Source of the DNA: Candidatus Woesearchaeota archaeon
GTDB taxonomy: Archaea > Nanobdellota > Nanobdellia > Woesearchaeales > JAGVYU01
Reading direction: 5' to 3'
DNA length: 64,000 nt
Assembly: GCA_043805595.1 (NCBI GenBank)
Contig: JAZDHV010000006.1
Span: forward strand, 11,724-75,723
In this document: positions 1 to 64,000 of the stretch, piece after piece
Layout: each line of letters begins with the position of its first letter
How positions within the stretch are numbered: position 1 is the first letter of the stretch
Position numbers and translations under genes: made by a program
The notes under the pieces: generated by a model
Databases searched by the model: none
Told to the model about the DNA's origin: nothing
Seen by the model: the letters and a program-made list of their open reading frames with translations, nothing else

Positions 1-13
1 TAAATCTATATAA

Positions 14-856
14 ATGACGAGAAAGCCGATTGTTGCAGGGCAGTTCTACCCAGCCAATAAAAATGAGCTAATGAAACAGATCAAAGACAGTTTTAATTCT
101 GAATTCGGCCCTGGAAATGCCTCTCAAGGAAAAATTGAGAAAGTGAAAGCAGTCATCAACCCTCATGCAGGATACTTTTTCTCAGGAGCAGGAGCTGCAC
201 ATGGATTCAAAAGGATAAAAGAAGGCGGTGTTCCAGATGTTTTTGTCATTATTGGATTAAGCCATAATATCCCAAAAAGCGGAATCTCTCTTGAAGATTG
301 GGAGACACCTCTTGGTGTAGCAGAGAATGATAATGAACTAGGTGAAATCATAATTAGAAATACTGGACTTGAGCAAGATGAACATCTGCACATGATGGAG
401 CACTCACTTGAAGTACAGGTCCCATTTATACAGTTTATCTCAAAAAAGGCAAAGATAGTGCCTATAATCGCTTCTGAAGATTTTGATTACAAAAAATTAG
501 GCGAGGGAATCAAAAAGAGTATCAAAGAATATGATAAGAAAGTTGTTGTTGTCGCTTCAAGTGATTTTACACACTATGGAGCCAATTATGGTTTTGTCCC
601 TTTTTCTGGTAATGTGAAAGAGAATATGAAAAAATTAGACAAGGGAGCAATTGAATTTATACTTAAAAAGGATGCAAAGGGATTTCTAAAATATGTTGAG
701 AAGACTGGTGCAACAATATGCGGAAGATGGCCGATTGCAGTATTGCTTTCTGCTGTTGATTGCGACAAGGTTGAGCTTTTGAGATATTACACTTCTGGCG
801 ACATTGTCGGAGATTATGAGAGTGCAGTAGGATATGCGAGCATAGTATTTTATTGA
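14..856 (+). CDS. MEMO1-family protein (AmmeMemoRadiSam system protein B-like)
   Basis: 280 aa; N-terminal AGQFYP, HAGYFFSGAGAA and SSDFTHYG motifs typical of Memo/UPF0103 proteins. Confidence 0.8.
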   Translation: MTRKPIVAGQFYPANKNELMKQIKDSFNSEFGPGNASQGKIEKVKAVINPHAGYFFSGAGAAHGFKRIKEGGVPDVFVIIGLSHNIPKSGISLEDWETPLGVAENDNELGEIIIRNTGLEQDEHLHMMEHSLEVQVPFIQFISKKAKIVPIIASEDFDYKKLGEGIKKSIKEYDKKVVVVASSDFTHYGANYGFVPFSGNVKENMKKLDKGAIEFILKKDAKGFLKYVEKTGATICGRWPIAVLLSAVDCDKVELLRYYTSGDIVGDYESAVGYASIVFY

Positions 857-1194
857 GGCAGATAATGAAAGGGAGAAAGATAAGGTTAAATGAAAAGATT
901 GGAGAAATCAAACATTGCAAAAGCATATTTTCAAAAGCAATTGGATTGATGTTCTCTTTTCCTAGAGACAGGGCTTTAGTGTTTCATTTCAACAAGGAGA
1001 AATTAGTTGATTTGCATATGTTCTTTGTTTTCTATCCAATTGATGTATTTTATCTTGATGCTGGGAAGAAGGTCACTTCAGTCAAAAACAATTTTATACA
1101 GTTCACAGTGACATGGCCAAGGAAGGCAAAATATGTGATTGAGGCAAAGAAAGGGTTATTGGACATTAAGATAGGGGATGTTGTAGAGTTCTGA
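853..1194 (+). CDS. DUF192 (COG1430) family protein
   Basis: 113 aa; GLMF...ALVFHF...HMFFVFYPIDVFYLD pattern resembles DUF192; 4-nt overlap with upstream gene. Confidence 0.55.
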   Translation: MRQIMKGRKIRLNEKIGEIKHCKSIFSKAIGLMFSFPRDRALVFHFNKEKLVDLHMFFVFYPIDVFYLDAGKKVTSVKNNFIQFTVTWPRKAKYVIEAKKGLLDIKIGDVVEF

Positions 1195-1250
1195 TTATTG
1201 AATATCAATTATTATTGAATATCAACTATTATTGAATATCAATTGTTATT
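1193..1250. repeat. Tandem repeat, 19-bp unit (attattgaatatcaaYtR) x3
   Basis: Seen directly between convergent genes 853..1194 (+) and 1229..1699 (-). Confidence 0.75.
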
Positions 1251-1699
1251 GCTCCAGAATAATAAGCAATAGCAGTGCAACTACCAACAAATGCTGCCAA
1301 GGCTACAGCTGTTAAACCTCCTTTAATCAAAGTTGATGAGACTGGATGCCTTAAACACCATAATTGATAGTCTGAATAATGAAGCTGTTGATTTACTAAT
1401 TGTCTCAACTCAGGATCTTCATTCCCAACATAAATCTCTTCTAATCCACTTCTTGCTGCAGATCTTTCATATTCAGGATATCTTGGAACCATTCTTAACT
1501 CTTGGACATCTTCAAAACCATCTGACCAGCCAGTAGTCCTATATCCAAGGTCCCTGCGCTCTCCTGTATCTACTAATCTTTTTACTTGATCATTTAATGT
1601 TTTTCCAAATCTTGCTATTAAATCATGCACAGCATCAGTACTAATAGTAGAGTCCATACTTAAGGAGAATACGCTTGAATCTAAAGAACCACCAGTCAT
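1229..1699 (-). CDS. Hypothetical protein with C-terminal TM segment
   Basis: 156 aa ORF; hydrophobic C-terminus GGLTAVALAAFVGSCTAIAYY; start codon lies inside palindrome P1 of repeat copy A. Confidence 0.4.
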   Translation of the reverse strand: MTGGSLDSSVFSLSMDSTISTDAVHDLIARFGKTLNDQVKRLVDTGERRDLGYRTTGWSDGFEDVQELRMVPRYPEYERSAARSGLEEIYVGNEDPELRQLVNQQLHYSDYQLWCLRHPVSSTLIKGGLTAVALAAFVGSCTAIAYYSGAITIDIQ

Positions 1700-1846
1700 A
1701 GACTGGTGGGATTCAATAATTCCACGTCCATTACATCTAAGGACTGGTGGTTCTTAGTGCTCAGGAATTTTTCACTCCTGAAAGCTAAATCAATCAAAGA
1801 TTGCCACCAGCCATAGACTGGGTGGAAAATTCCTGACATTTTAAAG
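1681..1846 (+). repeat. Palindrome-rich repeat element, copy A (~165 bp)
   Basis: Starts ctaaagaaccaccagtcatagactggtgg; contains CCACCAGTC-ATA-GACTGGTGG (1689-1709), half-site GACTGGTGG (1742-1750), degenerate second palindrome (1804-1825) and inverted pair TCAGGAATTTT/AAAATTCCTGA; near-identical to 61392-61556. Confidence 0.85.
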
Positions 1847-1952
1847 TTAATCCCAAAACAGCAGAAACCTCAAAAAAGGTTCCTAAGATTTGAAATATTA
1901 AAAAAAATTTCCCAAAACATTTAAATATCGACTTAAATTCTGATATTCTATC

Positions 1953-2108
1953 GGGGCTGTAGTATAATCTGGCTAGTATAGCGGCCTCCAGTGATGGAGG
2001 GATGAGCCATTTCGGCGATGAATAATCTTTCTGCTGAAGACAGCCGTGGATCTGGGTTCAAATTTGCCAAAAGAACATTATTTTGGCATGAAAATCCCAG
2101 CAGCCCCA
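1953..2108 (+). tRNA. Candidate tRNA-Trp(CCA) with two introns (canonical 37/38 intron ~50 nt; second ~32-nt intron in T-loop region)
   Basis: Acceptor GGGGCTG (1953-1959) pairs with CAGCCCC (2101-2107) plus discriminator A; D-arm with GG; anticodon stem GCGGC/GCCGT around loop CU-CCA-G; T-arm CTGGG-TTCAAAT...CCCAG split by hairpin-forming insert (GCCAAAA/TTTTGGC); first intron carries C/D-box-like motifs (GTGATGG, CGATGAA, CTGA); T-run follows. Confidence 0.5.
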
Positions 2109-2119
2109 TTTTATCTTTC

Positions 2120-2576
2120 CTAAAGAACCACCAGTCATAGACTGGTGGGATTCAATAAATCCGTAAATACCTTATGATAGAACTGGTGGTTCTTAGTGCT
2201 CAGAATGCTCAGAAATCTTTTTAAAAAATTTCTGGCATGCCAAAAATGCTCTGCATTTTTGTGCATTTTCCAGCTTATGCAGGCAGAATCATGCAAAGCT
2301 TGCCGCCAGTCAGAGACTGGATGGAAATGCTCAGAAAAGCTTTGCTTTTCTGGCACACTTAGAAATGCTAAATGCATTTCTTGTGCCCAAAAAACACAAA
2401 GTGTTTTTTAGGGTGTTAAAAATCTGAAAGATTTTTATACAATTCTGACATTTTAATAAAATTTCTGGCATGCCAAAAATGCTTTTCATTTTTGAGCATT
2501 TTTCTGATTCCAATATTGGGACTGGCTTTCGGCCACCAGTTAAAAACTGGTGGAAAATTTCTGACATTTAAAAAAG
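2120..2576 (+). repeat. Degenerate, internally re-duplicated copy of the palindrome-rich element (copy B mosaic)
   Basis: Begins with same ctaaagaaccaccagtcatagactggtgg (palindrome 2128-2148); half-site 2181-2189; degenerate GCCGCCAGTC-AGA-GACTGGATGG 2302-2324; variant CCACCAGTT-AAA-AACTGGTGG 2533-2553; aatttctggcatgccaaaaatgct unit occurs twice (about 2228 and 2458). Confidence 0.75.
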
Positions 2577-3392
2577 ATGGCACAAACAATAATCAGGAGA
2601 GCTAGAAGAGCAAATGACTTAGTTAGTCCAAGGTTTCTGACACAAGTGCCTCAGCGTGATTATATTCTAGAAGGGATCTCAGAACTAGTCAGGATCACAA
2701 CTGAGACCGGCTATGAAGCGGATTTTGATGTCTACAAAAGAGCAAGAACAGAAAAACTTCATATTTCAAAATACATCACTATTGGTGATGAAAATTCAGT
2801 AAGCCTGATATCAGGACTAAACAGGCTATCCTGGGAATATATTGAAAAAATAGGAAAAGACCCTCGATACAAAAGCAATCAAGATGATTTTGAAAGGTTT
2901 GTCAGAAATCATGAGATTGGATTTCAATCACCTATGCCAAAACAAGGCGAAATACCTTATGAAGAATTTGACAGAAGGACAGATTATGCATTATTATCTG
3001 TCCACTCACACCCAGGTGGAGCTGCGCATGCTTCAAGAGAAGACCTGCTTCATCTGAACAATATTAGAAGAATAGATTTTAAAAGAAGGTTAATGAGCAA
3101 CCCAATCAGCATGGTCATTGGAGTATATCAAGACAGCACCAAGACTCATGATGAAGATGAACTGGTAAGAATAATATTCGGCACTGAGCAGTCAGGTGAA
3201 ATAATGCTGTTCCAAGAGAAAAGCGAATGGCCTCATTCAATAAAAACAATAAAAAGGGCTGCGAAGTCATATCTATCTGAAACAGCAGAACAATCTAAAA
3301 AATCATACAATATTGCGAGAGGGCAATATCATGCTGATGAAAAAATGATTGAGGTTCCAGCAGGCTTGCTTGAATTTGGGTTTAGATTCTAA
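2577..3392 (+). CDS. JAB/MPN (JAMM) metallopeptidase-domain protein
   Basis: 271 aa; exact JAMM signature H-S-H-x7-S-x2-D in LSVHSHPGGAAHASRED with upstream Glu. Confidence 0.6.
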   Translation: MAQTIIRRARRANDLVSPRFLTQVPQRDYILEGISELVRITTETGYEADFDVYKRARTEKLHISKYITIGDENSVSLISGLNRLSWEYIEKIGKDPRYKSNQDDFERFVRNHEIGFQSPMPKQGEIPYEEFDRRTDYALLSVHSHPGGAAHASREDLLHLNNIRRIDFKRRLMSNPISMVIGVYQDSTKTHDEDELVRIIFGTEQSGEIMLFQEKSEWPHSIKTIKRAAKSYLSETAEQSKKSYNIARGQYHADEKMIEVPAGLLEFGFRF

Positions 3393-3433
3393 ATATATTT
3401 ATTATTTCCATAATTAATCCAATATAGGATAAT

Positions 3434-4519
3434 TTATTCTATTTTTTTAGCAAAGCCTTGTTTTGTGTCTATAAGAACAAGATCATTGTCTTTCAGAACT
3501 TTTGTAGCAAACTTTGTGCCTATCAAAGCAGGTATCTTGTATTCTCTGCTAAGAATAGCTGCATGGCATGTAACTCCACCTTCATCAGTTATTATTGCTC
3601 CTGCTTTTTTTAGATTTGGAGTTATTAAATCAGTTGTAGTCATCTGAGTAACTAAAACATCACCTTGATTTATCTTGTTCATATCTTCCCTTGTTTTAAT
3701 ATGCTTGACTATTCCCTGATATCTTGCGTCAAAAGTACCTTGGCCTTTTAACTCAGAACTATACACTTCATTTTCAAGATAATGAAGTATTAAAGAGGCA
3801 TTCTCATGCATTGAATACTGTCCATTAGCAAGAATAAAAACACACTTTTGCCTTTCTCTGACTTTTTTGTCAATATCAATTTTATATCCCTTGATAACTT
3901 GTTCAACCTCTTTAGGTGTTAAGAATTTAAGATCATTCACTGTAATTTTTAGCCTATTGGCAATTTCCTTAAACAGAGGCTCTGCTATTTCATGTGTTTC
4001 ATTAAATTTAGATCTTCCTAAAAGCCGCATATTAGCCATAATGTCAACAACTTCTTTTACAAAAATGCTTTTATCATCTTCTATACCTCTTGAGTCTACA
4101 CTGATCAGAAATGTTGGGTAAGCCTGCTTATAGAGAAAGAAATATTTCTTTATTAAGTGAAGCAATTCGATTCTGCTCCTTTTATTCAGGTTTTTAAGGC
4201 TATTGGAGAATTCTATTAAATCACCAAATTTCTCTTTTCCTTCCTCAAGAATCTTATGCATGAAATAATGATCCTGTTCGAGATTATTTTTAATGAATTT
4301 GTCAAGTTCTGAAGAGATTTCATTTCTCCAGAAATGAGAATAAGACATCCCATCCCTTATGGTCAGATAATCTGGATGTTTAATTCCAAATCTTTCTACA
4401 AATTCATTTGTCATTGCTTCATAAACTAAGCAATTCTTCAAGAAATCATTCTTTCTTTCTGCAATTAATTCCCATTTCATTTTAATCAGCAATTTCTGTG
4501 AAAGAATATATTGGAACAA
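3434..4519 (-). CDS. PEP-utilizing enzyme mobile (swivel phosphohistidine) domain protein; PEP synthase / rifampin phosphotransferase-like C-terminal half without ATP-grasp domain
   Basis: 361 aa; C-terminal GGVTCHAAILSREYKIPALIGT matches the conserved phosphohistidine swivel motif. Confidence 0.7.
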   Translation of the reverse strand: MFQYILSQKLLIKMKWELIAERKNDFLKNCLVYEAMTNEFVERFGIKHPDYLTIRDGMSYSHFWRNEISSELDKFIKNNLEQDHYFMHKILEEGKEKFGDLIEFSNSLKNLNKRSRIELLHLIKKYFFLYKQAYPTFLISVDSRGIEDDKSIFVKEVVDIMANMRLLGRSKFNETHEIAEPLFKEIANRLKITVNDLKFLTPKEVEQVIKGYKIDIDKKVRERQKCVFILANGQYSMHENASLILHYLENEVYSSELKGQGTFDARYQGIVKHIKTREDMNKINQGDVLVTQMTTTDLITPNLKKAGAIITDEGGVTCHAAILSREYKIPALIGTKFATKVLKDNDLVLIDTKQGFAKKIE

Positions 4520-5237
4520 CTCCTTTTGAGACTAAATCATCAATATTTGCTTGATTAACCTTATTATGGCGGTCAACTAAATATAAGCTTGGATTCACTC
4601 CAGCTGATTGAAATCCTTGATAGGCTGCATATAAAACAGATGGCTTATCGTCATAGAAAGCCTTAATATCCCTGTCTAATAAAGCTGGGACTCTTGCAAA
4701 AGTCTCTGGGTCATTCTTATCGCCAATCTCTTCTCCAACAAGAAGACCATCATATTGGCAAGTGTTTCCGATTAATAATTCAATTAATTCAATTGAACCT
4801 GATGTTAATAAGTAAACAAGATTTCCTTGTCCTCTGACAAGATTAAATCTTGGAGCGACATCATCATATACTATTTCAGAGGGATCTACTTCTAGTTCTC
4901 CTGCCTTTATAGCCTCGACCCAAGCATAATTCAATAAATTAAAGTCATCCTGAGAAATATTCCCTCTTGTCCTATGGAATTCTCTTATTCTCTCTAAAGC
5001 TTCTGGATCAGTTATATACTTTCCAGCAAGTTCACTAGCAATAAAATCATATCCTTGTCTGAATGGGCCTGTTATGACTCTTCCTACATCATATAGCTCG
5101 ATTCTTGGTTCTTGAGATTCAGATCCTTTTGTTGGATTTTGGTCTACTCTTTGTTCCAAATCTTGCTCTTCATCTCGTTCTCCTTTATCCTCATGTTCTT
5201 CTCTGTCGCCTGTTTGCTCTTCTTCCATTGTCATCAC
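4482..5237 (-). CDS. Hypothetical acidic protein, co-operonic with PEP-utilizer gene (38-nt overlap)
   Basis: 251 aa ORF with Glu/Asp-rich N-terminus; no recognised domain. Confidence 0.4.
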   Translation of the reverse strand: MMTMEEEQTGDREEHEDKGERDEEQDLEQRVDQNPTKGSESQEPRIELYDVGRVITGPFRQGYDFIASELAGKYITDPEALERIREFHRTRGNISQDDFNLLNYAWVEAIKAGELEVDPSEIVYDDVAPRFNLVRGQGNLVYLLTSGSIELIELLIGNTCQYDGLLVGEEIGDKNDPETFARVPALLDRDIKAFYDDKPSVLYAAYQGFQSAGVNPSLYLVDRHNKVNQANIDDLVSKGVVPIYSFTEIAD

Positions 5238-5355
5238 CTAATTAGTTGTCATAACTAAGTTTTCTATGCATTAGAAGTGAATATTGAGTATATTAATATT
5301 TGTTGTAATCATAATGACAACAATGTTTATATACTTGTTAATATTCCAATTAGAT

Positions 5356-6075
5356 ATGATCACAGAAATATTAGGAGAAATTGGATTAAGTGGAACAGAA
5401 GCTAAAGTTTATGTAGCTTTGCTGGAATTAGGATCAGCTTTAGCTGGAGAAATTACTAAAAAGTCTGAAGTGAATAGGACAAATGTTTATGATGCATTGG
5501 AAAGACTAATAAAAAAAGGTCTTGTTACATATGTGATAAGTGCCAACAGAAAAGTGTTTGAGCCTATAAAACCAGAAAGGATAAAAGAAATTCTTAAGGA
5601 AAAAGAAGAAAAGGTTAACTCAATAATGGAAGAATTGAATACTAAGTACATTACAAGCAAAACAAAAGAGCAAGCAACAATATTTAAAGGAAAGATGGGA
5701 ATTAAGTTAATTTTTGAAGATATTCTTAAAGAAGGCAAAATACTTTATGCATATGGAGCTGAAAGCAGATTTGCAGATAACTTTCCATCATACTTTAAAA
5801 TATGGAACAAGAGAAGGGCTAAACTAGGGATTAAAGTAAAGATGCTCTATAATGAAAAAGTAAGGAAAATAAAATTAACAGAGGGATTTAGATTATTAAC
5901 AATGAAATTCCTTCCAAAACAATATGAATTTCCTTCAACAATCCTTATCTATAATGATAAGGTTGTAACAATTGCATGGTCAGATATTCCATTTGGATTT
6001 ATGATTGAAAGCAAAGAAGCTGTAAGAAGCCAGATGAGTTTCTTTCATATTTTATGGAAGACTGCAAAAGAGTAG
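5356..6075 (+). CDS. TrmB-family transcriptional regulator
   Basis: N-terminal wHTH LSGTEAKVYVALLELGSALAGEITKKSEVNRTNVYDALERLIKKGLV typical of TrmB; start taken at internal Met MITEILGEIGL (ORF track begins at 5284). Confidence 0.75.
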   Translation: MITEILGEIGLSGTEAKVYVALLELGSALAGEITKKSEVNRTNVYDALERLIKKGLVTYVISANRKVFEPIKPERIKEILKEKEEKVNSIMEELNTKYITSKTKEQATIFKGKMGIKLIFEDILKEGKILYAYGAESRFADNFPSYFKIWNKRRAKLGIKVKMLYNEKVRKIKLTEGFRLLTMKFLPKQYEFPSTILIYNDKVVTIAWSDIPFGFMIESKEAVRSQMSFFHILWKTAKE

Positions 6076-6171
6076 AAAAGATTATTCTTTTACTATCAGA
6101 ATATCTTTGGTTCTACCAACCCCACAAATCATCATAAAGAAATTAAAGAAAGTGAAGTTTTATTAATTCCT

Positions 6172-6657
6172 CTAATCTCTCTTCATCAATTCCTCTAATT
6201 TCCCAAATTGTTTAGCATACAATGGTAAAACTTCCTCTGTTGAATGGATTTGAGTCATCTTAGGAATTCTCCAGAAACTATCTTCTCCATAAGCATGTTG
6301 TTCTGTAACTTGCAAAGGCTTTGCAGGTTTTCTACTGAGAAATCTTTTTGGTTTAAAATGAGTAGCTAATTCAACTTGGATTTCTCTTGGATAAAGCAGA
6401 AAATCAGTAGACATTTCCCTTCTTGGATCAGTATTTAGAGATTCCATCCTTATTTCACCAGATCTGAATGCATCCACATAGAATAACCACTCTAATTTAT
6501 GATCAAAGCTTTCTTCCAGCAAATAGTTCCTTGGACCATCCCACTGCTTTAAACCAATTGCCCTTAAACCATTTCTATCAAGGTCTGCATATTTTACAGT
6601 TTGCCCTGCTAATATTTCCCTCACAGCATCAATTACTTCTCTATCATTTGTGTACAT
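6172..6657 (-). CDS. Hypothetical protein
   Basis: 161 aa ORF between the two TrmB paralogs, opposite strand; no recognised motif. Confidence 0.4.
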   Translation of the reverse strand: MYTNDREVIDAVREILAGQTVKYADLDRNGLRAIGLKQWDGPRNYLLEESFDHKLEWLFYVDAFRSGEIRMESLNTDPRREMSTDFLLYPREIQVELATHFKPKRFLSRKPAKPLQVTEQHAYGEDSFWRIPKMTQIHSTEEVLPLYAKQFGKLEELMKRD

Positions 6658-6721
6658 TTTATTTTCCTCCTACATGTTTATTTGTAACACATTAGTAACT
6701 ACACATAGTATACTTAAGTTT

Positions 6722-6746
6722 TTGTTGTAATATTATATTACAACAA
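6722..6746. promoter_or_regulatory. Perfect 25-bp palindrome TTGTTGTAATAT-T-ATATTACAACAA in divergent promoter region (candidate TrmB operator)
   Basis: Seen directly, ~40 bp upstream of TrmB paralog start (6785); related TTGTTGT-N10-ACAACAA at 5300-5326 upstream of the other TrmB paralog. Confidence 0.4.
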
Positions 6747-6784
6747 TAATAAAATTTAAATACTGGAAAACAACTGCACTCTGT

Positions 6785-7528
6785 ATGAATCCAAAATTAA
6801 TACTTGAAAACGCAGGATTGGCAGGAAATGAAGTAAAAATCTATCTTGATCTTCTTGGTCTAGGATCTGCTTTGGCAGGAGAAATCACAAAAAAGTCAGG
6901 TATTAATAGGACAAATGTCTATGATGCTTTGGAAAGACTTATAGAAAAAGGCCTTGTCAGCTATGTTATAAAAACAAATAGAAAATATTTTGAAGCTGCT
7001 GAGCCAACTAGAATCACTAAGTTCCTGTCTGAAAAACAGGAAGAGATAGAACAAAAAAAGAAATTAGTAAATTCAATACTTCCTGAATTAAAGGCTAAAA
7101 GAATGCTAAGTAAAGAGCCTCAAGAAGCGACAATTTTTAAAGGCAGGAAAGGAATAAAATCAGTGGCTGAAGATGTCATAAAGACGAAAAAAGAATTACT
7201 TGTTTTTGGAGCAGAAGGCAAGTTTGTAGATTTATTCACACACTATGCAAGGCAATGGCATTTGAAAAGAAAAGAAAACAGAATTCCATTAAAAATTCTT
7301 TTTAATGAAAAAATTAGAAAAAAGAAATCCAAAGAAAAGTTTCCTATCTGTCAAATGCGATATAGCTCAAATATACAAGAGACTCCAGCAACAACATGGA
7401 TCTATGGTGACAAGGTAGCGATAATGGTTTGGGGAGAGCAGCCAATTGCCACTTTGATAAGAAGCAAAGAGGTAGCAAAATCATATAAAGTAAATTTTGA
7501 TCTTTTGTGGGATTTGGCCAAAAAATGA
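6785..7528 (+). CDS. TrmB-family transcriptional regulator (paralog of 5356..6075)
   Basis: N-terminal EVKIYLDLLGLGSALAGEITKKSGINRTNVYDALERLIEKGLV is near-identical to the HTH of the upstream paralog. Confidence 0.75.
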   Translation: MNPKLILENAGLAGNEVKIYLDLLGLGSALAGEITKKSGINRTNVYDALERLIEKGLVSYVIKTNRKYFEAAEPTRITKFLSEKQEEIEQKKKLVNSILPELKAKRMLSKEPQEATIFKGRKGIKSVAEDVIKTKKELLVFGAEGKFVDLFTHYARQWHLKRKENRIPLKILFNEKIRKKKSKEKFPICQMRYSSNIQETPATTWIYGDKVAIMVWGEQPIATLIRSKEVAKSYKVNFDLLWDLAKK

Positions 7529-7600
7529 TAGTTAATAAATATTCAATTGCAAATAATTAGAAACTTGATTAAAGAAACTTGTTTATAATTAATAATAAAG

Positions 7601-7608
7601 TTTATATA
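7601..7608 (+). promoter_or_regulatory. TATA-box-like TTTATATA ~25 bp upstream of transporter start
   Basis: Position and sequence fit archaeal TATA element for a leaderless transcript; inference only. Confidence 0.3.
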
Positions 7609-7630
7609 ATTATTATATGAGGAAAAGAAT

Positions 7631-8791
7631 ATGAAAAAAGAGGTGTGGGAGGCAGCTGCGACATTAGTCGGAGCAACAATCGGCGCAGGAGTCTTGGGAA
7701 TCCCTTATGTGATTGCAAAAGCAGGGTTTATTGTAGGCCTCGTGGATATCTTGATCATAGGTTTCTTCATCCTAATGCTTCAGCTCTATATGGGTGAGAT
7801 TGTATTGAGGACAAAAGGAAACCATCAGATAACAGGATTTGCAGAGAAATATATCGGGAAAAAAGGAAAATTTATTGTTGCATCACTTTTCATATTAAGC
7901 ATTTACGGTGCCTTGATTGCCTACCTGATTGCCAGCGGAGAATTATTGTCGACGATATTTGGAGGAAACCCAATATATTATGGATTTGGATTCTTTGTCT
8001 TCTGCAGCACAATAATATATATTGGAATCAAGGCAATCAAAAGATGGGAACTAGGGATATCAATGATCCTTATCGGGATCCTAATACTGATAATAACAGT
8101 ATCCTTCACAAAAATCAATTATTCAAATTTTCACCTAGTTAACTTTAACAATATACTTGTACCATATGGAGTTATCCTATTCTCATTATTTGGCACAGTG
8201 GCAATACCAGAGATGAAAGAAGAGCTCAAGAAGAACAAGAAAGAGCTGAAAAAAGCAATAATAATCGGGACAACTATATCAATACTGATTGCAATAATCT
8301 TCAGCTTTGCTGTATTAGGAGTGGTTGGACTACAGAATTTTGAGAGTCTTGAAACAGACAAAAGAATTGCAACAATAGCACTTGGGCAAATAATGGGGAG
8401 AAATATGCTCATATTTGCAAACTTGTTTGCATTATTTGCAATAACAACAAGCTTTTTAGTATTAGGCTATGGGTTAAAGGAGATGTTCCATTTTGATGAC
8501 CATATTGGATGGAGGCTGTCATGGATCTTCACAATATCTGTACCAATAATTTTTTTCTTCATTGACTCATTTATTGTCGATATCACCAATTTTATCAATA
8601 TAATCGGATTTACAGGAACTTTTGCATTAGGGTTAATAGGAATAATGACTGTCATCATATATATGAAAGCCAAGAAATACGGGGAGAGAAAACCAGAATA
8701 TACAATTGCAAAAAACAGAGTGATAGAATATCTTCTGATTGGGTTGTTTGTTCTTGGAATGGCTTATGAGATTGTTAAAATGTTAATATAA
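7631..8791 (+). CDS. Amino-acid permease-family transporter (Trp/Tyr permease / AAAP-like), ~11 TM
   Basis: 386 aa polytopic membrane protein; N-terminal EAAATLVGATIGAGVLGIPY motif typical of amino acid transporters. Confidence 0.65.
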   Translation: MKKEVWEAAATLVGATIGAGVLGIPYVIAKAGFIVGLVDILIIGFFILMLQLYMGEIVLRTKGNHQITGFAEKYIGKKGKFIVASLFILSIYGALIAYLIASGELLSTIFGGNPIYYGFGFFVFCSTIIYIGIKAIKRWELGISMILIGILILIITVSFTKINYSNFHLVNFNNILVPYGVILFSLFGTVAIPEMKEELKKNKKELKKAIIIGTTISILIAIIFSFAVLGVVGLQNFESLETDKRIATIALGQIMGRNMLIFANLFALFAITTSFLVLGYGLKEMFHFDDHIGWRLSWIFTISVPIIFFFIDSFIVDITNFINIIGFTGTFALGLIGIMTVIIYMKAKKYGERKPEYTIAKNRVIEYLLIGLFVLGMAYEIVKMLI

Positions 8792-8813
8792 GAAAATTAA
8801 TATGAGAATTAGA

Positions 8814-9398
8814 TTATTCCTCTATTCTATGTGTAATTTCAAGGTAAGGCCTATTGCCCCCAATCACCCATAATCTCTCACCAGGCATAAACAAGTCCTT
8901 AGAAAGCAAAAGCCTTCTCTGATTATCCATATGGGATTCACCATAAACATATCCTTTGAAATTAACATAATGTTGATTTACATCAGGAAAAACTAGATTT
9001 CTCTTTAAGATCCTATTTTCACCAATGACACATGTCTTGTATTTTCCCTCGGATTCAGGAAATAGATTGTAATAAGACGGAGGTATGCAAATCCTTCTTC
9101 CTTGATCGACTTTAACACCTTTTTTTATAGGATTTGAAAAGAGGATAGCACTTTCAGGATAATCTTGATTAGATCCTTGATAAGGCAACATAGCTAACAA
9201 TTCCCTAAATTCTATCATTGTAATAGGATCTAAATTGCAATCCAATCCTCTTCCACTTAATAACAGACCATGATCATGAGGAAGGAGCCCTTTTTCAACT
9301 GCTTCAACCACTAATTCAGGTGTAATTGAAAAATAATCAGCTAAATCATCTAGATCAAACATAATACCAAGTCTTCTTGCTGTACTCTTTGTTGTCAT
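8814..9398 (-). CDS. Hypothetical protein
   Basis: Start taken at internal Met (MTTKSTARRL) to avoid overlap with the 3' end of the giant gene; no recognised domain. Confidence 0.4.
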   Translation of the reverse strand: MTTKSTARRLGIMFDLDDLADYFSITPELVVEAVEKGLLPHDHGLLLSGRGLDCNLDPITMIEFRELLAMLPYQGSNQDYPESAILFSNPIKKGVKVDQGRRICIPPSYYNLFPESEGKYKTCVIGENRILKRNLVFPDVNQHYVNFKGYVYGESHMDNQRRLLLSKDLFMPGERLWVIGGNRPYLEITHRIEE

Positions 9399-9447
9399 GA
9401 TAAATCGAAGTATAAATTGATTTAAAAATGTTACGGTTAAGTAGTAA

Positions 9448-12400
9448 CTATTTCTTAGAATTCTTATCTTTTTTAGAAGATTTATTATCTTTTTCTTTTT
9501 CCTTTTTATTATTATTCTCATCCAAAAAATCAAGGATCTTGTCATTATATTTTACAAACAATATGATGATAAAAACAATGACTAAGCCTGCAATAATATA
9601 ATTGAGATAATCAATGAAAAAAGAGGCTGGTTTGCTTATAATCAAACTGGCACTTTCCTTAATCTTGCCTAAAAAATCATTCAAATCCTCTTTAATTTTC
9701 TCTGAAATAGGAACATCAGGAGCTTTCTTTACAATAAGGAGCACTTCATTGCTCTCAACAACACCTCCCTTGCCATCATCAGCTGTAAATACCACTGTTT
9801 CAGCACCACTAAATCCTGGGTCATGGATTAACTTAGCTATACCAAGTTCATTGTCAATATCAATATTTATATGATCTGTAGACTCAGCTGAATAAACAAG
9901 CTTATCACCATCAGGATCAATGAAATATTGAGAAAGATCTAAGGATCTATTCTCATCAAAATTCCAGACCTGGATGGGAATACCTTTTTCATCAATAATA
10001 GTCTTATTAACAGATAAAATCCTGATCAGATTGTTCAATTCATTGACAGACAGTCGTGTCTTAACAATAATATCAACCATATTCTTTATCAACAAATCAG
10101 CGAACTCATCGTTAGAAAGGATTGCGTTGGATTCAGTGTTGACAACCTTGCCTTCAGCATTATACTTATAACGGCCATCTGATATTGAGCTGAGGATCTC
10201 ATCAGTCCTAAACTCCTCAATTGTTGTAGTGGGTTTCTCAGGTATTGTGACCAATGTTGTTACAATCATCGTTGTTGATGTTATCTCAGCTGAACTCAAT
10301 GCTGTCTCTGCAGTTGGAGTAATCAAAGAAGAGATTGTGTCATAATTATAATAAACCAAGCTGACAATAACAGCTATTATCACTAAAATAAGCAGATATA
10401 TTGGCCATTGGAGATCATCCTCCTTTTTAGGCTTTTTCTCCCTGATTATCTTTTCTTTTGGTTTTTCAGTTATCTTTTTTGGAGCAACAATGACTGTCTT
10501 TTCAACAGGCTTTTCTATTTTTTTTAATTCAATAATAGGCTTTTTCTCCAAAATAACAGGTTTCTCCCTCATCAGACCAGCAATTGCATAATAGCTAAAA
10601 TCAGGAAGTTTTGTCTCAAAATAAAGGAATGAATCATCCTCATCAATGATCTTAGTAGAAATATCAATCCATTGGCGCTTTTCATACCTCTTTATAATAA
10701 TTGATTTTGGATCAATATCTTGATACACAATCCATGATTTCTTAACCCTGAACCTCAGAAGGACATTTGAAAGGTTGTTTTCACTTATATTTTTTGCATC
10801 TATCTCAAAATACCTATAAACATGAGGGGAAGGCCTGATGAAAGTAGGCTTTTTTTTCAAACCTTTGATAGAGATTGATGCATTGCTAATCCTGCTCCTG
10901 ATCCTAAATGATATCTCACCAATACCAATCTTCTCATTCACTGGGATTGTGACATCATCACCAACTGAATATGTTGAGAGTGATTTTTCAAAATAATATG
11001 CACTACTCCTCCTTTTAACATATGAGCGTATAATAATCAAAATAATGACAATTAAAATGCCAATAATAATGTAAGTGAGATTATTCATCAAAAAAAGCAA
11101 GATAAAATTTATTATGCTCCATGCACCAAAAAAGATTGATTTAACAATTCCATATAAAAAACTTAGAATGTTGAGTATTCCAATCTTCTTATGGATATAA
11201 TAAATCAAGGCAATCAATATTGCAAGAAGCACAAGCAAAAACAATAAGGCAGGCCAGATTTTTGGCTCAACAATCTCAGGACCTATCTGCATCTTTTCAT
11301 CTTTTTTTACCTGCTTTTCAACCAGTTTTTTAGGTTCAATATTTTGACCTTTCTTTATTTCCGCTTTTATTGTCTCATCTTTCCTGATCTCATCTTTTTT
11401 TTCTGGTATTACTGGCTTTTCTTTTTTTGGCCACTTTGAAATAAAAGATATTACCTTAATCAGAATTATCAAAAGAACCAGGACAATGATTCCAGCAATG
11501 ATATAGGGGAAATAATCATTAATCATGGTTCTAACAGGTGTTATCACATTGTTGAGTGAGCCTGATAATGTCTGCAAAAATCCTATATTTTCTCCAGATA
11601 AAGTTGTTGATGTTGTTAAAGGCCCACTAGTAGTTGTGACATCTACTAATGATGATGTTGTAGTCTCAATCAAAGTGGTTGTTGTTTCAGCCAAAGTTGT
11701 TGTCTCTACAATCTCTATTGCAGTGGTTGCTGTAACATTTTCATAAGGCAAGAATGGCAACATATTCATGTAATAAAAAGCAGTGACAATTATTGCAATC
11801 AAGATAATCAAGAATACAGGCCAAACAGGAGGTCTTTTCTTTTCCTCTTTTGTATCCTTTAACACTAATTTTTTAACAGGCCCTGCCTTGGCTCTCTTTA
11901 ATGGCTTTTTCTCAACATTTTTTATCAATTCTTTTCTCTTTTTCTCTTGTTCTATTCTCTTTTTCTCCTTTTCTAATCTTTTCTTTTCCCTATTCTTTTT
12001 ATTGAGCTCTTTTTTCCTTGCCCTTTTCACTCTCCATTTGCTGTATCTAACTCTTATTTTTCCAGATGTTTTCCTTGAGAATCTAAGAAGTGGTCTTCTA
12101 AAAATTAGAATTATGATGATTAGTAACAATAAGGTAATTCCTGCCAAGAAAAACCATTTATACAATAAGACAAAATTATAAGCTGATTTAAAGTATCCAA
12201 AAATAGTATCCTTTAATGTACCTATAACACCCTTAATTTTCTCATACAATATCCCAATCTTGGATGTGAGAGGGGGTTCAATTGCAGCCACTTCTGTCGT
12301 TGTCACTTCCTCTACTGTTGCAGCAGTTGTCTCATTTACTGGAACAAACAAAGACTTGAAAAAAGGCGCGATAGGATAAGCCAGAAAGACATAGATCAGG

Positions 12401-14145
12401 ACTGCAGCCACAATCGCAATAACAATAACCAAAATGATATGCCAGATCTCAACCTTGTACTTTTTTCTTGCAACCTCTTCTTTTATAATTTTTTCAGGCT
12501 CTTTTTTAACATCTTTTTTTGGCTCTTTCTTGACCTCTTTTTTGATAACAGACTTTACTTTTTTTACTTTCTCCATTATTTGAGCCTTTTCTGCAATCTT
12601 CTTCAATTTACTCTTTTTAACAATATCCTTTGACAAGGAAAGTATAATCAGGACAACAATCAAAATTATCAAGGCAATAATAAGATAAATCCAGAATATA
12701 GATATAAAGTCAATGATTGCATTTGACTTCTTAAGACTGATTATAAAAGGCTGGACATAAACAATATTGTTGCTGGATTTAACATTTAATTTGACCAGAT
12801 AATTTCCAGGAGGGGTATTTTCAGAAGGTTTTGTCATAATGCTAAAGGATGTTGATTCTGAAGGAGCTAAGGCAACAAATTTCTGCTGTGATGAAATCCA
12901 AGGCTGATCTGTCTCAAGAGACAGTTCATAATCAGCTAATTTATTCCCTGAATTCCTGATAGGAATTGAAGTAATGGATTCAGAATAGCTTACTTTTATC
13001 CTCTTTGATCCCCTGCCAATCTTTGGAATAAAACAATTCTCAATATTGAGAGGAAGAGACAAAGATTTGCTGATCTTCCCTATATCAGATTTGATATCAA
13101 TTGAATAAGTCCTTGAATATTCATCTCCAACAGGAGGCTTGACATTTAGGTATACTAATTGTGACTTGCCTGAACCAATTGAAACCTTATTTGTATCAAG
13201 AGATAAGATATCATCAATTGGAGAAATTTCAATCTCATATGAATTCTCAATCGGACCAGGATTATCAATCTTGACAGGGATTTTTACAGGCAAGGACTCG
13301 CAAATATCATAATCATAACTGATTTCCTTAAAATCATTATTTGATGCTTGAGATTGAGCAGATAAAACTTCACCAAGCTTAACATCATAATCATAACAAT
13401 TGTCCACCTGAAGATCCAGAGGAAATTTTGTAAGGAATTTAGATTGTGTAGCAAGAACTGATGCTTCAATTGAATAATTCCCAACATCTTCACAAGAAGG
13501 ATCAATACTTAAGGTAGTGATCTTACCAGCACCTGGATCAATAATAAGAGGGTTTTGGTCAGTTGCAGAGGCATCATTGAATGAATTGATATAAACCTTA
13601 TATTCTTCCTTGAAAAAGCCAACATTATTGATTTGGATCTCATATTCTGCCTTGTCACAACCGCAGATCTTCTGCGAATTTGTCAAAGGAATAACTTCCA
13701 AGTTCTGGCAATTCTGGATTATTACATTCTGATTTAACTCCTTGACCTCACCAGATGATGATATTATCTGGATTTTATGGCCATATGAGCCTTTATCATA
13801 GAAGCAGGGAACCTTAATATGCTGATATAAATCAATTGACTCTCCAGAATCTAATTTAAAGATATAAGGGGCAATTGTAACCCACTTTGAGATCTCATTA
13901 TTATATATATTTACTTCATAACTTCGAGAATAAATATCATTATTTTCCACTATTATAGTGTTTATTGACTCAATACAAGAGCATGTCCGAATTTCAGCAT
14001 CTGTATATGCATTCATCCTGTTTGTTGCATAAACATCAGAGGTTAAGCTAATCAAAAGAATTATTGACAATAAAAGTATAAGTGTTAAAGTATATTTTAT
14101 GGATTTATTCATATAATACCAACCATTTATGTAATAATCCCCCAA
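9448..14145 (-). CDS. Giant (1565 aa) multi-pass surface protein with alternating Thr-rich, TM and Lys/Glu-rich segments
   Basis: N-terminal signal/TM; at least 8-10 strongly hydrophobic TM helices interleaved with KKE-rich stretches and Thr-rich linkers (TATTAIEIVETTTLAETTTT); C-terminal basic tail. Confidence 0.65.
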   Translation of the reverse strand: MGDYYINGWYYMNKSIKYTLTLILLLSIILLISLTSDVYATNRMNAYTDAEIRTCSCIESINTIIVENNDIYSRSYEVNIYNNEISKWVTIAPYIFKLDSGESIDLYQHIKVPCFYDKGSYGHKIQIISSSGEVKELNQNVIIQNCQNLEVIPLTNSQKICGCDKAEYEIQINNVGFFKEEYKVYINSFNDASATDQNPLIIDPGAGKITTLSIDPSCEDVGNYSIEASVLATQSKFLTKFPLDLQVDNCYDYDVKLGEVLSAQSQASNNDFKEISYDYDICESLPVKIPVKIDNPGPIENSYEIEISPIDDILSLDTNKVSIGSGKSQLVYLNVKPPVGDEYSRTYSIDIKSDIGKISKSLSLPLNIENCFIPKIGRGSKRIKVSYSESITSIPIRNSGNKLADYELSLETDQPWISSQQKFVALAPSESTSFSIMTKPSENTPPGNYLVKLNVKSSNNIVYVQPFIISLKKSNAIIDFISIFWIYLIIALIILIVVLIILSLSKDIVKKSKLKKIAEKAQIMEKVKKVKSVIKKEVKKEPKKDVKKEPEKIIKEEVARKKYKVEIWHIILVIVIAIVAAVLIYVFLAYPIAPFFKSLFVPVNETTAATVEEVTTTEVAAIEPPLTSKIGILYEKIKGVIGTLKDTIFGYFKSAYNFVLLYKWFFLAGITLLLLIIIILIFRRPLLRFSRKTSGKIRVRYSKWRVKRARKKELNKKNREKKRLEKEKKRIEQEKKRKELIKNVEKKPLKRAKAGPVKKLVLKDTKEEKKRPPVWPVFLIILIAIIVTAFYYMNMLPFLPYENVTATTAIEIVETTTLAETTTTLIETTTSSLVDVTTTSGPLTTSTTLSGENIGFLQTLSGSLNNVITPVRTMINDYFPYIIAGIIVLVLLIILIKVISFISKWPKKEKPVIPEKKDEIRKDETIKAEIKKGQNIEPKKLVEKQVKKDEKMQIGPEIVEPKIWPALLFLLVLLAILIALIYYIHKKIGILNILSFLYGIVKSIFFGAWSIINFILLFLMNNLTYIIIGILIVIILIIIRSYVKRRSSAYYFEKSLSTYSVGDDVTIPVNEKIGIGEISFRIRSRISNASISIKGLKKKPTFIRPSPHVYRYFEIDAKNISENNLSNVLLRFRVKKSWIVYQDIDPKSIIIKRYEKRQWIDISTKIIDEDDSFLYFETKLPDFSYYAIAGLMREKPVILEKKPIIELKKIEKPVEKTVIVAPKKITEKPKEKIIREKKPKKEDDLQWPIYLLILVIIAVIVSLVYYNYDTISSLITPTAETALSSAEITSTTMIVTTLVTIPEKPTTTIEEFRTDEILSSISDGRYKYNAEGKVVNTESNAILSNDEFADLLIKNMVDIIVKTRLSVNELNNLIRILSVNKTIIDEKGIPIQVWNFDENRSLDLSQYFIDPDGDKLVYSAESTDHINIDIDNELGIAKLIHDPGFSGAETVVFTADDGKGGVVESNEVLLIVKKAPDVPISEKIKEDLNDFLGKIKESASLIISKPASFFIDYLNYIIAGLVIVFIIILFVKYNDKILDFLDENNNKKEKEKDNKSSKKDKNSKK

Positions 14146-14356
14146 ATAAACCCTATCTCAAAGTTAAAAAACTAGAAGTATTAAAAATAATACTATTGTT
14201 AAAGAAATATGATTTTTAAATTATTTTAGAATATATAGGTTAATATCATACAAGAGATTAATTGAGGAATTAGTCTGAAATTGATAAGATACTGAAGAAT
14301 TAGATTTTATTGATAAAAAATACAAAAAAGAAAAAAATAAAGGAGTAAATGAAAAG

Positions 14357-14396
14357 TAAAATAAAAAAAAATTAAAATTTTTGTGTTGTTCGGAAC
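14357..14396 (-). terminator. Hairpin GTTGTTC-G-GAACAAC followed by T-run (on - strand) immediately downstream of S-layer-like gene
   Basis: Perfect 7-bp stem at 14382-14396 next to stop at 14402; T-rich stretch follows on coding strand. Confidence 0.4.
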
Positions 14397-14401
14397 AACA
14401 A

Positions 14402-15715
14402 TTAATAATAAGTTTGTGTCCCTTCTGCGTCCTCGTCTTCATCGCCTTTTAATTTGTTAAATCCAATTATCAGGCCAAGAATGACTAAAAGGACGACTAA
14501 AACAACCAAACCAATCTCCAAGCCTCTCTTAAGGCTTGATCCAGCAACACCACTAGCTGATGTTCCAGCAACATTTGCTGTAAGTGGAATCTGTTTTAAA
14601 ACACTGTCTCCTGAACTTACAGATAGGCTGAATCCATACTGACCAGCTGGCACGCCCTGCTTTGCTGACAAGAACACTAAAACTGAATCAGCATCACCAG
14701 CATTTACCAATATTGTGTTACTTGGCTGGATTGAAGCATCTAACTGGTTTCCACCATTAACAGATACTGTGTAAGCTCTTGTTGAAGAACCTGCATTAGT
14801 AATTGTCACCTGGTAAGCACCTGCTCCTTCTCCAGTAGATACATCCTGAACCTTGATTATTGTTGAAGGTCCAGCTTCTGGTTGTGTAGTTGGAACTACA
14901 GTATCAAGCTCACAAGCTTCATTTGGAATAACCTCGATTGTCCTTGTTGTTGAAGCAACCTCGTCACCATCATCATAGGTAACATCGATCTGTACTGTGT
15001 AATCTCCTGCTTCAGCACAATCAGGAATCCTCATGTAAAGCTCTTCACTTGTTGTTTGATCATCATCTTCACCCTCAGGCTCAAGCTCATCAATGTAGTC
15101 AGCAGCTGAAATTCCTAATTCTGGTATAGATACTTCAACTTTAACGCCGTCTTCATTTCTGTCTCCATTATTTTCAACCCTAACAGTTGTCAATAGAGCT
15201 CTTCCAGCCTTTATCTTTCCAGCAGGTGAAAAGATAACATCGTCAATATCAATTAAATGTTCTGGGGTTTCAACTAAGATTGCATAATATCTCATTATTG
15301 AAATATCCCTTGTGGTTCCATGAATAGTTAATATTATATCATAAATCCCTGGTTCCATTCTTTTTGTCAATCTTAGATCAAGTCTCTCAATGTATCTTCC
15401 TCCGACAGTCAAATCAAAAACTTCTGATTCAGCTGCAATCACATCATCTCTAGAATCACCTTTAATCTCAACTTCAATTTCGACATATCTATCTGTTGAC
15501 TCATTTGCATTAAATGTTATTTTCAATGGTAATGTTTCTCCTCTATCAAGAACTGCAAAGGAACCAGTTAGTGGATCTGGATCTCCTTCTGGTAGCTCGA
15601 TATTGTCGAGATAAACTGTTATTGAACTCTCGTCTATCTGTGCACTTGCAATTGTTGTAAGTGCCAAGACACTTATCAGAAACATTAACAACATTCCGAA
15701 TATTTTACTTTTCAT
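14402..15715 (-). CDS. S-layer-like secreted surface protein with C-terminal TM anchor and acidic tail
   Basis: 437 aa; N-terminal signal peptide MKSKIFGMLLMFLISVLALTTIASA; C-terminal GLEIGLVVLVVLLVILGLIIGF followed by DEDEDAEG; Thr/Ser/Gly/Asp-rich beta-like composition. Confidence 0.55.
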   Translation of the reverse strand: MKSKIFGMLLMFLISVLALTTIASAQIDESSITVYLDNIELPEGDPDPLTGSFAVLDRGETLPLKITFNANESTDRYVEIEVEIKGDSRDDVIAAESEVFDLTVGGRYIERLDLRLTKRMEPGIYDIILTIHGTTRDISIMRYYAILVETPEHLIDIDDVIFSPAGKIKAGRALLTTVRVENNGDRNEDGVKVEVSIPELGISAADYIDELEPEGEDDDQTTSEELYMRIPDCAEAGDYTVQIDVTYDDGDEVASTTRTIEVIPNEACELDTVVPTTQPEAGPSTIIKVQDVSTGEGAGAYQVTITNAGSSTRAYTVSVNGGNQLDASIQPSNTILVNAGDADSVLVFLSAKQGVPAGQYGFSLSVSSGDSVLKQIPLTANVAGTSASGVAGSSLKRGLEIGLVVLVVLLVILGLIIGFNKLKGDEDEDAEGTQTYY

Positions 15716-15947
15716 TTGTTTTACCCCCTATATAATTTATTTTAATATTGATAGTTATATGGACGTAATTACATACTCATTTATAAACCTTTCGATTAAT
15801 GAGTATTATATAGTAATTACACCTAATAACTATGGTATAGTAAATACAACTTATATTTAAATATTATTGTATCATACTATATATATTTCCACTCGTAACT
15901 TTCAATACATCACCTTCTTTTTTTAGATATCCCCTCATATTAATCAA

Positions 15948-18900
15948 TTAATATATTTCTAATTCTCTATGACGGACTCTCCTCAAGTCATCACTTTTTG
16001 TTGAAGCTATAGAAACCCTCACGTCATAAATTCCTGGATCTGCCCAGTCTGGAATCTCTAAGTCAGCAAGTTTCGTCACTGTTGTCTTTGCATCAATACC
16101 AAAAGGACCTAACTTTCTTCTAACTCCAAGTTCAGGAATTGTGTATGTGACTGTAATCTCTTTTATATCATAATAGTCGTTGTTAGTCATTGTAATTACT
16201 GCCTGAACACTGCTTCCTGCCTCAAACTTATCTGAGTATGTTCCGTCGAAACTAATCCTGTCAATAAACAGCTTTCTACGAGGAGATGAAATCGGATCTG
16301 GTATAACTACGTCAATAATAAAATCCTGCAAGTCTGTCAAAAATCCGTCGGAAACCATGATTATCACATGATTTTCACCAGCCTGATCCTCATCTGGATC
16401 CCATTGTATCAATCCAGTAACTGGATCAATTGTCATGTCAGCCGGCCATGTTATTAGTGAATATACAAGAGGATCATTGTCAGGATCTGACGCATCTGAA
16501 TCATACTCATATCTCTCAACAAAATCCATTGGATCATTAATCTCTAAATAAGTTACAGGTGCTGATGTGAAATAAGGCGCATGATTAATCAATGGATCAA
16601 ACAAAACATTTACAACAAATGTATCCTCTGTAAATAATCCATCCGGATCCTCTGCCCTCACAACAGCTGTGCATGAACCGATAAAAGATAAGTCTGGAAC
16701 TATGTCAACATCATCATTGGAGCCAATTGATATTCCACATTGATTGTTGTTTGAAACAGACATCAAGGTGTATGTTAATTCTGAATCTGAATTATCTGGA
16801 TCGTCGGTATAATCATTCAGATTGAAAACATTATCATTCACAGAGTCTTCAAATACATCCTCATCAGGCAATCCGCTTATAACTGGTCCATCATTAATCT
16901 CATCATCGTCAAAATAATCAGTGCAACCTAGGTCATCAGGAAAATCTGTATATGTGTCAAAATCGTTGTCTACAGAATCAGAACACTCAGTATAATCACA
17001 ACCTAAACTATCATCACAAATAAAATAACAATAATCAGTGCCTGTATCAACATCTAAATCACAATAACTATGCTCAGTACCAGCATTCTCACAAATCGGA
17101 GTGTGAGTAGTGGTAACAAAATCAAGACCACCACAAGCAGACTCATCATAAGGAGAACCACAATCAAGATCAGCATAACACAAAACAGGACCATCTGATT
17201 CGTCATCGTCAAAATAATCAGTGCAACCTAGGTCATCAGGAAAATCTGTATATGTGTCAAAATCGTTGTCTACAGAATCAGAACACTCAGTATAATCACA
17301 ACCTAAACTATCATCACAAATAAAACTACAATAATCAGTGCCTGTATCAACATCCTCATCACAATAACTATGCTCAGTACCAGCATTCTCACAAATCGGA
17401 GTGTGAGTAGTGGTAACAAAATCAAGACCACCACAAGCAGACTCATCATAAGGAGAACCACAATCAAGATCAGCATCACAAACAACAACACCATCAGACT
17501 CATCATCATCAAGATATGAATCACAACCAAAATCAGCTGGATAATCTATATCACCATCACCATCATTATCAACACCATCATTACATTCATAAAATTGCCT
17601 TACAACAGTCAAAGTAACAACATTACTGTCTGCTGTCCCACCATTGCCATCATTTGCAGTAAATGTTACAGTCTCAACACCAAAATAACTAGATGGCTGA
17701 GTAAAACTGACAATATGGGAAGTTGGATTGATTGAAACGACAATATTAGGATTGTCTAAAGCAGATGCTGCATATGACAGAGCATCTCCATCTGGATCAG
17801 AAAAATAGTTGTCTAGGTCAAAAGCATTCAAATTTGATGTCCCTTGGTTCCATGTCTCATCAGAAATTGGGTTTACAATTGGATCAAAATTAGGCGGATC
17901 ATTTATAGGTGTAACAGTTACTCTGAAAGTGTCTTCAGAATATAATCCATCTGGATCTGTAACTCGAACAACAGCGTCACAAACACCATTAAAATCTAAT
18001 GCTGGAGCAATGTCAATATTGTCTGAACCATCAATGCTTATTCCACATTGATTGCTGTTTGAAACTGATGTAAGAGAATATATCAATTGTGAATCTGTAT
18101 TATCTGGATCACTAGCAAAATCATTCAAGTTAAAAGCATTAGGCTTTGTTGTGTCTTCTGCAAGAGTCTGATCAGGCAATGAACCAATCACAGGAGCATC
18201 ATTAACAGGAGTGACAGTAACCCTGAAAGTATCTGTATCAAAAGCTCCCAAAGGATCTTCAACCCTAACAGTAACATCACAAATTCCATAAAAATTAAAA
18301 TCAGGATTTATGTCAATATTGTCGCTTCCATCAATAGTAACTCCACATTGATTTCCATTAGTAATAGATGTCAATGAGTAAGCCAATAAAGAGTCAGCAT
18401 GATCTGGATCACCTGCATAATCATTCAAGTTAAATGCGTTATTAATTGATGCATCCTCTGCTAATGTTTGATCAGGCAATCCGCTTATTGTTGGTGCGTC
18501 ATTGACTGGTGTGACAGTAACTGAGATTGAATCAGTATCAGTCAATCCACCTGTATCTTGAACTGTGAATGTGACTATGCCTGTTGAACCACTATATCCC
18601 GGAGCAGGTGTAAAAGTCACAATATGAGTTGTTGGATTGATTGAAACACCAACATTAGGCAATTGATTAGATGTCCATGACAGATCTCCATCAAGGTCTT
18701 CCTCATCCTGGACATAATCATCCAAGTCAAGACTGTTATGGATTGTGTCTTCTGGGAATGAAACATCAGGAATATTAGTTATGATTGGAGGTGTGTTTGC
18801 CTTGTGCATAGCTCTTGAGACAGTCAGGTCTGTATTAGAAATATCAAACTCTCCTTCAATTGGAAGATATAATGGATTTGTAACATCATATGTATAGTGG

Positions 18901-20201
18901 CCGTTTACATAACCGCCGATAACAGCAACGCCATTTGAATTGGTTGTTGCAGTCTGACCATTTGATGAAACAGTTGCGCCCTGGATTCTTGCAGCAGTTG
19001 TATCATCTGAAATTATGAAAGTAACCTCATAGACTGGAGCTGGAGCAACATAAATCTCTTCCTGAGCTGTCTCAGTTGGATTAGGTTTTCCGTCACAAAG
19101 CGGTGAGTCAGCAGTTCCTGCCACTTCCATTGTAAAAACATCCTCATATGGAGCAACCCATTGGAATGAATGTGCTGTCGGATCAACTTCATTCGGATTA
19201 GCTGGAAGTGAAGCTGAACCAGATAAAATAACCTGATGAGCTGAATTTCTCACTTCATAATCAATATCTGTAGGAACAGATGTCAAAGCATGCTGTGGAT
19301 CAGCATAATTGCTGATCTTATTATACTCAACTGTTACAGTGTCTCCTGCAACTGGATAAGGATCAGTTGTCCTCAATCCATTGATGATTGTGTAACATTC
19401 ATTTGTAGGCCTTCCTGGAAGCACACCAAAATATTTACTTGATGACAATGGAATATTTGAGGAACATTGGTTGTCAGTAACAACAGTCCTTACTGTTGCC
19501 TCATATTGTCCGTCTTCAGCAGGAACCCATGAATATTCAACATTTTTCACCTCATCCATAAAGATTGGGTCACCATGTGCAGCATCAAAATAAGTCATCT
19601 GCTGGTTAACAATCTGGCCATCTTTTTTGATTGTCAAAGATACAGTAGTGTCTGCAGAATAATAGATATCCCTGTATGCTGGAGGGATATATCCAACATT
19701 ATTATGAGCATCCTGGAAAGCTGAATGAGTTACTGCATCTAATGAAGCAGAAACATTAACCTGCAAAGGCTCATTAGCATAAAGATCATTTGTGACTGTG
19801 AATTCATCAATTGTAGAAGCGCAATTTGCAACTCTGTCAAAATTAATATCAACACTTCCTGAAGCATGTCCAGGATTGCAAAAAGTATGGAATGTAGCAA
19901 TGCCTTCAACAGGGATATATCCTGTATCAGCTGGATTTGCTGCTGGAACTATGAAATAACCTGCATAACCAAAAGGGGACAATAAACAAGAGGGGAATGA
20001 GATCAGCATGTGCCCATTAGAGGTTGATCCTGAAAATGAAAATGGAGTTGAGCTAACAGTATCACAGTTAATGTCGAGACAGGTAAAGAACTTTGATTCG
20101 ACATTGTTGACATTAAAGTTAAATGTAATGTCTGCAACTGCAAAGACATTTGCTGCCAGAAGAACAGCTAAAAATGGCATTATAAATAGTATTTTTTTCA
20201 T
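15948..20201 (-). CDS. Giant (1417 aa) secreted adhesin-like protein with cadherin-like (VNDAP) repeats and duplicated Cys/Asp-rich modules
   Basis: Signal peptide MKKILFIMPFLAVLLAANVFA; at least three ~100-aa repeats RVTVTPVNDAPxISGLPDQTLAED; two near-identical Cys-rich modules; no C-terminal anchor. Confidence 0.7.
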   Translation of the reverse strand: MKKILFIMPFLAVLLAANVFAVADITFNFNVNNVESKFFTCLDINCDTVSSTPFSFSGSTSNGHMLISFPSCLLSPFGYAGYFIVPAANPADTGYIPVEGIATFHTFCNPGHASGSVDINFDRVANCASTIDEFTVTNDLYANEPLQVNVSASLDAVTHSAFQDAHNNVGYIPPAYRDIYYSADTTVSLTIKKDGQIVNQQMTYFDAAHGDPIFMDEVKNVEYSWVPAEDGQYEATVRTVVTDNQCSSNIPLSSSKYFGVLPGRPTNECYTIINGLRTTDPYPVAGDTVTVEYNKISNYADPQHALTSVPTDIDYEVRNSAHQVILSGSASLPANPNEVDPTAHSFQWVAPYEDVFTMEVAGTADSPLCDGKPNPTETAQEEIYVAPAPVYEVTFIISDDTTAARIQGATVSSNGQTATTNSNGVAVIGGYVNGHYTYDVTNPLYLPIEGEFDISNTDLTVSRAMHKANTPPIITNIPDVSFPEDTIHNSLDLDDYVQDEEDLDGDLSWTSNQLPNVGVSINPTTHIVTFTPAPGYSGSTGIVTFTVQDTGGLTDTDSISVTVTPVNDAPTISGLPDQTLAEDASINNAFNLNDYAGDPDHADSLLAYSLTSITNGNQCGVTIDGSDNIDINPDFNFYGICDVTVRVEDPLGAFDTDTFRVTVTPVNDAPVIGSLPDQTLAEDTTKPNAFNLNDFASDPDNTDSQLIYSLTSVSNSNQCGISIDGSDNIDIAPALDFNGVCDAVVRVTDPDGLYSEDTFRVTVTPINDPPNFDPIVNPISDETWNQGTSNLNAFDLDNYFSDPDGDALSYAASALDNPNIVVSINPTSHIVSFTQPSSYFGVETVTFTANDGNGGTADSNVVTLTVVRQFYECNDGVDNDGDGDIDYPADFGCDSYLDDDESDGVVVCDADLDCGSPYDESACGGLDFVTTTHTPICENAGTEHSYCDEDVDTGTDYCSFICDDSLGCDYTECSDSVDNDFDTYTDFPDDLGCTDYFDDDESDGPVLCYADLDCGSPYDESACGGLDFVTTTHTPICENAGTEHSYCDLDVDTGTDYCYFICDDSLGCDYTECSDSVDNDFDTYTDFPDDLGCTDYFDDDEINDGPVISGLPDEDVFEDSVNDNVFNLNDYTDDPDNSDSELTYTLMSVSNNNQCGISIGSNDDVDIVPDLSFIGSCTAVVRAEDPDGLFTEDTFVVNVLFDPLINHAPYFTSAPVTYLEINDPMDFVERYEYDSDASDPDNDPLVYSLITWPADMTIDPVTGLIQWDPDEDQAGENHVIIMVSDGFLTDLQDFIIDVVIPDPISSPRRKLFIDRISFDGTYSDKFEAGSSVQAVITMTNNDYYDIKEITVTYTIPELGVRRKLGPFGIDAKTTVTKLADLEIPDWADPGIYDVRVSIASTKSDDLRRVRHRELEIY
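16903..17502. repeat. Near-perfect 300-bp tandem duplication inside adhesin gene
   Basis: Seen directly: 16903-17202 vs 17203-17502, only a few mismatches; encodes duplicated Cys-rich module DCGSPYDESACGGLDFVTTTHTPICENAGTEHSYCD... Confidence 0.85.
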
Positions 20202-20283
20202 AAATAAATCCCCCCTATTGTCTTGTTTATGATTTTGTTAATCTATTTTAAATGAAAATGAAAAAATGAAATTATTAATGATA

Positions 20284-21789
20284 TTAAGGACCTGGATTTA
20301 GAGCTCCTCCCCCAGTAAAACCTCCACCACTCAAAACCCCTCCATTACCTGTTGGTCCAAAAGCATTGAAAAAGCTACCAGTTCCTCCTAATTGAGGAAT
20401 GCCGCCAGGTGAAGGTGGCAATTGAGGACACCATGGAATAAGACTATTACTACCATTTGGAACCATAATAGGAATAATATATATCTGCTGTTCAGGTTCA
20501 GGTGGAGTGTATAATGCTTTTTCAGCAGCTGCACCTACACCTTGAGAAGCAATGTCTATACCATAATCAATCAGTTTATTTGGACCTTTTACACCAGGTG
20601 CAAATAATGAAAATCCAAATAAACCACCTTGACGGTAAGAAGCAACATTCAAAACAAGAGGATCTTCTGTTAATTCAGACCTGTTGGATCTGCAGAGCAA
20701 TAGTATATCATTGCCATTAGAATCTACAAAAGGAACTAAATAATTAGCATTTGCTGCATTATCAGATCCAAATGCTCTCCAGAAAATCTGCTCATTAGTC
20801 AATGAACCAATATTTTGGCCAAGATCAACTTCATAAACAAAATTAACATCATCTCTCCTGTCTCTAAACAGATTAAGCAATCCTTTTGTGAGTTCTTTTG
20901 CAACATAACCACCTGCTCCAACTTCCGGCTGACCTAATGAAGCAGATGTTCTATAAGCTGCCAATCCAGCACCCATAAATTTCTCAAGTAAATTCCTGAC
21001 ATAAACTGTCTCATGCTCAAGATCAGGTCCATTATTACAGAAAACAAAAGAGATTTCTGGAATATCATTTGCCCTTATTCTCTTATCATAAAAATTAGTT
21101 GTCCTTGCATAAACCTGAGGGAATACCTTATTAATCTCTCCATCAGGATTGAATCTGCTGTAAAAAATCAGGAAATCCTTAAATCCTCCTGTAATGTCAG
21201 GATCGCTTACATACAATCCAGAAACCTGCATTTCTCCCTGAGGCAAGAAGTGTCTTGCAAACTGAGTAATATTAAATACTCCTTCTTGTGTTGAGCCAAT
21301 CCCATTCAAATAATTTTCACCAAATCTTAATAATTCAGAGTTTCCTGGTATTGAAGATTTTCTTGATGTGATCAAATTAACATCTACAGGAACAACATAA
21401 GATGTTCCATCAGATGGAATATGATCTTTAAGACCAGGATTGGGATCAATTCCAGTACCATTAATCAATGCACTTATCTGGCCTTGTTTTTTTGCTCTTT
21501 GAGCCATTTCTGTTTGGAGAATTGAATCAAGATCAGCTGGATCAAAAACATCTTCACATTCTGCTTGCGCAGGTTCTGGGGCTTTTTCCCTCACTTCTGG
21601 AAAATTTTCTGGAACTCTTCTTGATTTTGTTGTATGATCAACACCATAATTCTGTGTTGCACATGAAGCAGCTACAGCAACAATTGAAGTACCGATTACA
21701 AAATCTCTTGCTAATGCTTTAGCAGTATCCCATGCATTTGTTAGATATTCCATTGGATTTAAAAGATTGATATTATTCATTTTATTCAC
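20284..21789 (-). CDS. Hypothetical membrane-anchored protein with Gly-rich C-terminus
   Basis: 501 aa; N-terminal hydrophobic anchor FVIGTSIVAVAASCATQ; C-terminal GGIPQLGGTGSFFNAFGPTGNGGVLSGGGFTGGGA; 8-nt overlap with upstream gene. Confidence 0.45.
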   Translation of the reverse strand: MNKMNNINLLNPMEYLTNAWDTAKALARDFVIGTSIVAVAASCATQNYGVDHTTKSRRVPENFPEVREKAPEPAQAECEDVFDPADLDSILQTEMAQRAKKQGQISALINGTGIDPNPGLKDHIPSDGTSYVVPVDVNLITSRKSSIPGNSELLRFGENYLNGIGSTQEGVFNITQFARHFLPQGEMQVSGLYVSDPDITGGFKDFLIFYSRFNPDGEINKVFPQVYARTTNFYDKRIRANDIPEISFVFCNNGPDLEHETVYVRNLLEKFMGAGLAAYRTSASLGQPEVGAGGYVAKELTKGLLNLFRDRRDDVNFVYEVDLGQNIGSLTNEQIFWRAFGSDNAANANYLVPFVDSNGNDILLLCRSNRSELTEDPLVLNVASYRQGGLFGFSLFAPGVKGPNKLIDYGIDIASQGVGAAAEKALYTPPEPEQQIYIIPIMVPNGSNSLIPWCPQLPPSPGGIPQLGGTGSFFNAFGPTGNGGVLSGGGFTGGGALNPGP

Positions 21790-23932
21790 CTCTGCCTCTT
21801 CCTAATCTGCTGAATGGCCCACGAGCAATTGCTGCCAGATTATGGCCTAAATTTTGAATACCATGTTTAACAAATCTAACTGGACCTCTGCTATGGTCTT
21901 CAAAAGTCTCTTCAATTGTCTGCCTATTCCCAATTAAATGAGTTATTATTCCATCTTTATCCCTGTAATCAATCAAAGTCTGATCAACAACAGATAAAAC
22001 TCCAGCTGCCTGATCTAAATATTTACTATCAATAATATTTGAATCAGCTAAATTTGTTAATGCAAGGGCAAATGCCTCTGCAGGAACAGATGGATTTGTT
22101 ACGCTCATTTTTCCAGCAAAATATCCAGTTCCAAAACCAGGTTCAACATCAGGAACATTTTCTGCTCCTTGAGCTAAATTCCCAATATTAGATGTCATAG
22201 CAGAGATTTCATGGCCACTGTTTGTAATTAAATCTAAAACAGTATCACCAGGAGCAACTCCAATGTCATCTCCATAACCAAGTGCTGGAATATCTCGCAT
22301 AAAGTTGAGTCTAACTGTTTGTTTTCCTCTCTTACCTGTATCAACTTGTATTTGAGCAAGGTCTCTTGTACTTGATTCTAATTCATTACCGAGAGAATCC
22401 AATAATTGTAATTGAGTTAATTGATCAGGTGTTGTTTGCAAAGGAACTGGATTTAATTTAGAATCTAAATCTGCATCTTCAGCTTGAAAAGTATTATTTG
22501 CTGTTTGAAGCTCTGCTCTTGATTCTAGTGCTTTAATTGTCTCTTGCCTTGCGGTTCTTAAGCTTGAATATGCGCCTTTTAACTCAGATCCCCTTTTCCC
22601 ATAAGCATCAATTAATGCTGCAAGAGTTTCGTGTCCTGTACCTGCAATTAGAGATTGATTACTATCAATTGTTTGTTGAGCTATTTCTAAATCAGCCCCT
22701 CTTTTACCATAAGCTCCTAATAAAGCTAAAAGATTATTATGACCAGCACCTGCAATTTGTGCATTAATAGCATCAATATCAGATCTTGCTGTTCCTAAAG
22801 CAGCTGAAGTTTCTGAAAGCATAACTTGAGAATCTATTAAATCACCTTGAGCTTGTCCATAAGCTGCTAAAGCTTTGTCTCTTGCTAATGCAGCTGGCCT
22901 AGCTCTTGCATATTCTGTAAGAAAACTTCCAGCCATAATACCTGCAATTGCTGCAACTGCAGTAACTTTTACAACATTTCTTCTACACCAATCTTTTACT
23001 CTTTGATATAAAGAAGAAGGACTTGTAGTAATTTCAGGCAGAGTATCACTAGATGCTGCGACACTGCTTTCAGAAGTATCTGGTCTTTCAGCTGGAGCTG
23101 ATCCATCAGAAGCAGGACTACCATATAAACTTGCACTAACATCACTCTCGCTCAAACCAGGCCTATCACCTGGGGGAGTATCTCCAATCTCAGCTCTTGG
23201 ACCCTCTGGTGTTCGCATTGTAACTTCTGGAGTTCTAACACCACAAGGAAATCTGGAACTTGATAATTTATCAGGAACTCTTCCGCCTGCATAAACTGGA
23301 TGAGCTTCTCCAACAACAGCCTCTAAAGGTACATCTTGAGGTAGTACAACATCATCATCGCCTGGATGATCACCAGGACAACGAATTGTAGATTTACTCA
23401 TACCCCAAGCTTTATGAGCTCTTTGTAATGTTGATTGAGAATCTGAATCAACAACATCATCTATATCAGCTGGAGAAGTTGTATAACCATTAGCAATTTG
23501 CCGAGCTTTTGCCATCTTTGACAGACGAAGCTTGTCATCACTTCTCCTGTAATCAAATCCGTCGAGAACTCCTGAATAAAAAGCCCGTGCAGTTAGATTT
23601 AAGTCTCCTAAAATTGTATCAACAGATTCATCAGAATTTTGATATCTTTGACGAGCATTTGCTATATCATCATCAGATAATTGAGAAACTGATCTTAAAT
23701 GCGAGGAATCTTTTCCCTGATGTCTTGAGACTGTTTTAACAGTGCCATATTTGACACCAAATTGGTCACCAACTGCTTCTCTTCTTTCTTGAAGAGTTAG
23801 TTTTCTTCCATCTTCACTATGAGTTTTTGCTTGAAATGCAGTATAAATTTCATCTGCTTGAGTTGCATTTAAATCCCTGTATGTTGCTCTAGAAGCATAG
23901 TCTGGTTTTTTTTCAATATTTCCTTTAGTCAT
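21782..23932 (-). CDS. Hypothetical single-pass membrane protein with C-terminal coiled-coil repeats
   Basis: 716 aa; central TM VVKVTAVAAIAGIMAGSFL; repeated AGxGHxxLxALxxAYGKRGxxL units; higher GC than surroundings. Confidence 0.45.
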   Translation of the reverse strand: MTKGNIEKKPDYASRATYRDLNATQADEIYTAFQAKTHSEDGRKLTLQERREAVGDQFGVKYGTVKTVSRHQGKDSSHLRSVSQLSDDDIANARQRYQNSDESVDTILGDLNLTARAFYSGVLDGFDYRRSDDKLRLSKMAKARQIANGYTTSPADIDDVVDSDSQSTLQRAHKAWGMSKSTIRCPGDHPGDDDVVLPQDVPLEAVVGEAHPVYAGGRVPDKLSSSRFPCGVRTPEVTMRTPEGPRAEIGDTPPGDRPGLSESDVSASLYGSPASDGSAPAERPDTSESSVAASSDTLPEITTSPSSLYQRVKDWCRRNVVKVTAVAAIAGIMAGSFLTEYARARPAALARDKALAAYGQAQGDLIDSQVMLSETSAALGTARSDIDAINAQIAGAGHNNLLALLGAYGKRGADLEIAQQTIDSNQSLIAGTGHETLAALIDAYGKRGSELKGAYSSLRTARQETIKALESRAELQTANNTFQAEDADLDSKLNPVPLQTTPDQLTQLQLLDSLGNELESSTRDLAQIQVDTGKRGKQTVRLNFMRDIPALGYGDDIGVAPGDTVLDLITNSGHEISAMTSNIGNLAQGAENVPDVEPGFGTGYFAGKMSVTNPSVPAEAFALALTNLADSNIIDSKYLDQAAGVLSVVDQTLIDYRDKDGIITHLIGNRQTIEETFEDHSRGPVRFVKHGIQNLGHNLAAIARGPFSRLGRGRGE

Positions 23933-24147
23933 ACATTATCCCCTTCTAAAAGTTGTTTTAAAAAAATTATTATCTAATTGTAGGGTAGAAATATCTATTA
24001 CATATTTAAATCTTTTGTATTGATACTATTATAAAGTACTAATATAACTTAACTATTTTATAATAGATACTTTCTGGTTTTGTTGAGGGGAGGTTTTTGA
24101 TAAAAATTTAATTAGAATTAAATATTATTAGTCATTCTCTCTTTTCC

Positions 24148-25236
24148 ATGATATCAATTGTTGGCGCAGGACCAGTAGGTTGTTTTGCAGGATATCTTCT
24201 TGCAAAAAAAGGGCTTGAAGTTGAGATATATGAGAAAAACAAAGAAATCGGCAAGCCAGTGCAATGCACAGGGATTGTGACAAATTCCATTCTAAAATTG
24301 ATTGAAATTCCTGATGAATGTGTTGCTAATAGAATCAATGATGTCGAGATATGTGCTCCAAACGGAAAATCACTGAAAATCAGGTTTAGGGAAGCAAATC
24401 TTATCCTTGACAGAGAGAGATTTGACAAATTTTTAGCCCAGACAGCTGAAAAAGAGGGAGCAAAGATATTTCTAGGCAATAAAATTGAAATTGTTAGAGA
24501 CAATATGTTATCAATAAAAAAAACAGGCAGTGAGGAGAAGGTTGAAAGAAGATCTGATGTAATCATCGGAGCAGACGGGCCGCAAAGTGCAATAGCAAAA
24601 TCTCTTGGAAACAAAAAAAGAGAATACTGGACAAGCCTGCAATACAGGATTGAGCATAAAAATGAGAACAAGATTGAATTCTATCCATATTTAGGAACAT
24701 TTGCATGGATTGTTCCTGAGAATAAGGAAATTGCTCGCGTAGGCATAATTGGATCATTTGGTATAAGGAGAATATTGGATGATTTTTTAGAGAAAAAGAT
24801 TGGAAAGGATTTCAGAGACAATATAATTGAGACACAAGGTGGATTGATACCAAAATTTGATGCAAGAATGAACTTTAACAAAGAAAACATGTATATTATA
24901 GGTGATGCTGCCGGACTTGTAAAGGCAACAACTGCTGGAGGAATTATCCAAGGGATGAAATCAGCTGAAATATTGGCTGGATGCATTGGAACAGACAAGA
25001 AATTTTCAAGAGAATTGAGAAAGAGATTGTTTTTTGACTTATCTCTGCATAAATATATGAGAAATATTATGGACAAATTTGAGGAAAAAGACTGGAACAG
25101 GCTGATAGGATATTTTGACAAGCCAAGGATGAAAAAAATACTAGAGACAATTGACAGGGATGAGCCAAGCAAAATGGTATTTAAGCTATTGCTGAAAGAG
25201 CCAAGGCTGATCTATTTTGTTAAATTCCTTATTTGA
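24148..25236 (+). CDS. Geranylgeranyl reductase family FAD-dependent oxidoreductase
   Basis: 362 aa; N-terminal Rossmann IVGAGPVGCFAGYLLAKKG, IIGADGPQSAIAK and GDAAGLVKATTAGGI motifs typical of archaeal GGR. Confidence 0.75.
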   Translation: MISIVGAGPVGCFAGYLLAKKGLEVEIYEKNKEIGKPVQCTGIVTNSILKLIEIPDECVANRINDVEICAPNGKSLKIRFREANLILDRERFDKFLAQTAEKEGAKIFLGNKIEIVRDNMLSIKKTGSEEKVERRSDVIIGADGPQSAIAKSLGNKKREYWTSLQYRIEHKNENKIEFYPYLGTFAWIVPENKEIARVGIIGSFGIRRILDDFLEKKIGKDFRDNIIETQGGLIPKFDARMNFNKENMYIIGDAAGLVKATTAGGIIQGMKSAEILAGCIGTDKKFSRELRKRLFFDLSLHKYMRNIMDKFEEKDWNRLIGYFDKPRMKKILETIDRDEPSKMVFKLLLKEPRLIYFVKFLI

Positions 25237-25261
25237 CAAACATAAAAATTAATTATCTAAA

Positions 25262-25330
25262 CTAAAGAACCACCAGTCAGAGACTGGTGGAATTCACTAA
25301 ATCCACAACTGCAATACCTCCATGAAGCAC
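25262..25330 (+). repeat. Truncated copy C of the palindrome-rich element
   Basis: ctaaagaaccaccagtcagagactggtggaattcactaaatcc; palindrome 25270-25290; diverges after ~45 bp. Confidence 0.7.
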
Positions 25331-25331
25331 A

Positions 25332-26105
25332 CTAACCTTTTCCCACTAAAGTTTCAAGAGGACTATTTTTTTCGCCGCCTTTGGCGGACTCTCCTAAAAG
25401 TACCCCACGCAAGGCATCATGATCGCTGACATCGCGAAAGTTAGCATTGAAATTGGAATTGTTGACAAAGCCGTTAAGCCTAGACGCCCGCGCAACAATC
25501 TCATCATCCTTAATACTCTCAGCAGCATGATCAGGATTCATTGTGAATACTCTTGTTTCAGAAATTCTACCATTTACTCTTAGATTATCCATAACTCTTT
25601 CAAGCATATAACCAGAACCATAACCAGCACTAACCCAAGGCACCCTAGCAACAGTAACATCCTTATCATACCTACCAGTTCTGACATGAAATGACCTATA
25701 CTCAGCATCACTTCCTTTAAGCCTCAACCCTTTAGGATCAACAAAAACAACATCCCCTGCCTGCTCTAACCTCAAAATAAGATCTTTTTGTCCAGAATTA
25801 AGATGAACATAACCAATACCAGCAAGCTCCTGACACACAGTTGAAGTGCCTTCTCCAAAAACCACATTAAAAGCAGCATTCCCACCAATACCCAACAACA
25901 ATTTTCCATCTCTTTTTGTAGCAAGAGGAGCATTAGCAGTATAAAACCAAACTCTTCTCAATCCTTCACCAGCTATCCTAGCAGCAGACAATTGCGCACC
26001 AGTATTAATAGTAGAAGGAACAAACAACCCATAAATATCTTTTAAAGCTCCTTGCCTAACATTATAAACAAACTGTTGTTCTTGTGCATTATTCATTTTC
26101 CACAC
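25332..26105 (-). CDS. Hypothetical protein (paralog of 26140..27036 in C-terminal region)
   Basis: 257 aa; shares C-terminal VARASRLNGFVNNS...ALRGV segment with neighbour; unusually GC-rich codons. Confidence 0.5.
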   Translation of the reverse strand: MWKMNNAQEQQFVYNVRQGALKDIYGLFVPSTINTGAQLSAARIAGEGLRRVWFYTANAPLATKRDGKLLLGIGGNAAFNVVFGEGTSTVCQELAGIGYVHLNSGQKDLILRLEQAGDVVFVDPKGLRLKGSDAEYRSFHVRTGRYDKDVTVARVPWVSAGYGSGYMLERVMDNLRVNGRISETRVFTMNPDHAAESIKDDEIVARASRLNGFVNNSNFNANFRDVSDHDALRGVLLGESAKGGEKNSPLETLVGKG

Positions 26106-26139
26106 TCCAATTTTGGATTATATATTGATAATTAAAACT

Positions 26140-27036
26140 TTAACTTTCCTGACATTTACCTCTGTAAAGAGCTCCAACAGCCTCATAACCTCCAATTGTA
26201 GCAGGAGTTAAACTTGCAGCCATAATCTCTTGCGCCCTTGGCTTTGCAAGAAGTGCCGCAACTTCCTGAATTTTTTTCGAGTCGGCTTCGCCGACAATTT
26301 GTACCCCACGCAAGGCACCACGATCGCCGACAACGCGATGGCCAGCAACGAAACTGGAATCGTCGAGAAAGTTGAGAAGCCTAGACGCCCGCGCAACCAC
26401 CCCACCCTCAGGAATAAACCTTTCAATATGAGTCTCAGTTGGAAACCAAAGCCTTGTTCGTTCAACCTCCCCATCTTCTCTAAGCATATTCATATTCTCC
26501 CCATAATCTGGAAATTCTTGTTTTGGATCATATTTTGCTGTCAAACTGCCATGTGCCTTAACAGCAAAAGGCCTCACAACATCACTTAATCTTTCAGCAC
26601 GAACATCAGAAGTATTAACTGGAACATAACTCCACTCATCATTTTTTCTAATCAACCCTAATTCAGAAGCTAAAGCCCAATCAATATCAAATCCAGAAAG
26701 CAATTGCAGTTGAGACTCTGTAAGAGTGTAAACATGCCCCTCACTTTTCAATATCTCTCCACTAAATCTATCAATATCTGCACCAGCAACAGAATCAAAA
26801 GCCTGCCTACCACCAAGACCATACTCAAGATTACTATCAGAAACTCTGAAAAGAAACAAATTAGCAGTATAAACACATTTTACTCTCAGATCAGGATCTG
26901 TTGTCCTTCTCTGATTCTGAACCTCAGAAGCCTCTTGAAAAGTCCATTTTTCCAACCTTTTATAACCTTCAGCAAGACAATCTAAAATGGTTTCAAGCAT
27001 TAAATCAGGCATTTTAGAGATAGAAATGAGCAACAA
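26140..27036 (-). CDS. Hypothetical protein (paralog of 25332..26105 in C-terminal region)
   Basis: 298 aa ORF (true start may be internal MPDLML); C-terminal VARASRLLNFLDDSSF...ALRGV; DNA block 26301-26398 resembles 25399-25495. Confidence 0.5.
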   Translation of the reverse strand: MLLISISKMPDLMLETILDCLAEGYKRLEKWTFQEASEVQNQRRTTDPDLRVKCVYTANLFLFRVSDSNLEYGLGGRQAFDSVAGADIDRFSGEILKSEGHVYTLTESQLQLLSGFDIDWALASELGLIRKNDEWSYVPVNTSDVRAERLSDVVRPFAVKAHGSLTAKYDPKQEFPDYGENMNMLREDGEVERTRLWFPTETHIERFIPEGGVVARASRLLNFLDDSSFVAGHRVVGDRGALRGVQIVGEADSKKIQEVAALLAKPRAQEIMAASLTPATIGGYEAVGALYRGKCQES

Positions 27037-27381
27037 TTTATAAACTTTATTAATATCTTTATTATAAAGTAGTAAATTATTTTATAAAATTGTCAATTCT
27101 TAACTGATTACGTGAGAAACCCCCAACTTAAGCCAAATTAACATTAAAATGCAATGCATTTCTAAGCTCCCAGAAATTCCAAATGAATTTTAAGGATATA
27201 TTGAGAGTATATTATTTATAATCAAAACTAAAACAAACTTTTATAAAAGCAGAATAAGTCCCTATCCTATTATATATGCTAAGGGGAATTGATAAAATAA
27301 TTGATATTACAAATTATTAATTAGTAATATTAATTGGAAATATTAATTGGTAATTGATAATGTTAATGTGTAATTGATAAG

Positions 27382-30300
27382 GTGATGTCATTGGATGATG
27401 ATTTTGATGATGAAGAGATTTCATTTGACATGAAAAAGGTAAAAGGATTCTTCAAGAAAGTAAGTGGATCATTTAGCGATGATGATAAATCTCTTGATGC
27501 TCTTGATGAGAAAAAAAAAGATAAAAAAGATATCCATGAAGAGATAGAGAAGAAAAAAGAAGAGCTCAGGAGATTAGAGGCTGAAAAGGGAGAAGAGAGT
27601 CAAAGAGAGAGTCAAAAAAAAGAGGAGAATGGGAAAAAGGAAGAATACAAAGAAAAAGCAATAAAAGAGGATAAAAGAGAGGTTGCATGGAAAAAGAAAG
27701 ATATAATTAATGAAGATAATAAAACAGAAAAAGACGATGATGAACTCAATATTGATTTTTCTGGAATCAAAAACTTTTTTAAAAAAAAGGCCAAAAAAGA
27801 AAAAAGCGAGGATGAAGAAAAGGATGAAGAATTTTCAGATGTGACAAAAACTATAAAAAAAGGATATACTTATATTAAAAATAAACCTTGGATCATCCCA
27901 ACAATCCTTATCATATTTATACTACTGTTCTGTGTCTATTTCAGCGCTAATCTTAGATATCAGTCAGCAATATTGCCGATAACAGATGTTTGGGCAAGAG
28001 ACAATATATATAATGGGATAAGAGCCCAGGTTGAGAATAAAGTCAATAATGAATATCCAAATCTTCCTGATGAGAACAAAGCAAAAATAATTGAGAAAGA
28101 GTTTGAAAAGATCCTGAGTGAAAACAAAAAGGAAATTGATAATGCAATATCAGCCTCCTCAAACCAATTTAAATCAAGATTAAGGCGAGATATCACAAAC
28201 AGCAAAGGAGAGGTTATTGGTGAATTCACCTACCTATTGGCAATTGACCCTTATTATTGGACAAGGCATGCAAGAAATATACTTAACAATGGACATCCAG
28301 GAGACGAGCTTAGGGATGGAAAGCCGTTTGACAATCATATGTTTGCACCTTTGGGAAGGTTTATCGTGCCTGACATGCTCCACGCATATCTTTCTGCTTA
28401 TTTATTTAAAGTGTTCCAGTTTTTCAACAGAGACCTAGACCTAATGAGTTTCATTTTCCTTATGCCAATCCTCATCAGCGCTTTGGCAGTGATCCCTGGA
28501 TTTTTTATCACAAGAAGGCTTGCAGGCAATTATGGAGGATTTGCAGCAGGGTTTTTAATCGCAGTCCACGCTGCCTTTCTCAACAGGACAATGGGAGGGT
28601 TTTCAGATACAGATGCATATAGCGTGACACTGCCATTATATACAGCATGGTTCTTTTTAATTGCGTTTGAAGAAAAAGACCTAAAAAAGAAAATAATATA
28701 TTCTGCCTTATCTGGCATTTTAATCGGCCTTCTTGGTTTTGCATGGACAGGAGGATGGTGGTATATGTTCTATCTTATAATAATATCCACAATAATATAT
28801 GCCATTGGCTATCTAGCAGTCTATTTAATATTAAATTATAAAAAAGGAATAAAAATCAACCAGATAGTCAAACTAAAATTTATTAAATATAATTTTATTA
28901 TCTTGATCGTATTTATAATGTTCTCAGGCATTTTTATCACTATGTTTCTAGGATTCAATGAGTTCTATACAGTCGTGGAAAAACCTATGGGATTTGTCAC
29001 ATTAAAGCAAATAGGGGCAACATCTGTCTGGCCAAATGTCTTCACAACAGTGGCTGAACAGAATGAATCATCATTTCCTGAATTGATTGGAAATATAGGA
29101 GGCACATTCTTATTTTTCCTGAGTCTTTTAGGAATATTATTTGTATTTATAAAGGGGATAATATTTTTGATCAAAGATAAGGAGGGTGGATTGATTTATA
29201 TCAAGTACAGCATCCTGCTTGTCCTTTGGTTTGCTGCAACAGTATATTCTGGAATAAAAGGTATAAGATTCATATTATTATTTGTTCCTGCATTTTCGAT
29301 TGCAGTAGGACTTGCATTGGGGATTATATACCAGTATGCTGTCAAGATAATATCAAATGAATTAAAGATCAACAAACTAATCACACAAGTAGTCATCATA
29401 GCCCTGCTATCTTTAATCCTGATCAAGCCTCTGCAATCTGCACAATCAACAGCATATCAAGACATTCCAAGCATGACAGATGAATGGTGGAGCTCTTTAG
29501 AAAAGATAAGATTAGAAAGCAGTGAGAATGCCATAATAACATCATGGTGGGATTTCGGGCATTGGTTCAAATATATTGCAGACAGGCCTGTAACATTTGA
29601 CGGAACATCACAAGACTCACCAATGGCCCATTGGGTAGGATATTCACTCCTGACATCTGATGAAGATATCAGTGTCGGAATATTAAGAATGCTTGACTGC
29701 GGCAGCAACAATGCATTTGATGAGCTTGACAAGGTAATAAATGAAACTTACAAGAGCGTGGATACAATCTATGAGATAATTGTTTTAGAGAAAGAAGAGG
29801 CAAGAGAGGTATTGAAAGAGTATGGACTTAATGAAGAGCAGGCAGAAAATGTTTTGAAAAATACACACTGCGAGCCTCCTGAAGCATATTTTATAACCTC
29901 ATCTGACATGATAGGAAAAAGCGGAGTATGGGGGCATTTTGGAATCTGGAATTTCAGGAGATCAACAATGTATAACAAAATAAAAGATAATAATCTTAAT
30001 ATGGACAAAGGTGTCAAATATCTAAAAGATGAATTCAACATGACAGATGATGAAGCACAGGCAATATATTTAGAAATTCAATCATTGGGAACTGGCAGGG
30101 ATGCAAATGACTGGACAGCACCTTGGCCAAGCTATGCATCTGGAATTGATCCATGCACACCAGAAGATGAAGGGATATATATCTGCTCATTATTTGGAGG
30201 CGGTGCTGGACTGTTTAACTCTACATCAATGGAACTGGTATTTAGTTCAGCCCAAGGCATAGACAAACCCAAGAAATTGGTCATACTGAATGAAACTGGA

Positions 30301-30711
30301 ATAATCACCAAGGAATATGAGAATGGAGGGGATTTTGGTGTCCTGATGATCCCAACCGAGGATGGGTTTTCTAGGCTCATAACAAATGTTGAGCAGACTG
30401 ACAGCATATTCACCCAATTGTATTTCTTAGATGGGCATGGAACAAAACATTTTAAGAAGTTCAGTGAAGAGAACAGTGTCTTGGGACAAAGGATAGTTGT
30501 CTGGAAAGTTGACTGGGAAGGAAAACAGGAGAATGTCTATCCGTTTTTCCAGCAAGATGTGACAATTGAGGAAATCAGCGAAGAAGAGTATAATGCAACT
30601 GAGATTGATAATGTAGAAAATATTGAGATTGATACAATCAATAAAAGTGAAATTGTTATGATAAATGAAAGTGATGTGATTGGAGGAGAATTTAATACAA
30701 CTGAAGCATAA
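27382..30711 (+). CDS. aglB: AglB/STT3 dolichyl-phosphooligosaccharide-protein glycosyltransferase with long N-terminal Lys/Glu-rich extension
   Basis: 1109 aa; WWDYG-type motif TSWWDFGHWF; 13 predicted TM followed by large C-terminal soluble domain; ~170-aa charged N-terminal region before first TM; likely ATG at 27385. Confidence 0.85.
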   Translation: MMSLDDDFDDEEISFDMKKVKGFFKKVSGSFSDDDKSLDALDEKKKDKKDIHEEIEKKKEELRRLEAEKGEESQRESQKKEENGKKEEYKEKAIKEDKREVAWKKKDIINEDNKTEKDDDELNIDFSGIKNFFKKKAKKEKSEDEEKDEEFSDVTKTIKKGYTYIKNKPWIIPTILIIFILLFCVYFSANLRYQSAILPITDVWARDNIYNGIRAQVENKVNNEYPNLPDENKAKIIEKEFEKILSENKKEIDNAISASSNQFKSRLRRDITNSKGEVIGEFTYLLAIDPYYWTRHARNILNNGHPGDELRDGKPFDNHMFAPLGRFIVPDMLHAYLSAYLFKVFQFFNRDLDLMSFIFLMPILISALAVIPGFFITRRLAGNYGGFAAGFLIAVHAAFLNRTMGGFSDTDAYSVTLPLYTAWFFLIAFEEKDLKKKIIYSALSGILIGLLGFAWTGGWWYMFYLIIISTIIYAIGYLAVYLILNYKKGIKINQIVKLKFIKYNFIILIVFIMFSGIFITMFLGFNEFYTVVEKPMGFVTLKQIGATSVWPNVFTTVAEQNESSFPELIGNIGGTFLFFLSLLGILFVFIKGIIFLIKDKEGGLIYIKYSILLVLWFAATVYSGIKGIRFILLFVPAFSIAVGLALGIIYQYAVKIISNELKINKLITQVVIIALLSLILIKPLQSAQSTAYQDIPSMTDEWWSSLEKIRLESSENAIITSWWDFGHWFKYIADRPVTFDGTSQDSPMAHWVGYSLLTSDEDISVGILRMLDCGSNNAFDELDKVINETYKSVDTIYEIIVLEKEEAREVLKEYGLNEEQAENVLKNTHCEPPEAYFITSSDMIGKSGVWGHFGIWNFRRSTMYNKIKDNNLNMDKGVKYLKDEFNMTDDEAQAIYLEIQSLGTGRDANDWTAPWPSYASGIDPCTPEDEGIYICSLFGGGAGLFNSTSMELVFSSAQGIDKPKKLVILNETGIITKEYENGGDFGVLMIPTEDGFSRLITNVEQTDSIFTQLYFLDGHGTKHFKKFSEENSVLGQRIVVWKVDWEGKQENVYPFFQQDVTIEEISEEEYNATEIDNVENIEIDTINKSEIVMINESDVIGGEFNTTEA

Positions 30712-30746
30712 TAATTTTTAAACAAGAACATATTCTTTATTTTCTT

Positions 30747-31412
30747 ATGGAAGACAAATCCAAGATTTATGCTGTTGTGGCTGCATATAATGAGGAGAAA
30801 TATATAGGAAGTGTTATCAGGAATATTAAAAAACACCTGAACTATATCATTGTTGTTGATGATGGAAGCAGGGATGAAACCAATAAGATAGCCAAAGAGA
30901 ACAAGGCAATTGTTTTAAGACATCCCATAAATATAGGAAAAGGAGCTTCAATCAAGACAGGATGTGACTTTGTATTAAAAAAAGGTGGAAAGATAATGAT
31001 ACTGATTGATGCAGACGGCCAGCATGATCCAAAAGAGATCCCAAATTTTCTCGAAGCCATAAAGGACAATGACATTGTGTTTGGATTCAGAAAATTTAAT
31101 AAAGACATGCCATTGATGATGAAAATCGGAAACAACATTATAAATACTGCTACAAGGTTTTTATATAATATTGACTTATATGACTCACAGAGCGGATACA
31201 GGGCATATACTGCAGATGCATACAGGAAGATCAGATGGGATGCAAATGACTATTCAATGGAATCAGAGATGATCGCAAACCTTGGAAAGACAAGATTAAG
31301 GTATACACAAATCCCAATACAGACAATCTATTCAGACATCTACAAAGGGACAACTGCAATAGATGGAATTAAGATTGTGATTAACATGTTATTATGGAAA
31401 TTGAGGCGGTAA
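30747..31412 (+). CDS. GT2 family glycosyltransferase (dolichyl-phosphate sugar synthase-like)
   Basis: 221 aa; YAVVAAYNEEKYI ... VVDDGSRDET ... DADGQHDP GT-A/DxD motifs. Confidence 0.8.
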   Translation: MEDKSKIYAVVAAYNEEKYIGSVIRNIKKHLNYIIVVDDGSRDETNKIAKENKAIVLRHPINIGKGASIKTGCDFVLKKGGKIMILIDADGQHDPKEIPNFLEAIKDNDIVFGFRKFNKDMPLMMKIGNNIINTATRFLYNIDLYDSQSGYRAYTADAYRKIRWDANDYSMESEMIANLGKTRLRYTQIPIQTIYSDIYKGTTAIDGIKIVINMLLWKLRR

Positions 31413-31413
31413 T

Positions 31414-31755
31414 ATGCTAGGAATACAAATAATCGGAGTGCTGTTCGGACTGTTCATGCTTTACATCACATTCCTGCACAACAAAAGAAAAGAGTTTACT
31501 GTAAAAGAAGGATTAGTCTGGGCCATATTATGGCTAGGATTCATATTTATCACATTATTTCCAACCCAATTGAACTATTTTGTAAAGGATGTGCTGACAA
31601 TGCAGAGGCCTCTTGATTTCTATATAATATTAGGATTCATCATAATAATAGGAACACTTTTCCATACCTATTCCTTAGTCAGAAGACTGCAGAAGAAGAC
31701 AGATGACCTTGTATCAAAGATTGCAATCGGCAAAGAGGATAATAAGGAGAAGTAA
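31414..31755 (+). CDS. Small membrane protein (DUF2304-like, commonly paired with GT2 genes)
   Basis: 113 aa; 3 predicted TM; immediately follows GT2 gene with 1-nt spacing. Confidence 0.4.
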   Translation: MLGIQIIGVLFGLFMLYITFLHNKRKEFTVKEGLVWAILWLGFIFITLFPTQLNYFVKDVLTMQRPLDFYIILGFIIIIGTLFHTYSLVRRLQKKTDDLVSKIAIGKEDNKEK

Positions 31756-31805
31756 GAGATTTCTTAGAATAATTTTATAAAGTTAGATTCAATCCCATTT
31801 TAATT

Positions 31806-32945
31806 ATGGATGTAAAAAGCATCAAGTTTTTGGACAAATATGTCGGCACCTTGGTATGCCTTAAGCTAGGGATACTTAACAAGCTGTTTTCCAGGAAGAA
31901 ATTAAAGGCTGTTGATAGGATATTAGTAATTCAATTATGGGGGATTGGAGAGACAATATTGACTTTGCCTGCAATCAAGGCATTAAGAGAACAATATAAG
32001 GATTCACAGATTGATATTTTGACCACAAAGAGAGCAAAGGATGTTTTTGAAGGACAAGGTTTTATTGATGATATAATTGTGATTGAGACAAATTTGTCGT
32101 CCATATCCAGGTTCATCTCCAAAAATTACAGGAAATATTCATTAGTTGTTGATTTTGAAGAGTATCTAAACATTTCCTCAATCATATCTTTTTTTGTGGG
32201 CAGTTTTAGAGTCGGCTATAAAAATAGGATAAGAGGGATGACTTTGTCTAAGTCAGTCTCTTATAATGACAAACAGCATGTTGTTGAAACTCATCTTGAC
32301 CTGATAAGACTAATTGGATATGACGGGAAAGTGGAAAGATTGGAAAGATTGAGGTATAGTAAGAAAGATAAAAATTATATTGAGATATTATTGGATGATA
32401 AAAAAGTGTCTAAAAATGATTTTTTAGCGGGATTGTTTGCAGGAGCAGCTGAGTCGGCAAAATCAAGGATGTGGATGAAGGAGAATTTTGCTGAGCTTGG
32501 TGACAGGCTAATTGAGGAGAAGAATGCAAAAATTGTGTTATTAGGAAGCTCAGATGATATCAAGTTAAATGATGAAATAATCAGATTGGTCAAGAATAAA
32601 GACAAGATTGATAATCTTGCTGGGAAAACAAGCCTGCAGCAATTGTTTTATCTTGAGGAAAGATGTGATTTAATCATTAGCAATGATTCAGGGCCAATGC
32701 ATATTGGAGCTGCAATGGATACAAAAACAATCGGGTTGTTTGGCCCAAATCTTCCAATCAGATGGAGACCTTTCCAGAAAGACAGTGTTGGACTGTATAA
32801 AGGAGGTATCTGTGAGTTTAGCCCTTGCATAAATGTGCATCTGGGGAAAGTGCCTGAATGCCTTCAGCCAAGTCATAATAACATCTGCATGAAAAATCTG
32901 GAGGTAGAGGATGTCATGAAACATATTGAGAAGTTGAAAAGCTGA
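31806..32945 (+). CDS. GT9 family glycosyltransferase (heptosyltransferase-like)
   Basis: 379 aa; N-terminal ILVIQLWGIGETILTLPAIKAL and C-terminal ISNDSGPMHIGAAMDTKTIGLFGP match GT9 (RfaF/WaaC) signatures. Confidence 0.8.
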   Translation: MDVKSIKFLDKYVGTLVCLKLGILNKLFSRKKLKAVDRILVIQLWGIGETILTLPAIKALREQYKDSQIDILTTKRAKDVFEGQGFIDDIIVIETNLSSISRFISKNYRKYSLVVDFEEYLNISSIISFFVGSFRVGYKNRIRGMTLSKSVSYNDKQHVVETHLDLIRLIGYDGKVERLERLRYSKKDKNYIEILLDDKKVSKNDFLAGLFAGAAESAKSRMWMKENFAELGDRLIEEKNAKIVLLGSSDDIKLNDEIIRLVKNKDKIDNLAGKTSLQQLFYLEERCDLIISNDSGPMHIGAAMDTKTIGLFGPNLPIRWRPFQKDSVGLYKGGICEFSPCINVHLGKVPECLQPSHNNICMKNLEVEDVMKHIEKLKS

Positions 32946-32987
32946 TAGAATACCTGATTTCTATTCTTATATTATTCTATTCTTCAA

Positions 32988-33743
32988 TTATTCTTCCATA
33001 TGATGATATTCGCCGTAAGTGAAAAACCCATTCAACTGCTTTATCCTTGCTAATCTTGGAAAAACATCTTTTTCCAAAGAAGCAGTATTTTCAAAGAGCT
33101 CAAAGATCTCTGGCTTAAAGATGTATATTCCTGCATTAACAATGAATGAGGTTGTCTGCCTCGGCTTTTCCTGAAAATCAATGATCTGATCTCCATCAAG
33201 AACTGCGTTCCCATACTGGGATGGCTTTTCTCTTGTCATCAGGCCCATTGTTGCAAGCTTATCATTATGGATATGCTTTGAGATCATCTTATTGAGGTCA
33301 AAATCATTGTAGACATCACCGCTTGAGACAATAAAATTTGAGTCATCCAACATCTTTTTTACCCTGAATAATGCATTTGCATTGCCTTTTGAATCATCCT
33401 CAATTATCTTGACATCCTGTGTAGTATGAAGGCATTCATGATTTATCTTATCAAGATGGTTTGAGGACTGGGTCACAATCAGAATCTTTTTGATACCAAA
33501 GCTATTGAAAAAATCAAGCTGATTCTTGATCAAGGTCTTTGACTTAAGATTCTTTAATGCCACCTTATGATGATCTGATTTTAGAAGTATCACAGCAGTG
33601 CTAATCTGCTGAGAGCCAAGACCTTTTTTTAGGTAGATCTCAAAAGCCTGGGATCTTGAGCGGATGATTGAGCCGTCTACTTTGGAGTCTAATATATCTA
33701 ACAATGGCTTATCCACAGAAATCGCAATCTTTTCCTTCTTCAT
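32988..33743 (-). CDS. Sugar-phosphate nucleotidyltransferase-like protein with N-terminal ~50-aa RHH-like extension
   Basis: 251 aa; central/C-terminal SSGDVYNDFDL...EKP...FIVNAGIYIF resembles NTP_transferase fold; canonical GxGTRL motif not evident. Confidence 0.5.
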   Translation of the reverse strand: MKKEKIAISVDKPLLDILDSKVDGSIIRSRSQAFEIYLKKGLGSQQISTAVILLKSDHHKVALKNLKSKTLIKNQLDFFNSFGIKKILIVTQSSNHLDKINHECLHTTQDVKIIEDDSKGNANALFRVKKMLDDSNFIVSSGDVYNDFDLNKMISKHIHNDKLATMGLMTREKPSQYGNAVLDGDQIIDFQEKPRQTTSFIVNAGIYIFKPEIFELFENTASLEKDVFPRLARIKQLNGFFTYGEYHHMEE

Positions 33744-33862
33744 TTTAACTTTGATGTATTACCCCCTAACAGTATGATATAGTAATACCTTTTTAATAAT
33801 TTATATTTTCTAAAATATATATCATATAACAATAATGTATTTAAATAAGGTAGAAGAATAGT

Positions 33863-34369
33863 ATGAATAGTTCATACTTTAATATAATATATAATGAAGG
33901 TGATTTTATGCCAAATAAAGCAGAGACAAATTTTCTTGATAAACCAGATGTATTATTGATTGGAAAGGCAAGCAGTGAATATGGATTATTTGAAAAAGTT
34001 TCTGAGAAAGTAAGACCTGAATCCAGAGCATTTATAGCAATTGGAGGAAAAGAATATGGAAACAGGCCAAATGATATCAGAAAAGTGCTTTTACAGCAAT
34101 TATCATACCCATTATGGAACGGATTTGTTGTAATTGATGACCCTCAAATTGATTCTGGGCTTCCAGAAGATGTAAAAAGGATCCTCAAGATACAATCAGC
34201 AGGGCAAAGGCATTCAGATCCAATATTCTTAGCATATTCTAAAGATCCTGAGCTTTTAAGCTTAAGGCCATATGTTGATTTTATCCAAAATGGAGTAGTT
34301 GGGAGTGATATTGCAGATTCAATTGCAAGATATTCAGTGGATAGGATTAATGAAAGAAAAAGGCATTAA
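33863..34369 (+). CDS. Hypothetical protein
   Basis: 168 aa ORF; no recognised motif. Confidence 0.35.
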   Translation: MNSSYFNIIYNEGDFMPNKAETNFLDKPDVLLIGKASSEYGLFEKVSEKVRPESRAFIAIGGKEYGNRPNDIRKVLLQQLSYPLWNGFVVIDDPQIDSGLPEDVKRILKIQSAGQRHSDPIFLAYSKDPELLSLRPYVDFIQNGVVGSDIADSIARYSVDRINERKRH

Positions 34370-34449
34370 TAAAGTCTTATTCTTAAATATGGTAATTGAC
34401 ATACTTCCGAATCTGAGCAAAGGAGATTCAGTAGAACATATATTGAATA

Positions 34450-35448
34450 ATGGAGAGAAACAACAGAATGTCAAATGATTATGATCTTAAAAATGCAATC
34501 AGCAATTTTGATAAAAGAAGGATTCTGGTATTAGGAGATATTGCCCTTGACCATTACCTAATTGGAGAAGTTGAGAGGATAAATCCAGAACAACCTGCTG
34601 CTCCATTAGTAAGAGTAAATGGACATAGGTATAACCTAGGGGCAGGAGGCAATGTTGCACAAAATCTGGCAACATTAGATGCAAAAGCAACCTTATGCGG
34701 ATTGATAGGAAATGACTTTTATGGGGGAAAGGTAGAGGAAATTTGCAGACAATATGGAATATCATTTATACCAGTATATAATGGAGATGATAGGAGCACT
34801 ACAGTAAAACAGAGACTATTAGCCCATCAACAACAAATTGCCAGATTTGATGAAGAAGATACAAGCCCAATATCTGAAGAAACAGGCCAAATGATCCTGG
34901 ACAGAATAAAACCTTGCATTGATGAAAGTGATGCAGTAATATTATCTGATTATAATAAAGGGCTACTAATTGAATCAGTTGTCAGAGAAGTAATAAAATA
35001 TGCAGCACAAAAAGGTGTCAAAGTTTATTCTGAAGTGAAACCAACAAATGCTATATTCTATCAAAACTCAACATTAGTATGCTGTAATCTTAGCGAAGCT
35101 GAACAATTCACTAATCTCAGACTAAATGGCAGAGCTGACAATATTATAAATATTGGAAGAGAAATGATGCAGAGATTATCTCCAGAATATTTAGTCATCA
35201 CACTAAGTGAAAGAGGAATGTTCAGCTATGATAGTCATCATAATCATGCTTTAGAACCTACAAAGGCAAAATCTGTTGTTGATGTTTCAGGAGCAGGCGA
35301 TACAGCTATCTCATTATTGGCATTAGCCAATCTTGAACTAGATATTCATGCATCTGCATATCTAGCGAATCATGGAGCAGGCGCTGCTATTGAAAAGGTT
35401 GGGACAGCCACTATCACAAGAGATGAGCTATTGAAAAGCCTATCATGA
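34450..35448 (+). CDS. PfkB-family sugar kinase, heptose 7-phosphate kinase-like (HldA / HldE domain I-like)
   Basis: 332 aa; ILVLGDIALDHYLIGEVERINPEQPAAPLVRV...GAGGNVAQNLATLDAKATLCGLIGNDFYG closely matches RfaE domain I signature; C-terminal DVSGAGDT. Confidence 0.7.
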   Translation: MERNNRMSNDYDLKNAISNFDKRRILVLGDIALDHYLIGEVERINPEQPAAPLVRVNGHRYNLGAGGNVAQNLATLDAKATLCGLIGNDFYGGKVEEICRQYGISFIPVYNGDDRSTTVKQRLLAHQQQIARFDEEDTSPISEETGQMILDRIKPCIDESDAVILSDYNKGLLIESVVREVIKYAAQKGVKVYSEVKPTNAIFYQNSTLVCCNLSEAEQFTNLRLNGRADNIINIGREMMQRLSPEYLVITLSERGMFSYDSHHNHALEPTKAKSVVDVSGAGDTAISLLALANLELDIHASAYLANHGAGAAIEKVGTATITRDELLKSLS

Positions 35449-35512
35449 CTAAAAAAGAATGATTGTGGATAAGATATGTTTAAATAAAAATAAATAATCC
35501 TAAATCAATATC

Positions 35513-36097
35513 ATGGCAAAAATAACAAAAGCTGTTTTTTTAGACAGGGATGGAACCATCAATGTCGACTATGGATTCACATATGAACTTATGAAATTCC
35601 GATTTGAAGAAGGAGTAATCCAAGGACTTCAAAAGCTCAAATTAAAAAAATATCTCTTGATCATTACAACTGGACAATCTGGAATGGGAAGAGGATATTA
35701 CACTAAAGAAGAATACAATAAATTTACTGATTTAATGCTGGAAGAACTTAAAAAACATGACATTCAATTAGAGGGAGTTTATTACTGCCCCCATCATCCT
35801 ATGGAAGGAAAAGGGGAATTTAAGATTGATTGCGGCTGCAGAAAGCCAAAGACTGGAATGATACAAAAAGCTGTAAAAGATATGGCAGATAAAGGAATTG
35901 ATATAGATGTCAAGAACAGCTTTGTAATAGGAGACAAGACAGATGATATCAAGATGGGTGAAAATGCTGGATGCAGAACAATCCTTTTATTGACTGAATC
36001 AGGGAAAAAAGGGAAAGATGGCCATTATGAGGTAAAACCTACATTTATTGCAAAAAACCTTGACAAGGCAGCAGATTGGATAATAAAAAATGATTGA
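35513..36097 (+). CDS. gmhB: D,D-heptose 1,7-bisphosphate phosphatase-like HAD hydrolase
   Basis: 194 aa; AVFLDRDGTIN motif I, CPHHP...CGCRKP zinc-binding insert and IGDKTDD motif typical of GmhB/HisB-N family. Confidence 0.75.
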   Translation: MAKITKAVFLDRDGTINVDYGFTYELMKFRFEEGVIQGLQKLKLKKYLLIITTGQSGMGRGYYTKEEYNKFTDLMLEELKKHDIQLEGVYYCPHHPMEGKGEFKIDCGCRKPKTGMIQKAVKDMADKGIDIDVKNSFVIGDKTDDIKMGENAGCRTILLLTESGKKGKDGHYEVKPTFIAKNLDKAADWIIKND

Positions 36098-36106
36098 GTT
36101 GTTAAT

Positions 36107-37003
36107 ATGATAGACTTTTCAAAGATCAAGACAATAAGCATCAAGGACAGGGAACATAAAGAAGCATTAGTCAGGTTTCCAAATCCAGATGACCCATTCA
36201 AGATAATTGAGAATGAAGACCTAAGAGAGCTTGCAGAGAGGATAATCGAGGCATACAATAAAAACAAACAGATAATATTCATGATAGGAGGTCATGTTGT
36301 AAAGACAGGGATGAGCGCCTATATTGTAGATCTGATGAAAAAAGGAGTGATAAACCATATTGCAATGAATGGAGCAACAAGCATACATGATTTTGAGATT
36401 GCAACATATGGAGAGACAAGCGAGGATGTTGAATCAGGAATTAAGAATGGTACCTTTGGAATGGTCAAAGAGACTGGAGAATTCATGAACAGTGCAATCA
36501 AAGAAGGTGCAGGCTCAGGAAATGGATATGGACATGCAATTGGCAAGAAGATTGATGAGCTAAATGGAAAGAATAAGGAGAAGAGTGTGCTGTATCAGGC
36601 ATATAATCTTGGGATACCAGCAACTGTCCATGTTGCAATAGGAAATGACACAATACATATGAATCCAAAATGTGATGGAAGCAGCCTGGGAAAAGCGACA
36701 TATATTGACTTTAAGAAATTTGCAGATACACTAAGCAAGGCTGACAAAGGAGTGATAGTCAATATCGGAAGCGCAGTGATATTACCAGAAACATTTTTAA
36801 AAGCAATTACAATTGTAAGAAATCTAGGATATGATATAGGTGATATCACAACTGCCAATCTAGATATGATTGACCATTACAGGCCAAGATTAAATGTTGT
36901 GGAAAGACCTGTAAGCGCTTTAGGAGGAAAGGGATTTGTTATTATAGAAAGGCATGAAAAGACAATCCCTAGTTTATACAAACTGATTATGAAGGCGATC
37001 TGA
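36107..37003 (+). CDS. Hypothetical protein inside heptose operon (function unknown; candidate for missing isomerase step by position only)
   Basis: 298 aa; no motif recognised by eye; 1-nt overlap with downstream cytidylyltransferase gene. Confidence 0.4.
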   Translation: MIDFSKIKTISIKDREHKEALVRFPNPDDPFKIIENEDLRELAERIIEAYNKNKQIIFMIGGHVVKTGMSAYIVDLMKKGVINHIAMNGATSIHDFEIATYGETSEDVESGIKNGTFGMVKETGEFMNSAIKEGAGSGNGYGHAIGKKIDELNGKNKEKSVLYQAYNLGIPATVHVAIGNDTIHMNPKCDGSSLGKATYIDFKKFADTLSKADKGVIVNIGSAVILPETFLKAITIVRNLGYDIGDITTANLDMIDHYRPRLNVVERPVSALGGKGFVIIERHEKTIPSLYKLIMKAI

Positions 37004-37527
37004 TGAAAATCACAAGCCCGAAAGTAAAAACAAGAGAAGAGATCAGGCAGATTGCTGATGAATTAAGAAATCATGGCAAGACAATAGTTTCTATCAATGG
37101 AAGCTATGACATACTCCATATAGGGCATATCAAGATGCTCCAAGAAGCCAGAAAACAAGGAGATGTCCTGATTCTAGGATTGAACAGCGATGAATCAGTG
37201 AGAGAATGGAAAAAATTTGTAAAGAATCCAAACTGGTACAAAAGGCCGATAAATCCTGCCTGGGCAAGAGCAGAGATGCTTGCTGCGCTTGACAGTGTTG
37301 ATTACATTGAGATATATGATGAGCCAGAGTGCATGCCATTTCTTGACAATCTGAAGCCACATATCCATGTAAATGGCAGTGATTATGGAGAAGACTGTGT
37401 AGAGGCTCCAACTGTAAAGAAAAATGGCGGAAGGATATATATTGCCAAATTTATTGAGGGATTTTCCACAACAAAGTTCATCGAGAAGATACTTGACATT
37501 TATAATGATGAATCTGAAAAAAGATAA
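37003..37527 (+). CDS. Cytidylyltransferase-fold nucleotidyltransferase, heptose 1-phosphate adenylyltransferase-like (HldC / HldE domain II-like)
   Basis: 174 aa; NGSYDILHIGHIKMLQEA (HxGH motif) ... ILGLNSDESV ... VDYIEIYDE typical of RfaE domain II / TagD-like enzymes. Confidence 0.7.
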   Translation: MKITSPKVKTREEIRQIADELRNHGKTIVSINGSYDILHIGHIKMLQEARKQGDVLILGLNSDESVREWKKFVKNPNWYKRPINPAWARAEMLAALDSVDYIEIYDEPECMPFLDNLKPHIHVNGSDYGEDCVEAPTVKKNGGRIYIAKFIEGFSTTKFIEKILDIYNDESEKR

Positions 37528-37637
37528 AGAAATATTTTCATAAATATAGGCATTAATTTCATCTAAGTTTTCTTAAATATATAACATATCGACCCACATA
37601 TTTTTAAATACAAATTCATTCTTGACAAACTAATAAA

Positions 37638-38567
37638 ATGGATATAAGTGTTGTAATACCAATATATAATGAGGAAAAGAATATCAAATTTTTAGTAGAT
37701 GAAATCACAGATGTCCTTAAAGGGATAACTGACAAGTTTGAGATCATCCTTATTGATGACGGAAGCAAAGACAGATCATTCTTTTTTATGACCAAGATCA
37801 AGGAGAAGAACAAACATTTAAGGATCATCAAGTTCAGGAAGAATTTCGGGCAGACATCTGCATTGGATGCAGGATTCAGCCTTGCCAAAGGAAAAGTGAT
37901 AATTGAGATGGACGGGGACCTTCAGAATGATCCCCATGATATCCCAAACCTGCTGGAGAAAATGAAACAAGGATATGATGTTGTCAGCGGATGGAGGCAT
38001 AAGAGAAGAGACAGTTTTTTAAAAAAAATCATATCTAAAATTGCAAATATATTCAGAAAAGCTATCACTGGAGAGAAGATCCATGATTCTGGATGCTCAT
38101 TAAAAGCATATAAAAAAGAATGCCTTGCTGATATCAACCTTTTTGGAGAGATGCATAGATTTATACCCCTTATATTGATGTGGAAAGGATATAAGATCGG
38201 AGAGGTAAAAGTGAATCATAGGGGAAGAAAATATGGCAAGACAAAATACAATTTTGTAAGGGTGCTAAAGGGATTTCTTGATCTTTTGGTAATAAAATTC
38301 TGGATGCAATATTCAACCAGGCCAATGCACCTTTTTGGGGGATTAGGCATACTGTCATTCTTATTTGGTTTTCTGGTCAATCTCTATCTTACTTTCAGAA
38401 AATTCTTTTTCAATGAATCACTCACAAACAGGCCATTGCTCCTGTTAGGGGTATTGTTCATGATACTTGGATTCCAGCTGATAATATTAGGATTGTTAGC
38501 TGATATACTTATCAAAACATATTATGGCGGAGAGAGAAAGAGTTATTATATTGAGAAGATATTGTAG
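37638..38567 (+). CDS. GT2 polyprenol-phosphate glycosyltransferase with C-terminal TM helices (GtrB/ArnC/DPM-like)
   Basis: 309 aa; ISVVIPIYNEEKNI ... ILIDDGSKD ... DGDLQNDP; two C-terminal TM segments. Confidence 0.8.
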   Translation: MDISVVIPIYNEEKNIKFLVDEITDVLKGITDKFEIILIDDGSKDRSFFFMTKIKEKNKHLRIIKFRKNFGQTSALDAGFSLAKGKVIIEMDGDLQNDPHDIPNLLEKMKQGYDVVSGWRHKRRDSFLKKIISKIANIFRKAITGEKIHDSGCSLKAYKKECLADINLFGEMHRFIPLILMWKGYKIGEVKVNHRGRKYGKTKYNFVRVLKGFLDLLVIKFWMQYSTRPMHLFGGLGILSFLFGFLVNLYLTFRKFFFNESLTNRPLLLLGVLFMILGFQLIILGLLADILIKTYYGGERKSYYIEKIL

Positions 38568-38655
38568 GATTTCTAAGGGTAAATTATACTTATTGCTCTT
38601 TTTGCTCTTTTTTTAAAAAATTTTTTTGTTTTTTGTGTCTAAAAAATTTTTAGGA

Positions 38656-38700
38656 ATTTGAATCAATGATCATTCGGAATCAAATTCCGACTTGATTCTA
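38656..38700. terminator. Nested palindrome (GGAATTTGA...AATGATCATT...TCAAATTCC) after T-runs between convergent genes; probable bidirectional terminator
   Basis: Seen directly between 37638..38567 (+) and 38719..39681 (-); preceded by ctctttttgctcttttttt T-stretches. Confidence 0.4.
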
Positions 38701-38718
38701 TTATTCTTCTTTTATTTT

Positions 38719-39681
38719 TTAGTCTTTAGTTTTATAATTCTTGTACCACTCAACAAAAATCCTTATGCCATCCTCAATCTTTATCTTAGGACTGTAATTC
38801 AACAATTTTTTTGCCTTACTGATATCTGCGCAGGTTATTGTTACATCACCTGGATTTATTGCCATCCTATTGATAATAGCCTTTTTTCCAAGATTTTTCT
38901 CAATCAATGAAATCAGATAATTAAGCTCAATAGGATTATTGTCCCCTAAATTGATTATCTCAAACTTAAGGTCAGCGTCCAAAGCTGAGATTATCCCATC
39001 ACAAATGTCGCTGACAAAGGTATAATCCCTTTTTGAGGATCCATCTCCAAAAACTGTGATCGGCCTTTGCTCATCTATAAGCCTTGTGAACTTGAAGATG
39101 GCCATATCAGGCCTGCCACCAGGACCATAGACTGTGAAAAACCTAAGGCATATAATGTTTATATTAAAGAGGCTATGATAAGTGTAGCAGAGGACTTCAC
39201 CTGCTTTTTTTGTAGCTGCATATGGTGATATTGGATAGTCTGTGTTATCTGACTCCTTAAATGGGATCTCTTCCCTATCTCCATAAACAGAAGATGATGA
39301 AGCAGACACAAATTTCTTGATATTATATTTTCTGGCAGACTCAAGCAAGTTCTGAAGCCCAATGATGTTCACATTTGAATATAACATTGGCTTTTCTATT
39401 GAAGGCCTGACACCAGCCATTGCAGCCAAATGGATTATCTTTTCAATATTTTCATGAGAAAATATTTCTTTTATCCCATCCATATCTGTGATATCTGCCT
39501 TGTAAAAAATAAAAGAATCTGGGAATGAACTCTTAAGCTCATCAATATTAGATTGCTTTAAATCCTGTCCATAATTATCACTCAGGTTATCAATACATAC
39601 AACAATATGGTCTTTTTCTAGAAGTTTCCTGCAAACAATGCTGCCAATAAGGCCAGCCCCCCCAGTAACTAATATTTTCAT
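38719..39681 (-). CDS. NAD-dependent sugar epimerase/dehydratase (SDR family; UDP-sugar 4-epimerase or ADP-heptose 6-epimerase-like)
   Basis: 320 aa; MKILVTGGAGLIGS Rossmann and YAATKKAGE (YxxxK) catalytic motif. Confidence 0.8.
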   Translation of the reverse strand: MKILVTGGAGLIGSIVCRKLLEKDHIVVCIDNLSDNYGQDLKQSNIDELKSSFPDSFIFYKADITDMDGIKEIFSHENIEKIIHLAAMAGVRPSIEKPMLYSNVNIIGLQNLLESARKYNIKKFVSASSSSVYGDREEIPFKESDNTDYPISPYAATKKAGEVLCYTYHSLFNINIICLRFFTVYGPGGRPDMAIFKFTRLIDEQRPITVFGDGSSKRDYTFVSDICDGIISALDADLKFEIINLGDNNPIELNYLISLIEKNLGKKAIINRMAINPGDVTITCADISKAKKLLNYSPKIKIEDGIRIFVEWYKNYKTKD

Positions 39682-39716
39682 CTTGCCATAAAGAAAACAT
39701 AAGTATTTAAATATTT

Positions 39717-40730
39717 ATGCCATATCCTATTACTATAAAAAAAAAGATTATATTTTTTCAGATGAAAAAGAAACAAATTATCAAAAATGTCATTTTTGGA
39801 GCAATTGCATTAGGATTGATCTGGTTACTACTGTCCCAAATATCACTTAAAAGCTTGTTTGAGACATTGAAAAATGCAGACATACAGCTTCTTTTTGTAG
39901 GATTTGTATTGTATGCAATAACCTATCTTTTCAGAACATTCAGGTTTAAGGCATTGCTTAATGACAGCATTAATGTGAACAATCTTTTCAAGATTGTATC
40001 ATTGCATGCACTATTGAATAATCTGATACCAGCAAGGCTTGGCGAGCTCAGTTTTGTGTATTTTACAAAAAAAATAGGCAATATCAAAAGTGCGCAATCA
40101 ATCTCAGTACTTATCATATGCAGGGTAATGGATTTTACTGTGTCATTGATAATATTCTCAATAGCGCTATTGAATATTGGAGAAATACCAAGCATAATGT
40201 CCAGTATTCTGAAAATAATGTCAGTCTTTCTGCTATTAATGATCATGCTGTTATTTATTTTAATATTTACAAGATATAACATCCATAAGATTGCTTTTAG
40301 GTTCTGCAACCTGCTGAAAATTGATCATTATAGATTTATATCCTTTCTTCTGGCAAAGATAAAAGAGATCATTGAAGAGATAAAAAATATTAAATCAAAT
40401 AAGAAGATGGTGCAGGTCATTATTTATTCTATATTAATCTGGGCCAGTTTCCTGACTTCATTTTATTTTATAATATTGAGCCTTAATATGCAGATAAGTT
40501 TATGGATAATAATGATAGCATTCATATTCCTTATGTGGGCAAGCATCCTGCCAATCCACTCATTTGGCGGATTTGGAACATCTGAAGGGGCTTGGGCAAT
40601 AGCAATGATTGCCCTTGGAACTGGAAAGGAACAAGCAATTATATCTGGATTTTCTGTGCACATACTCATGTATGTGTTTGTGATAATACTCTGTATTTTT
40701 GCAATTCCTATCTTAAGGAAGATAAAATAA
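39717..40730 (+). CDS. UPF0104 / LPG-synthase-TM-like polytopic membrane protein (putative flippase-like)
   Basis: 337 aa, ~8 TM; N-terminal IFGAIALGLIWLLLSQISLKSLFETLKNADIQLL resembles PF03706-type proteins often linked to GT2 genes; likely start at MKKKQ. Confidence 0.45.
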   Translation: MPYPITIKKKIIFFQMKKKQIIKNVIFGAIALGLIWLLLSQISLKSLFETLKNADIQLLFVGFVLYAITYLFRTFRFKALLNDSINVNNLFKIVSLHALLNNLIPARLGELSFVYFTKKIGNIKSAQSISVLIICRVMDFTVSLIIFSIALLNIGEIPSIMSSILKIMSVFLLLMIMLLFILIFTRYNIHKIAFRFCNLLKIDHYRFISFLLAKIKEIIEEIKNIKSNKKMVQVIIYSILIWASFLTSFYFIILSLNMQISLWIIMIAFIFLMWASILPIHSFGGFGTSEGAWAIAMIALGTGKEQAIISGFSVHILMYVFVIILCIFAIPILRKIK

Positions 40731-40814
40731 GGGGATAATAGGGTATTCCTCCAGAGTAATATTTAAATAAGCTGAGATAACTAATCATAATGGGGAAATA
40801 TTTGAGGGTATAAT

Positions 40815-41573
40815 ATGAAATGTGCAGTATGCGGACAACCAATGCAAGGCAAGTCTTGCAAAAGATGCAATTTTTCATATGACAATTTTAAAGATGAATA
40901 TATTAAAAATGATTTCAGGGATTTTAACCTATTTAATCTCATTATGAAAAATATAAAAGGGAAAAGTGTGCTGGATATAGGTTGCGGAGGAGGATACCTG
41001 ATAAGGCTTTTGAGCAAAAGGGGGATGAAAACATTTGGAATGGAAATTGACAAAGATTCTGCAGAGCATGCCAGAGCAATCAATTCTGATTCAAAAATAT
41101 TTAATGAACCAGCTGAGAATATAAGGAAAGTATTGAAACAAAATGTTGACTCTATTGTAATGATAGATGTTTTAGAGCATATTGAAGATGATAATAAGGT
41201 TGTTTCAGATTTAGGAAAGATAATCAATGAAAAAGGCCAATTGATCATAGTTGTTCCATGTTTTAGGTTCTTATACGGCAAAAGAGATATTTTAGCAGGA
41301 CATAAAAGAAGATATACATCCAAAATGCTAAGGAAGATACTGTTAAAAAATGGGTTTAAAGTTAGAAAAATGAGATACTGGAACATGATGGGATTTTTCC
41401 CTTATCTAATCAGTGAGAAGGTAATGAAGAGGTCCTTGAAAGCAGGATTCAGAAGCAATAAAAAGAGCCTATTGAATAACATGCTGAATATCTGGTTCAA
41501 AAATGTTGAAAATAGAATAAATTTTGGTTTTGGATTAAGTATTTTGTGTGTTGCTGAGAAAAAGCAGGATTGA
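40815..41573 (+). CDS. Class I SAM-dependent methyltransferase with N-terminal zinc ribbon
   Basis: 252 aa; CAVCGQPMQGKSCKRC; motif I VLDIGCGGGYLIRLL; motif post-I GMEID. Confidence 0.75.
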   Translation: MKCAVCGQPMQGKSCKRCNFSYDNFKDEYIKNDFRDFNLFNLIMKNIKGKSVLDIGCGGGYLIRLLSKRGMKTFGMEIDKDSAEHARAINSDSKIFNEPAENIRKVLKQNVDSIVMIDVLEHIEDDNKVVSDLGKIINEKGQLIIVVPCFRFLYGKRDILAGHKRRYTSKMLRKILLKNGFKVRKMRYWNMMGFFPYLISEKVMKRSLKAGFRSNKKSLLNNMLNIWFKNVENRINFGFGLSILCVAEKKQD

Positions 41574-41587
41574 ATGTCAGATGATTT

Positions 41588-43906
41588 TTGAAAATTCCTG
41601 ACAATTTTTTTAAAATGGATGAAAAAAATAAAAAGGTGATGGTTTTTGGGATTCTCGTAATTCTTATCCCATCAATATTTTATCTAAATTTCTTGTTGAG
41701 TGACAATATTCCAGTCAGGGACATGCTGACATATGGTTTTGCAAGGTCAGAGGTGCTTAGGCATTCTTTTGAACAATATAATGACTACAATCCCTTATGG
41801 AACCCATTTTTCATGAGCGGGACTCCTTATTATGCACAGGCAATCTCTTTTGGGTTTGACCAGCCTATTGGATATCTGCTTCTTTTTTTTAATACTGTCA
41901 CAGCGTTAAAGCTGAATTTTGTGATTGATATAATATTGGCAGGATTATTCATGTACCTGTTTATGATTTCTATCAGACTAAAACCAGAATATGCATTTGT
42001 TTCTGCGTTTGTCTATATGTTCAATGGATATGCAATAAAATATTTTTACAACACAAATCTGATGACACTCAATGCCTATGCATTTATTCCACTTGTGATG
42101 CTGTTTGCTGTAATGACATTAAAATCAAAGAAATGGTTTTTGCTGTCTGTGATCACTGGGCTGATATTTGCAATCCAAATAAGAGTAGGGCCTGATCTAA
42201 AAGTTTTCTTATTTACCTTTCTAATATTCTTAGTTTATAATGCAATGATAATGGTTATGAATTTTAAGAAAAACGTCAAAATGGTTGTAATTAATGTGAT
42301 TATTGTTGGATTGATAATCGGAGGGTTGTCAGCACAAAAGATCCTGCCAGAAAAAGAATATCTTGAGATGAGCTCAAGGTCAGAGCTGAAATATGAGGAA
42401 TCATCTGGCAGGAGGGTTCCTGTATCTGAATTCTTTTCAAGATTGATTGAGCCAATAAGAATGCCAAAAATACATGAATTCAAGACTTCAGAGCACATAG
42501 GCATATTTGCTGCACTGCTTGCGCTGCTGGCAATTGCGTTTAAATTCAGGAACAAAATGACAATCTTTTTTCTGATTGTTTTAATCATATCATTATTATT
42601 GGCATCTGGATCATTCCTATTCTATGTCTTATGGAAGTATATCCCACCGTTTGACAGTTTCAGATATTTGGAAAGAATATTATCTATGTTTGCGTTTGGA
42701 GCTTCTGCTCTAGCAGGGATAGGTGCATTTGTATTATTTGAGAAAATATTGAAAAAAGTCACTAGGAATACAAAAATTGGACTGTATATAGCTGTCTTTT
42801 TACTCATATTTCTAGATTTAGCTGTATTTGGATATTCACCATTTAACAAGATCAACATTGATGTCTATAATGCAATTGAAAACAATGATGCTGTAAATGA
42901 GATTGATTCTAAAGAAGGCATTTTCAGGATGAATTTCTGGGAAATAAGAGGAATAGACTGGGATACACAATTTTATACAGTCCCACTAGGGATTGAGGGA
43001 ATATATGGATATGAATCTGCATGGCATGTGCCTTATTTCAACCAATATTTGGGATATGCCAACCAAAATCCATCCAAATTATGGGGAATACTTAATTTGA
43101 AGTATATCACTTCAACAACAGAGCTGAATGTCAGCGGGTTTGAGCTGGTGAAAAAGGCTTCAGATTGTGAAATCTGCAAAAGTGAGGAGCCAAACATCAA
43201 CAAAGGATGGGGGCCATATGTCTATGAAAATAAAAATGCCATCCCAAGGGCTTTTTTGACAGAGCATGCAATCCTTTTATTTGGAGAGAAAATGAATATT
43301 GACAATGTTATGCCAAGACTGCTGCTTGGAGATGAGTTTAATCCTATCAGGACAGTGATAATAACAAAAGAGACTGACAATAAAAAAATTATTGAGAATG
43401 ATCTCAAACATATATCTGGTGTGATATTGGCAAAGAGCACTCTTGATGATAGTGAAATCAGAGTGTTGAGAGAATTTTATGATAATGGAGGCCTGATAAT
43501 TCCTGATATCTTCAATGATGAGAATCAATTAACAAATGAGGGCATTAAAAGAATATTTGAGACAGAATCAGAGCCTGTGGTTATTGAGGATGAAGATATT
43601 ATCACACATGATTTTGATCACAAAGAGATAAGATTAAATAAAGAGTCTAAGGGAAAATTCCTGGTGATAAGCGAGAAGTATTCAATATTCCCTGGGTGGA
43701 AGGCAACAATTGATGGAAAAGAGAAAGAGATTCTGAATGCAGACAGCATGATAACAGCTGTTTATATTGATGAGGCTGAAGATGTGATGTTTAGTTATAT
43801 GCCTCAATCATATAAAACAGGAAGATTGATCACTATAATTACAATAATTTTAATAATTGGAGTTTTAGTCTATCTATTATTTGTCAAAAAAGAGAGAAAA
43901 GAATAA
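41588..43906 (+). CDS. Large polytopic membrane protein with C-terminal extracytoplasmic domain (GT-C fold-like, YfhO/ArnT-like)
   Basis: 772 aa; ~12 N-terminal TM helices then ~300-aa soluble domain and terminal TM; start may be at internal Met. Confidence 0.45.
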   Translation: MKIPDNFFKMDEKNKKVMVFGILVILIPSIFYLNFLLSDNIPVRDMLTYGFARSEVLRHSFEQYNDYNPLWNPFFMSGTPYYAQAISFGFDQPIGYLLLFFNTVTALKLNFVIDIILAGLFMYLFMISIRLKPEYAFVSAFVYMFNGYAIKYFYNTNLMTLNAYAFIPLVMLFAVMTLKSKKWFLLSVITGLIFAIQIRVGPDLKVFLFTFLIFLVYNAMIMVMNFKKNVKMVVINVIIVGLIIGGLSAQKILPEKEYLEMSSRSELKYEESSGRRVPVSEFFSRLIEPIRMPKIHEFKTSEHIGIFAALLALLAIAFKFRNKMTIFFLIVLIISLLLASGSFLFYVLWKYIPPFDSFRYLERILSMFAFGASALAGIGAFVLFEKILKKVTRNTKIGLYIAVFLLIFLDLAVFGYSPFNKINIDVYNAIENNDAVNEIDSKEGIFRMNFWEIRGIDWDTQFYTVPLGIEGIYGYESAWHVPYFNQYLGYANQNPSKLWGILNLKYITSTTELNVSGFELVKKASDCEICKSEEPNINKGWGPYVYENKNAIPRAFLTEHAILLFGEKMNIDNVMPRLLLGDEFNPIRTVIITKETDNKKIIENDLKHISGVILAKSTLDDSEIRVLREFYDNGGLIIPDIFNDENQLTNEGIKRIFETESEPVVIEDEDIITHDFDHKEIRLNKESKGKFLVISEKYSIFPGWKATIDGKEKEILNADSMITAVYIDEAEDVMFSYMPQSYKTGRLITIITIILIIGVLVYLLFVKKERKE

Positions 43907-43909
43907 AAA

Positions 43910-45811
43910 ATGGAAGAGATTAAGATAAACCTTGAGAAAATATACCTTGTTGTATTTGTTCTAGTCATGATGTGGGTAGGCTTTGCCTTGTATGACAACA
44001 GCCTCAGGCATGATTATCCTCATGGGGACTTTGCATCAGATGCATTCCAGCATCTGCCAAAGACTGATTGGGTCAAAAAAGAGGGAAGCTATAAATTCAA
44101 CCCATTCTATGGCTCAACTGGATACCATGATGTGGTAGGATTTTACCCGCCAGGACTATATTATGTGAGTGCTGCGTTTTCTATTGCTTCAGGATTAGAA
44201 GTGTATGATGTAATATTTTTTATCACAATAATTATCACAATAATTAGCTGTATGTTTATTTATGTGATCATCAGGGAATATAACAAGAATGTGGCCCTGC
44301 TTTCTCTTCCACTAATGCTTTTAGTATTCATTGATCCGTTCTTTATAGGGATAAGGTTTGGGTCAAGGCCATTTTTCATAACAAACCTCTTTGTCATAGG
44401 AGTATTATGGTTTTTCTCAAAAATAGAACTGAAAAAAAGCTGGATATTTTTTGGAATATTCTGGGGAGTGACTATGATTGCACATGGAATAGAATATTTC
44501 TATATTGTGGGAATAGTCAGTGCCTTTGTTGCCCTAAAACTGATTTACAGAAGATTGAAACTTGCTGATTTAAAGAACATTATCATAGGGGGTGTGATTG
44601 GAGTAATACTGCCAATCTATTATTCAATAATATTTGTGCTGCTTTATGTTGTTGGAGACATACAGCAAGGATCAAATGGAGGCACAGGATTCTTTCCAAA
44701 CGGTTTCTTAAGGTTTGTCGGAGTCGGAAATCCGATCTACAATAATGTCACTTATTCCACAATATTTCAGCAGTTTAAATTAGTCTCAATAATTGTAATT
44801 ATAGGTATGATCATCTCTGGGATTGTCTTGGCAAAAAAGCTGATTGACAAGAAAGGCATTGATTATGCCTTATTATTTGGATTCTTCGGATTTATGATGG
44901 GAAGCTTTAATTTCATCGGATTCAGAAAAGCATTCCAGTCAAGATTCTTTTTTCCAATATTTTTAGCAGTGTTTTTTGGGATTGCTGTTTATTATGTTAT
45001 AATATTAGTTAAGAGCCTAGCAAAAATCAAATGGAAAACAATGTATAGCATAGTCATAAGTTCGGTGCTGTTGCTTAGCATCACATTTGCCTATTATGAC
45101 AAACCAAGCCATTTCAGCGCAATTGACCCATATCATTGGGAGGCAATAACATGGATACCAGACAATACTCCAATTGATTCAAAAGTTTACTTTTTTTATG
45201 GAGACATCTATGACCAGGATGCAATATTAAGGAACAGCCACAGGTTCCATTTCTTCATCAATTGGCAGGATCAAGAATATCAAAGAGCAGTTCAGAATGG
45301 AACAGTCCTTGCTTATTATAACACTGAAAGGCCAGGCGATTCATTGCCAGGATATCCCTACAGGACAGGCTTGTTTTCTTTTGGAAGGCATGAATGGGAA
45401 TATAATGAAGAACATGGAGAAATGTCATTGAAGTTTTCTTTAATGGATATCTGCTCTTTTGATTATTATGTATTTGACATCCATCCAGATGTGAGCAGGA
45501 CTCCTGCATTTATACAACACAATAATATTGTCAGAGCTGTGTTTTTAACAAATGGGATGAGCGAGGTTTTCAATAATCAGGTAGTCAGCATTGTAAAAAA
45601 TGATAATATCTTGGATTGCTCAAATATGGACAAATTTATTGAAATGATTCAGGCACAGCAAGCAGAAGCTGAAGGAAGAGAAGCAGGAGGGACAACAAGT
45701 GAAGGGGAAGAAGCAAAAACAGATGAGGCAGAAAGTCAAGGAGAGGAAGGCTCAGAAGGTGAAGTGCGAACAGAAGGAGATAATGGAAATGGATCAGAAG
45801 CTATTGAATAA
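43910..45811 (+). CDS. Large polytopic membrane protein with acidic Glu/Gly-rich C-terminal tail (GT-C fold-like)
   Basis: 633 aa; ~13 TM; C-terminal AEAEGREAGGTTSEGEEAKTDEAESQGEEGSEGE. Confidence 0.45.
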   Translation: MEEIKINLEKIYLVVFVLVMMWVGFALYDNSLRHDYPHGDFASDAFQHLPKTDWVKKEGSYKFNPFYGSTGYHDVVGFYPPGLYYVSAAFSIASGLEVYDVIFFITIIITIISCMFIYVIIREYNKNVALLSLPLMLLVFIDPFFIGIRFGSRPFFITNLFVIGVLWFFSKIELKKSWIFFGIFWGVTMIAHGIEYFYIVGIVSAFVALKLIYRRLKLADLKNIIIGGVIGVILPIYYSIIFVLLYVVGDIQQGSNGGTGFFPNGFLRFVGVGNPIYNNVTYSTIFQQFKLVSIIVIIGMIISGIVLAKKLIDKKGIDYALLFGFFGFMMGSFNFIGFRKAFQSRFFFPIFLAVFFGIAVYYVIILVKSLAKIKWKTMYSIVISSVLLLSITFAYYDKPSHFSAIDPYHWEAITWIPDNTPIDSKVYFFYGDIYDQDAILRNSHRFHFFINWQDQEYQRAVQNGTVLAYYNTERPGDSLPGYPYRTGLFSFGRHEWEYNEEHGEMSLKFSLMDICSFDYYVFDIHPDVSRTPAFIQHNNIVRAVFLTNGMSEVFNNQVVSIVKNDNILDCSNMDKFIEMIQAQQAEAEGREAGGTTSEGEEAKTDEAESQGEEGSEGEVRTEGDNGNGSEAIE

Positions 45812-46157
45812 AATAAAAAATGAAGGGATTTATGTATTGATTCTGTTAGTTCTTACATTAGTTTTGTTTAAGTTAGTGTTTTTTAAAGAGAGTGTCTTGG
45901 TTATATTAAGAACAGTTGTTTCATTATATTGGCTTTTTATAATCCCAGGAATAGCAATGATGTACTATTGGCATGACAAACTCAAGTTTTTTGAGAGAAT
46001 GATAGTCGGGACTGCATTAAACATTGGATTGTTTATTATATTTAGCTATAATATTTCTATTATGGGACTGCATATTAAGTGGCATATTTGGGTTTGGCCT
46101 GTTTTGGTTCTTTTGGGAAGTTGGTTTGTTATTAAGTTTATTAAAGAAAAAGATTAG
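45783..46157 (+). CDS. Small membrane protein (4 TM)
   Basis: Start taken at internal Met to remove overlap with upstream gene; hydrophobic throughout. Confidence 0.35.
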   Translation: MEMDQKLLNKIKNEGIYVLILLVLTLVLFKLVFFKESVLVILRTVVSLYWLFIIPGIAMMYYWHDKLKFFERMIVGTALNIGLFIIFSYNISIMGLHIKWHIWVWPVLVLLGSWFVIKFIKEKD

Positions 46158-46912
46158 TTTAAAGCAGTATTCCATAGTATCTCAAAATACTGATTGAATG
46201 AACCAGTCACTTCTTTTCCAGTAATCCTTATGATTAAAGGGTCTTTTGTCAGGATTATTATACATGATCTGTTCTTGTATGTCATGATCTCTGCAGGAGT
46301 GGACTGCTGGAGGAATCTGATATTGTAATTTTTGGAGTTTTGGAAGAATTCAATCCTTTGCTTTCTGTTTTTTAATTCCTTGTTGAAGATGATGTTTGTT
46401 ATGATTCCTTTTTTTTCCCTTAATTTTGAGTATTTGACAAAGAACCTGTCAGCTTGTTTGTCAGATTCACCTTTGCTGGCACCAAATACATTGCAGATGT
46501 CACCTTTATTGCATTCGTTTATTAAGTCTTGGAAAATTGTTTTCATACCATTCCAGCCTTGGAAAACTTCAACATTGACTTTTTCCTTGGTTTCATTGAA
46601 TTTCAATAATAAAGTTGGTAATAGCTGATTTATGAAGTCTTTTTCTTTTTGGATTTCATTTTCTTTGTCATTAAGAAAGTTAAGGATATGGTTTGGGTTA
46701 GCAGGGCTAAAATGAGAGATGCCATTCTTTTCAACTTTTGAGATTATACCTTTTTCTATCAATCTGTTTGTGACATCATAAATGTTTGATGGAGAGATGC
46801 CTGAGGTTTTTGCTAATAATGTTTTTGTGCACTCACCTAACCCTAATAAGGCTTCATATACCTTAATCTCACCTTCTGTAAGGCCAATCCTTCTAAGGTT
46901 TTGGAACTGCAT
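46154..46912 (-). CDS. TrmB-family transcriptional regulator (third copy)
   Basis: 252 aa; N-terminal LTEGEIKVYEALLGLGECTKTLLAKTSGISPSNIYDVTNRLIEKGII wHTH; divergent from PEP-utilizer cassette. Confidence 0.65.
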   Translation of the reverse strand: MQFQNLRRIGLTEGEIKVYEALLGLGECTKTLLAKTSGISPSNIYDVTNRLIEKGIISKVEKNGISHFSPANPNHILNFLNDKENEIQKEKDFINQLLPTLLLKFNETKEKVNVEVFQGWNGMKTIFQDLINECNKGDICNVFGASKGESDKQADRFFVKYSKLREKKGIITNIIFNKELKNRKQRIEFFQNSKNYNIRFLQQSTPAEIMTYKNRSCIIILTKDPLIIRITGKEVTGSFNQYFEILWNTALN

Positions 46913-47047
46913 ATTAGCTCATTATATGATTTTATATATAAATTTTACTAAAGTAGTCCTGTAAAAGGACACTCTTATTCATATACTTATTAGCCACCAC
47001 TTATTGGTAAGCAATGACTAAACCAGCCAAAGAGTTGGTTTACACAG

Positions 47048-47455
47048 GTGACAAAAATGGAGGATCATAAACAAGAAGTAAAACAAAGTATCATTCAGAG
47101 CATTGATTTGTTATTGCAAGAATTACACCAGCCTGGTCCTTGTTGGGGTATTATGGAATGTGGAAGAATGTTGCATGAAAGGGAAAGGCTTCTAAGAATG
47201 GCTCTTGAAAATGAGGGATATGATATACTGGCTAATTTTCAAAATCCTGATTTATGTGATGACATTATTGAATGTTATAATATAATGGCTCGTCGTTCAA
47301 ATCGATTGGATAGATGGCCAGAAACTCAGGCTGACGAGGAGTTTTATGATAAGATCAGATCAGATTATAAAATAGGTGAATTTGATACAGCGATGGCCCG
47401 AAGTTGTGGTATGGTAACTCATGGTTTAAGGGCCACATACGATTGGGCTGACTAG
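47048..47455 (+). CDS. Hypothetical protein
   Basis: 135 aa ORF; several Cys (CWGIMECG, CDDIIEC) but no recognised motif. Confidence 0.35.
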   Translation: MTKMEDHKQEVKQSIIQSIDLLLQELHQPGPCWGIMECGRMLHERERLLRMALENEGYDILANFQNPDLCDDIIECYNIMARRSNRLDRWPETQADEEFYDKIRSDYKIGEFDTAMARSCGMVTHGLRATYDWAD

Positions 47456-47463
47456 AATATAGG

Positions 47464-48339
47464 GTGATAAAAATGACAGAATATATAGCAATGGATTTTA
47501 CAGGAGTGTTTACAGGGGTTGAGAAGACAACTATGCAGGCTCAGTTTGAGCATCTTCATAGGGATCACTACCAGCCAAATTTTGGAGCTTCTCCACTTGA
47601 GGATTATCTAGCTGTAAATAAACAGTATGGAGCTACTTCTAAAGAAAAAAGCTCAGATCATGCACTTAGAGAATGGTTCATGACTATGGGGGATGTGTAT
47701 GGAATGACCAGAGAAGATCTTGAAGAGACAGTTGATAAGTGCTTTGACAGTGGCGTAATGAACCAAGGTGTGATTGATGCAGTCATAAGGCTTGCAAAGG
47801 AGCATGGAAAAAAGATAATCATAGTCTCAAAAAATCCAAAAGATGAAGTCTCTTATGTAGCTGACAGAATAAATGAAGAGGCAGGAGAAGAAGTAATCTA
47901 TGGAGTGATTGGAACAGAGCTGGAATATGACTCAGACGGAAGAATAATCGGTGTAAAAGAGCTGGAATATGACTCAGACGGAAGAATAATCGGTGTAAAA
48001 AGACTTATCTCTGACAGTGGATCAGGTGACATTGATGATACAGAACTTGTGCTGAAAAGCGAAGAGATAGTCAGATATGCAACCAGCTATGACTTTGTAA
48101 GTGATGAAAAAGACATTGACATAGCTGAAGCTGCTGTAGCAGCTGGAAATAAGGCAATCCTGATCAGGCACACACCTGGTGGTGAGGAGAGGGATCCATA
48201 TTTTGCTAGAAGCGAAGATTATCAAGAATCAACGATTGAAAGCGGTGCATACAATGAAGAGGTTGAGAATGATGGGAATGTAGAGGATAATCTAGTTGAT
48301 ATGCTAGCTGACAATGAAAATGAAAGTGAAAGTGAATAA
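47464..48339 (+). CDS. Hypothetical acidic protein with 14-aa tandem repeat (possibly degenerate HAD-like)
   Basis: 291 aa; ELEYDSDGRIIGVK x2 encoded by perfect 42-bp tandem repeat 47917-48000; acidic C-terminal tail; overlaps downstream gene by 26 nt. Confidence 0.4.
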   Translation: MIKMTEYIAMDFTGVFTGVEKTTMQAQFEHLHRDHYQPNFGASPLEDYLAVNKQYGATSKEKSSDHALREWFMTMGDVYGMTREDLEETVDKCFDSGVMNQGVIDAVIRLAKEHGKKIIIVSKNPKDEVSYVADRINEEAGEEVIYGVIGTELEYDSDGRIIGVKELEYDSDGRIIGVKRLISDSGSGDIDDTELVLKSEEIVRYATSYDFVSDEKDIDIAEAAVAAGNKAILIRHTPGGEERDPYFARSEDYQESTIESGAYNEEVENDGNVEDNLVDMLADNENESESE

Positions 48340-49771
48340 AATGACTCAAAAATATAGAAAAGTCTGGGAATCAAATTATTTGCCTTTTCTTTATGCTCAA
48401 TGGAATCTAGAGTCAAATCTGAAAGAGCTCAAGAAGAATCTAGGAGTCGGATACAGGAATTCAATTATTGTCGGTAGAAATAGTGCTTGTGAAACCTTTT
48501 ATTCAGAACAGGATATGGAAAGAGAATCTAAGATTGGGTTAAGCATATTCTCAGATAATGATAAGGCTAAGAAACTTTTAGGAAAGTCAAGGAATCTGGC
48601 AATAAATGGATTAAAGTTTAATACTGAATTGTTTAATTCAGATTTGTCTGAAAAGAATAATAAAGAGCTGCTAAAGAAATTCTTAAAGAATTATGATTTG
48701 ACTATAAAACTTTTTGGAGTCTATCATACAACTCAACCACAATGCTTTAAGCTTGTAAAAGAAGAATTGTCTAAATATCTGGAGACTAAAAAAATCAATC
48801 CTTTGATCTTGTTGGATCTAACAGTTCCAACTTCACCAAGCATTATAAAAAAATCAGAAATTGACTGGCACAAAATAGTATTAGATGATGATAAAGGAGG
48901 CATTATAGATTATCATGATAAATACAGATTTTTAGGCACTGAAGAGGGGATGCCTCATAAACCATTGAGCCATTTTATCAAAAAGTTTGATAACGATATT
49001 AAAATTGGGAAACACAAAATAAAAGATAAGATTGAAAAGATTATGGACTCCTTGGAATCAATCAAGTCAAAGCAAGATTTTATTATAAAGAAATATAAAA
49101 TATCTCCAGAAATTCAGGAATTGTCAAGATTAGTCCAGGATTTTAGCCATGCAAGGCTTGAAATAAGATTGGCTTGGGTAAGTGGTGAATGGGGTTGCAG
49201 GAAAATATTTGAGGAGATTGGAAAAAGATTTCAATTAAGTGTAAGTGACTTAGAAAATTACTCTAAAGAAGAGATTATTAAGTTGCTAGAGAAAGAAGAA
49301 AAGGTTGATCAACAAATAGTAAATGAAAGAAAAGAATTGTTTGTTGCATTCTTAAAAGACTCAAAATATGATTTTCTTACTGGAAATGAAGCTGAAAGGT
49401 ATTTTAAATTAAACAATCTGGATGAAAAAATTGATTTGTCAGAAGTTCATGGACAAACTGCTAATAAAGGATATGCAAAAGGAAAAGCAACTGTGATCAG
49501 GGCAGGATTCAGTCTAAATGATGAAATGAAAAAAATGCAAAAAGGAGATATCTTGATTGTGACTCAGACAAAGCCTCTGTTCATGCCAATAATCATGAAG
49601 GCAAGCGCAGTTGTCACAGATGAAGGAGGCATTACAGGCCATGCAGCTGTTGTTTCAAGAGAATTAAACATACCTTGCGTGATTGCTGCCCATAATGCGA
49701 CCAAAATGTTTAAAGATGGCGATTTAGTAGAAGTACAGGCTGATAAGGGGATTGTGAAGAAAATTATTTAG
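48314..49771 (+). CDS. PEP-utilizing enzyme mobile (swivel phosphohistidine) domain protein, paralog of 3434..4519
   Basis: 485 aa; C-terminal GGITGHAAVVSRELNIPCVIAA; region preceding swivel domain aligns with that of 3434..4519. Confidence 0.7.
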   Translation: MKMKVKVNKMTQKYRKVWESNYLPFLYAQWNLESNLKELKKNLGVGYRNSIIVGRNSACETFYSEQDMERESKIGLSIFSDNDKAKKLLGKSRNLAINGLKFNTELFNSDLSEKNNKELLKKFLKNYDLTIKLFGVYHTTQPQCFKLVKEELSKYLETKKINPLILLDLTVPTSPSIIKKSEIDWHKIVLDDDKGGIIDYHDKYRFLGTEEGMPHKPLSHFIKKFDNDIKIGKHKIKDKIEKIMDSLESIKSKQDFIIKKYKISPEIQELSRLVQDFSHARLEIRLAWVSGEWGCRKIFEEIGKRFQLSVSDLENYSKEEIIKLLEKEEKVDQQIVNERKELFVAFLKDSKYDFLTGNEAERYFKLNNLDEKIDLSEVHGQTANKGYAKGKATVIRAGFSLNDEMKKMQKGDILIVTQTKPLFMPIIMKASAVVTDEGGITGHAAVVSRELNIPCVIAAHNATKMFKDGDLVEVQADKGIVKKII

Positions 49772-50181
49772 TTATGATTGTGTGAATCATCTGGTTTCTT
49801 TAAATAATAATTTAAAACTAATCCTATAATAATCAATAAGATAAATGTGACTACTGCAGATATTTTTATTGAATTCAGAGGAAATGCCAAATAATAGGCT
49901 ATTGTTGAGAACAAACCTATTCCTATGAAGAAGGGGAGGAAAATCTTTTCATCCCTTTGCAAGTTGGTCTTTCTAAGGATTAAGTAGAATGGGAGAATGA
50001 AGAACAGGAAGATTATGATTATTGTGAGTAAGCCAGTTAATCCAAATATGGCTAATGAAAATACTGCAATGATTAGTGCAAGTCCAATGTTGAAATAAGG
50101 GTTGTTAATTTTCAATTTGATACACCCTGATATTTTCTCTATTATATGCAGGCTGGGAGTTGTTGAAGTTCTGTTGTTCAT
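49768..50181 (-). CDS. Small hydrophobic ORF overlapping 5' end of next membrane protein gene (possible frameshifted N-terminus)
   Basis: 137 aa, 3 TM; overlaps 50105..51670 in another frame by 77 nt. Confidence 0.3.
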   Translation of the reverse strand: MNNRTSTTPSLHIIEKISGCIKLKINNPYFNIGLALIIAVFSLAIFGLTGLLTIIIIFLFFILPFYLILRKTNLQRDEKIFLPFFIGIGLFSTIAYYLAFPLNSIKISAVVTFILLIIIGLVLNYYLKKPDDSHNHN

Positions 50182-51670
50182 TTGAGACTAATTGATCAAA
50201 TGTGTTTCGGTCACCTATAATAACAACATCACTATAATCATATATAACATGAGTATTTGGAATCCCTTGTTCCAATTCCTCAATATTAATGCCATTGAAA
50301 TGGCGCTGAGAGATGTACTGCATCCAGCGCTTCTTTGCCAATGAAGATGTACCCATATCTAGGATTACTGCAGATTCTAGAGTGTTCTCAGTCAGCCATT
50401 GAGAAACCTCAAATTGAGGCTGGTTAAGCCTTGATAGAGGTGATTCATAAAATGTGTTTAACATGTTTATTGAAGGTAGGATGTTGAAAATCAATGCAAG
50501 TGCAATAAAAATTATTATTAATGCATATTTTGCATAATCTTTTACTGGCTTTTTAAGTGGAATAAATGAGATTATTGCTAACAATCCAATTGCTGCTAAA
50601 GGTGCAAAAACCATGTTAGAAGCAGCTAATGAACGATGGACAAAAGGGCCTTTCCCAATGACATCTGCATGAATCACTATGTATAATGATACAATCCAGC
50701 CAAGCATGAAAATGTCCTGTGTTTTTCTTCTTAATGCAAGGAAGATTATTCCAAGCAGGATCAGAGGAATAATCCAGAGTCCGTTCATATCTGCAAATGA
50801 GAAATAAATCTCTGGAACACCTCCAAGATTGTCTGGCTTTTTAAACCAAGAGAATAATCTGCTGAAATCACCCTGAGTTCCTTCAACAGAAGGAGAGCCT
50901 TGGAAGGATTTTATCACATTTCCAGTCTGGTAAGGGAATATTGCGATTATTATCAAGAAAATTATTATAGGCAGAAACAATGTCTTCAGGTTGACTATGA
51001 AAATCTTTTTTTGTTTTATTGCCAAGAAAAGATAGATTATTGCCAATGCTGCCACTGAATGGAAAAAACCCATTGGATGGAGCAAGAGGTTGATAGCCAG
51101 TAGGACTGCTAATAGATACATGTAAATGGTCTTTTCTTCTTTTTTATTGTAATTGATGAAATACATGTAAAATAAGTAAATAATGATTGGAGTGAAAAAG
51201 TATGAGATCCTTTCAGGCCATTGGCCGAATAAGTAGACAAGAACATTCCTGCCTGCAAATGCAACCAGAATTGAGGAGAGGAAAGCAGGCCAGAATCCAT
51301 ACCATTTGTCAATTATGAAATAATTGATCAATACTATCAATGAGCAGAGGATTGCAATGAAAATGTAGAATGAGAGGAATCTGCTGTTTGTAAATGACTG
51401 CATTAGGGCTAGGTTTAAGTGGTAAGGAGGATGATACCAAAGTGTGTTCTCTTTGTAAGTATTGTCTAAACCATATCTATAATAGATGTATTTTGGCAGA
51501 TATATTATTGGCTGATCATAGGATGAAGTGTAATCTGCAACTGTGAAATGAGATGATGCGTCTACCTGGCCAAAAGGGATCTCATTTGTCCTTATAGGCT
51601 GTGTCCAGGTGAATATAGTGAAAAGGTAAAGGATTGTTATCATTAATATATGGATATGTTTGGATTTCAT
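50105..51670 (-). CDS. Large polytopic membrane protein with C-terminal soluble domain (GT-C fold-like)
   Basis: 521 aa; ~11 TM then ~120-aa hydrophilic C-terminus; architecture similar to 41588..43906 and 43910..45811. Confidence 0.45.
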   Translation of the reverse strand: MKSKHIHILMITILYLFTIFTWTQPIRTNEIPFGQVDASSHFTVADYTSSYDQPIIYLPKYIYYRYGLDNTYKENTLWYHPPYHLNLALMQSFTNSRFLSFYIFIAILCSLIVLINYFIIDKWYGFWPAFLSSILVAFAGRNVLVYLFGQWPERISYFFTPIIIYLFYMYFINYNKKEEKTIYMYLLAVLLAINLLLHPMGFFHSVAALAIIYLFLAIKQKKIFIVNLKTLFLPIIIFLIIIAIFPYQTGNVIKSFQGSPSVEGTQGDFSRLFSWFKKPDNLGGVPEIYFSFADMNGLWIIPLILLGIIFLALRRKTQDIFMLGWIVSLYIVIHADVIGKGPFVHRSLAASNMVFAPLAAIGLLAIISFIPLKKPVKDYAKYALIIIFIALALIFNILPSINMLNTFYESPLSRLNQPQFEVSQWLTENTLESAVILDMGTSSLAKKRWMQYISQRHFNGINIEELEQGIPNTHVIYDYSDVVIIGDRNTFDQLVSNEQQNFNNSQPAYNRENIRVYQIEN

Positions 51671-51702
51671 TATTATAAGTAAAAAGGTTAAATTATTTAA
51701 AT

Positions 51703-52182
51703 ATGACTAAAAAACTGATAAATATGGGTAAGAAATACATAGGTATTTTTGTGATATTAGGAATAGGAGTCCTATTAGCCAGTTCATATTATATATATTT
51801 AGAGCATGACAAATATTTTCCCTCAATCTCTGACATCAATAAAAACCCATCCAAATATGAGAATATGAAGGCAGAGATATGGGGATATTTAGAAGAGATA
51901 AATGAAACAGAATATTATGTCGCTTATAATTCTGATAGAATAAAAGTTTTTGGAAATAAAAGGAAGAATGATGATTCTATAAGGCAGGTGATGATAAGAG
52001 GAACTGTTGAAGAGGGAGCAGTAATTGAAGAAGAATTCCTAATGTTTGAGAAGGACAGCCTGATGTTTGGGCTTTCAATAGTTGGATTGATAGGATTCTT
52101 AACCATATTTTTTTATGATTGGAAGATTAAATTTAGGAAATCTAAGATTCCAATATTTCTTGACAGGAGGAAAAATGCCTGA
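51703..52182 (+). CDS. Small protein with N- and C-terminal TM segments
   Basis: 159 aa ORF; no recognised domain. Confidence 0.35.
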   Translation: MTKKLINMGKKYIGIFVILGIGVLLASSYYIYLEHDKYFPSISDINKNPSKYENMKAEIWGYLEEINETEYYVAYNSDRIKVFGNKRKNDDSIRQVMIRGTVEEGAVIEEEFLMFEKDSLMFGLSIVGLIGFLTIFFYDWKIKFRKSKIPIFLDRRKNA

Positions 52183-52645
52183 CTGGATATCACATCTTAT
52201 GCTAGGATTGATACTTGCAAAAGTATTCAGGGTAAAGAAGAAAAGCCTGGTGTTGTTAGGAGCGATCCTGCCAGATATTTTATTTCAATTCTATCATCTA
52301 AGCTTGTTTTTTAAGATACCTGAGAATACAGAATGGCTATTGGTTGGATTCCACCAGCCATTTGCAATGATAATATTATCATTGGTTATCCCATTTTTTT
52401 TCAAGCATGGTTATATAAAATCATTTTTTATGCTGACAATTGGGTGGATAGGGCATGTTGTTATTGACATAATCAATGTAGCCTCATTCAACCATGGAAT
52501 GATATTACTGCCATTCAGCTGGACAGTTGTCTCATTCGGCAGTTTTTATATTGCAGAATATTTTTTCTATATACTGCTGTTCGGAAATATTTACTTGCTT
52601 CTTATAATAATCGACTATTTTAGGTTTAAGAAAGTGGTATTTTAA
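52175..52645 (+). CDS. Membrane-bound metal-dependent hydrolase-like protein (DUF457/YdjM-like)
   Basis: Start at internal MPDWISHLMLG; conserved His-rich segments WISH, ILPD, GHVVIDI in a 4-5 TM protein. Confidence 0.4.
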   Translation: MPDWISHLMLGLILAKVFRVKKKSLVLLGAILPDILFQFYHLSLFFKIPENTEWLLVGFHQPFAMIILSLVIPFFFKHGYIKSFFMLTIGWIGHVVIDIINVASFNHGMILLPFSWTVVSFGSFYIAEYFFYILLFGNIYLLLIIIDYFRFKKVVF

Positions 52646-52703
52646 TATTGTTTTGTATTGATATTAAAGTTTTCAATTATTAGAAACATTTATAATTAAT
52701 ATA

Positions 52704-53756
52704 TTGTTCTTTATACCTATGGGGGGCTTTAGAATTTTAGTAATAAAATGCGGGGCATCAGGCGATGTAGTCAGGACTACTTTTATACTTCCTGGACTAA
52801 AGAAAAAACATAAGGGTTGTGATATCATTTGGGTGACTTCAAAATTCAATCTTGACCTGATAAAACATATTGACCTTATTGATGAGAAAATCGTATTTGA
52901 TGCAGATACAAAAGACAAGCTAAATGATGAATATGAAGTAGTTATTTCTTTAGATGATGAAAAAGCAATGTGTGAATTGGCAAGTTCTGTCAAAAGCAGG
53001 AAAATAATTGGAGCATACCTTGATCCTGATGGAAAAAGGAAGTATACAGATGATTCAGAACAATGGCTTGGAATGGGTTTGTTGAGGCCAGATGAGAAAG
53101 GTGGTAAAGAGAAAGCTGACAAACTCAAATTTGAGAACAAAAAAACCTATCAGCAGATTATTTCTGAAATATTAAGGATAGAGATGAACAAACCAATTGT
53201 CAGATATTCAGACAGTGAGACAGAGTTTGCAAGAAAATTTTCTGAAGAAAATGATATAAATAAAGATGATTTGGTCATTGGACTCAACACAGGTGCAGGA
53301 GGCAGATGGAAATACAAAAGAATAAGTGAAGAAAAAACAGCTGAACTAGCTGATAGATTAGTTAGGGGATTGGGAGCCAAAATCATATTATTTGGAGGGC
53401 CTGATGAGGTCGAGAGGAATAAAAAGATAATTGAGCTGGTCAATGAGCAAATAATTGATGCTGGATGCAATAACTCACTGCTTGAGTTTGCTGCACTAAT
53501 TGACCTGTGTGATGCAGTTGTGGCAAGCGACACACTTGGAATGCATCTGGGAATAGCACAAGACAAGAAAGTAGTGAGCTTTTTCGGCCCGACTCCTGCA
53601 GCTGAGATCGAGATGTATGGAAAAGGAGAAAAAATTGTGCCTGACAAAGACTGCCTGGTTTGCTATCTGATGGATTGCGATGAGAAAATTAAATGCATGG
53701 AATTGATAACATCTGATTTATTGTTTGATGCTGTGAAAAAGGTGCTTGGAAAATGA
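52704..53756 (+). CDS. GT9 family glycosyltransferase (heptosyltransferase-like), second copy
   Basis: 350 aa; N-terminal ILVIKCGASGDVVRTTFILPGLKK and C-terminal VASDTLGMHLGIAQDKKVVSFFGPTP GT9 signatures. Confidence 0.75.
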   Translation: MFFIPMGGFRILVIKCGASGDVVRTTFILPGLKKKHKGCDIIWVTSKFNLDLIKHIDLIDEKIVFDADTKDKLNDEYEVVISLDDEKAMCELASSVKSRKIIGAYLDPDGKRKYTDDSEQWLGMGLLRPDEKGGKEKADKLKFENKKTYQQIISEILRIEMNKPIVRYSDSETEFARKFSEENDINKDDLVIGLNTGAGGRWKYKRISEEKTAELADRLVRGLGAKIILFGGPDEVERNKKIIELVNEQIIDAGCNNSLLEFAALIDLCDAVVASDTLGMHLGIAQDKKVVSFFGPTPAAEIEMYGKGEKIVPDKDCLVCYLMDCDEKIKCMELITSDLLFDAVKKVLGK

Positions 53757-54460
53757 AGTCATTCGTAGTGGTGCCAACATATAATGAGAGCGAGAATATT
53801 CAGAATCTTCTTAATGAGCTGATCCAATTTGATATAGAAATTGTAGTAGTTGATGACAACAGCCCAGATGGGACTTCTGGGTTGGTTAAGGTAATGCAGA
53901 AGAAAAGCAAAAAGATACATCTGATAACAAGGACAACAGAGAGAGGGAGAGGGAGTGCAGGAATAGCTGGATTCAAGTATGCTTTGGCAAAAGGAGCAGA
54001 TGTTGCAGGTGAGATGGATGCTGATTATTCACATAATCCTAAGTATATCCCTAATATGCTTGAAAGAATAAAAGAATGTGATCTGGTACTTGGTTCTAGA
54101 CTGGTGAAGGGTGGAAAAGATATTGGAAGGCCATTATTGAGAAGGATAATCACAATATTAGCAAATCTTTATATACAAATAATACTAGGAATAAAAGCAA
54201 GGGATTGCAACTCAGGATACAGGTTTTTTAAGAGAAATGTGCTTGAAACAATCAATTTGGACAAAATGGTTTCTCAAGGGCCATCAATTGTGCAAGAGAT
54301 GCTTTACAAGACTCATCTTAAGGGATTTAAGATATGCGAGATACCTATAGAATTTGTTGAAAGGGAGAAAGGCAAATCAAAACTAGGGTTCAAACAATTA
54401 TACAAAGGATATATAATGGTATTAAAGCTCAAATGGTGGAGAATCACAGGAAGGATATGA
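53753..54460 (+). CDS. GT2 dolichyl-phosphate mannose/glucose synthase-like glycosyltransferase
   Basis: 235 aa; SFVVVPTYNESENI ... VVDDNSPDGT ... DADYSHNP; 4-nt overlap with upstream GT9. Confidence 0.8.
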   Translation: MKSFVVVPTYNESENIQNLLNELIQFDIEIVVVDDNSPDGTSGLVKVMQKKSKKIHLITRTTERGRGSAGIAGFKYALAKGADVAGEMDADYSHNPKYIPNMLERIKECDLVLGSRLVKGGKDIGRPLLRRIITILANLYIQIILGIKARDCNSGYRFFKRNVLETINLDKMVSQGPSIVQEMLYKTHLKGFKICEIPIEFVEREKGKSKLGFKQLYKGYIMVLKLKWWRITGRI

Positions 54461-55029
54461 ATATGGCAGATGAAGAATATAATGGAAGATGGAAAGTGCT
54501 TGAATCAGAATATTTAGTGCAGAACAAATGGGTGAATGTGAAAAGAGAGAAAATCAGATTACCCAATAATAAAATAATCAAAGATTATTATTTACTTGAA
54601 AGACCAGATTCTGTGATTGTTTTTTGCTTGACCAAACAAAACAAGATATTGATATTAAAACAATACAAGCATGGAGCGCAAGAAGAGATACAGGAGATTC
54701 CAGCAGGCATGATGGATGATAGAGAGTCTCCTGAAGACGCAGCAAGAAGAGAGGTTTTAGAAGAAACAGGATATAAGGTTGAGAATCTAGAAAAGATTGG
54801 AACAATATTTCTTGACCCAACTGCAACAAGAAGTACATGCCATATATATTTTGCAACTGGAGCTGAGAAAGTAGGTTCGCAAAAACTTGATGCAACTGAA
54901 GATATTACAGTCATGGAGATGACAAAAGAAGAAGTGCTTGGAAACCTGAAGAATTCAACAATCAATTCAGGTGTTGTTCCTGGAGCAATATTCTTAGGCC
55001 TTGAGAAGATGAAGGATATGGGAAAATGA
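54457..55029 (+). CDS. NUDIX hydrolase (ADP-sugar pyrophosphatase-like)
   Basis: Nudix box GMMDDRESPEDAARREVLEETG; start taken at MNMADEE. Confidence 0.8.
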   Translation: MNMADEEYNGRWKVLESEYLVQNKWVNVKREKIRLPNNKIIKDYYLLERPDSVIVFCLTKQNKILILKQYKHGAQEEIQEIPAGMMDDRESPEDAARREVLEETGYKVENLEKIGTIFLDPTATRSTCHIYFATGAEKVGSQKLDATEDITVMEMTKEEVLGNLKNSTINSGVVPGAIFLGLEKMKDMGK

Positions 55030-55122
55030 TAAAATCCAGGGGATTTTCAGGATGCCAAAAAAGGAAAAAAAATGGAGGAAGGAGAACTTTATAATTGAAT
55101 TATTGAGTTTTCCCTTTTTAGA

Positions 55123-56223
55123 ATGAGCCTGCTAAACAGAACAATAGGAATAATTGGAAATATTATATTTATCTTCAAGAAAAGAAAGATCAAGGAAGTG
55201 CTTGATCCTGAAAAAATACTGCTGATCAGATCTGCAAGCATAGGAGATGTGATGATGACAACTCCTGCAATCAAAGCATTGGCTGAGAAATATCCAAAAG
55301 CTAAGATTGATTATCTAGTTGGGAATTATTCAAAAAAAGTGTTAGAAGGAAATAATCATATTGATGAAATCATAGGATTTGATGAGGAAATCATCAGAAG
55401 GACAAAAATTGGAGGGATCATAAAGCTGATCAAAGAACTGAGGGCAAAGAAGTATGACTTATGCATTGTTTTTGACAAATCATGGATATGGGGATTATTC
55501 GCTTACCTCTGCAGGGTGAAATACAGGATTGGCTTCGACAGAAAAGGAGAAGGGTTTGCACATAATCTTAAAGTCAAGTTCAAGGGAGAAGAGTATGAGC
55601 TTGACTATAATAATTTATTATTAGGATTGCTTAAGATTGGAAATATAAGCAGACAGATGGAGATATTCATCTCTCCTGAAGAAAATAATGAGGCAGATGA
55701 AATTGTGAGAAAAGCAAAAACAAAGAGAACATTAATTGGGATTGCTCCAGGAGGGGCAAAGAATCCAGGGCAAGAGATGGACTCAAAAAGGCTGCCAAAA
55801 CCAAAATATGCCAAGATCTGCAATAAATTGATTGAGAAAAACAATATAATATTTTTTGGATCAAAAGAAGACAGTCATATAATATCTGATATCATGAAGC
55901 TTATGAAAACAAAACCCACAGACTTAAGCGGAAAATTAAGCCTGAAAGTGAGTGCAGCAGTTATTGGAAAATGTGATCTGTTCATATCCCATGATACAGG
56001 GCTGATGCATATAGCAGCTGCAATGAAAGTCCCTCAGATAGCAATATTCGGACCAACACCTCCAAAAAGGTTTTCACCAGAAAAAGCAAAAGTGGTTGCA
56101 GCAGGGCAGAAAAAAAGGTTATGTTATGACATGTATGGCAGATTTAACAAGAAATGCACATGCATACAGGAGATCAATGCAGATGAAGTCATTGAAGAAG
56201 CCAAGAGGATTCTTGGAGATTGA
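55123..56223 (+). CDS. GT9 family glycosyltransferase (heptosyltransferase-like), third copy
   Basis: 366 aa; ILLIRSASIGDVMMTTPAIKALAEKYP and ISHDTGLMHIAAAMKVPQIAIFGPTPP. Confidence 0.75.
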   Translation: MSLLNRTIGIIGNIIFIFKKRKIKEVLDPEKILLIRSASIGDVMMTTPAIKALAEKYPKAKIDYLVGNYSKKVLEGNNHIDEIIGFDEEIIRRTKIGGIIKLIKELRAKKYDLCIVFDKSWIWGLFAYLCRVKYRIGFDRKGEGFAHNLKVKFKGEEYELDYNNLLLGLLKIGNISRQMEIFISPEENNEADEIVRKAKTKRTLIGIAPGGAKNPGQEMDSKRLPKPKYAKICNKLIEKNNIIFFGSKEDSHIISDIMKLMKTKPTDLSGKLSLKVSAAVIGKCDLFISHDTGLMHIAAAMKVPQIAIFGPTPPKRFSPEKAKVVAAGQKKRLCYDMYGRFNKKCTCIQEINADEVIEEAKRILGD

Positions 56224-56915
56224 GATATGACAGCAAGTTTTTTATATACCTGAATATTACAGGTAATATGTGGACAGTAAAGGTAAAGATTAAGCATGAC
56301 TGCACAATTGGAGCAAGATGCAAAAAATTCAACTGCATCAGCTTTTCAATCTCTTTAAACCATTGGGAAGAAAAAGATTTTTATTACACTTCACAAAGGC
56401 ATACAATTGAGGGAAATAGGAAAAACATTAATGGATTTATTAAGGATTTGAAAAAAGACAAAAGAATCATTAATCTTGAGATTTCAAAAAACACTGTTTT
56501 TTTTATTGAGAAAAGAAAAAGGGGAGAAATCCCGAGTTCTCATTATAATCCAAGGATGTTCTTTGTAAAGCCTGTTTTTGTTGACAGAAATGGCTATGAG
56601 CTTTGGGAGTTGGCTTCTTGGAGAAAAGAAATCCTGATGAAGTTTGTCAATGACCTTAAAAAAGAAAAAAATGTGAAGATGAAGATTGAAAAATTCCAGA
56701 ATGTTAAGCTGGAAACAATTTATTTTCCGAAGATCATGCCAAAATTAAGTGATAAACAAAGAGAAGCTTTTCAGCTGGCTATTGAAAACAATTATTATGT
56801 TTTTCCAAGAAAAGCTGATTTGAAATATCTTGCCAGGCTTATGGGCGTGTCAGTTTCAACTTTTCAAGAGCATTTAAGAAGGGCTGAAGAAAAAATAATG
56901 CCAATTTATACTTGA
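56220..56915 (+). CDS. HTH_10 (bacterio-opsin activator-type) transcriptional regulator
   Basis: 231 aa; C-terminal LSDKQREAFQLAIENNYYVFPRKADLKYLARLMGVSVSTFQEHLRRAEEKI matches HTH_10 domain consensus. Confidence 0.65.
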   Translation: MRYDSKFFIYLNITGNMWTVKVKIKHDCTIGARCKKFNCISFSISLNHWEEKDFYYTSQRHTIEGNRKNINGFIKDLKKDKRIINLEISKNTVFFIEKRKRGEIPSSHYNPRMFFVKPVFVDRNGYELWELASWRKEILMKFVNDLKKEKNVKMKIEKFQNVKLETIYFPKIMPKLSDKQREAFQLAIENNYYVFPRKADLKYLARLMGVSVSTFQEHLRRAEEKIMPIYT

Positions 56916-56988
56916 TTCTAAATTGCATTGGATACCCTGATATTTACGGGTAAAAAATAAAATACCTAATAAGTACTACTAAAAAGTT

Positions 56989-57972
56989 ATGAAACCTGTT
57001 GAGACTACAGAAAATGGAAAACTCCAAATATGCATAGAAGAAAGAATAACTGAAAGAGAGCTAGACAAAAAATTGGAAGAAGAGATTTTAGAAGGAAGAT
57101 TATCTGGAGCAGAACATTGCTTTAGAGATTCAGTGCATTGGTATAATCTAGCCATGGGATATGTCAATCCATACAATATATCCAGAGTGCATGCTGAATT
57201 AGCATTGATTGAAAAGCATTCACAAGCTGTTAAAGCTTTTAATGTAAATTATCCTAATGATGATCCTTTGTTTGAAGCAATCAGAAGAAAGACTCTTGTT
57301 TTTTATGGAGTTGGAATTGGAGACACTGAAATGGAATTTGTAGATTGGCAGTTGAGATCAGACCATAATCCTGTCCAAGTCATAGGAATTGATGTCAATA
57401 AAGATTTTCTTGAGTGCTTTGCCATAGCCTTAAAGAACAGACTTATAGAAACCAGAATAACAGGAGGGTGTTCTAGTCACAAAACTATAATTACATATAA
57501 AGGCTTAAATGCCCTATTTGGACAGGTTACAAGAGAAGATATTAAGTTTGATGGATCAGAAGAACAAGGAAGCGCGAATATTTGTGTTGGCAGCACAATT
57601 GGGAATTTTTATTATGATAATGATATTTTCCGTATATTTGACAGAACTTCATCACTTGGAGATTCATTGATATTAGGTTTTCAGACAAACAGGCATCTTG
57701 ATATTTTATTTGAGAAGTATAGAAGAAATCCATTATTTGCTGAATTTGTATTAAGTTGGGTGCCAAAAAATGAACGATCTAAACTTGATTGGTTTTATGA
57801 TCCTCATAATGGTCTTATAATTGCTAAACATAAAAGTATTGAGGTTTTCAGATCAAGAAAGTATGATCCAGAAAGATTAACATTCCAGGTTCAATGCCAT
57901 GGTTTTGATTTGAAGTATCAGGATATTGACCAGGAAGGTAATACATGCATTCAGGTTTATGAGAAATTGTGA
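56989..57972 (+). CDS. Putative SAM-dependent methyltransferase, EgtD/Methyltransf_33-like
   Basis: 327 aa; VFYGVGIGDTEMEFV, VIGIDVNKDFL and VGSTIGNF resemble EgtD-family motifs; tentative. Confidence 0.4.
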   Translation: MKPVETTENGKLQICIEERITERELDKKLEEEILEGRLSGAEHCFRDSVHWYNLAMGYVNPYNISRVHAELALIEKHSQAVKAFNVNYPNDDPLFEAIRRKTLVFYGVGIGDTEMEFVDWQLRSDHNPVQVIGIDVNKDFLECFAIALKNRLIETRITGGCSSHKTIITYKGLNALFGQVTREDIKFDGSEEQGSANICVGSTIGNFYYDNDIFRIFDRTSSLGDSLILGFQTNRHLDILFEKYRRNPLFAEFVLSWVPKNERSKLDWFYDPHNGLIIAKHKSIEVFRSRKYDPERLTFQVQCHGFDLKYQDIDQEGNTCIQVYEKL

Positions 57973-58015
57973 GAAACCAACAAATTTAAAAACATCTATC
58001 TATTGATGTTCGATT

Positions 58016-59446
58016 ATGTCACACTCAAAAAGGATAGCTGGAAATGCAGTGATATTGTTCACATCAAATGTATTGAGGCATGTACTATCATTTGTTCTTG
58101 TCGTATTGATTGCCAGGTACCTTGGGGATGAAGGATTAGGGCAATACAGTTTTGCATTTGCTTTTGTAAGCCTGTTTATAGTTTTCATTGACCTTGGCCT
58201 AGAGACATTCATGATAAGAGAGGTTGCAAGGGATGAAAGCAAAGTTAGAAAATATACAAACAATATCCTAACAATAAGACTTATTGCAGGAGTAATAGTG
58301 ATACTAGCTGCTACAATCATAGCCAAGCTGTCAAATCTTTCAAACCAAATGGTCTTCCTGATATTTTTAGGAAGTATTTCCTTATTCCTGATACAAATAT
58401 TGTATGTGTTTTGTGTTGCATTCATATCATTGCAAAAGACTGCATTTGATGCATTGTTTAAATTAGTTGAAAGGATAGCAGTATTCTTAATTGTGATTGG
58501 GGTATTATTAAGCGGCAAGGGAATATTAGGATTATTTATTGGAATAATAGCAGGAAGCTTTGTCTCAGTAATTTTTTCATTTATCATCACATCAATCAAG
58601 ATTGGACTGATCAAATTCCAATATGAAAAGGAATTCTGGATATATCTGCTCAAGAAATCATTGCCATTTCTCGCTACAAACATATTTCTTGTCATCTATT
58701 TCAGAATCGACACAGTAATGCTTGGATTTATCACAGATTATGCAGTTGTAGGCTGGTATAATGCAGCGTACAAGCTGATAGATGGATTATCATTTATCCC
58801 AATAGTCGGATTATTGGCAGTATATCCAGCAATGTCAAAATTCTTCAAGGAAAATAAGGAATATCTGAAAATCACTTTTGAAAGGACATTCAAGTACATG
58901 CTGATGCTGGCAATACCAATATCCATAGGAACAACATTCCTGGCAGCAAGGCTTATTGAATTCCTGTATAAGATTGAGTTTTCACAATCAGGCCTGGCAT
59001 TGCAGATATTGATATGGGCAGAATTATTTGTGTTCCTGAATTATGTGATGGGATACCTGCTGAATTCCATCAATAAACAGAAATTGTTTGCAATAGTCTC
59101 TGGGATTGCAGTTTTAGTGAATGTTATACTCAACCTGCTATTAATCCCATCGCTAAGCCTGTATGGAGCAGCAATAGCAACAGTGATAACACAATTGATC
59201 AATTTCTTCATGCTCTATTATCTTGCATCAAAGAATGGATTCAAATTAAAATTGTTCAGGATGAGCTATAAGATGATAATTGCAGGCATGATAATGGGAA
59301 TCTTGATCTATTATTTATTAGACCTGCACATCCTGCTGATAATCCCTATTGCAGGAATAGCATATTTTATCATATTGCTGATCACAAGATCAATAGGAAA
59401 AGAAGAATTTGATGTAGTCAAGCAGTTTTTTCACAAAAGTCCTTAA
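58016..59446 (+). CDS. Wzx-type oligosaccharide flippase (MOP/polysaccharide biosynthesis protein family)
   Basis: 476 aa; ~12-14 TM; N-terminal AGNAVILFTSNVLRHVLSFVLVVLIARYLGDEGLGQYSFAF typical of Wzx/RfbX/AglR. Confidence 0.8.
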   Translation: MSHSKRIAGNAVILFTSNVLRHVLSFVLVVLIARYLGDEGLGQYSFAFAFVSLFIVFIDLGLETFMIREVARDESKVRKYTNNILTIRLIAGVIVILAATIIAKLSNLSNQMVFLIFLGSISLFLIQILYVFCVAFISLQKTAFDALFKLVERIAVFLIVIGVLLSGKGILGLFIGIIAGSFVSVIFSFIITSIKIGLIKFQYEKEFWIYLLKKSLPFLATNIFLVIYFRIDTVMLGFITDYAVVGWYNAAYKLIDGLSFIPIVGLLAVYPAMSKFFKENKEYLKITFERTFKYMLMLAIPISIGTTFLAARLIEFLYKIEFSQSGLALQILIWAELFVFLNYVMGYLLNSINKQKLFAIVSGIAVLVNVILNLLLIPSLSLYGAAIATVITQLINFFMLYYLASKNGFKLKLFRMSYKMIIAGMIMGILIYYLLDLHILLIIPIAGIAYFIILLITRSIGKEEFDVVKQFFHKSP

Positions 59447-60344
59447 GGATTTTTAACCCATCACCCAAAGAGGTTTTTGGAGTGAAATTGCAGAGTTCTT
59501 CCATCTCTTCTGAAGAGCCGATGAATGAGATTGGCTCAGCTGTTGTTCCTTGAGTGATTATATCTGGATTTTCTATTCCAAAAGTTTTTGCCGCCTCAAG
59601 AATGAGTTCTTTTATTGTCAAAGGATTTCCAATACAAAAGTCAATCACTTTGTTGCTGGCTTTTTCGCTTTCAATTATTTTCAAGATGCCCTCAATAGCA
59701 TCATCTATAAACATTGCATCTATAAGATTTGTGCCATCCCCTCTGATTGTAAACTCATGCTTGTTCTCGATTCCAAATGATCTTACTAATTGAGAGTATA
59801 TCTTTCTCTCAGGCTCATGAGGGCCATATGCTCCGAAAAACCTTACAATCACATAATCTGAGAGATTATGCCTCTCTTTATGAAAGAATTTAATGTATTG
59901 CTCTGCTGCAAGCTTTGAAATAGCATAAGGGAGAGTGGGATTTAAAGGTTGATCTTTTGCAGGACCTTTGATGCCATCATAAACTGCTCCAGATGAGAAG
60001 AATATGAGTCTTTTCCCTTTGAAATAAGTGAGGAAGTTAATTAAAGCTGTGACATTCAGCTCAAAATCAAGTTTTGGATCCTGCACAGAGATTGTTGGAT
60101 TAGCATTTGCAGCCAGATACAAGCAGATATCAAAATCATTGCTTGAAGATAAATATGTCTTGATCTGTTCTTTGTCCAAAAGATCACATTTAACAGGAGT
60201 TGTGTTGCTTAGAGAATTTTTATTTATGAATTCAGGAAAATCAGATGAAGAGTTGTAAAAAGCAAATATTTCCCAATCCTTTGGAGCCTTTAAAAGGAAA
60301 TTTTTTCCGATAAATCCAGAAGCACCTGTTACCAAAACTTTCAT
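59418..60344 (-). CDS. NAD-dependent sugar epimerase/dehydratase/reductase (SDR family)
   Basis: 308 aa; MKVLVTGASGFIGKNF Rossmann; YAISKLAAE (YxxxK). Confidence 0.75.
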   Translation of the reverse strand: MKVLVTGASGFIGKNFLLKAPKDWEIFAFYNSSSDFPEFINKNSLSNTTPVKCDLLDKEQIKTYLSSSNDFDICLYLAANANPTISVQDPKLDFELNVTALINFLTYFKGKRLIFFSSGAVYDGIKGPAKDQPLNPTLPYAISKLAAEQYIKFFHKERHNLSDYVIVRFFGAYGPHEPERKIYSQLVRSFGIENKHEFTIRGDGTNLIDAMFIDDAIEGILKIIESEKASNKVIDFCIGNPLTIKELILEAAKTFGIENPDIITQGTTAEPISFIGSSEEMEELCNFTPKTSLGDGLKILKDFCEKTA

Positions 60345-60361
60345 CCTTATTCACCTAATTA

Positions 60362-61330
60362 TCAATCCAATTTATCAACATTATCCTTAAACCATTCAAG
60401 GGAGAGCCTTATGCCTTCATCAATATCAATTTTTGGAGTATAACCCAGAATTTTATTTGCTTTATCAACAACTGGAACCCTATTCTTCACATCAGGATAG
60501 TCAATATCCTTAAAAACAATTTTTGAACTTGAACCCGAATGCTTAATAATCTTTTCAGCAAGCTCTTTTGTGGAGACTGAAGCAGAAGGATTTCCAATAT
60601 TAAATATATGGCCAATAGCCTCTTTTCTTTCAATCATGGCAAAAATCCCTTCAATAAAATCTGATACATAACACCAAGCTCTAATTGCAGAGCCATCACC
60701 ATGTATAGTTAAGCCATCTCCTTTAACAGAATTTATCAAGAAATTTCTGATAGCTCCCCCACCAACCTGCCTAGGACCATAAACATTGAAAGGTCTGACA
60801 GAACACACTGGAATATTGAATTCCTTATGGTATGAGAAAGACAATAGCTCTGATGAAAGCTTTGAAATAGCATAACTCCAACGAGGCTCTGTTATAGGCC
60901 CCTGGACTGTATTAGAATTTTCATCAACATTCTCTGCATCAGGACCATAAACTTCACTTGTCGAGAAATCTATCAGGATATCAATATCCTTGCCTTTGAC
61001 AGCTTCAAGAATATTGTATGTTCCGAACAAATTTACAGAGAATGTCTTAGCAGGGTGGTCAACAACATTCTTGACACCTGCAATAGCTGCCATATGCAAG
61101 AAGACTGTTGCAGAAGAACTTTCAACTGCATCTTTTAATACCTTTGTGTCAAGGACATTACCTCTTATAAAAGTAAGATTTTCATGATCTTTGAAAGGGC
61201 AAAGCTTTAAGGCATTTCTTTCACAATTATCATATATTGTGATCCTATTATTATCTATCAGTTTCTCAATAATATGGGAAGCAATGAAACCTGCCCCACC
61301 TGTAATGAAAATATTCTTGTTTTCTATCAT
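60362..61330 (-). CDS. NAD-dependent sugar epimerase/dehydratase (SDR family)
   Basis: 322 aa; IFITGGAGFIASHII; YAISKLSSE (YxxxK); element copy D lies in its upstream region. Confidence 0.8.
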   Translation of the reverse strand: MIENKNIFITGGAGFIASHIIEKLIDNNRITIYDNCERNALKLCPFKDHENLTFIRGNVLDTKVLKDAVESSSATVFLHMAAIAGVKNVVDHPAKTFSVNLFGTYNILEAVKGKDIDILIDFSTSEVYGPDAENVDENSNTVQGPITEPRWSYAISKLSSELLSFSYHKEFNIPVCSVRPFNVYGPRQVGGGAIRNFLINSVKGDGLTIHGDGSAIRAWCYVSDFIEGIFAMIERKEAIGHIFNIGNPSASVSTKELAEKIIKHSGSSSKIVFKDIDYPDVKNRVPVVDKANKILGYTPKIDIDEGIRLSLEWFKDNVDKLD

Positions 61331-61391
61331 TTTATAACCTAATTGTCAAGATTATTGATCAGCAACTTACCAAAACATTGATCAATAAATA

Positions 61392-61556
61392 CTAAAGAAC
61401 CACCAGTCATAGACTGGTGGGATTCAATAATTCCACGTCCATTACATCTAAGGACTGGTGGTTCTTAGTGCTCAGGAATTTTTCACTCCTGAAAGCTAAA
61501 TCAATCAAAGATTGCCACCAGTCAGAGACTGGTGGAAAATTCCTGACATTTTAATG
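61392..61556 (+). repeat. Palindrome-rich repeat element, copy D (near-identical to copy A)
   Basis: Identical to 1681-1810 over ~130 bp, then 4 substitutions/1 indel in last palindrome; palindromes 61400-61420 and 61515-61535. Confidence 0.85.
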
Positions 61557-61571
61557 GGTGAGTGTTCAATA

Positions 61572-62348
61572 TTATCCTATCAAATCCTTAATATCCTTAT
61601 ATTTTACCTTGCCTTGCTCAACCCTTTTTTTAGTCAATTCATTTGAGCTAATTATCGCATTTAGAAAATCTGAGCTGATGTCCTTCTTCAGGATCTCAAT
61701 ATTAGGCAAGAGGCAATGGCCTCCAATTATCCCAGGAAACATCAACGGCCTAGGAACCTTATGCTCAATATCCATTGTCTGAGTAGCAGAGAATCTTGTA
61801 ACAGCATTCTTGAAGTCAGCACCAAATTCCTGGCAAATCCTATCCATCTCCTGATGGAATGCAATGTTAATCGCATAATAGGTTGTCTCAAACAGTTTTC
61901 CAAGCTCAGAATCAACAGATGAGCCAAAAACCTCAGTCTTAAGGCCAAGTGACTCAAAATGCTCTTTAGCAAGCTTGGCTGATTCCTCATTAACCGGGCC
62001 GATGAATTTAACAAATTTCTTCAAGCCTTCAAGAAGCTTTGGATGCCTTCCCCTCACTGGACTATGGACCAGTTGAATATTTGTCTTTTCAAAAATTGAT
62101 CTTGTAGTGCCAGGCCTGACAGTTGAATTAATGATCACAAGCTTTGGCTTATATTCATTTATATAATTTATCACAATATCATTGAAATTGCCAAAAAAAG
62201 GAATGCATATATGCATGATATCAATCTGCTCAGTGATTTTGACAGGCTCAATATCTTTCTTAAAAACCTTGTATTTGCCTGATTCGTCCAAAAGTTCAAT
62301 CAGAGCAGATCCAATCTCCCCTGTTCCAATAATTAATACATTTTTCAT
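61572..62348 (-). CDS. Nucleotide-sugar dehydrogenase family protein (UDP-glucose/GDP-mannose dehydrogenase-like), short form lacking C-terminal domain
   Basis: 258 aa; N-terminal IIGTGEIGSALIELL Rossmann and GGHCLLPN (catalytic Cys motif GGxCxxKD-like); typical enzymes are ~430 aa. Confidence 0.55.
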   Translation of the reverse strand: MKNVLIIGTGEIGSALIELLDESGKYKVFKKDIEPVKITEQIDIMHICIPFFGNFNDIVINYINEYKPKLVIINSTVRPGTTRSIFEKTNIQLVHSPVRGRHPKLLEGLKKFVKFIGPVNEESAKLAKEHFESLGLKTEVFGSSVDSELGKLFETTYYAINIAFHQEMDRICQEFGADFKNAVTRFSATQTMDIEHKVPRPLMFPGIIGGHCLLPNIEILKKDISSDFLNAIISSNELTKKRVEQGKVKYKDIKDLIG

Positions 62349-62476
62349 TTTTTTATTATTTTATTATTTTATTTATTTATTTGTTTATTGGTTTATTTGT
62401 TTATTGGTTTATTTGTTTATTATAATTTATAATTTGATAACACTATTTGTTTATTATAATTTATAATTTGATAACA
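62341..62476. repeat. AT-rich microsatellite-like repeats plus 34-bp direct repeat x2 (atttgtttattataatttataatttgataacact)
   Basis: Seen directly in intergenic region between two minus-strand genes (tttattattttattattttatttatttatttgtttattggtttatttgtttattggtttatttg then 34-bp unit twice). Confidence 0.7.
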
Positions 62477-63462
62477 CTTTTTGTCTTTGATGACTCCAAT
62501 ATCTTCAAAGCCAATTCAAGAGCCAATAAACCCTGCTCACCAGTCACTTTTGGATCCTTATTCTCCTTAATACATTCTATAAAGGATTCAAGCTCAAGCC
62601 TCAAAGGCTCCTGCTTCTGGATATTTATCTTCATCATATCTCCAGCTGTGACTGACAATATTGAGCTGGAATAATCATAATCTTCACTGGCACTGTTCTT
62701 ATAAAAATAAAGCTCTTGAGTAAGATAATTAAGCCTGAACATCCCTTTTTCACCAGTAATTGACAATTCCCTTATGACAACTGGAGTGAGCCAGTCAATA
62801 TTTAACAATCCAATAACACCATTCTCAAAAGAAAGCTGTGAGCAAAGCATATCCTCATTTGAAGAATGAATCCTTTTTTCAGTCTGCGCATAGATATGAG
62901 TGATTCTAGAATTGTTAATATTGGAAATAATGTCAAGATCGTGGACTGCCAAATCTATAACCACACCAACATCCAATATTCTTGTAGGAAAAGGCGATGA
63001 CCTTGCAACTGAAAATTTGTAAATCTTGCCAATCTCCTTATTATCAACCCTTTTTTTCAGCTCTGTGACAGCTGGATTAAACCTCTCAACATGACCAACC
63101 ATCAATTTTACATTCTTCTCCCTTGCCTTGCTGATGATATCCTGTGCATCTTCAACAGTTGAAGCAATTGGCTTTTCAATAAGAACATTAATCCCCTTGT
63201 CAATCACATCAAAGGCAACCTGCTTATGAAGAGAGGTAGGAACTGCAATGATTACAGCATCTAATTTTTCTGAATCCAGCAAATTTTTGTAATCAATATA
63301 TTGCTTGACCTTGTAAATAGAAGAAATCTTGTTCAATTGATCTGAATTGGCATCTGAGATTGCAACTAGATTAACATTATCAATCTCATTCAATAATCTC
63401 ACATGGTTTTTTCCCATGTTTCCAGTTCCGATCACAGCAAAATTTAGCTTTTCCATTTTCAT
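62461..63462 (-). CDS. Gfo/Idh/MocA family NAD(P)-dependent sugar oxidoreductase (WbpB-like UDP-sugar 3-dehydrogenase candidate)
   Basis: 333 aa; FAVIGTGNMGKNHVRLL ... AVIIAVPTSLHKQVAFDVIDKGINVLIEKPIA classic family signature. Confidence 0.8.
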   Translation of the reverse strand: MKMEKLNFAVIGTGNMGKNHVRLLNEIDNVNLVAISDANSDQLNKISSIYKVKQYIDYKNLLDSEKLDAVIIAVPTSLHKQVAFDVIDKGINVLIEKPIASTVEDAQDIISKAREKNVKLMVGHVERFNPAVTELKKRVDNKEIGKIYKFSVARSSPFPTRILDVGVVIDLAVHDLDIISNINNSRITHIYAQTEKRIHSSNEDMLCSQLSFENGVIGLLNIDWLTPVVIRELSITGEKGMFRLNYLTQELYFYKNSASEDYDYSSSILSVTAGDMMKINIQKQEPLRLELESFIECIKENKDPKVTGEQGLLALELALKILESSKTKSVIKL

Positions 63463-63471
63463 TCCAGATTT

Positions 63472-64000
63472 TTATTCTGGATTGTTCAGTATATTCACAA
63501 TATTTTTAAGATCTTTCATCGAGACAGAAGGATGGATTGGCAATGACAACACTTCTTGACATACTTTTTCAACAACAGGAAGAGACATATTACCAAAAAT
63601 CTCTTTTAAAGCATCCTGCCCATACAGAGGAATAGGATAAAATATTGAAGTCTGAATACCATTTTTTTCAAACAATTTTATCAGATCAGCCCTTGACAAA
63701 GGATACTCATCAGTAACCCTGATAGTATACTGATGGAAGACATGCTTAATATTAGGCTCGACTTTTGGAGTGACTATTCCTTTGTATGATATGTTGTCGC
63801 TGAGAAACTTTGCATTCTCAATCCTAGATTCATTAAAATCATCAATTTTACCTAATTGCACCAATGCAATTGCTGCCTGCAAATCTGTCATCCTGTAATT
63901 AAAACCAATGATCTTATGCCTATAGCGCTCTTCCTGGCCATGATTTCTCAAAAGCCTTAAGGAATTATTAATTTTAGAATCTTTAGTAGTTATAAGGCCT
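63472..64000 (-). CDS. DegT/DnrJ/EryC1/StrS-family PLP-dependent sugar aminotransferase (C-terminal part; gene continues beyond window)
   Basis: C-terminal portion RNHGQE..YRHKIIGFNYRMTDLQAAIALVQLGKID; reading frame open to window edge. Confidence 0.75.
   Translation of the reverse strand, partial: GLITTKDSKINNSLRLLRNHGQEERYRHKIIGFNYRMTDLQAAIALVQLGKIDDFNESRIENAKFLSDNISYKGIVTPKVEPNIKHVFHQYTIRVTDEYPLSRADLIKLFEKNGIQTSIFYPIPLYGQDALKEIFGNMSLPVVEKVCQEVLSLPIHPSVSMKDLKNIVNILNNPE

Follow-up and report, generated by a model that had tools for sequence, protein, structure and literature searches.

The near-identical repeats found at positions 1681–1846 and 61392–61556 of the 64-kb stretch of DNA analysed here (the window) are very probably palindrome-associated transposable elements (PATEs), here the non-autonomous offshoots of an IS200-like element, found in DPANN archaea, of the IS200/IS605 family of insertion sequences (IS). 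PATEs were first defined in Haloquadratum walsbyi and are of the IS200/IS605 type (Dyall-Smith et al., 2011, PMC3119063). By that definition they have palindromes near their termini, no terminal inverted repeats (TIRs), no target duplication and no room for a transposase (PMC3119063). No other IS family is as widespread in archaea as IS200/IS605 (PMC13343696). The repeats of the window match the published definition, given their subterminal palindromes, their lack of TIRs and of target duplication and a length too short for a transposase. Among other readings, a preliminary description had proposed a MITE caught after recent transposition. This was essentially right. The mobile, non-autonomous part of that reading stands, whereas the part that implies TIRs and target-site duplications gives way to subterminal hairpins and insertion without duplication.

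The two repeats were indeed near-identical and in the same orientation, as had been described: BLASTN aligned them at 98.2% identity over 164 nt, with 2 mismatches and 1 gap. Their differences all lie in the last palindrome, also as described, and consist of c/t at 1812, t/g at 1815 in the loop and, in the 3′ arm, one additional g at 1820–1822. Thus, three positions differ inside the repeat, rather than the four to five counted earlier. A fourth difference falls in the flank, just beyond the repeat. The 98% identity between these copies is due to a single sub-lineage that was recently copied within the genome, and not to a structural role at the edges of the 59.7 kb that separate them. Moreover, the two copies that had been assumed are not the only ones. 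The window contains four, all in a single orientation in which the active (top) strand is the minus strand of the window.

Copy 1 (1681–1838, minus strand), delimited by palindrome search, BLASTN and end alignments, is complete and 158 nt long. Its right end (RE), at the low coordinate, comprises the tail CTAAAGAA (minus-strand TTCTTTAG) and the RE hairpin (1689–1709). An anti-RE segment (1743–1758), an imperfect left-end (LE) hairpin (1804–1825) and the LE terminus ...TTCCTGACA (1830–1838) are on the same strand. The target or transposon-adjacent motif (TAM) of copy 1 (1839–1844), assigned from the tally of LE junctions, reads TTTTAA on the plus strand and TTAAAA on the top strand. Similar to copy 1, copy 2 (61392–61548, minus strand; BLASTN, palindrome search and end alignments) is complete, with a length of 157 nt, an RE hairpin (61400–61420), an anti-RE segment (61454–61469), an LE hairpin (61515–61535), the LE terminus TTCCTGACA (61540–61548) and, by the same tally, the TAM TTTTAA on the plus strand (61549–61554). 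Copy 3 (2120–2566, minus strand, 447 nt), identified by BLASTN and by a filled/empty comparison, is composite or nested. It contains an RE domain (2120–2195), nested small A/T-clamped hairpin modules (2196–2496), within which lies an LE-like hairpin (2303–2323), and a terminal LE hairpin (2533–2553), and it abuts the TAM TTTAAA (2567–2572). The remaining copy is a solo RE fragment of 45 nt on the minus strand (25262–25306), composed of the RE tail and the RE hairpin (25270–25290) and situated between convergent genes. The complete copies of the window (157–158 nt) and the other family members (119–213 nt) are too short for a transposase, and the open reading frames over the composite copy are only frames of 78–80 aa within the repeats.

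On the minus strand, the element is ordered as TAM (TTAAAA or TTTAAA), TGTCAGGAATTTT, LE hairpin CCACCAGTC-N3-GACTGGTGG and a variable core, followed by the RE hairpin CCACCAGTC-N3-GACTGGTGG and the tail TTCTTTAG. The element gives the appearance of an inverted repeat because the same palindrome is found at both ends. In the end alignments, however, one terminus, TGTCAGGAA..., does not match the other, ...TTCTTTAG, as an inverted repeat. A TIR-type MITE was rejected for this reason and for the lack of target-site duplication in 61 insertions. The element is palindrome-rich, as first described: at ≤3 mismatches, the window has 8 occurrences of the palindrome CCACCAGTC-N3-GACTGGTGG, versus 0.00 expected from 100 shuffles. 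The extra half-site that pairs with the 5′ end of the element and the inverted pair TCAGGAATTTT/AAAATTCCTGA are also present.

The connection to an IS200-like element is provided by the transposase genes. At approximately 23 loci identified by tblastn, the stop codon of such a gene is located 15–30 nt before a hairpin end ...CATGCCACCAGTC-N3-GACTGGTGGTTCTTGACA. The gene product is a Y1/HUH transposase (TnpA) of 145 aa that matches Pfam Y1_Tnp PF01797 above the curated cut-off (E = 2e-16 and 5e-22) and, at low sequence identity, the ISDra2 TnpA structures 2XM3/2XMA (E = 1.6e-7). The alignment with ISDra2 covers a conserved histidine pair (HVH) and an LWNPxY segment, which in this family would correspond to the HUH motif and to the catalytic tyrosine, respectively. 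A second hairpin, CCA(C/T)(C/T)AGTC-TTT-GACT..TGG, preceded by TATAA or T(A/T)TAAAG, is found 130–150 nt upstream of the transposase ATG. Given the hairpin on each side of the gene, these loci represent an autonomous IS200-like element. An alignment of REs revealed 27 invariant positions common to 5 IS copies, 1 A-type PATE and the 4 window copies, and an alignment of LEs showed that IS copies and window copies share TTCCA plus the hairpin and have the same architecture. The window copies therefore have both ends in common with the autonomous IS, with no gene inside. By tblastn, tnpA was found neither in the 64-kb window, out of a contig of 99 kb, nor in five fetched loci of the closest relative. 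The RE tail of the window sub-type, TTCTTTAG, is absent from the sampled autonomous copies, whose tails are TTCTTGACA, TTCTTGATA, TTCTTGAA or TTCTTCAC; for this sub-type, we infer a cognate transposase.

Some features of the family are shared with REP/BIME-like systems served by a domesticated, single-copy RAYT-type Y1 transposase. Solo single-hairpin units of 36–45 nt are common, as exemplified by 25262–25306 in the window and by many short RE-domain matches. There are also mosaic elements, including those with an inverted LE domain (L038, L105, L123, and L152), and the copies, all of which are intergenic, are often next to the 3′ ends of genes. Such a system, in place of PATEs of a conventional IS200, is nevertheless very unlikely. 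In the loci sampled, each transposase gene has an LE hairpin on one side and an RE hairpin on the other, both oriented alike and with the TAM next to the LE, as in IS200. Moreover, the tnpA copies found there form several diverged clades (48–100% identity) with differing flanks, two of them (L121 and L144) are pseudogenised and one IS copy is on a predicted viral contig, a pattern to be expected of a mobile IS rather than of a single-copy gene of the host.

The insertion sites also fit PATEs of an IS200-like element. The 61 unique LE junctions were dominated by TTTAAA (32), followed by TTTTAA (16), TTTTAT (5), and TTTTAC (3), i.e., 56 of the 61 conform to TTT(A/T)A(A/T/C). This motif is on the left-end side only, and the flank on the RE side is variable. 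Changes in the TAM seem to be accompanied by changes in the LE spacer. No target duplication beyond random expectation was found for the 61 distinct insertions, in which boundary repeats of 4–6 nt occurred 0–2 times, as in shuffled pairings. The locus L015, from a related Woesearchaeota MAG, is syntenic with positions 149–9902 of the window at 83–91% nucleotide identity and provides an empty site for copy 3, in which the sequence ...TTTTTTC|TTTTAAAAAGATGG... is uninterrupted and contains TTTTAAAAAG. In this comparison of one pair of genomes, the filled and empty sites differ without duplication. The site orthologous to that of copy 1 is occupied in L015 by a different sub-lineage of the element.

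A search for further copies, as the preliminary description had recommended, identified the same hairpin in 162 fetched loci of Woese-, Pace-, Nano- and Aenigmarchaeota, in addition to the two more copies in the window. The exact 24–26-mer was present in 50 genome stretches of MAGs from these four groups, whose GC contents ranged from 30 to 51%, as well as in 112 metagenome stretches and 1 IMG/VR contig. Some MAGs contained at least 8–9 copies. The RE hairpin is nearly invariant across several DPANN phyla, and the pairing of the LE hairpin is preserved across 8 distinct, perfectly complementary stem variants. In an Aenigmarchaeota MAG, the same RE hairpin closes a different short repeat family.

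The element had been called highly structured, and it folds far more stably than shuffled sequences on either strand (z = −6.6 and −6.3). Very stable predicted folds on both strands and compensatory changes that keep the stems could also speak for an element that is primarily a structured ncRNA (regulatory, a terminator or a guide similar to the TnpB omega-RNA) or an operator to which a dimeric regulator binds, both of which had been suggested before. Many PATEs of other IS200/IS605 elements reportedly encode guide RNAs (PMC10055086), and the anti-RE pairing specific to the PATEs is otherwise unexplained. Our results, however, lent no support to an RNA or operator family and make it most improbable. 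Rfam 15 returned 0 matches at gathering for the window and 13 loci, with noise only at E ≤ 1. The stem mismatches had no excess of G-U over A-C on either strand, as expected for DNA rather than RNA. An operator would keep the sequence itself instead of co-varying, and the distance and orientation to neighbouring genes are inconsistent, with a weak orientation bias (63 versus 47). As for a guide RNA, the autonomous IS copies of the loci examined in detail have tnpA but no room for a tnpB. Finally, the transposase linkage and the presence/absence polymorphism account for the conservation without any role as RNA.

The preliminary description also raised the possibility that the copies are att-like or recombination-cassette boundaries of a mobile or strain-variable envelope/glycosylation island of 59.7 kb beside a tRNA gene. 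As direct repeats of 98% identity, copies 1 and 2 could undergo homologous recombination with each other. Between them lie many genes for surface proteins, AglB/STT3, glycosyltransferases and sugar-nucleotide enzymes, the epimerase adjoining copy 2 has, its own record aside, no homologue closer than one of 61% identity, and tRNA-Trp is close by. Against such an island, which we consider extremely unlikely, stand the dispersal of the family (four copies in the window and >160 loci elsewhere) and the lack of any integrase, recombinase or transposase among all window ORFs in Pfam scans and tblastn. The repeat has no sequence in common with tRNA-Trp, the flanks of copies 1 and 2 are unrelated, and the GC content is flat (0.33–0.38), with no step at either copy. 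The synteny with L015, a test that covers the left edge, crosses copy 1 into the supposed island. At the right edge, genes for a UDP-sugar dehydrogenase, a GFO/IDH/MocA oxidoreductase and a DegT aminotransferase are found to the right of copy 2, and the gene cluster is therefore not bounded by copy 2. A large number of copies that are not associated with variable regions had been named beforehand as the mark of a generic REP/MITE family, and this is what was found.

The gene content and the tRNA were in part as first described. Surface and glycosylation genes do make up much of the interior, but region 2577–9400 encodes a JAB-like protein, a PEP-utiliser-domain protein, two TrmB regulators and an amino-acid permease, and glycosylation-type genes continue beyond copy 2. 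The tRNA is a tRNA-Trp(CCA) (1953–2108, plus strand; ARAGORN after removal of the T-loop intron) with two introns, one of 50 nt in the anticodon loop and one of ~31 nt in the T-loop, and is 100% conserved in L015. It does not abut copy 1, which is ~110 nt away; it is copy 3 that starts 11 nt past its 3′ end. This tRNA is a neighbour and outside the element.

By analogy with IS608 and ISDra2, a TnpA dimer supplied in trans would bind both subterminal hairpins of the PATEs on the single-stranded top strand, for instance at a replication fork, and would cut after the TAM as well as behind the RE tail. The circular ssDNA released in this way would be re-inserted 3′ of another TAM (“peel and paste”). 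It is from this analogy that we infer the ssDNA hairpins, the cleavage positions and the circular intermediate. The anti-RE segment, which is complementary to the RE 3′ arm plus tail, is found in every PATE and in none of the autonomous IS copies, and is not explained by the standard IS200/IS605 model. Pairing with this segment could prevail over the RE hairpin and hide the right cleavage site, in the manner of a conformational switch on excision or trans-mobilisation. Alternatively, it could be an RNA-level element (terminator or insulator) at TATA-like sites. That the family has gained a function of its own beyond that of passive PATEs seems rather unlikely to us. In the same reading, the near-invariant RE hairpin in DPANN phyla of 30–51% GC and the IS copy on a predicted viral contig would separately point to a recent passage of the family between the phyla of these episymbionts and, in a weaker variant, the direct copies of 98% identity would be recombination substrates by which the glycosylation cluster is deleted or swapped in the population.

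The main value of these results is a correction: the presumed island boundaries are a dispersed selfish element, and on this evidence an annotation of the 59.7 kb as a mobile island is not warranted. The results also define, for an IS200-like lineage of Woese-, Pace- and Nanoarchaeota that had not been catalogued and for the PATEs of this lineage, a signature of the ends, namely RE CATGCCACCAGTC-N3-GACTGGTGGTTCTT(GACA or TAG), LE TTCCA-hairpin and TAM TTTAAA or TTAAAA. Contig ends carry many copies, which indicates that the repeats break MAG assemblies. They can also pass for regulatory RNAs, and given their insertion at TATA-box-like motifs, promoters may be disturbed or donated. Finally, with this compact set of natural LE/RE/TAM variants, one could examine whether archaeal Y1 transposases follow the guide-target rule.

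IS608 of Helicobacter pylori and ISDra2 of Deinococcus radiodurans are structurally characterised members of the IS200/IS605 family. Similar to them, the lineage described here has a Y1 transposase in the range of ~140–155 aa, similar subterminal hairpins at LE and RE, a comparable geometry, with ~10–13 nt between the TAM and the LE hairpin and 8–9 nt between the RE hairpin and the end, and duplication-free insertion on the 3′ side of a short, specific target. Different from them, its target is TTTAAA/TTAAAA instead of TTAC or TTGAT, and its pairing between guide and cleavage site is putative. REP/BIME elements and their RAYTs are likewise short extragenic palindromes for a Y1 HUH enzyme, with solo hairpins and mosaics. 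Here, however, the transposase gene is inside a normal LE...RE element that is multi-copy and mobile, and the window elements have two distinct ends and a TAM. TIR-type MITEs, such as Correia elements and IS630-derived MITEs, are also small, non-coding, multi-copy, intergenic and strongly folding, but the elements of this study lack a target-site duplication and point to HUH/ssDNA rather than DDE chemistry. The closest resemblance is to the known PATEs, including the PATE-like elements of Geobacillus stearothermophilus (Meers et al., 2023, PMC10055086). In common with these, our elements have palindromes near both termini on one strand, are too short for a transposase, lack classical TIRs and target duplication, share their ends with an autonomous IS200/IS605-type element and are multi-copy and intergenic. 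Their nested tiny repeats recall the Haloquadratum “SMRs” that target PATEs. Different from the known PATEs, the host is a DPANN archaeon (Woesearchaeota) instead of a haloarchaeon or a member of the Firmicutes, the parent is IS200-like with tnpA only and no tnpB or guide RNA seen, the RE hairpin is nearly unchanged across several DPANN phyla, an additional segment, the anti-RE, is complementary to the 3′ arm and the tail of the RE, and the TAM (TTTAAA) resembles an archaeal TATA box.

The two repeats reported in the preliminary description, at 1681–1846 and 61392–61556, were 98.2% identical over 164 nt and had the same orientation, in agreement with their designation as near-identical direct repeats. 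They differed by two mismatches and one gap, all inside the last palindrome, and their flanks were unrelated to each other. The 9-3-9 palindrome CCACCAGTC-N3-GACTGGTGG occurred 8 times in the window at ≤3 mismatches (0.00 expected), and the high degree of structure ascribed to the element was confirmed, as its predicted fold on either strand was far more stable than the folds of shuffled controls (z = –6.6 and –6.3). Given this palindrome excess and these z-scores, the observation is real and non-random. In addition to copy 1 (1681–1838) and copy 2 (61392–61548), two copies that had been overlooked were identified in the same orientation, which is that of the minus strand. Copy 3 (2120–2566) is a 447-nt composite that starts 11 nt downstream of a tRNA gene, and the other is a 45-nt solo right end (RE) at 25262–25306.

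The solo RE is located 26 nt past the stop codon of two co-oriented minus-strand ORFs (25332–26105 and 26140–27036), for which no matches were found in Pfam, PHROG, or PDB. A 12-nt match to the terminus of the left end (LE; TTCCTGACATTT) at 26146–26157, with an E-value of about 0.5, is probably due to chance; a genuine LE at this site would imply a cargo-carrying element of about 0.9 kb. The minimum of the cumulative GC skew, at ~26–28 kb, is also the point at which gene strand switches from mostly minus (9–27 kb) to mostly plus (27–59 kb). This minimum could mark a replication origin or merely reflect transcription-linked skew. All four copies were in one orientation on either side of it.

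Searches of genome and metagenome collections for further copies identified many copies beyond the window. The exact pattern GAACCACCAGTC-N3-GACTGGTGG was found in 50 stretches of a one-genome-per-species collection. Judged by record titles, all but one were from archaeal MAGs, which included Woesearchaeota, Pacearchaeota, Nanoarchaeota, Aenigmarchaeota, and some “uncultured Methanosarcinales” bins, and the remaining one was labelled “uncultured Gammaproteobacteria.” GC contents ranged from 30 to 51%, and single MAGs contained at least 8–9 matches. A slightly longer pattern matched 112 stretches of metagenome sequence as well as one IMG/VR contig. A 37-mer that is found only in copies 1 and 2 had zero matches in the metagenome scan. 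Many family matches were at contig ends, which is expected because repeats break assemblies.

Full elements ranged from 119 to 213 nt, shared a common architecture and were all intergenic. Their first hairpin was almost invariant, and the pairing of the second hairpin was kept via eight different perfectly complementary stem sequences, including CCACTCGTC, CCATCAGTC, CCACTAGTC, CCACCAATC, CCATCGATT, and CCACCTTTC. Two sub-types were distinguished, of which the first starts with TGTCAAGAACC and ends with ...GGAATTCTGATG+TTTAAA, and the second, which is that of the window, starts with CTAAAGAACC and ends with ...GGAAAATTC(C)TGACA+TTTTAA. Clustering of the ORFs around the 50 genome loci did not reveal any recurrent partner gene, as only the common TrmB and glycosyltransferase families recurred. 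The orientation bias relative to neighboring genes that was apparent in the first 54 hits was weak after de-duplication (63 vs. 47).

Comparison of the window with L015, a locus from the related Woesearchaeota MAG JBDROB01, provided evidence that the repeats are mobile. L015 had a nucleotide identity of 83–91% to the window and was collinear with window positions 149–9902, so that collinearity extended across copy 1 and reached 7 kb into the supposed island. At the position of copy 3, L015 had the unbroken sequence in which ...CAGCCCCATTTTATTTTTTC is directly followed by TTTTAAAAAGATGG..., whereas in the window ...TTTTATCTTTC is followed by the element (CTAAAGAACC...TTTCTGACA) and then by TTTAAAAAAGATGG, which is a clean presence/absence difference without duplication. 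At the site orthologous to that of copy 1, L015 possessed an element of a different sub-lineage, with a different internal module and a spacer that had diverged far more than the flanks, which were roughly 90% identical. Thus, the 98% identity between copies 1 and 2 reflects recent copying within this genome. A 2.6-kb segment of the window (3492–6079), which encodes a PEP-utiliser-domain protein, an unknown ORF, and a TrmB regulator, was missing in the otherwise collinear L015.

Among 61 distinct insertions, boundary repeats were no commoner than in shuffled pairings, providing no indication of target duplication. The motif adjoining one end was TTTAAA in 32 of them, TTTTAA in 16, TTTTAT in 5, and TTTTAC in 3. 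The “TA” found after ...GACATTT and before AAGAACC in the window sub-type raised the possibility of an IS630/Tc1-like TA target duplication, which was rejected for two reasons: this TA is missing from the other sub-type, and the test for target duplication was negative. The terminal TTTAAA was also considered as a mobile promoter for the neighboring gene. This was rejected because its orientation and distance to genes were inconsistent and because the empty site shows that the motif is target DNA. Finally, integron attC-like cassettes were ruled out by the spacing between copies (0.4, 23, and 36 kb).

The preliminary description also noted that the repeats bracket ~59.7 kb containing a cell-envelope/glycosylation island, and listed an att-like boundary among its possible readings. 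Pfam scans of every ORF in the window identified a JAB-like protein, a PEP-utiliser-domain protein, two TrmB regulators, and an amino-acid permease at 2577–9400; giant surface proteins (Big_9, cadherin-like) at 9448–23932; AglB/STT3, GT2/GT9 glycosyltransferases, a flippase, and sugar-nucleotide enzymes at 27382–61330; and, to the right of copy 2 (61572–63951), a UDP-sugar dehydrogenase without its C-terminal domain, a GFO/IDH/MocA oxidoreductase, and a DegT aminotransferase. Genes for an integrase, recombinase, or transposase were not found among these ORFs. The GC content of the window was 35% and flat along its length (0.33–0.38). The mobile-island reading was therefore rejected, because the repeats belong to a multi-copy family, have unrelated flanks and no relation to the tRNA, and are not accompanied by a recombinase, and because GC is flat, synteny extends across the left copy and the gene cluster runs past the right copy. 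The synteny comparison covers the left copy only, and the nearest homolog of the epimerase encoded next to copy 2, apart from its own record, was only 61% identical. Homologous recombination between the 98%-identical direct copies 1 and 2 is at most a physical possibility.

The tRNA gene next to copy 3 is a tRNA-Trp(CCA) at 1953–2108, with one intron in the anticodon loop (50 nt) and another in the T-loop (roughly 31 nt). It was overlooked by default ARAGORN and Rfam and was called by ARAGORN after the T-loop intron was taken out by hand. The orthologous tRNA-Trp gene of L015 (about 5770–6230) contained an extra insertion of ~150 nt, at the borders of which 18 nt of the tRNA 5′ end (ATCGGGGCTGTAGTATAA) are duplicated. 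Near copy 2, the minus-strand ORF at 61572–62348 encodes a 258-aa UDP-glucose/GDP-mannose dehydrogenase-family protein with N-terminal and central domains only, and its stop codon is 17 nt from the target/transposon-adjacent motif (TAM) of this copy. This ORF may have been truncated by rearrangement at the element or may be a naturally short or split form. Other repeats in the window included a 300-nt tandem duplication (16900–17499; 96% identical) within a gene for a 1417-aa Big_9/cadherin surface protein and, in the intergenic region 62342–62477, a T-rich tract with an 8-nt period and a perfect 34-nt tandem repeat.

A search with the empty-site probe identified two groups of “solo hairpin” loci that had a conserved flank in common (72–96% identity). 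In these metagenome loci, the flank consists of an opposite-strand gene that ends 15–30 nt before the hairpin. Its product of 145–153 amino acid residues matched Pfam Y1_Tnp (PF01797) with scores above the curated cut-off (E-values of 2e-16 and 5e-22) and the crystal structures of ISDra2 TnpA (2XM3, 2XMA, and 2XO6) at about 2e-7. The alignment with ISDra2 TnpA covers the conserved histidine pair (HVH), presumably the HUH motif, as well as the LWNPxY segment with the presumed catalytic tyrosine. By tblastn, tnpA was found in about 23 of the 163 loci; its copies, some of them frameshifted, formed three or more clades with identities of 48–100%. Read in the sense of tnpA, these copies consist of a TATAA or T(A/T)TAAAG motif, a spacer of 10–20 nt, the hairpin CCA(C/T)(C/T)AGTC-TTT-GACT..TGG, about 130 nt, tnpA, and a terminal ...CATGCCACCAGTC-N3-GACTGGTGGTTCTTGACA. 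This anatomy is that of an IS200-type element. Such elements belong to the IS200/IS605 family, which is more widespread in archaea than any other IS family (PMC13343696). One tnpA-bearing copy (L051, IMGVR_UViG_3300009031_000713, 3210–3685) is on a 31.8-kb predicted viral contig and was about 98% identical to that of the metagenome locus L094; a viral contig of this type could carry the element from one DPANN host to another.

On the minus strand, the window repeats aligned with both ends of these IS copies. The RE alignment of five IS copies, one A-type element, and the four window copies contained 27 invariant positions, and the LE alignment showed that TTCCA and the hairpin are common to the window copies and the IS copies. 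The repeats are therefore palindrome-associated transposable elements (PATEs), for which the published criteria (PMC3119063) correspond to what was found: ends in common with an IS encoding a Y1 transposase, hairpins of both ends on one strand, a TAM at the LE only, presence/absence polymorphism, and neither target duplication nor coding capacity. Coding for PPVxDWW was considered and rejected, given the stop codons in the minus-strand frames read by eye. Neither the window nor the five loci retrieved from the closest relative contained tnpA, and the TTCTTTAG tail of the window sub-type was absent from every sampled IS.

The IS608/ISDra2 paradigm suggests how such elements may move. TnpA from elsewhere in the genome would bind the hairpins of both ends on the top strand (the minus strand of the window) in its single-stranded form, and would cut at two points, one past the TAM and the other past the RE tail. 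The resulting circular single-stranded DNA would then be re-inserted 3′ of another TTTAAA-type site. The LE spacer and the TAM apparently co-vary (...GAATT-hairpin with TTTAAA and ...AATTTT-hairpin with TAAAA), which hints at guide-target pairing as in IS608.

All PATEs, and none of the IS copies, contained an “anti-RE” segment, which reads (C)TAAGAACCACCAGTC on the top strand. This segment, which can pair with the 3′ arm and the tail of the RE by complementarity, corresponds to the extra half-site noticed previously. Its pairing dominates the predicted MFE fold, and at the locus L013 the complementarity is kept by a different sequence pair. The preliminary description had included a structured ncRNA or operator among its readings. 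Stem mismatches comprised 13 A-C/C-A and 10 G-T/T-G, which gave no RNA signal and fits DNA hairpins rather than RNA, and no Rfam family matched the element.

Four loci (L038, L105, L123, and L152) contained PATE variants whose LE domain is inverted relative to the RE domain, which could result from recombination across the palindromic LE stem or from matching ambiguity of this near-palindromic domain. The Aenigmarchaeota MAG JACPAG01 (loci L009–L011, L014, L022, L029, L039, and L040) possessed a different repeat family of about 110–250 nt, which has only the GAACCACCAGTC-N3-GACTGGTGG hairpin, followed by TATCGCTTGTATCAA, in common with the PATEs. Five of its copies were on one 183-kb contig, all in the same orientation.

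A search of the literature found no published description of this IS200-like lineage or its PATEs, and the palindrome 9-mers retrieved only primer noise from full texts. In a previous MITE census, the density of these elements in one Woesearchaeal genome was among the highest of all archaea (PMC11602168). The IS lineage and its PATEs are not surprising, and they are useful for annotation and for studies of Y1-transposase target rules. PATE-like derivatives that are mobilised in trans have been described in Geobacillus (PMC10055086). Tiny A/T-clamped hairpin modules, which form a second family, were nested in the PATEs at window positions 2196–2496 and at 3880–3995 of the locus L163, where a module is situated in the loop of an RE hairpin, and were also found in the tRNA insertion of L015. 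These modules (AAAAATGC-N3-GCATTTTT, AAAAACAC-N3-GTGTTTTT, AAAAATCT-N4-GATTTTT, and GGCATGCC) resemble the “small mobile repeats” of Haloquadratum, which target PATEs.

What the first reader, a model, noticed from the sequence alone, without database searches (positions are those of the whole stretch)
1953..2108. Candidate tRNA-Trp(CCA) with two introns, one carrying C/D-box-like motifs, sandwiched between repeat copies
A 7-bp acceptor stem GGGGCTG/CAGCCCC plus discriminator A encloses 156 nt, far more than the ~75 nt of an uninterrupted tRNA. It resolves into D-arm, anticodon arm GCGGC/GCCGT with loop CU-CCA-G, and T-arm CTGGG-TTCAAAT-CCCAG only if a ~50-nt insert follows position 37 (1992-2041) and a ~32-nt hairpin-forming insert (GCCAAAA/TTTTGGC) sits in the T-loop region (2064-2095). 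The first insert carries GTGATGG, CGATGAA and CTGA, reminiscent of the C/D-box sRNA embedded in the euryarchaeal pre-tRNA-Trp intron. Non-canonical second introns are a hallmark of certain archaeal lineages and help place the organism.
Basis: partly seen in the sequence, partly recalled or inferred. Interest (0 to 1): 0.7.

Follow-up and report, generated by a model that had tools for sequence, protein, structure and literature searches.

The report
Twice-interrupted archaeal tRNA-Trp gene
This is a real tryptophan tRNA gene of a tiny uncultured (Woesearchaeota/DPANN) archaeon. It is broken by two removable inserts, and one of them carries a stripped-down version of the RNA guide that other archaea use to methylate this same tRNA.

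Summary
Window 1953-2108 (+) encodes tRNA-Trp(CCA) interrupted twice: a 50-nt intron at the canonical 37/38 site (1992-2041) and a 32-nt intron in the T-loop at 59/60 (2063-2094). ARAGORN and Rfam miss the gene as it stands. ARAGORN calls it once the T-loop insert is removed. An intron-less syntenic orthologue has exactly the length of the predicted 74-nt product. About 60 relatives, nearly all Woesearchaeota/Nanoarchaeota, splice in silico to covarying cloverleaves.

Intron 2 folds by minimum free energy into a near-canonical bulge-helix-bulge. Intron 1 has only a relaxed one.

Intron 1 belongs to a conserved family. It has a 7-nt guide complementary to nt 31-36, a D-type box (AUGA 2002-2005), a covarying hairpin and a C-type box (GAUGA 2017-2021). 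Together these make one K-turn. The fifth guide nucleotide upstream of the D-type box pairs with C34. This is the rule used by the euryarchaeal tRNA-Trp box C/D intron.

There is no guide for position 39. CUGA mainly belongs to the splice helix.

Verdict: a real gene of a known kind. Its intron looks like a reduced, single-K-turn guide for Cm34; that function is inferred, not shown. Moderate interest.

The parts
1920..1927 (+). Archaeal TATA box / box A (TTTAAATA), 33 nt upstream of tRNA nt 1
   Evidence: A TTTAWA-type motif lies at -31 to -36 in about 35 of 48 related tRNA-Trp loci, including the window. Box A about 26 nt upstream of the transcription start is described for nanoarchaeal tRNA genes (PMC3491384).
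1953..1991 (+). 5' exon, tRNA nt 1-37: acceptor 5' strand, D arm, anticodon stem 5' strand, loop C32 U33 C34 C35 A36 G37
   Evidence: ARAGORN call after removing intron 2. Coordinates checked.
1992..2041 (+). Intron 1, 50 nt, canonical position 37/38
   Evidence: ARAGORN -i. The intron-less orthologue L006 reads CUCCAG-A across this site. The family has 41 distinct related introns.
1995..2001 (+). Guide UGGAGGG: pairs with A36-C31. G1997 pairs with C34 (1988) and is the 5th nt upstream of the D-type box
   Evidence: In the family alignment, positions 32-36 are paired in at least 34 of 38 sequences. Position 31 covaries (G:C 20, C:G 8). Overall 90% of cells are paired, against 34-46% with slid partners. 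An independent set gives 88%.
2002..2005 (+). D-type box AUGA (family consensus NNGA; GA invariant), the non-bulged strand of the K-turn
   Evidence: Columns G24 and A25 of A1 are invariant. Box counts: AUGA 21, UUGA 6, CUGA 6.
2006..2016 (+). Hairpin GCC-AUUUC-GGC, the canonical stem of the K-turn
   Evidence: The closing G-C is present in 39 of 41. Pairs 2 and 3 covary (CG, GC, UA, UG, AU), paired 40/41 and 29/35 against shuffle means of 26.7 and 17.7.
2017..2021 (+). C-type box GAUGA (family consensus N-R-U-G-A; UGA invariant): 3-nt bulge G-A-U plus sheared G2020-A2021
   Evidence: T39, G40 and A41 are invariant in A1. Variants AAUGA, UGUGA, CAUGA and UAUGA show that the first two positions vary while UGA does not.
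2022..2035 (+). Tail. 2025-2033 (AUCUUUCUG) can pair with 1995-2003 (guide plus the first two D-box nt) to give helix h' of the splice motif.
   Evidence: Duplex of -8.0 kcal/mol, z = -0.85 against shuffles, so weak on its own. The same CUUUCC-YUGAAG tail recurs in the window's subfamily.
2036..2041 (+). GAAG (3' strand of central helix H, pairing with C35, C34 (mismatch), U33, C32) plus AC, the first two nt of the 3-nt 3' bulge AC|A38
   Evidence: G at n-5 in 40 of 41 and G at n-2 in 35 of 41 family members. GAAG is the commonest H strand (19 of 41). H has exactly 3 of 4 pairs in 33 of 41.
2042..2062 (+). Middle exon, tRNA nt 38-59: A38, anticodon stem 3' strand, 4-nt variable region, T stem 5' strand, T-loop UUCAAA
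2063..2094 (+). Intron 2, 32 nt, T-loop position 59/60. H = UUCA 2057-2060 / UGAA 2089-2092; h' = UGCCAAAA 2065-2072 / UUUUGGCA 2081-2088; 3' bulge AA|U 2093-2095; 5' bulge AAUU 2061-2064 (4 nt)
   Evidence: The minimum-free-energy fold of the T arm plus insert is this motif, -17.2 kcal/mol, z = -5.2. The same site is interrupted in more than 25 relatives by unrelated inserts of 16 to about 87 nt. H covaries: UUCA/UGAA against UUCG/CGAA.
2095..2108 (+). 3' exon, tRNA nt 60-73: U60, T stem 3' strand, acceptor 3' strand, discriminator A73. No encoded CCA
2109..2112 (+). TTTT run directly after the discriminator, a likely archaeal oligo-T terminator
   Evidence: Sequence. A T-stretch terminator for nanoarchaeal tRNA genes is described in PMC3491384. 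Function is inferred.

Best explanation
Window 1953-2108 is the tRNA-Trp(CCA) gene of a Woesearchaeota (DPANN) archaeon. It is transcribed from a TATA box at 1920-1927 and split by two introns of the kind removed by the archaeal splicing endonuclease.

Shown by sequence and comparison: removing 1992-2041 (37/38) and 2063-2094 (59/60) gives a 74-nt cloverleaf with CCA anticodon and A73.

Intron 2 is a near-canonical helix-bulge-helix-bulge-helix substrate with no conserved content. It is most likely a neutral or selfish insert. This site is often occupied in this lineage's tRNA genes.

Intron 1 is a member of a conserved Woesearchaeal intron family. The core of that family is a single K-turn: a D-type box NNGA, a closed covarying hairpin and a C-type box NRUGA. 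It is preceded by a 7-nt guide complementary to tRNA nt 31-36(37).

Inferred: L7Ae binds the K-turn and recruits Nop5-fibrillarin. Because the 5th guide nucleotide upstream of the D-type box pairs with C34, the wobble cytidine is 2'-O-methylated (Cm34) on the precursor. This would act in cis through the hairpin CCUCCA/UGGAGG, or in trans between two precursors, or from the excised intron.

The precursor must then refold before the endonuclease can cut. Nt 32-35 pair with GAAG 2036-2039 to form helix H, with a conserved internal mismatch. The guide pairs with the tail 2025-2033 to form h'. This creates a relaxed bulge-helix-bulge.

My confidence in each part: gene and both introns about 0.93; K-turn about 0.8; Cm34 guide function about 0.55.
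For: Gene and introns:
- ARAGORN calls tRNA-Trp once intron 2 is removed.
- The syntenic intron-less orthologue has the identical 74-nt length.
- The same gene with both introns is in L001/L022.
- 45 genome loci and 30 metagenome loci were found. 47 distinct spliced sequences give 11 compensatory pairs in three stems.
- A TATA box sits at -31 to -36 across the family.
- The intron 2 BHB is the minimum-free-energy fold, z = -5.2. H covaries between UUCA/UGAA and UUCG/CGAA.

Intron 1 core:
- 41 distinct introns share guide, NNGA, hairpin and NRUGA with fixed spacing.
- GA and UGA are invariant.
- Covariation score is 0.206 against 0.058 in shuffles (0 of 500 reach it); 90% of cells are paired against 34-46% with slid partners.
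- A covariance model finds the motif only at tRNA-Trp genes in 376 kb.
- In a set selected only on the T arm, 15 of 17 Trp genes have the core.

Link to box C/D guides:
- Contig L079 carries a full C/D intron in tRNA-Trp. Its guides obey the N+5 rule for C34 and C39 and share the string CUGGAGCGAUGA with this family.
- The literature reports that the euryarchaeal intron guides Cm34 and Um39 (PMC7994747; PMC11408192).
- Half-mer C/D RNAs assemble with L7Ae, Nop5 and fibrillarin in vitro (PMC3608112).
- Fibrillarin, Nop5 and L7Ae are in the single-copy marker set used to assess archaeal genome completeness (PMC9258230).
- DPANN endonucleases with the L3 loop are associated with disrupted tRNA genes (PMC5829648).
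Against: - There are no expression, splicing or modification data.
- Standard tools do not call the gene in its native form.
- The intron 1 BHB is poor. H has a C34.A mismatch, an A.C mismatch lies next to the 5' bulge, and the model is about 9 kcal/mol above the minimum free energy. The h' complementarity is not significant on its own (z = -0.85).
- The guide duplex is only 6 bp in the window, shorter than the roughly 10 bp of canonical C/D guides.
- There is no conserved box C and no second K-turn, so a canonical symmetric C/D RNP cannot form on one molecule.
- A few relatives carry unrelated introns or none (L024, L036, L082, L006), so the module is dispensable.
- No endonuclease, L7Ae, Nop5 or fibrillarin gene lies in the window, so their presence in this genome is assumed.
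- The fixed guide-to-box spacing partly reflects how I anchored the parse, although the MAFFT alignment reproduces it independently.
Confidence: 0.72

Rival explanations
1. Intron 1 is a complete, canonical box C/D sRNA as the first reader laid it out: C = GUGAUGG 1991-1997, C' = CGAUGAA, D = CUGA 2034-2037. It would guide two methylations (C34 and nt 39), as in Haloferax and Pyrococcus.
For: - All three strings are present.
- C' to D spacing is 12 nt in the window and 10-13 nt in its subfamily.
- There is a weak SNORD38-like hit over 2010-2042, E = 2.3.
- A genuine full C/D tRNA-Trp intron exists in L079.
Against: - GUGAUGG overlaps the guide and lies only 4 nt from the D-type box.
- The linker that creates it varies freely in relatives (UAC, AUG, UAA, UCAUG and others).
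- The 12-nt stretch upstream of CUGA has no complementarity to the nt 39 region or to any other part of the tRNA. It is complementary to the first guide instead.
- Across the whole family the distance from the C-type box to NNGA-AG ranges from 1 to more than 20 nt, while its distance to the 3' splice site is fixed.
- No Rfam C/D family is matched.
Confidence: 0.07
2. The K-turn and the anticodon-complementary segment of intron 1 are structural only. L7Ae binding, or the RNA fold alone, chaperones the precursor or masks the anticodon until splicing. No methylation is guided.
For: - The duplex is short (6-7 bp). There is a single K-turn and no box C.
- The guide also pairs with the intron tail, so it doubles as a strand of the splice motif.
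- L7Ae is known to bind K-turns outside C/D RNAs (PMC5539422, listed).
Against: - The spacing that puts exactly C34 opposite the 5th nucleotide upstream of the D-type box holds in 41 of 45 introns. A purely structural role would not need this.
- The arrangement guide, D-type box, C-type box has the correct polarity for a C/D guide.
- The full C/D intron of L079 uses the same guide-plus-box string for C34.
- Position 31 covaries with the guide.
Confidence: 0.2
3. The locus is a decaying tRNA pseudogene. A once-intact (or single-intron) tRNA-Trp gene was disrupted in the T-loop by insertion of a small mobile or repeat element, in a region full of such repeats.
For: - The gene is flanked by about 85-nt repeat copies, and 2120-2575 is repeat-rich.
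- The 10-mer CATGCCAAAA in intron 2 recurs in the neighbouring repeats.
- tRNA finders fail on the native sequence.
- L001 shows a rearrangement scar at the 5' end of the same gene.
Against: - The insert sits exactly where a 4-bp helix and 3-nt bulge form with the T-loop, and that fold is the minimum-free-energy structure.
- The exons are intact, with all stems paired.
- The insert is kept, with only loop substitutions, in a relative whose proteins are 91% identical.
- Many relatives have unrelated inserts at the same 59/60 site with the same H helix and bulge.
- The promoter and T-run are intact.
- The full 32-mer occurs only once in the window.
Confidence: 0.04

Closest known systems
Euryarchaeal pre-tRNA-Trp box C/D intron (Haloferax volcanii; Pyrococcus sR50; Clouet-d'Orval et al. 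2001, Singh et al. 2004, as summarised in PMC7994747 and PMC11408192). A full example was seen here in metagenome contig L079.
   Same: - Same host gene and same site (37/38).
- A guide complementary to the anticodon loop places C34 opposite the 5th nucleotide upstream of a D-type box.
- The K-turn-forming GA / UGA boxes have the right polarity.
- The guide-plus-box string (C)UGGAGCGAUGA is shared with L079.
- The guide fold and the splice fold are mutually exclusive.
   Different: - Only one K-turn is conserved, and its canonical stem is a closed hairpin.
- There is no conserved box C.
- There is no guide for nt 39.
- The guide is 6-7 nt instead of 10-12. It starts 2-6 nt after the 5' splice site, so the duplex does not span the exon-intron junction in the window.
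- The intron is 30-57 nt, against 138 nt in L079 and about 105 nt in H. volcanii (the latter from my own knowledge).
- No Rfam C/D model matches.
Multiple-intron tRNA genes with non-canonical BHB introns (Thermoproteales, ARMAN-2/Micrarchaeum and other DPANN; Sugahara 2007/2008, Fujishima 2011, Kaneta 2018: PMC4033280, PMC3239211, PMC5829648)
   Same: - Two introns in one tRNA, one of them outside the anticodon loop.
- hBHBh' or relaxed variants at the junctions.
- Found in a lineage whose endonuclease type is reported to tolerate relaxed motifs.
- Standard tRNA finders miss the gene.
   Different: - Here the lineage is Woesearchaeota.
- The non-canonical site 59/60 is a recurrent hot spot across many Trp (and some other) tRNA genes, holding unrelated inserts of 16 to about 87 nt.
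- Whether 59/60 in Woesearchaeal tRNA-Trp has been catalogued before could not be checked in the papers held.
Nanoarchaeum equitans tRNA-Met intron encoding a C/D-like sRNA (PMC3491384)
   Same: A DPANN archaeon with a C/D-type RNA inside a canonical tRNA intron.
   Different: - Different tRNA.
- A 66-nt stable intron with an identifiable box C and box D.
- Here the module is a single K-turn with a short cis guide.
Half-mer box C/D RNAs used for in vitro and crystal studies, and simple K-turns such as Kt-7 (PMC3608112; PMC3884654, listed; the Kt-7 comparison is from my own knowledge)
   Same: The layout is the same: stem, 3-nt bulge, tandem G.A/A.G, with one guide 5' of the GA strand. These RNAs assemble with L7Ae, Nop5 and fibrillarin.
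   Different: Those are engineered fragments. This would be a natural one, embedded in a tRNA intron.

Membership tests
Archaeal intron-containing tRNA gene (BHB introns) | Removing the inserts yields a canonical cloverleaf with a standard anticodon loop and T-loop | tested here: met
   ARAGORN calls tRNA-Trp(cca), 74 nt. The length is identical to the intron-less orthologue L006. Stems covary in 29 aligned spliced relatives.
Archaeal intron-containing tRNA gene (BHB introns) | Bulge-helix-bulge at the junctions of intron 2: two about 3-nt bulges separated by a 4-bp helix, with cuts 2 nt into each bulge | tested here: met
   The minimum-free-energy fold has T stem, 4-bp H (UUCA/UGAA), 3-nt 3' bulge AA|U, 8-bp h' and a 5' bulge of 4 nt instead of 3. 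The same H and bulge are seen in relatives, with an A57-U to G57-C compensatory change.
Archaeal intron-containing tRNA gene (BHB introns) | Bulge-helix-bulge at the junctions of intron 1 | tested here: inconclusive
   The 3' bulge AC|A and the outer pairs of H are conserved: C35-G in 40 of 41 and C32-G in 35 of 41. But H has only 3 of 4 pairs, the 5' site lies in a loosely closed bulge, and the model is -12.4 against a minimum free energy of -21.6 kcal/mol. It fits only the relaxed (hBH / BHL-like) class.
Archaeal intron-containing tRNA gene (BHB introns) | A splicing endonuclease (EndA) able to cut relaxed motifs, and an RtcB-type ligase, encoded in the genome | not testable with these tools
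   Neither is in the 64-kb window. The literature reports alpha4 EndA with an L3 loop in DPANN lineages, and a Woesearchaeota genome was among those surveyed (PMC5829648).
Archaeal intron-containing tRNA gene (BHB introns) | Mature spliced tRNA detected | not testable with these tools
   No RNA data are available.
Box C/D guide RNA (including the tRNA-Trp intron guide) | Box C (RUGAUGA) near the 5' end, pairing with terminal box D | tested here: not met
   The window has GUGAUGG. It overlaps the guide, lies 4 nt from the D-type box and is not conserved in relatives.
Box C/D guide RNA (including the tRNA-Trp intron guide) | At least one K-turn or K-loop formed by a C-type (..UGA..) and a D-type (..GA) box | tested here: met
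   GA (2004-2005) and UGA (2019-2021) are invariant and flank a covarying hairpin closed by G-C. Protein binding was not tested.
Box C/D guide RNA (including the tRNA-Trp intron guide) | Guide immediately 5' of a D/D' box, with the target nucleotide opposite the 5th guide position | tested here: met
   G1997 pairs with C34 and is the 5th nt upstream of AUGA. The spacing is kept in 41 of 45 family introns. The duplex is only 6-7 bp.
Box C/D guide RNA (including the tRNA-Trp intron guide) | Second guide, for nt 39 in the tRNA-Trp intron | tested here: not met
   The 12 nt upstream of CUGA (2022-2033) has no complement in the precursor around nt 39. It complements the first guide. By contrast, L079 has a clear C39 guide.
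Box C/D guide RNA (including the tRNA-Trp intron guide) | Two box pairs with about 12-nt spacers (symmetric RNP) | tested here: not met
   There is a single conserved K-turn. The minimal family member is 30 nt with a 4-nt tail (L052).
Box C/D guide RNA (including the tRNA-Trp intron guide) | Match to a curated C/D family model | tested here: not met
   No Rfam hit at gathering threshold. The best is SNORD38, 15.5 bits, E = 2.3.
Box C/D guide RNA (including the tRNA-Trp intron guide) | 2'-O-methylation of the predicted target that depends on the guide | not testable with these tools
   Needs RiboMethSeq, mass spectrometry or in vitro reconstitution.

The most novel reading that the evidence does not exclude
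Woesearchaeota, and this gene in particular, carry a natural 'half-mer' box C/D guide. It is a single K-turn hairpin with a 6-7-nt guide, lodged 2-6 nt inside the tRNA-Trp intron, and it directs Cm34 on its own precursor. Two such precursors may be bridged by a Nop5 dimer. The guide toggles between pairing with the anticodon (methylation) and pairing with an anticodon-mimicking tail (formation of the splice motif), which would order methylation before splicing. This would be the smallest natural C/D-type guide known. It may be a reduced derivative of the full two-guide intron seen in L079 and in Euryarchaeota.
Probability: 0.45. Interest if true: 0.6.

Novelty: new variant of a known kind. Interest (0 to 1): 0.45.

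Why it matters
- Annotation. Standard tRNA finders miss this gene, so genomes of this lineage appear to lack tRNA-Trp. Recognising the 37/38 plus 59/60 layout recovers it in dozens of DPANN assemblies. Kaneta et al. 2018 already noted incomplete tRNA sets in DPANN genomes.
- Minimal guide. If the guide function holds, the intron family defines a minimal natural C/D-type module: one K-turn and a 6-7-nt guide. It also offers a simple test system for two questions: how few elements L7Ae/Nop5/fibrillarin need, and how methylation and splicing are ordered on one precursor.
- Intron turnover. Syntenic orthologues carry zero, two or at least three inserts, and unrelated inserts of 16 to about 87 nt occupy 59/60. 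This gives a compact data set on tRNA intron gain and loss outside the Thermoproteales.

Tried and rejected
- ARAGORN default and -i on the native sequence, and Rfam at gathering and at E <= 10: no tRNA and no C/D family. The hits were only chance-level (SNORD38, TtnuCD14, STnc450).
- A nt 39 guide upstream of CUGA: no complementarity.
- A search of the window for targets of that 12-mer: only chance-level near matches. No rRNA is in the window to test.
- h' helix significance by shuffling: weak, mean z = -0.44, so I do not rest the case on it.
- A link between intron 2 and the flanking repeats: only a shared 10-mer, and the full 32-mer is unique in the window. Not pursued.
- A scan of the window for canonical C/D sRNAs: it matched only coding repeats inside the ORF 15948-20201.
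- The bacterial promoter/terminator scan is not informative for an archaeon.
- An exact-protein look-up of the downstream ORF found no record.
- The primary papers (PMC92551, PMC275556, PMC2580716) are not held. Details of the euryarchaeal intron therefore rest on reviews, on my own knowledge and on L079.
- I could not test for EndA, L7Ae, Nop5 or fibrillarin genes in this genome; none is in the window.
Full report
OBSERVATION

The region reads exactly as described.
- Acceptor stem: GGGGCTG 1953-1959 pairs with CAGCCCC 2101-2107, followed by discriminator A2108.
- Between them lie a D arm (GTAT/GTAT), an anticodon stem GCGGC 1981-1985 / GCCGT 2043-2047 and a T stem CTGGG 2052-2056 / CCCAG 2096-2100.
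- The anticodon loop is complete only if 1992-2041 is skipped (CUCCAG + A2042).
- The T-loop is complete only if 32 nt are skipped (UUCAAA + U).

ARAGORN (default and -i) and Rfam at gathering thresholds report nothing in the native window. A permissive Rfam scan gives only chance-level hits. After deleting 2063-2094, ARAGORN -i calls tRNA-Trp(cca), 74 nt, with a 50-nt intron at 1992-2041. With both inserts removed it calls the same tRNA without an intron.

ORGANISM AND CONTEXT

The window has 34.8% G+C. Neighbouring ORFs are archaeal in type: Memo, DUF192, TrmB regulators, STT3 and glycosyltransferases. The Memo protein's best relative (91% identity) and many others are from Candidatus Woesearchaeota / Nanoarchaeota metagenome-assembled genomes.

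A TATA box TTTAAATA lies 33 nt upstream of nt 1, and a TTTT run follows the discriminator. The same TATA position (-31 to -36) recurs in about 35 of 48 related loci. This matches the box A and T-stretch described for nanoarchaeal tRNA genes (PMC3491384).

COMPARATIVE EVIDENCE FOR THE GENE AND THE SPLICE JUNCTIONS

1. The closest relative (L001 = L022, GCA_043810355.1) has the same gene with both inserts. Intron 1 is identical, and intron 2 differs only in its loop.
2. In L006 the gene lies between DUF192 and a Trp/Tyr permease gene, the same two genes that flank it in the window and in L001. There it has no intron and is 74 nt long, so it aligns position for position with the predicted product.
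3. I ran a pattern scan of one genome per species, anchored on the D arm, the anticodon loop and the T-loop. It returned 45 loci, nearly all labelled Woesearchaeota, Nanoarchaeota or Nanoarchaeia.
4. A metagenome scan anchored only on the T arm with an insert returned 30 more loci.
5. An explicit cloverleaf search spliced 47 distinct sequences to 73-74 nt. RNAalifold on 29 of them recovers the acceptor, anticodon and T stems, with 11 pairs showing compensatory changes.

The gene and both junctions are therefore well supported.

INTRON 2 (2063-2094, position 59/60)

The minimum-free-energy fold of the T arm plus insert is:
- T stem, then a 4-bp helix UUCA 2057-2060 / UGAA 2089-2092
- a 3-nt 3' bulge AA|U 2093-2095
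- an 8-bp outer helix 2065-2072 / 2081-2088
- a 5' bulge of 4 nt rather than 3

The energy is -17.2 kcal/mol, z = -5.2 against shuffles.

The same site is interrupted in more than 25 relatives by unrelated inserts of 16 to about 87 nt. They have the same helix and bulge. Where the T-loop is UUCGAA, the intron strand is CGAA, which is a compensatory change. No sequence is conserved inside the insert, so I assign it no function beyond being spliceable.

INTRON 1 (1992-2041, position 37/38)

Aligning the relatives shows a conserved family, with 41 distinct members in the genome set. The layout is:
- 5' splice site
- linker of 0-6 nt
- 7-8-nt guide complementary to tRNA nt 31-36(37)
- NNGA
- G-[hairpin]-C
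- N-R-U-G-A
- tail of 4 to more than 40 nt
- GNNG-NN | A38

In the window these are: linker UGA 1992-1994, guide UGGAGGG 1995-2001, AUGA 2002-2005, hairpin 2006-2016, GAUGA 2017-2021, tail 2022-2035, GAAG 2036-2039 and AC 2040-2041.

A plain MAFFT alignment (A1) puts its gaps only in the linker and the hairpin loop. It shows GA and UGA as invariant.

Counting pairs on A1:
- 90.4% of cells are paired, against 34-46% with slid partners.
- The covariation score is 0.206, against 0.058 in shuffles (0 of 500 reach it).
- Position 31 covaries with the guide (G:C 20, C:G 8).
- Hairpin pairs 2 and 3 covary among CG, GC, UA, UG and AU.

A covariance model built from A1 finds the motif only at tRNA-Trp genes in 376 kb of sequence. 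This includes two further syntenic loci that the patterns had missed (L002, L004/L005). In the T-arm-selected metagenome set, which was not chosen on intron 1, 15 of 17 distinct Trp genes carry the core. The pair counts hold there too.

WHAT THE CORE IS

A GA strand followed at once by a stem, and the stem's other strand followed by three nucleotides (N-R-U) and GA, is the K-turn consensus. It is also the arrangement of a box D/D' with a box C/C'. That comparison rests on established knowledge of K-turn and box C/D structure.

Only UGA is invariant in the C-type box, while the two preceding positions vary. This shows that the second GA of GAUGA (2020-2021) is the sheared pair and that G-A-U is the bulge.

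The guide lies 5' of the GA strand, as in C/D RNAs. Its 5th nucleotide upstream of the box (G1997) pairs with C34 (1988).

Contig L079 gives a direct comparison. It holds a tRNA-Trp gene with a 138-nt intron containing C, D', C' and D boxes. CGGGUAUG-CUGA puts C39 at N+5. CUAACUGGAGCG-AUGA puts C34 at N+5, with a 10-bp duplex across the exon-intron junction. That is the two-guide design reported for Euryarchaeota, which makes Cm34 and Um39 (PMC7994747; PMC11408192).

The window's family shares the string UGGAG(C/G)GAUGA with L079 but keeps only that one unit.

WHAT IT IS NOT

Relatives have UAC, AUG, UAA, UCAUG and other linkers there.
- The 12 nt upstream of CUGA has no complement near nt 39 or elsewhere in the precursor. 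It is instead complementary to the guide itself (2025-2033 with 1995-2003).
- CUGA overlaps GAAG. GAAG keeps a fixed distance from the 3' splice site: G at n-5 in 40 of 41 and G at n-2 in 35 of 41.
- In the window's subfamily the tail does keep 10-13 nt between GAUGA and YUGA. A vestigial second unit therefore cannot be excluded. Across the whole family, though, the tail can be as short as 4 nt (L052).

SPLICE MOTIF OF INTRON 1

With the standard geometry (nt 32-35 pair with intron nt n-2 to n-5):
- H is C32-G2039, U33-A2038, C34.A2037, C35-G2036.
- The 3' bulge is A2040 C2041 | A2042.
- The 5' bulge is A36 G37 | U1992.
- h' is G1993.U2035, an A.C mismatch, then 1995-2003 with 2033-2025.

This model scores -12.4 kcal/mol, against -21.6 for the minimum-free-energy fold, which contains the guide:anticodon hairpin.

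Family-wide, H has exactly 3 of 4 pairs in 33 of 41 introns, and the perfect complement GGAG never occurs. The motif is therefore relaxed. That fits the reports that DPANN endonucleases with the L3 loop accompany disrupted tRNA genes (PMC5829648). It remains the weakest part of the model.

MECHANISM (INFERRED)

The precursor can adopt two exclusive folds.
- Fold A: the anticodon loop pairs with the guide and the K-turn is free to bind L7Ae. Nop5-fibrillarin would then methylate C34. A single K-turn is unusual, but half-mer C/D RNAs assemble with L7Ae, Nop5 and fibrillarin (PMC3608112). Two precursors could also share a Nop5 dimer.
- Fold B: the anticodon loop pairs with GAAG and the guide pairs with the tail. 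This presents both splice sites to the endonuclease.

Fibrillarin, Nop5 and L7Ae are in the single-copy marker set used to assess archaeal genome completeness (PMC9258230). None of them is in this window, and neither is EndA.

Some relatives lack the module (L024, L036, L082) or lack any intron (L006). This agrees with the report that the Haloferax intron is dispensable (Joardar 2008, cited in PMC11408192).

COMPARISON AND NOVELTY

Multi-intron tRNAs with non-canonical BHB introns are a known kind (PMC4033280; PMC5829648). So are C/D guides inside tRNA introns: tRNA-Trp in Euryarchaeota and tRNA-Met in N. equitans (PMC3491384). This gene is a new member of the first kind.

Its intron 1 fails several defining tests of a canonical box C/D RNA: no box C, one K-turn, no second guide and no Rfam match. 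It meets the two mechanistic tests: a K-turn, and a guide obeying the N+5 rule. I therefore file it as a reduced variant that probably works like a C/D guide, not as a canonical member.

I found no paper in the held library describing this Woesearchaeal family. That library is incomplete.

VERDICT

The finding is real and correctly interpreted in outline. Its interest is moderate. It is ordinary as a split tRNA gene. It is more interesting as an entry point to a conserved minimal guide-like intron and to a 59/60 intron hot spot in DPANN tRNAs.

Noticed in passing
window 1681-1764 and 2120-2203; hairpin core also at 1804, 2303, 2533, 25270, 61400, 61515: An about 85-nt repeat unit with 14-nt terminal inverted repeats (AAGAACCACCAGTC / GACTGGTGGTTCTT) flanks the tRNA gene. 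Its hairpin core CCACCAGTC-NNN-GACTGGTGG is dispersed at 8 sites, where 0 are expected by chance. It looks like a MITE or REP-type element. The downstream copy is absent at the same place in the close relative L001.
   Followed up: partly
window 2203-2575: The whole spacer between the tRNA gene and the next ORF (2577-3392) is made of further short repeats, for example 59-nt copies at 2218-2276 and 2451-2509, with palindromes around GGCATGCC. The 10-mer CATGCCAAAA is shared with intron 2 (2081-2090, minus strand).
   Followed up: partly
L001 4962-5136: In the closest relative, the promoter is followed by a decayed copy of the first 22-26 nt of the tRNA, then about 150 nt of unrelated sequence, then the full gene, which lacks its own TATA box. 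This looks like an integration or duplication scar at the 5' end of the tRNA gene.
   Followed up: no
L009, L012, L019, L038 (upstream of the pattern match): Some relatives carry a further insert in the D-loop of tRNA-Trp, after ...GUAUAA. An example is L009: GGGGACGTAGTATAA|ACCTTTTGGGTTAACCAAAAAGGGTACAG|CCTGGCTAG. These genes therefore have up to three introns.
   Followed up: no
L004/L005 14883-15076, and ORF 15045-15737 (-): This syntenic tRNA-Trp has the K-turn intron and apparently two inserts in the T arm: one between the T stem and the T-loop, and one at about 59/60. The annotated 3' end of a LAGLIDADG-domain ORF on the opposite strand overlaps the tRNA gene's 3' end.
   Followed up: no
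L079 66-305: A GC-rich metagenome contig holds a tRNA-Trp gene with encoded CCA and a 138-nt intron. The intron is a full box C/D RNA with guides for C39 and C34. The gene also has a 59/60 T-loop intron. It is a useful reference for the canonical design.
   Followed up: partly
L060, L063, L066, L067, L072, L078: Metagenome tRNA genes with other anticodon loops (UUCGGGA, UUCGGGG, CUAGGGC; probably tRNA-Pro) also carry inserts at T-loop 59/60. The site is therefore a general intron hot spot in these lineages.
   Followed up: no
intron 1 family (window 2036-2039): The central splice helix is almost never perfect: 33 of 41 introns have exactly 3 of 4 pairs (GAAG 19, GGUG 6, GUAG 5). The perfect complement GGAG is never seen. 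Unexplained; it may keep the splice fold weaker than the guide fold.
   Followed up: partly
window 7631-8791; L006 16016-17182; L001 8253-9413: A Trp/Tyr permease-family gene lies near the tRNA-Trp gene in three lineages. In L006 it starts 110 nt downstream. This may be coincidence.
   Followed up: no
window 1194-1251: Three tandem copies with a 17-nt period (ATTATTGAATATCAA..) lie between the DUF192 ORF and the convergent ORF 1229-1699.
   Followed up: no
window 16900-16938 and 17203-17238 (-): Strings that fit a C-box / D-box / C'-box pattern occur twice. They lie inside the repeated Ig-like domains of the 1417-aa ORF 15948-20201, so they are coding repeats and not sRNAs.
   Followed up: yes
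window 5284-6075 and 6785-7528 (also 46154-46912): There are paralogous TrmB-family regulators. A 179-nt stretch is 74% identical between the first two genes. Two proteins carry only a PEP-utilising mobile domain (3434-4519, 48314-49771). The window from about 27 kb to 61 kb is a large glycosylation cluster (STT3, GT2, GT9, epimerases, flippase).
   Followed up: no

Follow-up and report, generated by a model that had tools for sequence, protein, structure and literature searches.

Repeated palindromes beside an archaeal tRNA gene are hairpin ends of small, transposase-less IS200/IS605 relatives

Results

The repeated palindromes that lie beside a tRNA gene in this archaeal genome are the hairpin ends of small IS200/IS605 relatives that carry no transposase gene, and not the binding sites of a regulator. 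We describe them in a 64-kb window, by which we mean the whole stretch of DNA analysed here (64,000 nucleotides). The element at 2120-2566 and its sister copies are very probably non-autonomous derivatives of an IS200-group insertion sequence (IS) of the IS200/IS605 family, of the kind known as PATEs. On the minus strand, their anatomy reads as target T-AAAA, boundary, TGTCAG(G/A)AATTTT, left hairpin and ~90 nt of interior, followed on the right by AATC, the hairpin CCACCAGTC-N3-GACTGGTGG, TTCTTTAG and the second boundary.

Four copies of the element occur in the window. Matches to CCACCAG-N7-CTGGTGG with at most three mismatches number nine in the window, against 0.83 expected. Copy A (1681-1838, minus strand) is full length, with its right-end hairpin at 1689-1709, a left-end hairpin (1804-1825) damaged by two substitutions and a 1-nt insertion, and the target TTTTAA at 1839-1844. 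Copy C (61392-61548, minus strand) is an intact 157-nt element that is 97% identical to copy A, with hairpins at 61400-61420 and 61515-61535 and the target TTTTAA at 61549-61554. Copy D (25262-25310, minus strand, ending at about 25310) is a solo right-end fragment made up of tail, hairpin (25270-25290) and ~20 nt of interior, and sits between two convergent genes. All four copies share one orientation, which agrees, though weakly, with strand-specific, replication-coupled transposition; the GC skew of the window tracks gene strand and gives no replication direction.

Copy B (2120-2566, minus strand), placed between the tRNA-Trp and JAMM genes, is a mosaic version of the ~157-bp repeat that combines one right end with two left-end modules. 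The minus strand of the window is its transposon "top" strand. The preliminary description had the element start again right after the tRNA, and the alignment bears this out: 2120-2162 matches 1681-1723 at 98% identity, and 2179-2203 matches 1740-1764 at 96%. The right-end tail TTCTTTAG (2120-2127) occurs in every window copy and also in relatives, and the flank past it diverges; its last four nucleotides, TTAG, would be the right cleavage site. Next comes the right-end subterminal hairpin CCACCAGTC-TAT-GACTGGTGG (2128-2148), and an identical hairpin follows tnpA in full IS copies. Directly 5' of the hairpin foot on the active strand lies the putative right guide tetranucleotide AATC (2149-2152), which pairs with TTAG by IS608 mapping and co-varies with the tail across subfamilies. 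An internal segment at 2179-2203 (ACTGGTGGTTCTT) is complementary to the right-end arm and tail (13 nt, 100% complementary) and belongs to a feature that we call the anti-junction.

The remainder of copy B records repeated or nested insertion, as had been suggested. A ~230-bp unit repeated about 1.7 times had been described here. The internal duplication is real, and it is smaller: 59 nt (2218-2276 and 2451-2509, minus strand) at 86% identity with a spacing of 233 nt, each duplicate being followed by a hairpin module at equal offset. All three palindromes reported for copy B were recovered: that at 2128-2148 is perfect, that at 2303-2324 is degenerate, and that at 2533-2553 is a variant with concerted changes in its two arms. 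On the plus strand the degenerate palindrome reads CCGCCAGTCAGAGACTGGATGG; it is a hairpin of the left-end type, and on the active strand CAAGCTT comes next, as it does at the left ends of full IS copies. A run of four small, unrelated hairpin modules, read from the sequence (2325-2440), parts it from the internal terminus to which it belongs; similar small modules are also seen in elements at other loci. That terminus, TGTCAG (minus strand, 2445-2450), abuts a target-like TTAAAA (2451-2456; TTTTAA on the opposite strand) and, at 2445-2456, marks a nested or tandem composite. Copy B most likely originated when one family member inserted into an internal TTAAAA of another and a deletion followed, in that presumed order.

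The outer left end of copy B stops short of the JAMM gene. The left-end subterminal hairpin CCACCAGTT-TTT-AACTGGTGG (2533-2553, minus strand) is a compensated variant that is also found in two relatives (L052 and L079). The 5' segment TGTCAGAAATTTT (2554-2566) includes the putative left guide TTTT (2554-2557), and the target TTTAAA (2567-2572, minus strand) is kept on the left-end flank, outside the element. As noted earlier, the tail ctgaca|tttaaa|aaag reaches the ATG at 2577; the element itself ends at 2566, 10 nt short of that codon. The tail had been read as part of a promoter or operator, and instead consists of the left terminus of the element plus an A/T-rich target sequence. Directly after the target site comes a JAMM/MPN-type gene (2577-3392, plus strand), with a Pfam Prok-JAB match just under the family cut-off (E 3.5e-5) and an HSHPGG...S..D motif.

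A close relative carries the empty site. At precisely the point occupied by copy B, the syntenic locus L079 (83-97% identity) has the tRNA 3' end connected to the JAMM ATG, reading ...TTTTTTC|TTTTAAAAAGATGG with no duplicated target. This agrees with the proposal that copy B is an insertion. Because this is the only occupied/empty pair, it does not separate insertion here from precise excision in the relative, and copy B may have inserted between the tRNA-Trp and JAMM genes or have been lost, precisely, in the relative. Scanning metagenomes with the 3' end of the tRNA gave no match and so no more orthologous sites. A target-site duplication is absent at copy B when compared with L079, and copies A, C and D have no repeated flank. 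A classical MITE, a DDE derivative with terminal inverted repeats and a target duplication, was rejected on the missing duplication at copy B and on the differing ends of the window subtype. Some other subfamilies end in TGTCA...TGACA, unlike the window subtype.

The genes around copies A and B need reinterpretation. The tRNA is real: a tRNA-Trp(CCA) with two introns (1953-2108, plus strand), flanked by the two copies and 97% identical in L079. ARAGORN called it after in silico removal of both introns, and ARAGORN and Rfam missed it on the unedited sequence. A palindrome had been said to span the start codon of the minus-strand gene. An ATG (1699-1697) does lie in the hairpin loop of copy A, but it is missing from the L079 orthologue, where the loop reads TCT. 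The probable true start of this gene (1229-1657, minus strand, without a Pfam match) is the ATG at 1657-1655, which lies 23 nt beyond the right end of copy A and is common to the window and L079. The small open reading frames of the region, whose conservation as coding genes would have refuted the preliminary description, are not conserved: a frameshifting indel separates copies A and C, and they have no Pfam match. An exact-sequence look-up of two window proteins returned no match, and a six-frame search of the 64-kb window found no Y1 transposase.

Variation among the palindromes follows base pairing. Among 77 distinct variant sites of CCACCAGTC-N3-GACTGGTGG, 94 stem pairs were changed compensatingly on both sides, 32 were broken and 6 had become G.T; where a site had two differences, these formed one compensated pair in 26 of 30 cases. 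The variants thus keep arm-to-arm complementarity and not a fixed half-site, which identifies the palindrome as a hairpin and not a dimer operator. To the preliminary description the palindromes looked like operator or promoter sites of a DNA-binding protein; as a rival model, they would be operators of a dimeric regulator at the promoters of the flanking genes. Such a reading could draw on the strong conservation of the palindrome over many lineages, on the TATA-like, A/T-rich sequence that adjoins the window palindrome (the junction GACA|TTTTAAA resembles the tRNA promoter AACATTTAAATA) and on the downstream genes (tRNA-Trp, JAMM) that two of the three full copies face. Against it, the compensated arm changes serve base pairing, with half-sites varying in step; the TATA-like sequence is the transposon target and co-varies with the guide; and the close relative keeps the same genes without copy B.

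Position relative to genes also speaks against a regulatory role. Checked across related loci, the palindromes show no bias towards gene starts, the outcome that the preliminary description had named as refuting its reading: on the left-end side the nearest gene was start-proximal in 18 cases and end-proximal in 31, and on the right-end side in 36 and 40, respectively. The same gene-orientation test gave no support to the idea that the element lands on TATA boxes and so preserves promoters. The only gene family that recurs next to the element is a transposase, and the hairpin is shared with ISs that encode a Y1 transposase. The operator model is already largely refuted, and we regard it as very unlikely.

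Transposase-carrying relatives link the hairpin to the IS200/IS605 family. The hairpin is carried by at least 100 genome loci and at least 110 metagenome loci, ~30% of which have it within 150 nt of a contig end. Record titles place the hosts mostly in Woesearchaeota, Aenigmatarchaeota and Nanoarchaeota; by these titles the hosts are low-GC, DPANN-type archaea. Clustering of open reading frames within 1.2 kb of the palindrome at 100 loci (L001-L100) found no recurrent family and missed the small transposase gene, which was recognised through a conserved C-terminal peptide in metagenome loci. At 16 loci the hairpin starts 6-21 nt past the stop codon of a gene of 133-153 aa, and in two it overlaps the end of the reading frame. 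Six of six proteins tested match Pfam Y1_Tnp (PF01797) at 45-81 bits, with a cut-off of 23. Among solved structures, the TnpA proteins of ISDra2, Sulfolobus and IS608 come closest, and the HUH motif and the catalytic tyrosine align to them.

The full IS has a constant layout: a T(T/A)TAA target, ~11 nt, left hairpin, tnpA, CATG, right hairpin and TTCTTGAC(A). The same full IS occurs in differing flanks in three pairs of loci (L201/L127, L160/L178 and L101/L142), and one full copy lies on a contig from a viral collection. In the window copies, both ends are present and a CAAGCTT-like sequence stands 3' of the left hairpin, as in full IS copies. The loops of the copy B and C hairpins are pyrimidine-rich on the minus strand, as they are on the tnpA-sense strand of the full IS. 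We found no full IS with the right-end subtype of the window (AATC...TTCTTTAG); the full-IS tails displayed were of the TTCTTGAC type or close variants.

These IS copies bear on whether the hairpins could be REP/BIME-like repeats, domesticated by the host, served by a single-copy RAYT and active in, for example, termination or mRNA stability. High-copy extragenic hairpins in variable, modular clusters, a Y1-family protein linked to them and the many copies at gene 3' ends would all suit such repeats. The tnpA gene, however, lies between a left and a right end on one strand, each end with its own guide and cleavage logic, and not between inverted REPs, and the same IS is found in different flanks. 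Moreover, the GTAG/CGTC head is absent, the four nucleotides 5' of the hairpin being CATG, AATC, TTTT or AATT, and in the short copies the left end differs from the right and the target is defined. Host-domesticated repeats are therefore highly improbable, and mobile elements with transposase-encoding kin remain our preferred interpretation. Integron attC sites, considered for taxon overlap, were rejected since the elements occur singly and not in arrays and lack an R-box consensus; copy number and context spoke against ORB (replication origin) boxes.

Guide and target sequences co-vary in the register of IS608. In IS608, the four nucleotides 5' of the hairpin foot pair with the cleavage tetranucleotide (PMC5934647, PMC3201880). 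The right ends of our elements show the guide/tail pairs CATG/TGAC (68 cases), AATC/TTAG (17), GATG/TCAC, CATC/TGAG, CATT/TGAA and CATA/TGAT, and across 142 right ends the pair g1:c2 was Watson-Crick in 124 and g4:c4 in 108, with several pair types. At left ends, the predicted target tetranucleotide was present at the boundary in 90/150, compared with a permuted mean of 31.4 and a maximum of 45 (2000 permutations); examples of guide/target pairs are AATT/TTAA (42/49), TTTT/AAAA (29/32), ATTT/ATAA (10/11) and TGTT/CAAA. Left ends of other copies adjoin a conserved TAAAA or TTAA: in copies with a TTTT guide, TAAAA stands directly before TGTCAG as the commonest preceding 5-mer (20 cases), and in those with an AATT guide, TTAA occurs at a fixed offset in 42/49. 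The rule is broken at one position in 17/142 right ends (CATT/TGAC) and in some others. Discriminating cases are few because guides made of A and T alone (TTTT, AATT) suit almost any pairing scheme. Simple position-wise pairing fits such guides equally well and fails for CATG/TGAC, TGTT/CAAA and ATTT/ATAA; antiparallel pairing was also tried, and the IS608 register, which explains these three pairs, was preferred.

Short elements share an internal anti-junction. This segment of ~25 nt is complementary to the element's own right end plus left end, that is, to its joined ends. It was present in 43 of 56 two-ended short elements, across several sequence subfamilies (in copy C, at 61453-61486), and the right-end half of the pairing was found in none of the 11 full-IS right ends examined. 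With the anti-junction, the single strand would take the shape of two extended hairpins that hold both termini side by side, and the excised circle would equally become a rod. Since it would compete with the right hairpin, and would sequester both the left guide and the right cleavage site, the segment could switch transposition on and off or act as its built-in splint. Such sequestering fits the simple IS608 model awkwardly. The papers on IS200/IS605 elements and PATEs that we consulted do not describe a feature of this kind, and searching the literature for the palindrome string yielded nothing but unrelated primer sequences.

The strong predicted fold raises the question of whether the repeats, with alternative hairpins, are genes for small structured non-coding RNAs or act as cis-regulatory RNA, for example as an attenuator. 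Copy C folds as single-stranded DNA at -36.5 kcal/mol (z -7.95), one arm pairs alternatively with two partners, and the minus strand has a TATA-like sequence upstream and a hairpin with a T-rich tail at its end. Yet Rfam 15 gave no match at gathering thresholds over the window, and permissive hits in 1600-2700 were at chance level. Orientation to neighbouring genes is inconsistent, the architecture is two-fold pseudo-symmetric, and presence or absence between relatives together with transposase linkage accounts for the conservation. We therefore consider an RNA function extremely improbable and retain the transposon-derived origin of the repeats.

Discussion

We suggest that the short copies are moved by a transposase acting in trans, by analogy with IS608 and ISDra2. 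A Y1 HUH TnpA, encoded elsewhere in the genome, would bind both hairpins on single-stranded DNA. The four nucleotides 5' of each hairpin foot would then pair with a cleavage tetranucleotide, which would be the target on the left and the last four nucleotides of the element on the right. The element would leave as a single-stranded circle and integrate on the 3' side of a matching A/T-rich tetranucleotide, leaving the target unduplicated.

Apart from one puzzling feature of their structure, the elements are mobile DNA of an ordinary sort, and they add a member to a known type. By the published definition, a PATE is too short to code, lacks both inverted terminal repeats and target duplication, and has near-terminal palindromes, the distance to which is greater at the 5' end than at the 3' end (PMC3119063). 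The intact element here is 157 nt, the window ends are TGTCAG... and ...TTCTTTAG, and the reading frames are neither conserved nor matched in Pfam. As in the PATEs of Haloquadratum walsbyi and other haloarchaea (PMC3119063), the near-terminal palindromes are related to IS605-type transposons, inverted terminal repeats and target duplications are lacking, a targeting sequence of 4-5 nt stands at the 5' end, the 5' palindrome distance is the longer one, and the mobile elements are often nested. In contrast to the haloarchaeal PATEs, which are mainly kin of IS1341/TnpB-type elements, the kin here are tnpA-only and IS200-type, the hosts are low-GC, DPANN-type archaea by record titles, and a conserved internal segment is complementary to the element's own joined ends.

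Features are also shared with IS608 of Helicobacter pylori and ISDra2 of Deinococcus radiodurans, the paradigms of the IS200/IS605 family. Here too, the linked full copies code for a Y1 HUH transposase, both ends have subterminal hairpins on one strand, and the target is not duplicated. The left cleavage/target site lies outside the element, 5' of the hairpin, and the right site inside it, 3' of the hairpin; the guide register (c1:g2, c2:g1, c3:g3, c4:g4) is that of IS608. Unlike IS608 and ISDra2, the elements here have no tnpB gene, and the window copies carry no transposase gene. End-to-hairpin distances are shorter than in IS608 (left, 12-13 nt against 19; right, 8 nt against 10); targets consist of A and T only (TAAAA, TTTAA, TATAA) rather than TTAC or TTGAT; and the hairpin has a loop of 3 nt on a perfect stem of 9 bp, whereas the palindrome of IS608 and ISDra2 is imperfect with an extrahelical base. 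Likenesses also extend to the REP/BIME and RAYT (TnpA-REP) systems of Proteobacteria, which have abundant extragenic hairpins in modular clusters and a Y1 transposase relative that recognises a hairpin and its flanking tetranucleotide. Here, however, no GTAG/CGTC head is present, the short copies have a defined target and two different ends, and the transposase lies inside a mobile IS instead of being a single domesticated gene between inverted REPs.

The short copies may be more than deletion-fused ends. We raise, as a tentative and rather doubtful proposal, that selection has kept an internal anti-junction that matches the junction of the excised circle. If functional, the anti-junction would give non-autonomous single-strand transposons a novel means of organising their own ends.

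There are also practical consequences for archaeal genomics. These repeats should be masked as mobile DNA in annotation, being a source of spurious reading frames and of N-terminal extensions such as the one from the ATG at 1699. Copies also break assemblies, ~30% of related loci ending at one. The natural variation in guide/target pairs is a ready-made data set for DNA-guided target choice of the kind seen in IS608. The hairpin is conserved across lineages and the target is A/T-rich, and the full copy in the viral collection points to a possible route of spread. Together, the elements are evidence that small, streamlined genomes harbour an IS200-type family, active now or until recently, along with its short derivatives.

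Copies of the repeat in the window

The repeat first seen at 1681 begins anew directly 3' of the tRNA gene, with 98% identity between 2120-2162 and 1681-1723 and 96% identity between 2179-2203 and 1740-1764. The palindrome CCACCAGTC-N3-GACTGGTGG is perfect at 1689, 2128, 25270, 61400, and 61515; the site at 2533 has changes in both arms, and those at 1804 and 2303 are degenerate. With up to three mismatches, the window holds nine matches to this pattern versus 0.83 expected. The copy between tRNA-Trp and the JAMM gene (copy B, 2120-2566) also contains a 59-nt internal duplication (2218-2276 and 2451-2509; 86% identity; spacing 233 nt). Repeat comparison and palindrome search therefore bear out the structure given in the preliminary description, in which the element restarts after the tRNA. 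Copy C (61392-61548) is a near-identical full copy with 97% identity to copy A (1681-1838), and all differences between the two are confined to one hairpin, the left hairpin of copy A. Copy D is an end fragment (25262-~25310).

The palindrome is a hairpin rather than an operator

An exact palindrome scan of one genome per species returned at least 100 loci. By record title, most listed loci belong to Woesearchaeota, Aenigmatarchaeota, Nanoarchaeota, Altiarchaeota, and ‘Methanosarcinales’ MAGs, with a few in an Armatimonadota MAG. A metagenome scan with a longer left-flank version returned 110 loci, many from a single metagenome. The palindrome lies 150 nt or less from a contig end in 30 of the 100 listed genome loci and in 36 of the 110 metagenome loci, as expected because repeats break assemblies. 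It behaves as a widespread multi-copy repeat. The same 21-nt palindrome occurs several times in the bacterial Armatimonadota MAGs SKYB17 and SKYB71 (L004, L018, L067, and L080), which come from another setting and in which the flanks differ (ctaaaaagaccaagcatgct...); the hairpin may have spread across domains, or these MAGs may contain misbinned sequence.

Among 77 distinct sites differing from the consensus at one to four stem positions, 94 stem pairs were changed on both sides and remained complementary, while 32 were broken and 6 were G.T. One compensated pair was present in 26 of 30 two-difference sites, and two such pairs in 26 of 35 four-difference sites. Since a mirror mutation rescues a stem, but not a homodimer operator, the palindrome is a hairpin and not a dimer operator.

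The preliminary description had read the palindromes as operator or promoter sites, and had itself proposed positional bias toward gene starts as the check. We took 97 distinct left ends and 142 right ends and classified, for each, the nearest ORF of at least 100 aa lying no more than 300 nt away. Gene starts were not enriched: left ends gave 18 start-proximal and 31 end-proximal ORFs, and right ends gave 36 and 40, respectively. Together with the compensated stem changes, this argues against operators. At about ten loci, the A/T-rich target on the left-end side overlaps or adjoins the neighbor's stop codon (0-7 nt); many insertions thus lie immediately 3' of genes because the target overlaps or directly follows stop codons.

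The first palindrome of copy A was also thought to span the start codon of a minus-strand gene. The loop ATG (1699) is, however, absent from L079 (JBDROB010000059), a Woesearchaeota MAG that shares synteny with window 149-9902 (83-97% identity); ATG 1657 is the start codon found in both. None of the small ORFs matches a Pfam family, and a frameshift separates their versions in copies A and C. The junction of GACA with TTTTAAA resembles the local tRNA promoter AACATTTAAATA, and an incidental promoter effect may occur at single sites, without defining the element. The annotated ATG of the JAMM gene (2577) lies directly 3' of the TTTAAAAAAG target, both in the window and in the empty site of L079, so that a TATA box would not fit at its usual distance. 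The true start or the promoter of this gene may therefore lie elsewhere; within 2577-2650, an in-frame GTG is present at 2646.

Related elements encode a Y1 transposase

In metagenome copies, a conserved reading frame runs into the palindrome. A gene of 133-153 aa ends 6-21 nt 5' of the hairpin in 16 loci, with overlap in two of these. Six of the encoded proteins were compared with Pfam, and each matches Y1_Tnp (PF01797, ‘Transposase IS200 like’), scoring 45-81 bits (cut-off, 23 bits). Among solved structures, their nearest matches are TnpA of ISDra2, Sulfolobus, and IS608, and the HUH motif and catalytic tyrosine region align. The full element comprises T(T/A)TAA, ~11 nt, a left hairpin, ~100 nt, tnpA, CATG, a right hairpin, and TTCTTGAC(A), the left hairpin often being a compensated variant (e.g., CCACTAGTC...GACTAGTGG). 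The same IS is found in differing flanks (L201/L127, L160/L178, and L101/L142). L101 (IMGVR_UViG_3300009031_000713), a viral-collection contig, carries a full IS (tnpA and right hairpin) at 3189-3677, to which metagenome locus L142 has a near-identical counterpart.

On the minus strand, copy C reads, 3' of TAAAA, TGTCAGGAATTTT, left hairpin, CAATCTTTG..., and closes with ...AATC, right hairpin, TTCTTTAG. Judged by sequence, both its left and its right end match the type seen in the full IS, a likeness that extends to a CAAGCTT-like sequence 3' of the left hairpin.

Copy B comprises a pair of left-end modules and a single right end. Read on the active strand, 3' of the TTTAAA target, it runs through TGTCAGAAATTTT and a hairpin (2553-2533), ~80 nt ending in ...CCAGAAATTTTATTAAAA, TGTCAGAATT (2450-2441), four small unrelated hairpins (2440-2325), ATTT, a degenerate hairpin (2324-2303), CAAGCTT..., the ...GGCATGCCAGAAATTTT.TTAAAA segment a second time, an internal anti-junction, AATC, and a hairpin (2148-2128) to TTCTTTAG. 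The second left terminus lies exactly 3' of an internal TTAAAA, which sits within a small hairpin in the intact relatives L052 and L079. In the simplest reading, one family member would have inserted into another at this internal site, and the remainder would then have been lost as the homologous right halves of the two recombined, an order of events that we infer. Copy B could also have arisen by unequal recombination between tandem copies; nested insertion followed by recombination is the simpler route.

Short hairpin modules of the types CAGAAAxxx-loop-xxxTTTCTG, AAAAACAC...GTGTTTTT, and AAAAATC...GATTTTT are stacked in variable number inside some copies, at window 2325-2440 and in L051, L137, L139, L181, and L187. 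They bring to mind certain small mobile repeats of Haloquadratum whose targets are palindrome-associated transposable elements (PATEs) (PMC3119063).

Guide pairing and an empty site define the boundaries

In IS608, the cleavage sites base-pair with the tetranucleotide that lies 5' of each hairpin foot (GL AAAG/CL TTAC and GR GAAT/CR TCAA, with A+16:T-3 and A+17:T-4) (PMC3201880, PMC5934647). The register c1:g2, c2:g1, c3:g3, c4:g4 fits both IS608 ends. Our right ends show the guide/site pairs CATG/TGAC (68), AATC/TTAG (17, the window subtype), and GATG/TCAC (2), as well as CATC/TGAG, CATT/TGAA, and CATA/TGAT. The g1:c2 pair is Watson-Crick in 124 of 142 right ends; exceptions to the rule include CATT/TGAC (16-17). 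For left ends, the predicted target tetranucleotide is at the boundary in 90 of 150, versus a mean of 31.4 (sd 4.0, maximum 45) over 2000 permutations. The left-end classes are AATT/TTAA (42/49), TTTT/AAAA (29/32), and ATTT/ATAA (10/11), and TGTT/CAAA, TATT/TAAA, and CATA/TGAT are also seen. Because this rule predicts the target there, the ‘tgacattt(t)aaaa tail’ previously taken for part of a promoter is the left terminus plus retained target.

At the site 3' of the tRNA, L079 reads ttttattttttc followed directly by ttttaaaaagATGG, where the window has ttttatctttc, the insert CTAAAGAACC ... TTCTGACA, and then tttaaaaaagATGG. Aligned in this way, copy B is an exact presence/absence difference without target duplication. 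It is bounded as the full IS would predict, by the right-end tail TTCTTTAG at one end and, at the other, by the left terminus TGTCAG adjoining the TTTAAA target. Insertion in the window and precise excision in the relative fit this difference alike. Repeated insertion near the tRNA, as first proposed, is supported by this presence/absence difference and by the two left-end modules of copy B. Copy A has only 65% identity to the element at the orthologous L079 site (6299-6502), versus 97% to copy C; the neighboring gene is 91% identical between window and L079. This pattern is suggestive of re-use of the site or of gene conversion, with copy A decaying afterwards.

Short copies contain an internal anti-junction

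Within the short copies lies a segment whose sequence is the reverse complement of the copy's own right end joined to its left end (copy A, 1742-1775; copy B, 2179-2210; copy C, 61453-61486, GACTGGTGGTTCTTAGTGCTCAGGAATTTTTCAC on the plus strand). We aligned the reverse-complemented 28-nt junction to the interior of each of 56 distinct two-ended short elements, drawn from several subfamilies whose end sequences differ; the median score was 21. Scores of at least 18 were reached in 43/56, versus 1/56 for the same-sense control and 0/56 for the shuffled control. An exact complement of at least 9 nt to the right arm and tail lies upstream in 78/104 short copies, and was found in 0/11 full IS copies and 0/115 flank controls. 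As single-stranded DNA, copy C has a predicted fold of -36.5 kcal/mol (z = -7.95), in which both termini pair with the anti-junction and this long-range helix displaces the right hairpin. The anti-junction may be an end splint, a rod-like circle form, an inactive state, or a by-product of the element's origin.

The tRNA gene and its surroundings

The tRNA named in the preliminary description is real: tRNA-Trp(CCA) (1953-2108) is called by ARAGORN once its introns are removed, although the intact sequence is missed by both ARAGORN and Rfam. The introns comprise 50 nt at position 37/38 and ~32 nt in the T-loop, the latter with an 8-bp TGCCAAAA/TTTTGGCA helix. The gene is 97% conserved in L079, in which ~165 nt (5918-6084) are inserted at its 5' end, flanked by duplicated TATCGGGGCTGTAGTATAA. 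This insert has small A/T-rich hairpins like those at window 2383-2440, and may represent a further mobile element or a scar left by integration at the tRNA. The motif ttctaag(a/c)tttgg...cccaaaaca, located upstream of the tRNA promoter, occurs in one to two copies in the window (1851-1917) and in three copies in L079 (6140-6290). A 17-nt unit (GAATATCAAYTRTTATT) occurs as three tandem repeats at 1200-1251, in the gap that separates the stop codon of the DUF192 gene from the 3' end of the minus-strand gene.

The element belongs to an ordinary class of mobile DNA

A six-frame profile search of the 64-kb window found no Y1 transposase; the window copies are therefore non-autonomous, and any transposase that moves them would have to act in trans. 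We found no specific description of PATEs in this family and host group in the literature. A 2024 survey noted only high MITE density in a Woesearchaeal genome (PMC11602168), and a 2026 survey identified IS200/IS605 as the most widespread archaeal IS family (PMC13343696). The window copies agree with the published definition of PATEs: near-terminal palindromes with the longer palindrome distance at the 5' end, no inverted terminal repeats, no target duplication, and a length too short to code (PMC3119063). The element is an IS200/IS605-derived PATE, an ordinary class of mobile DNA.
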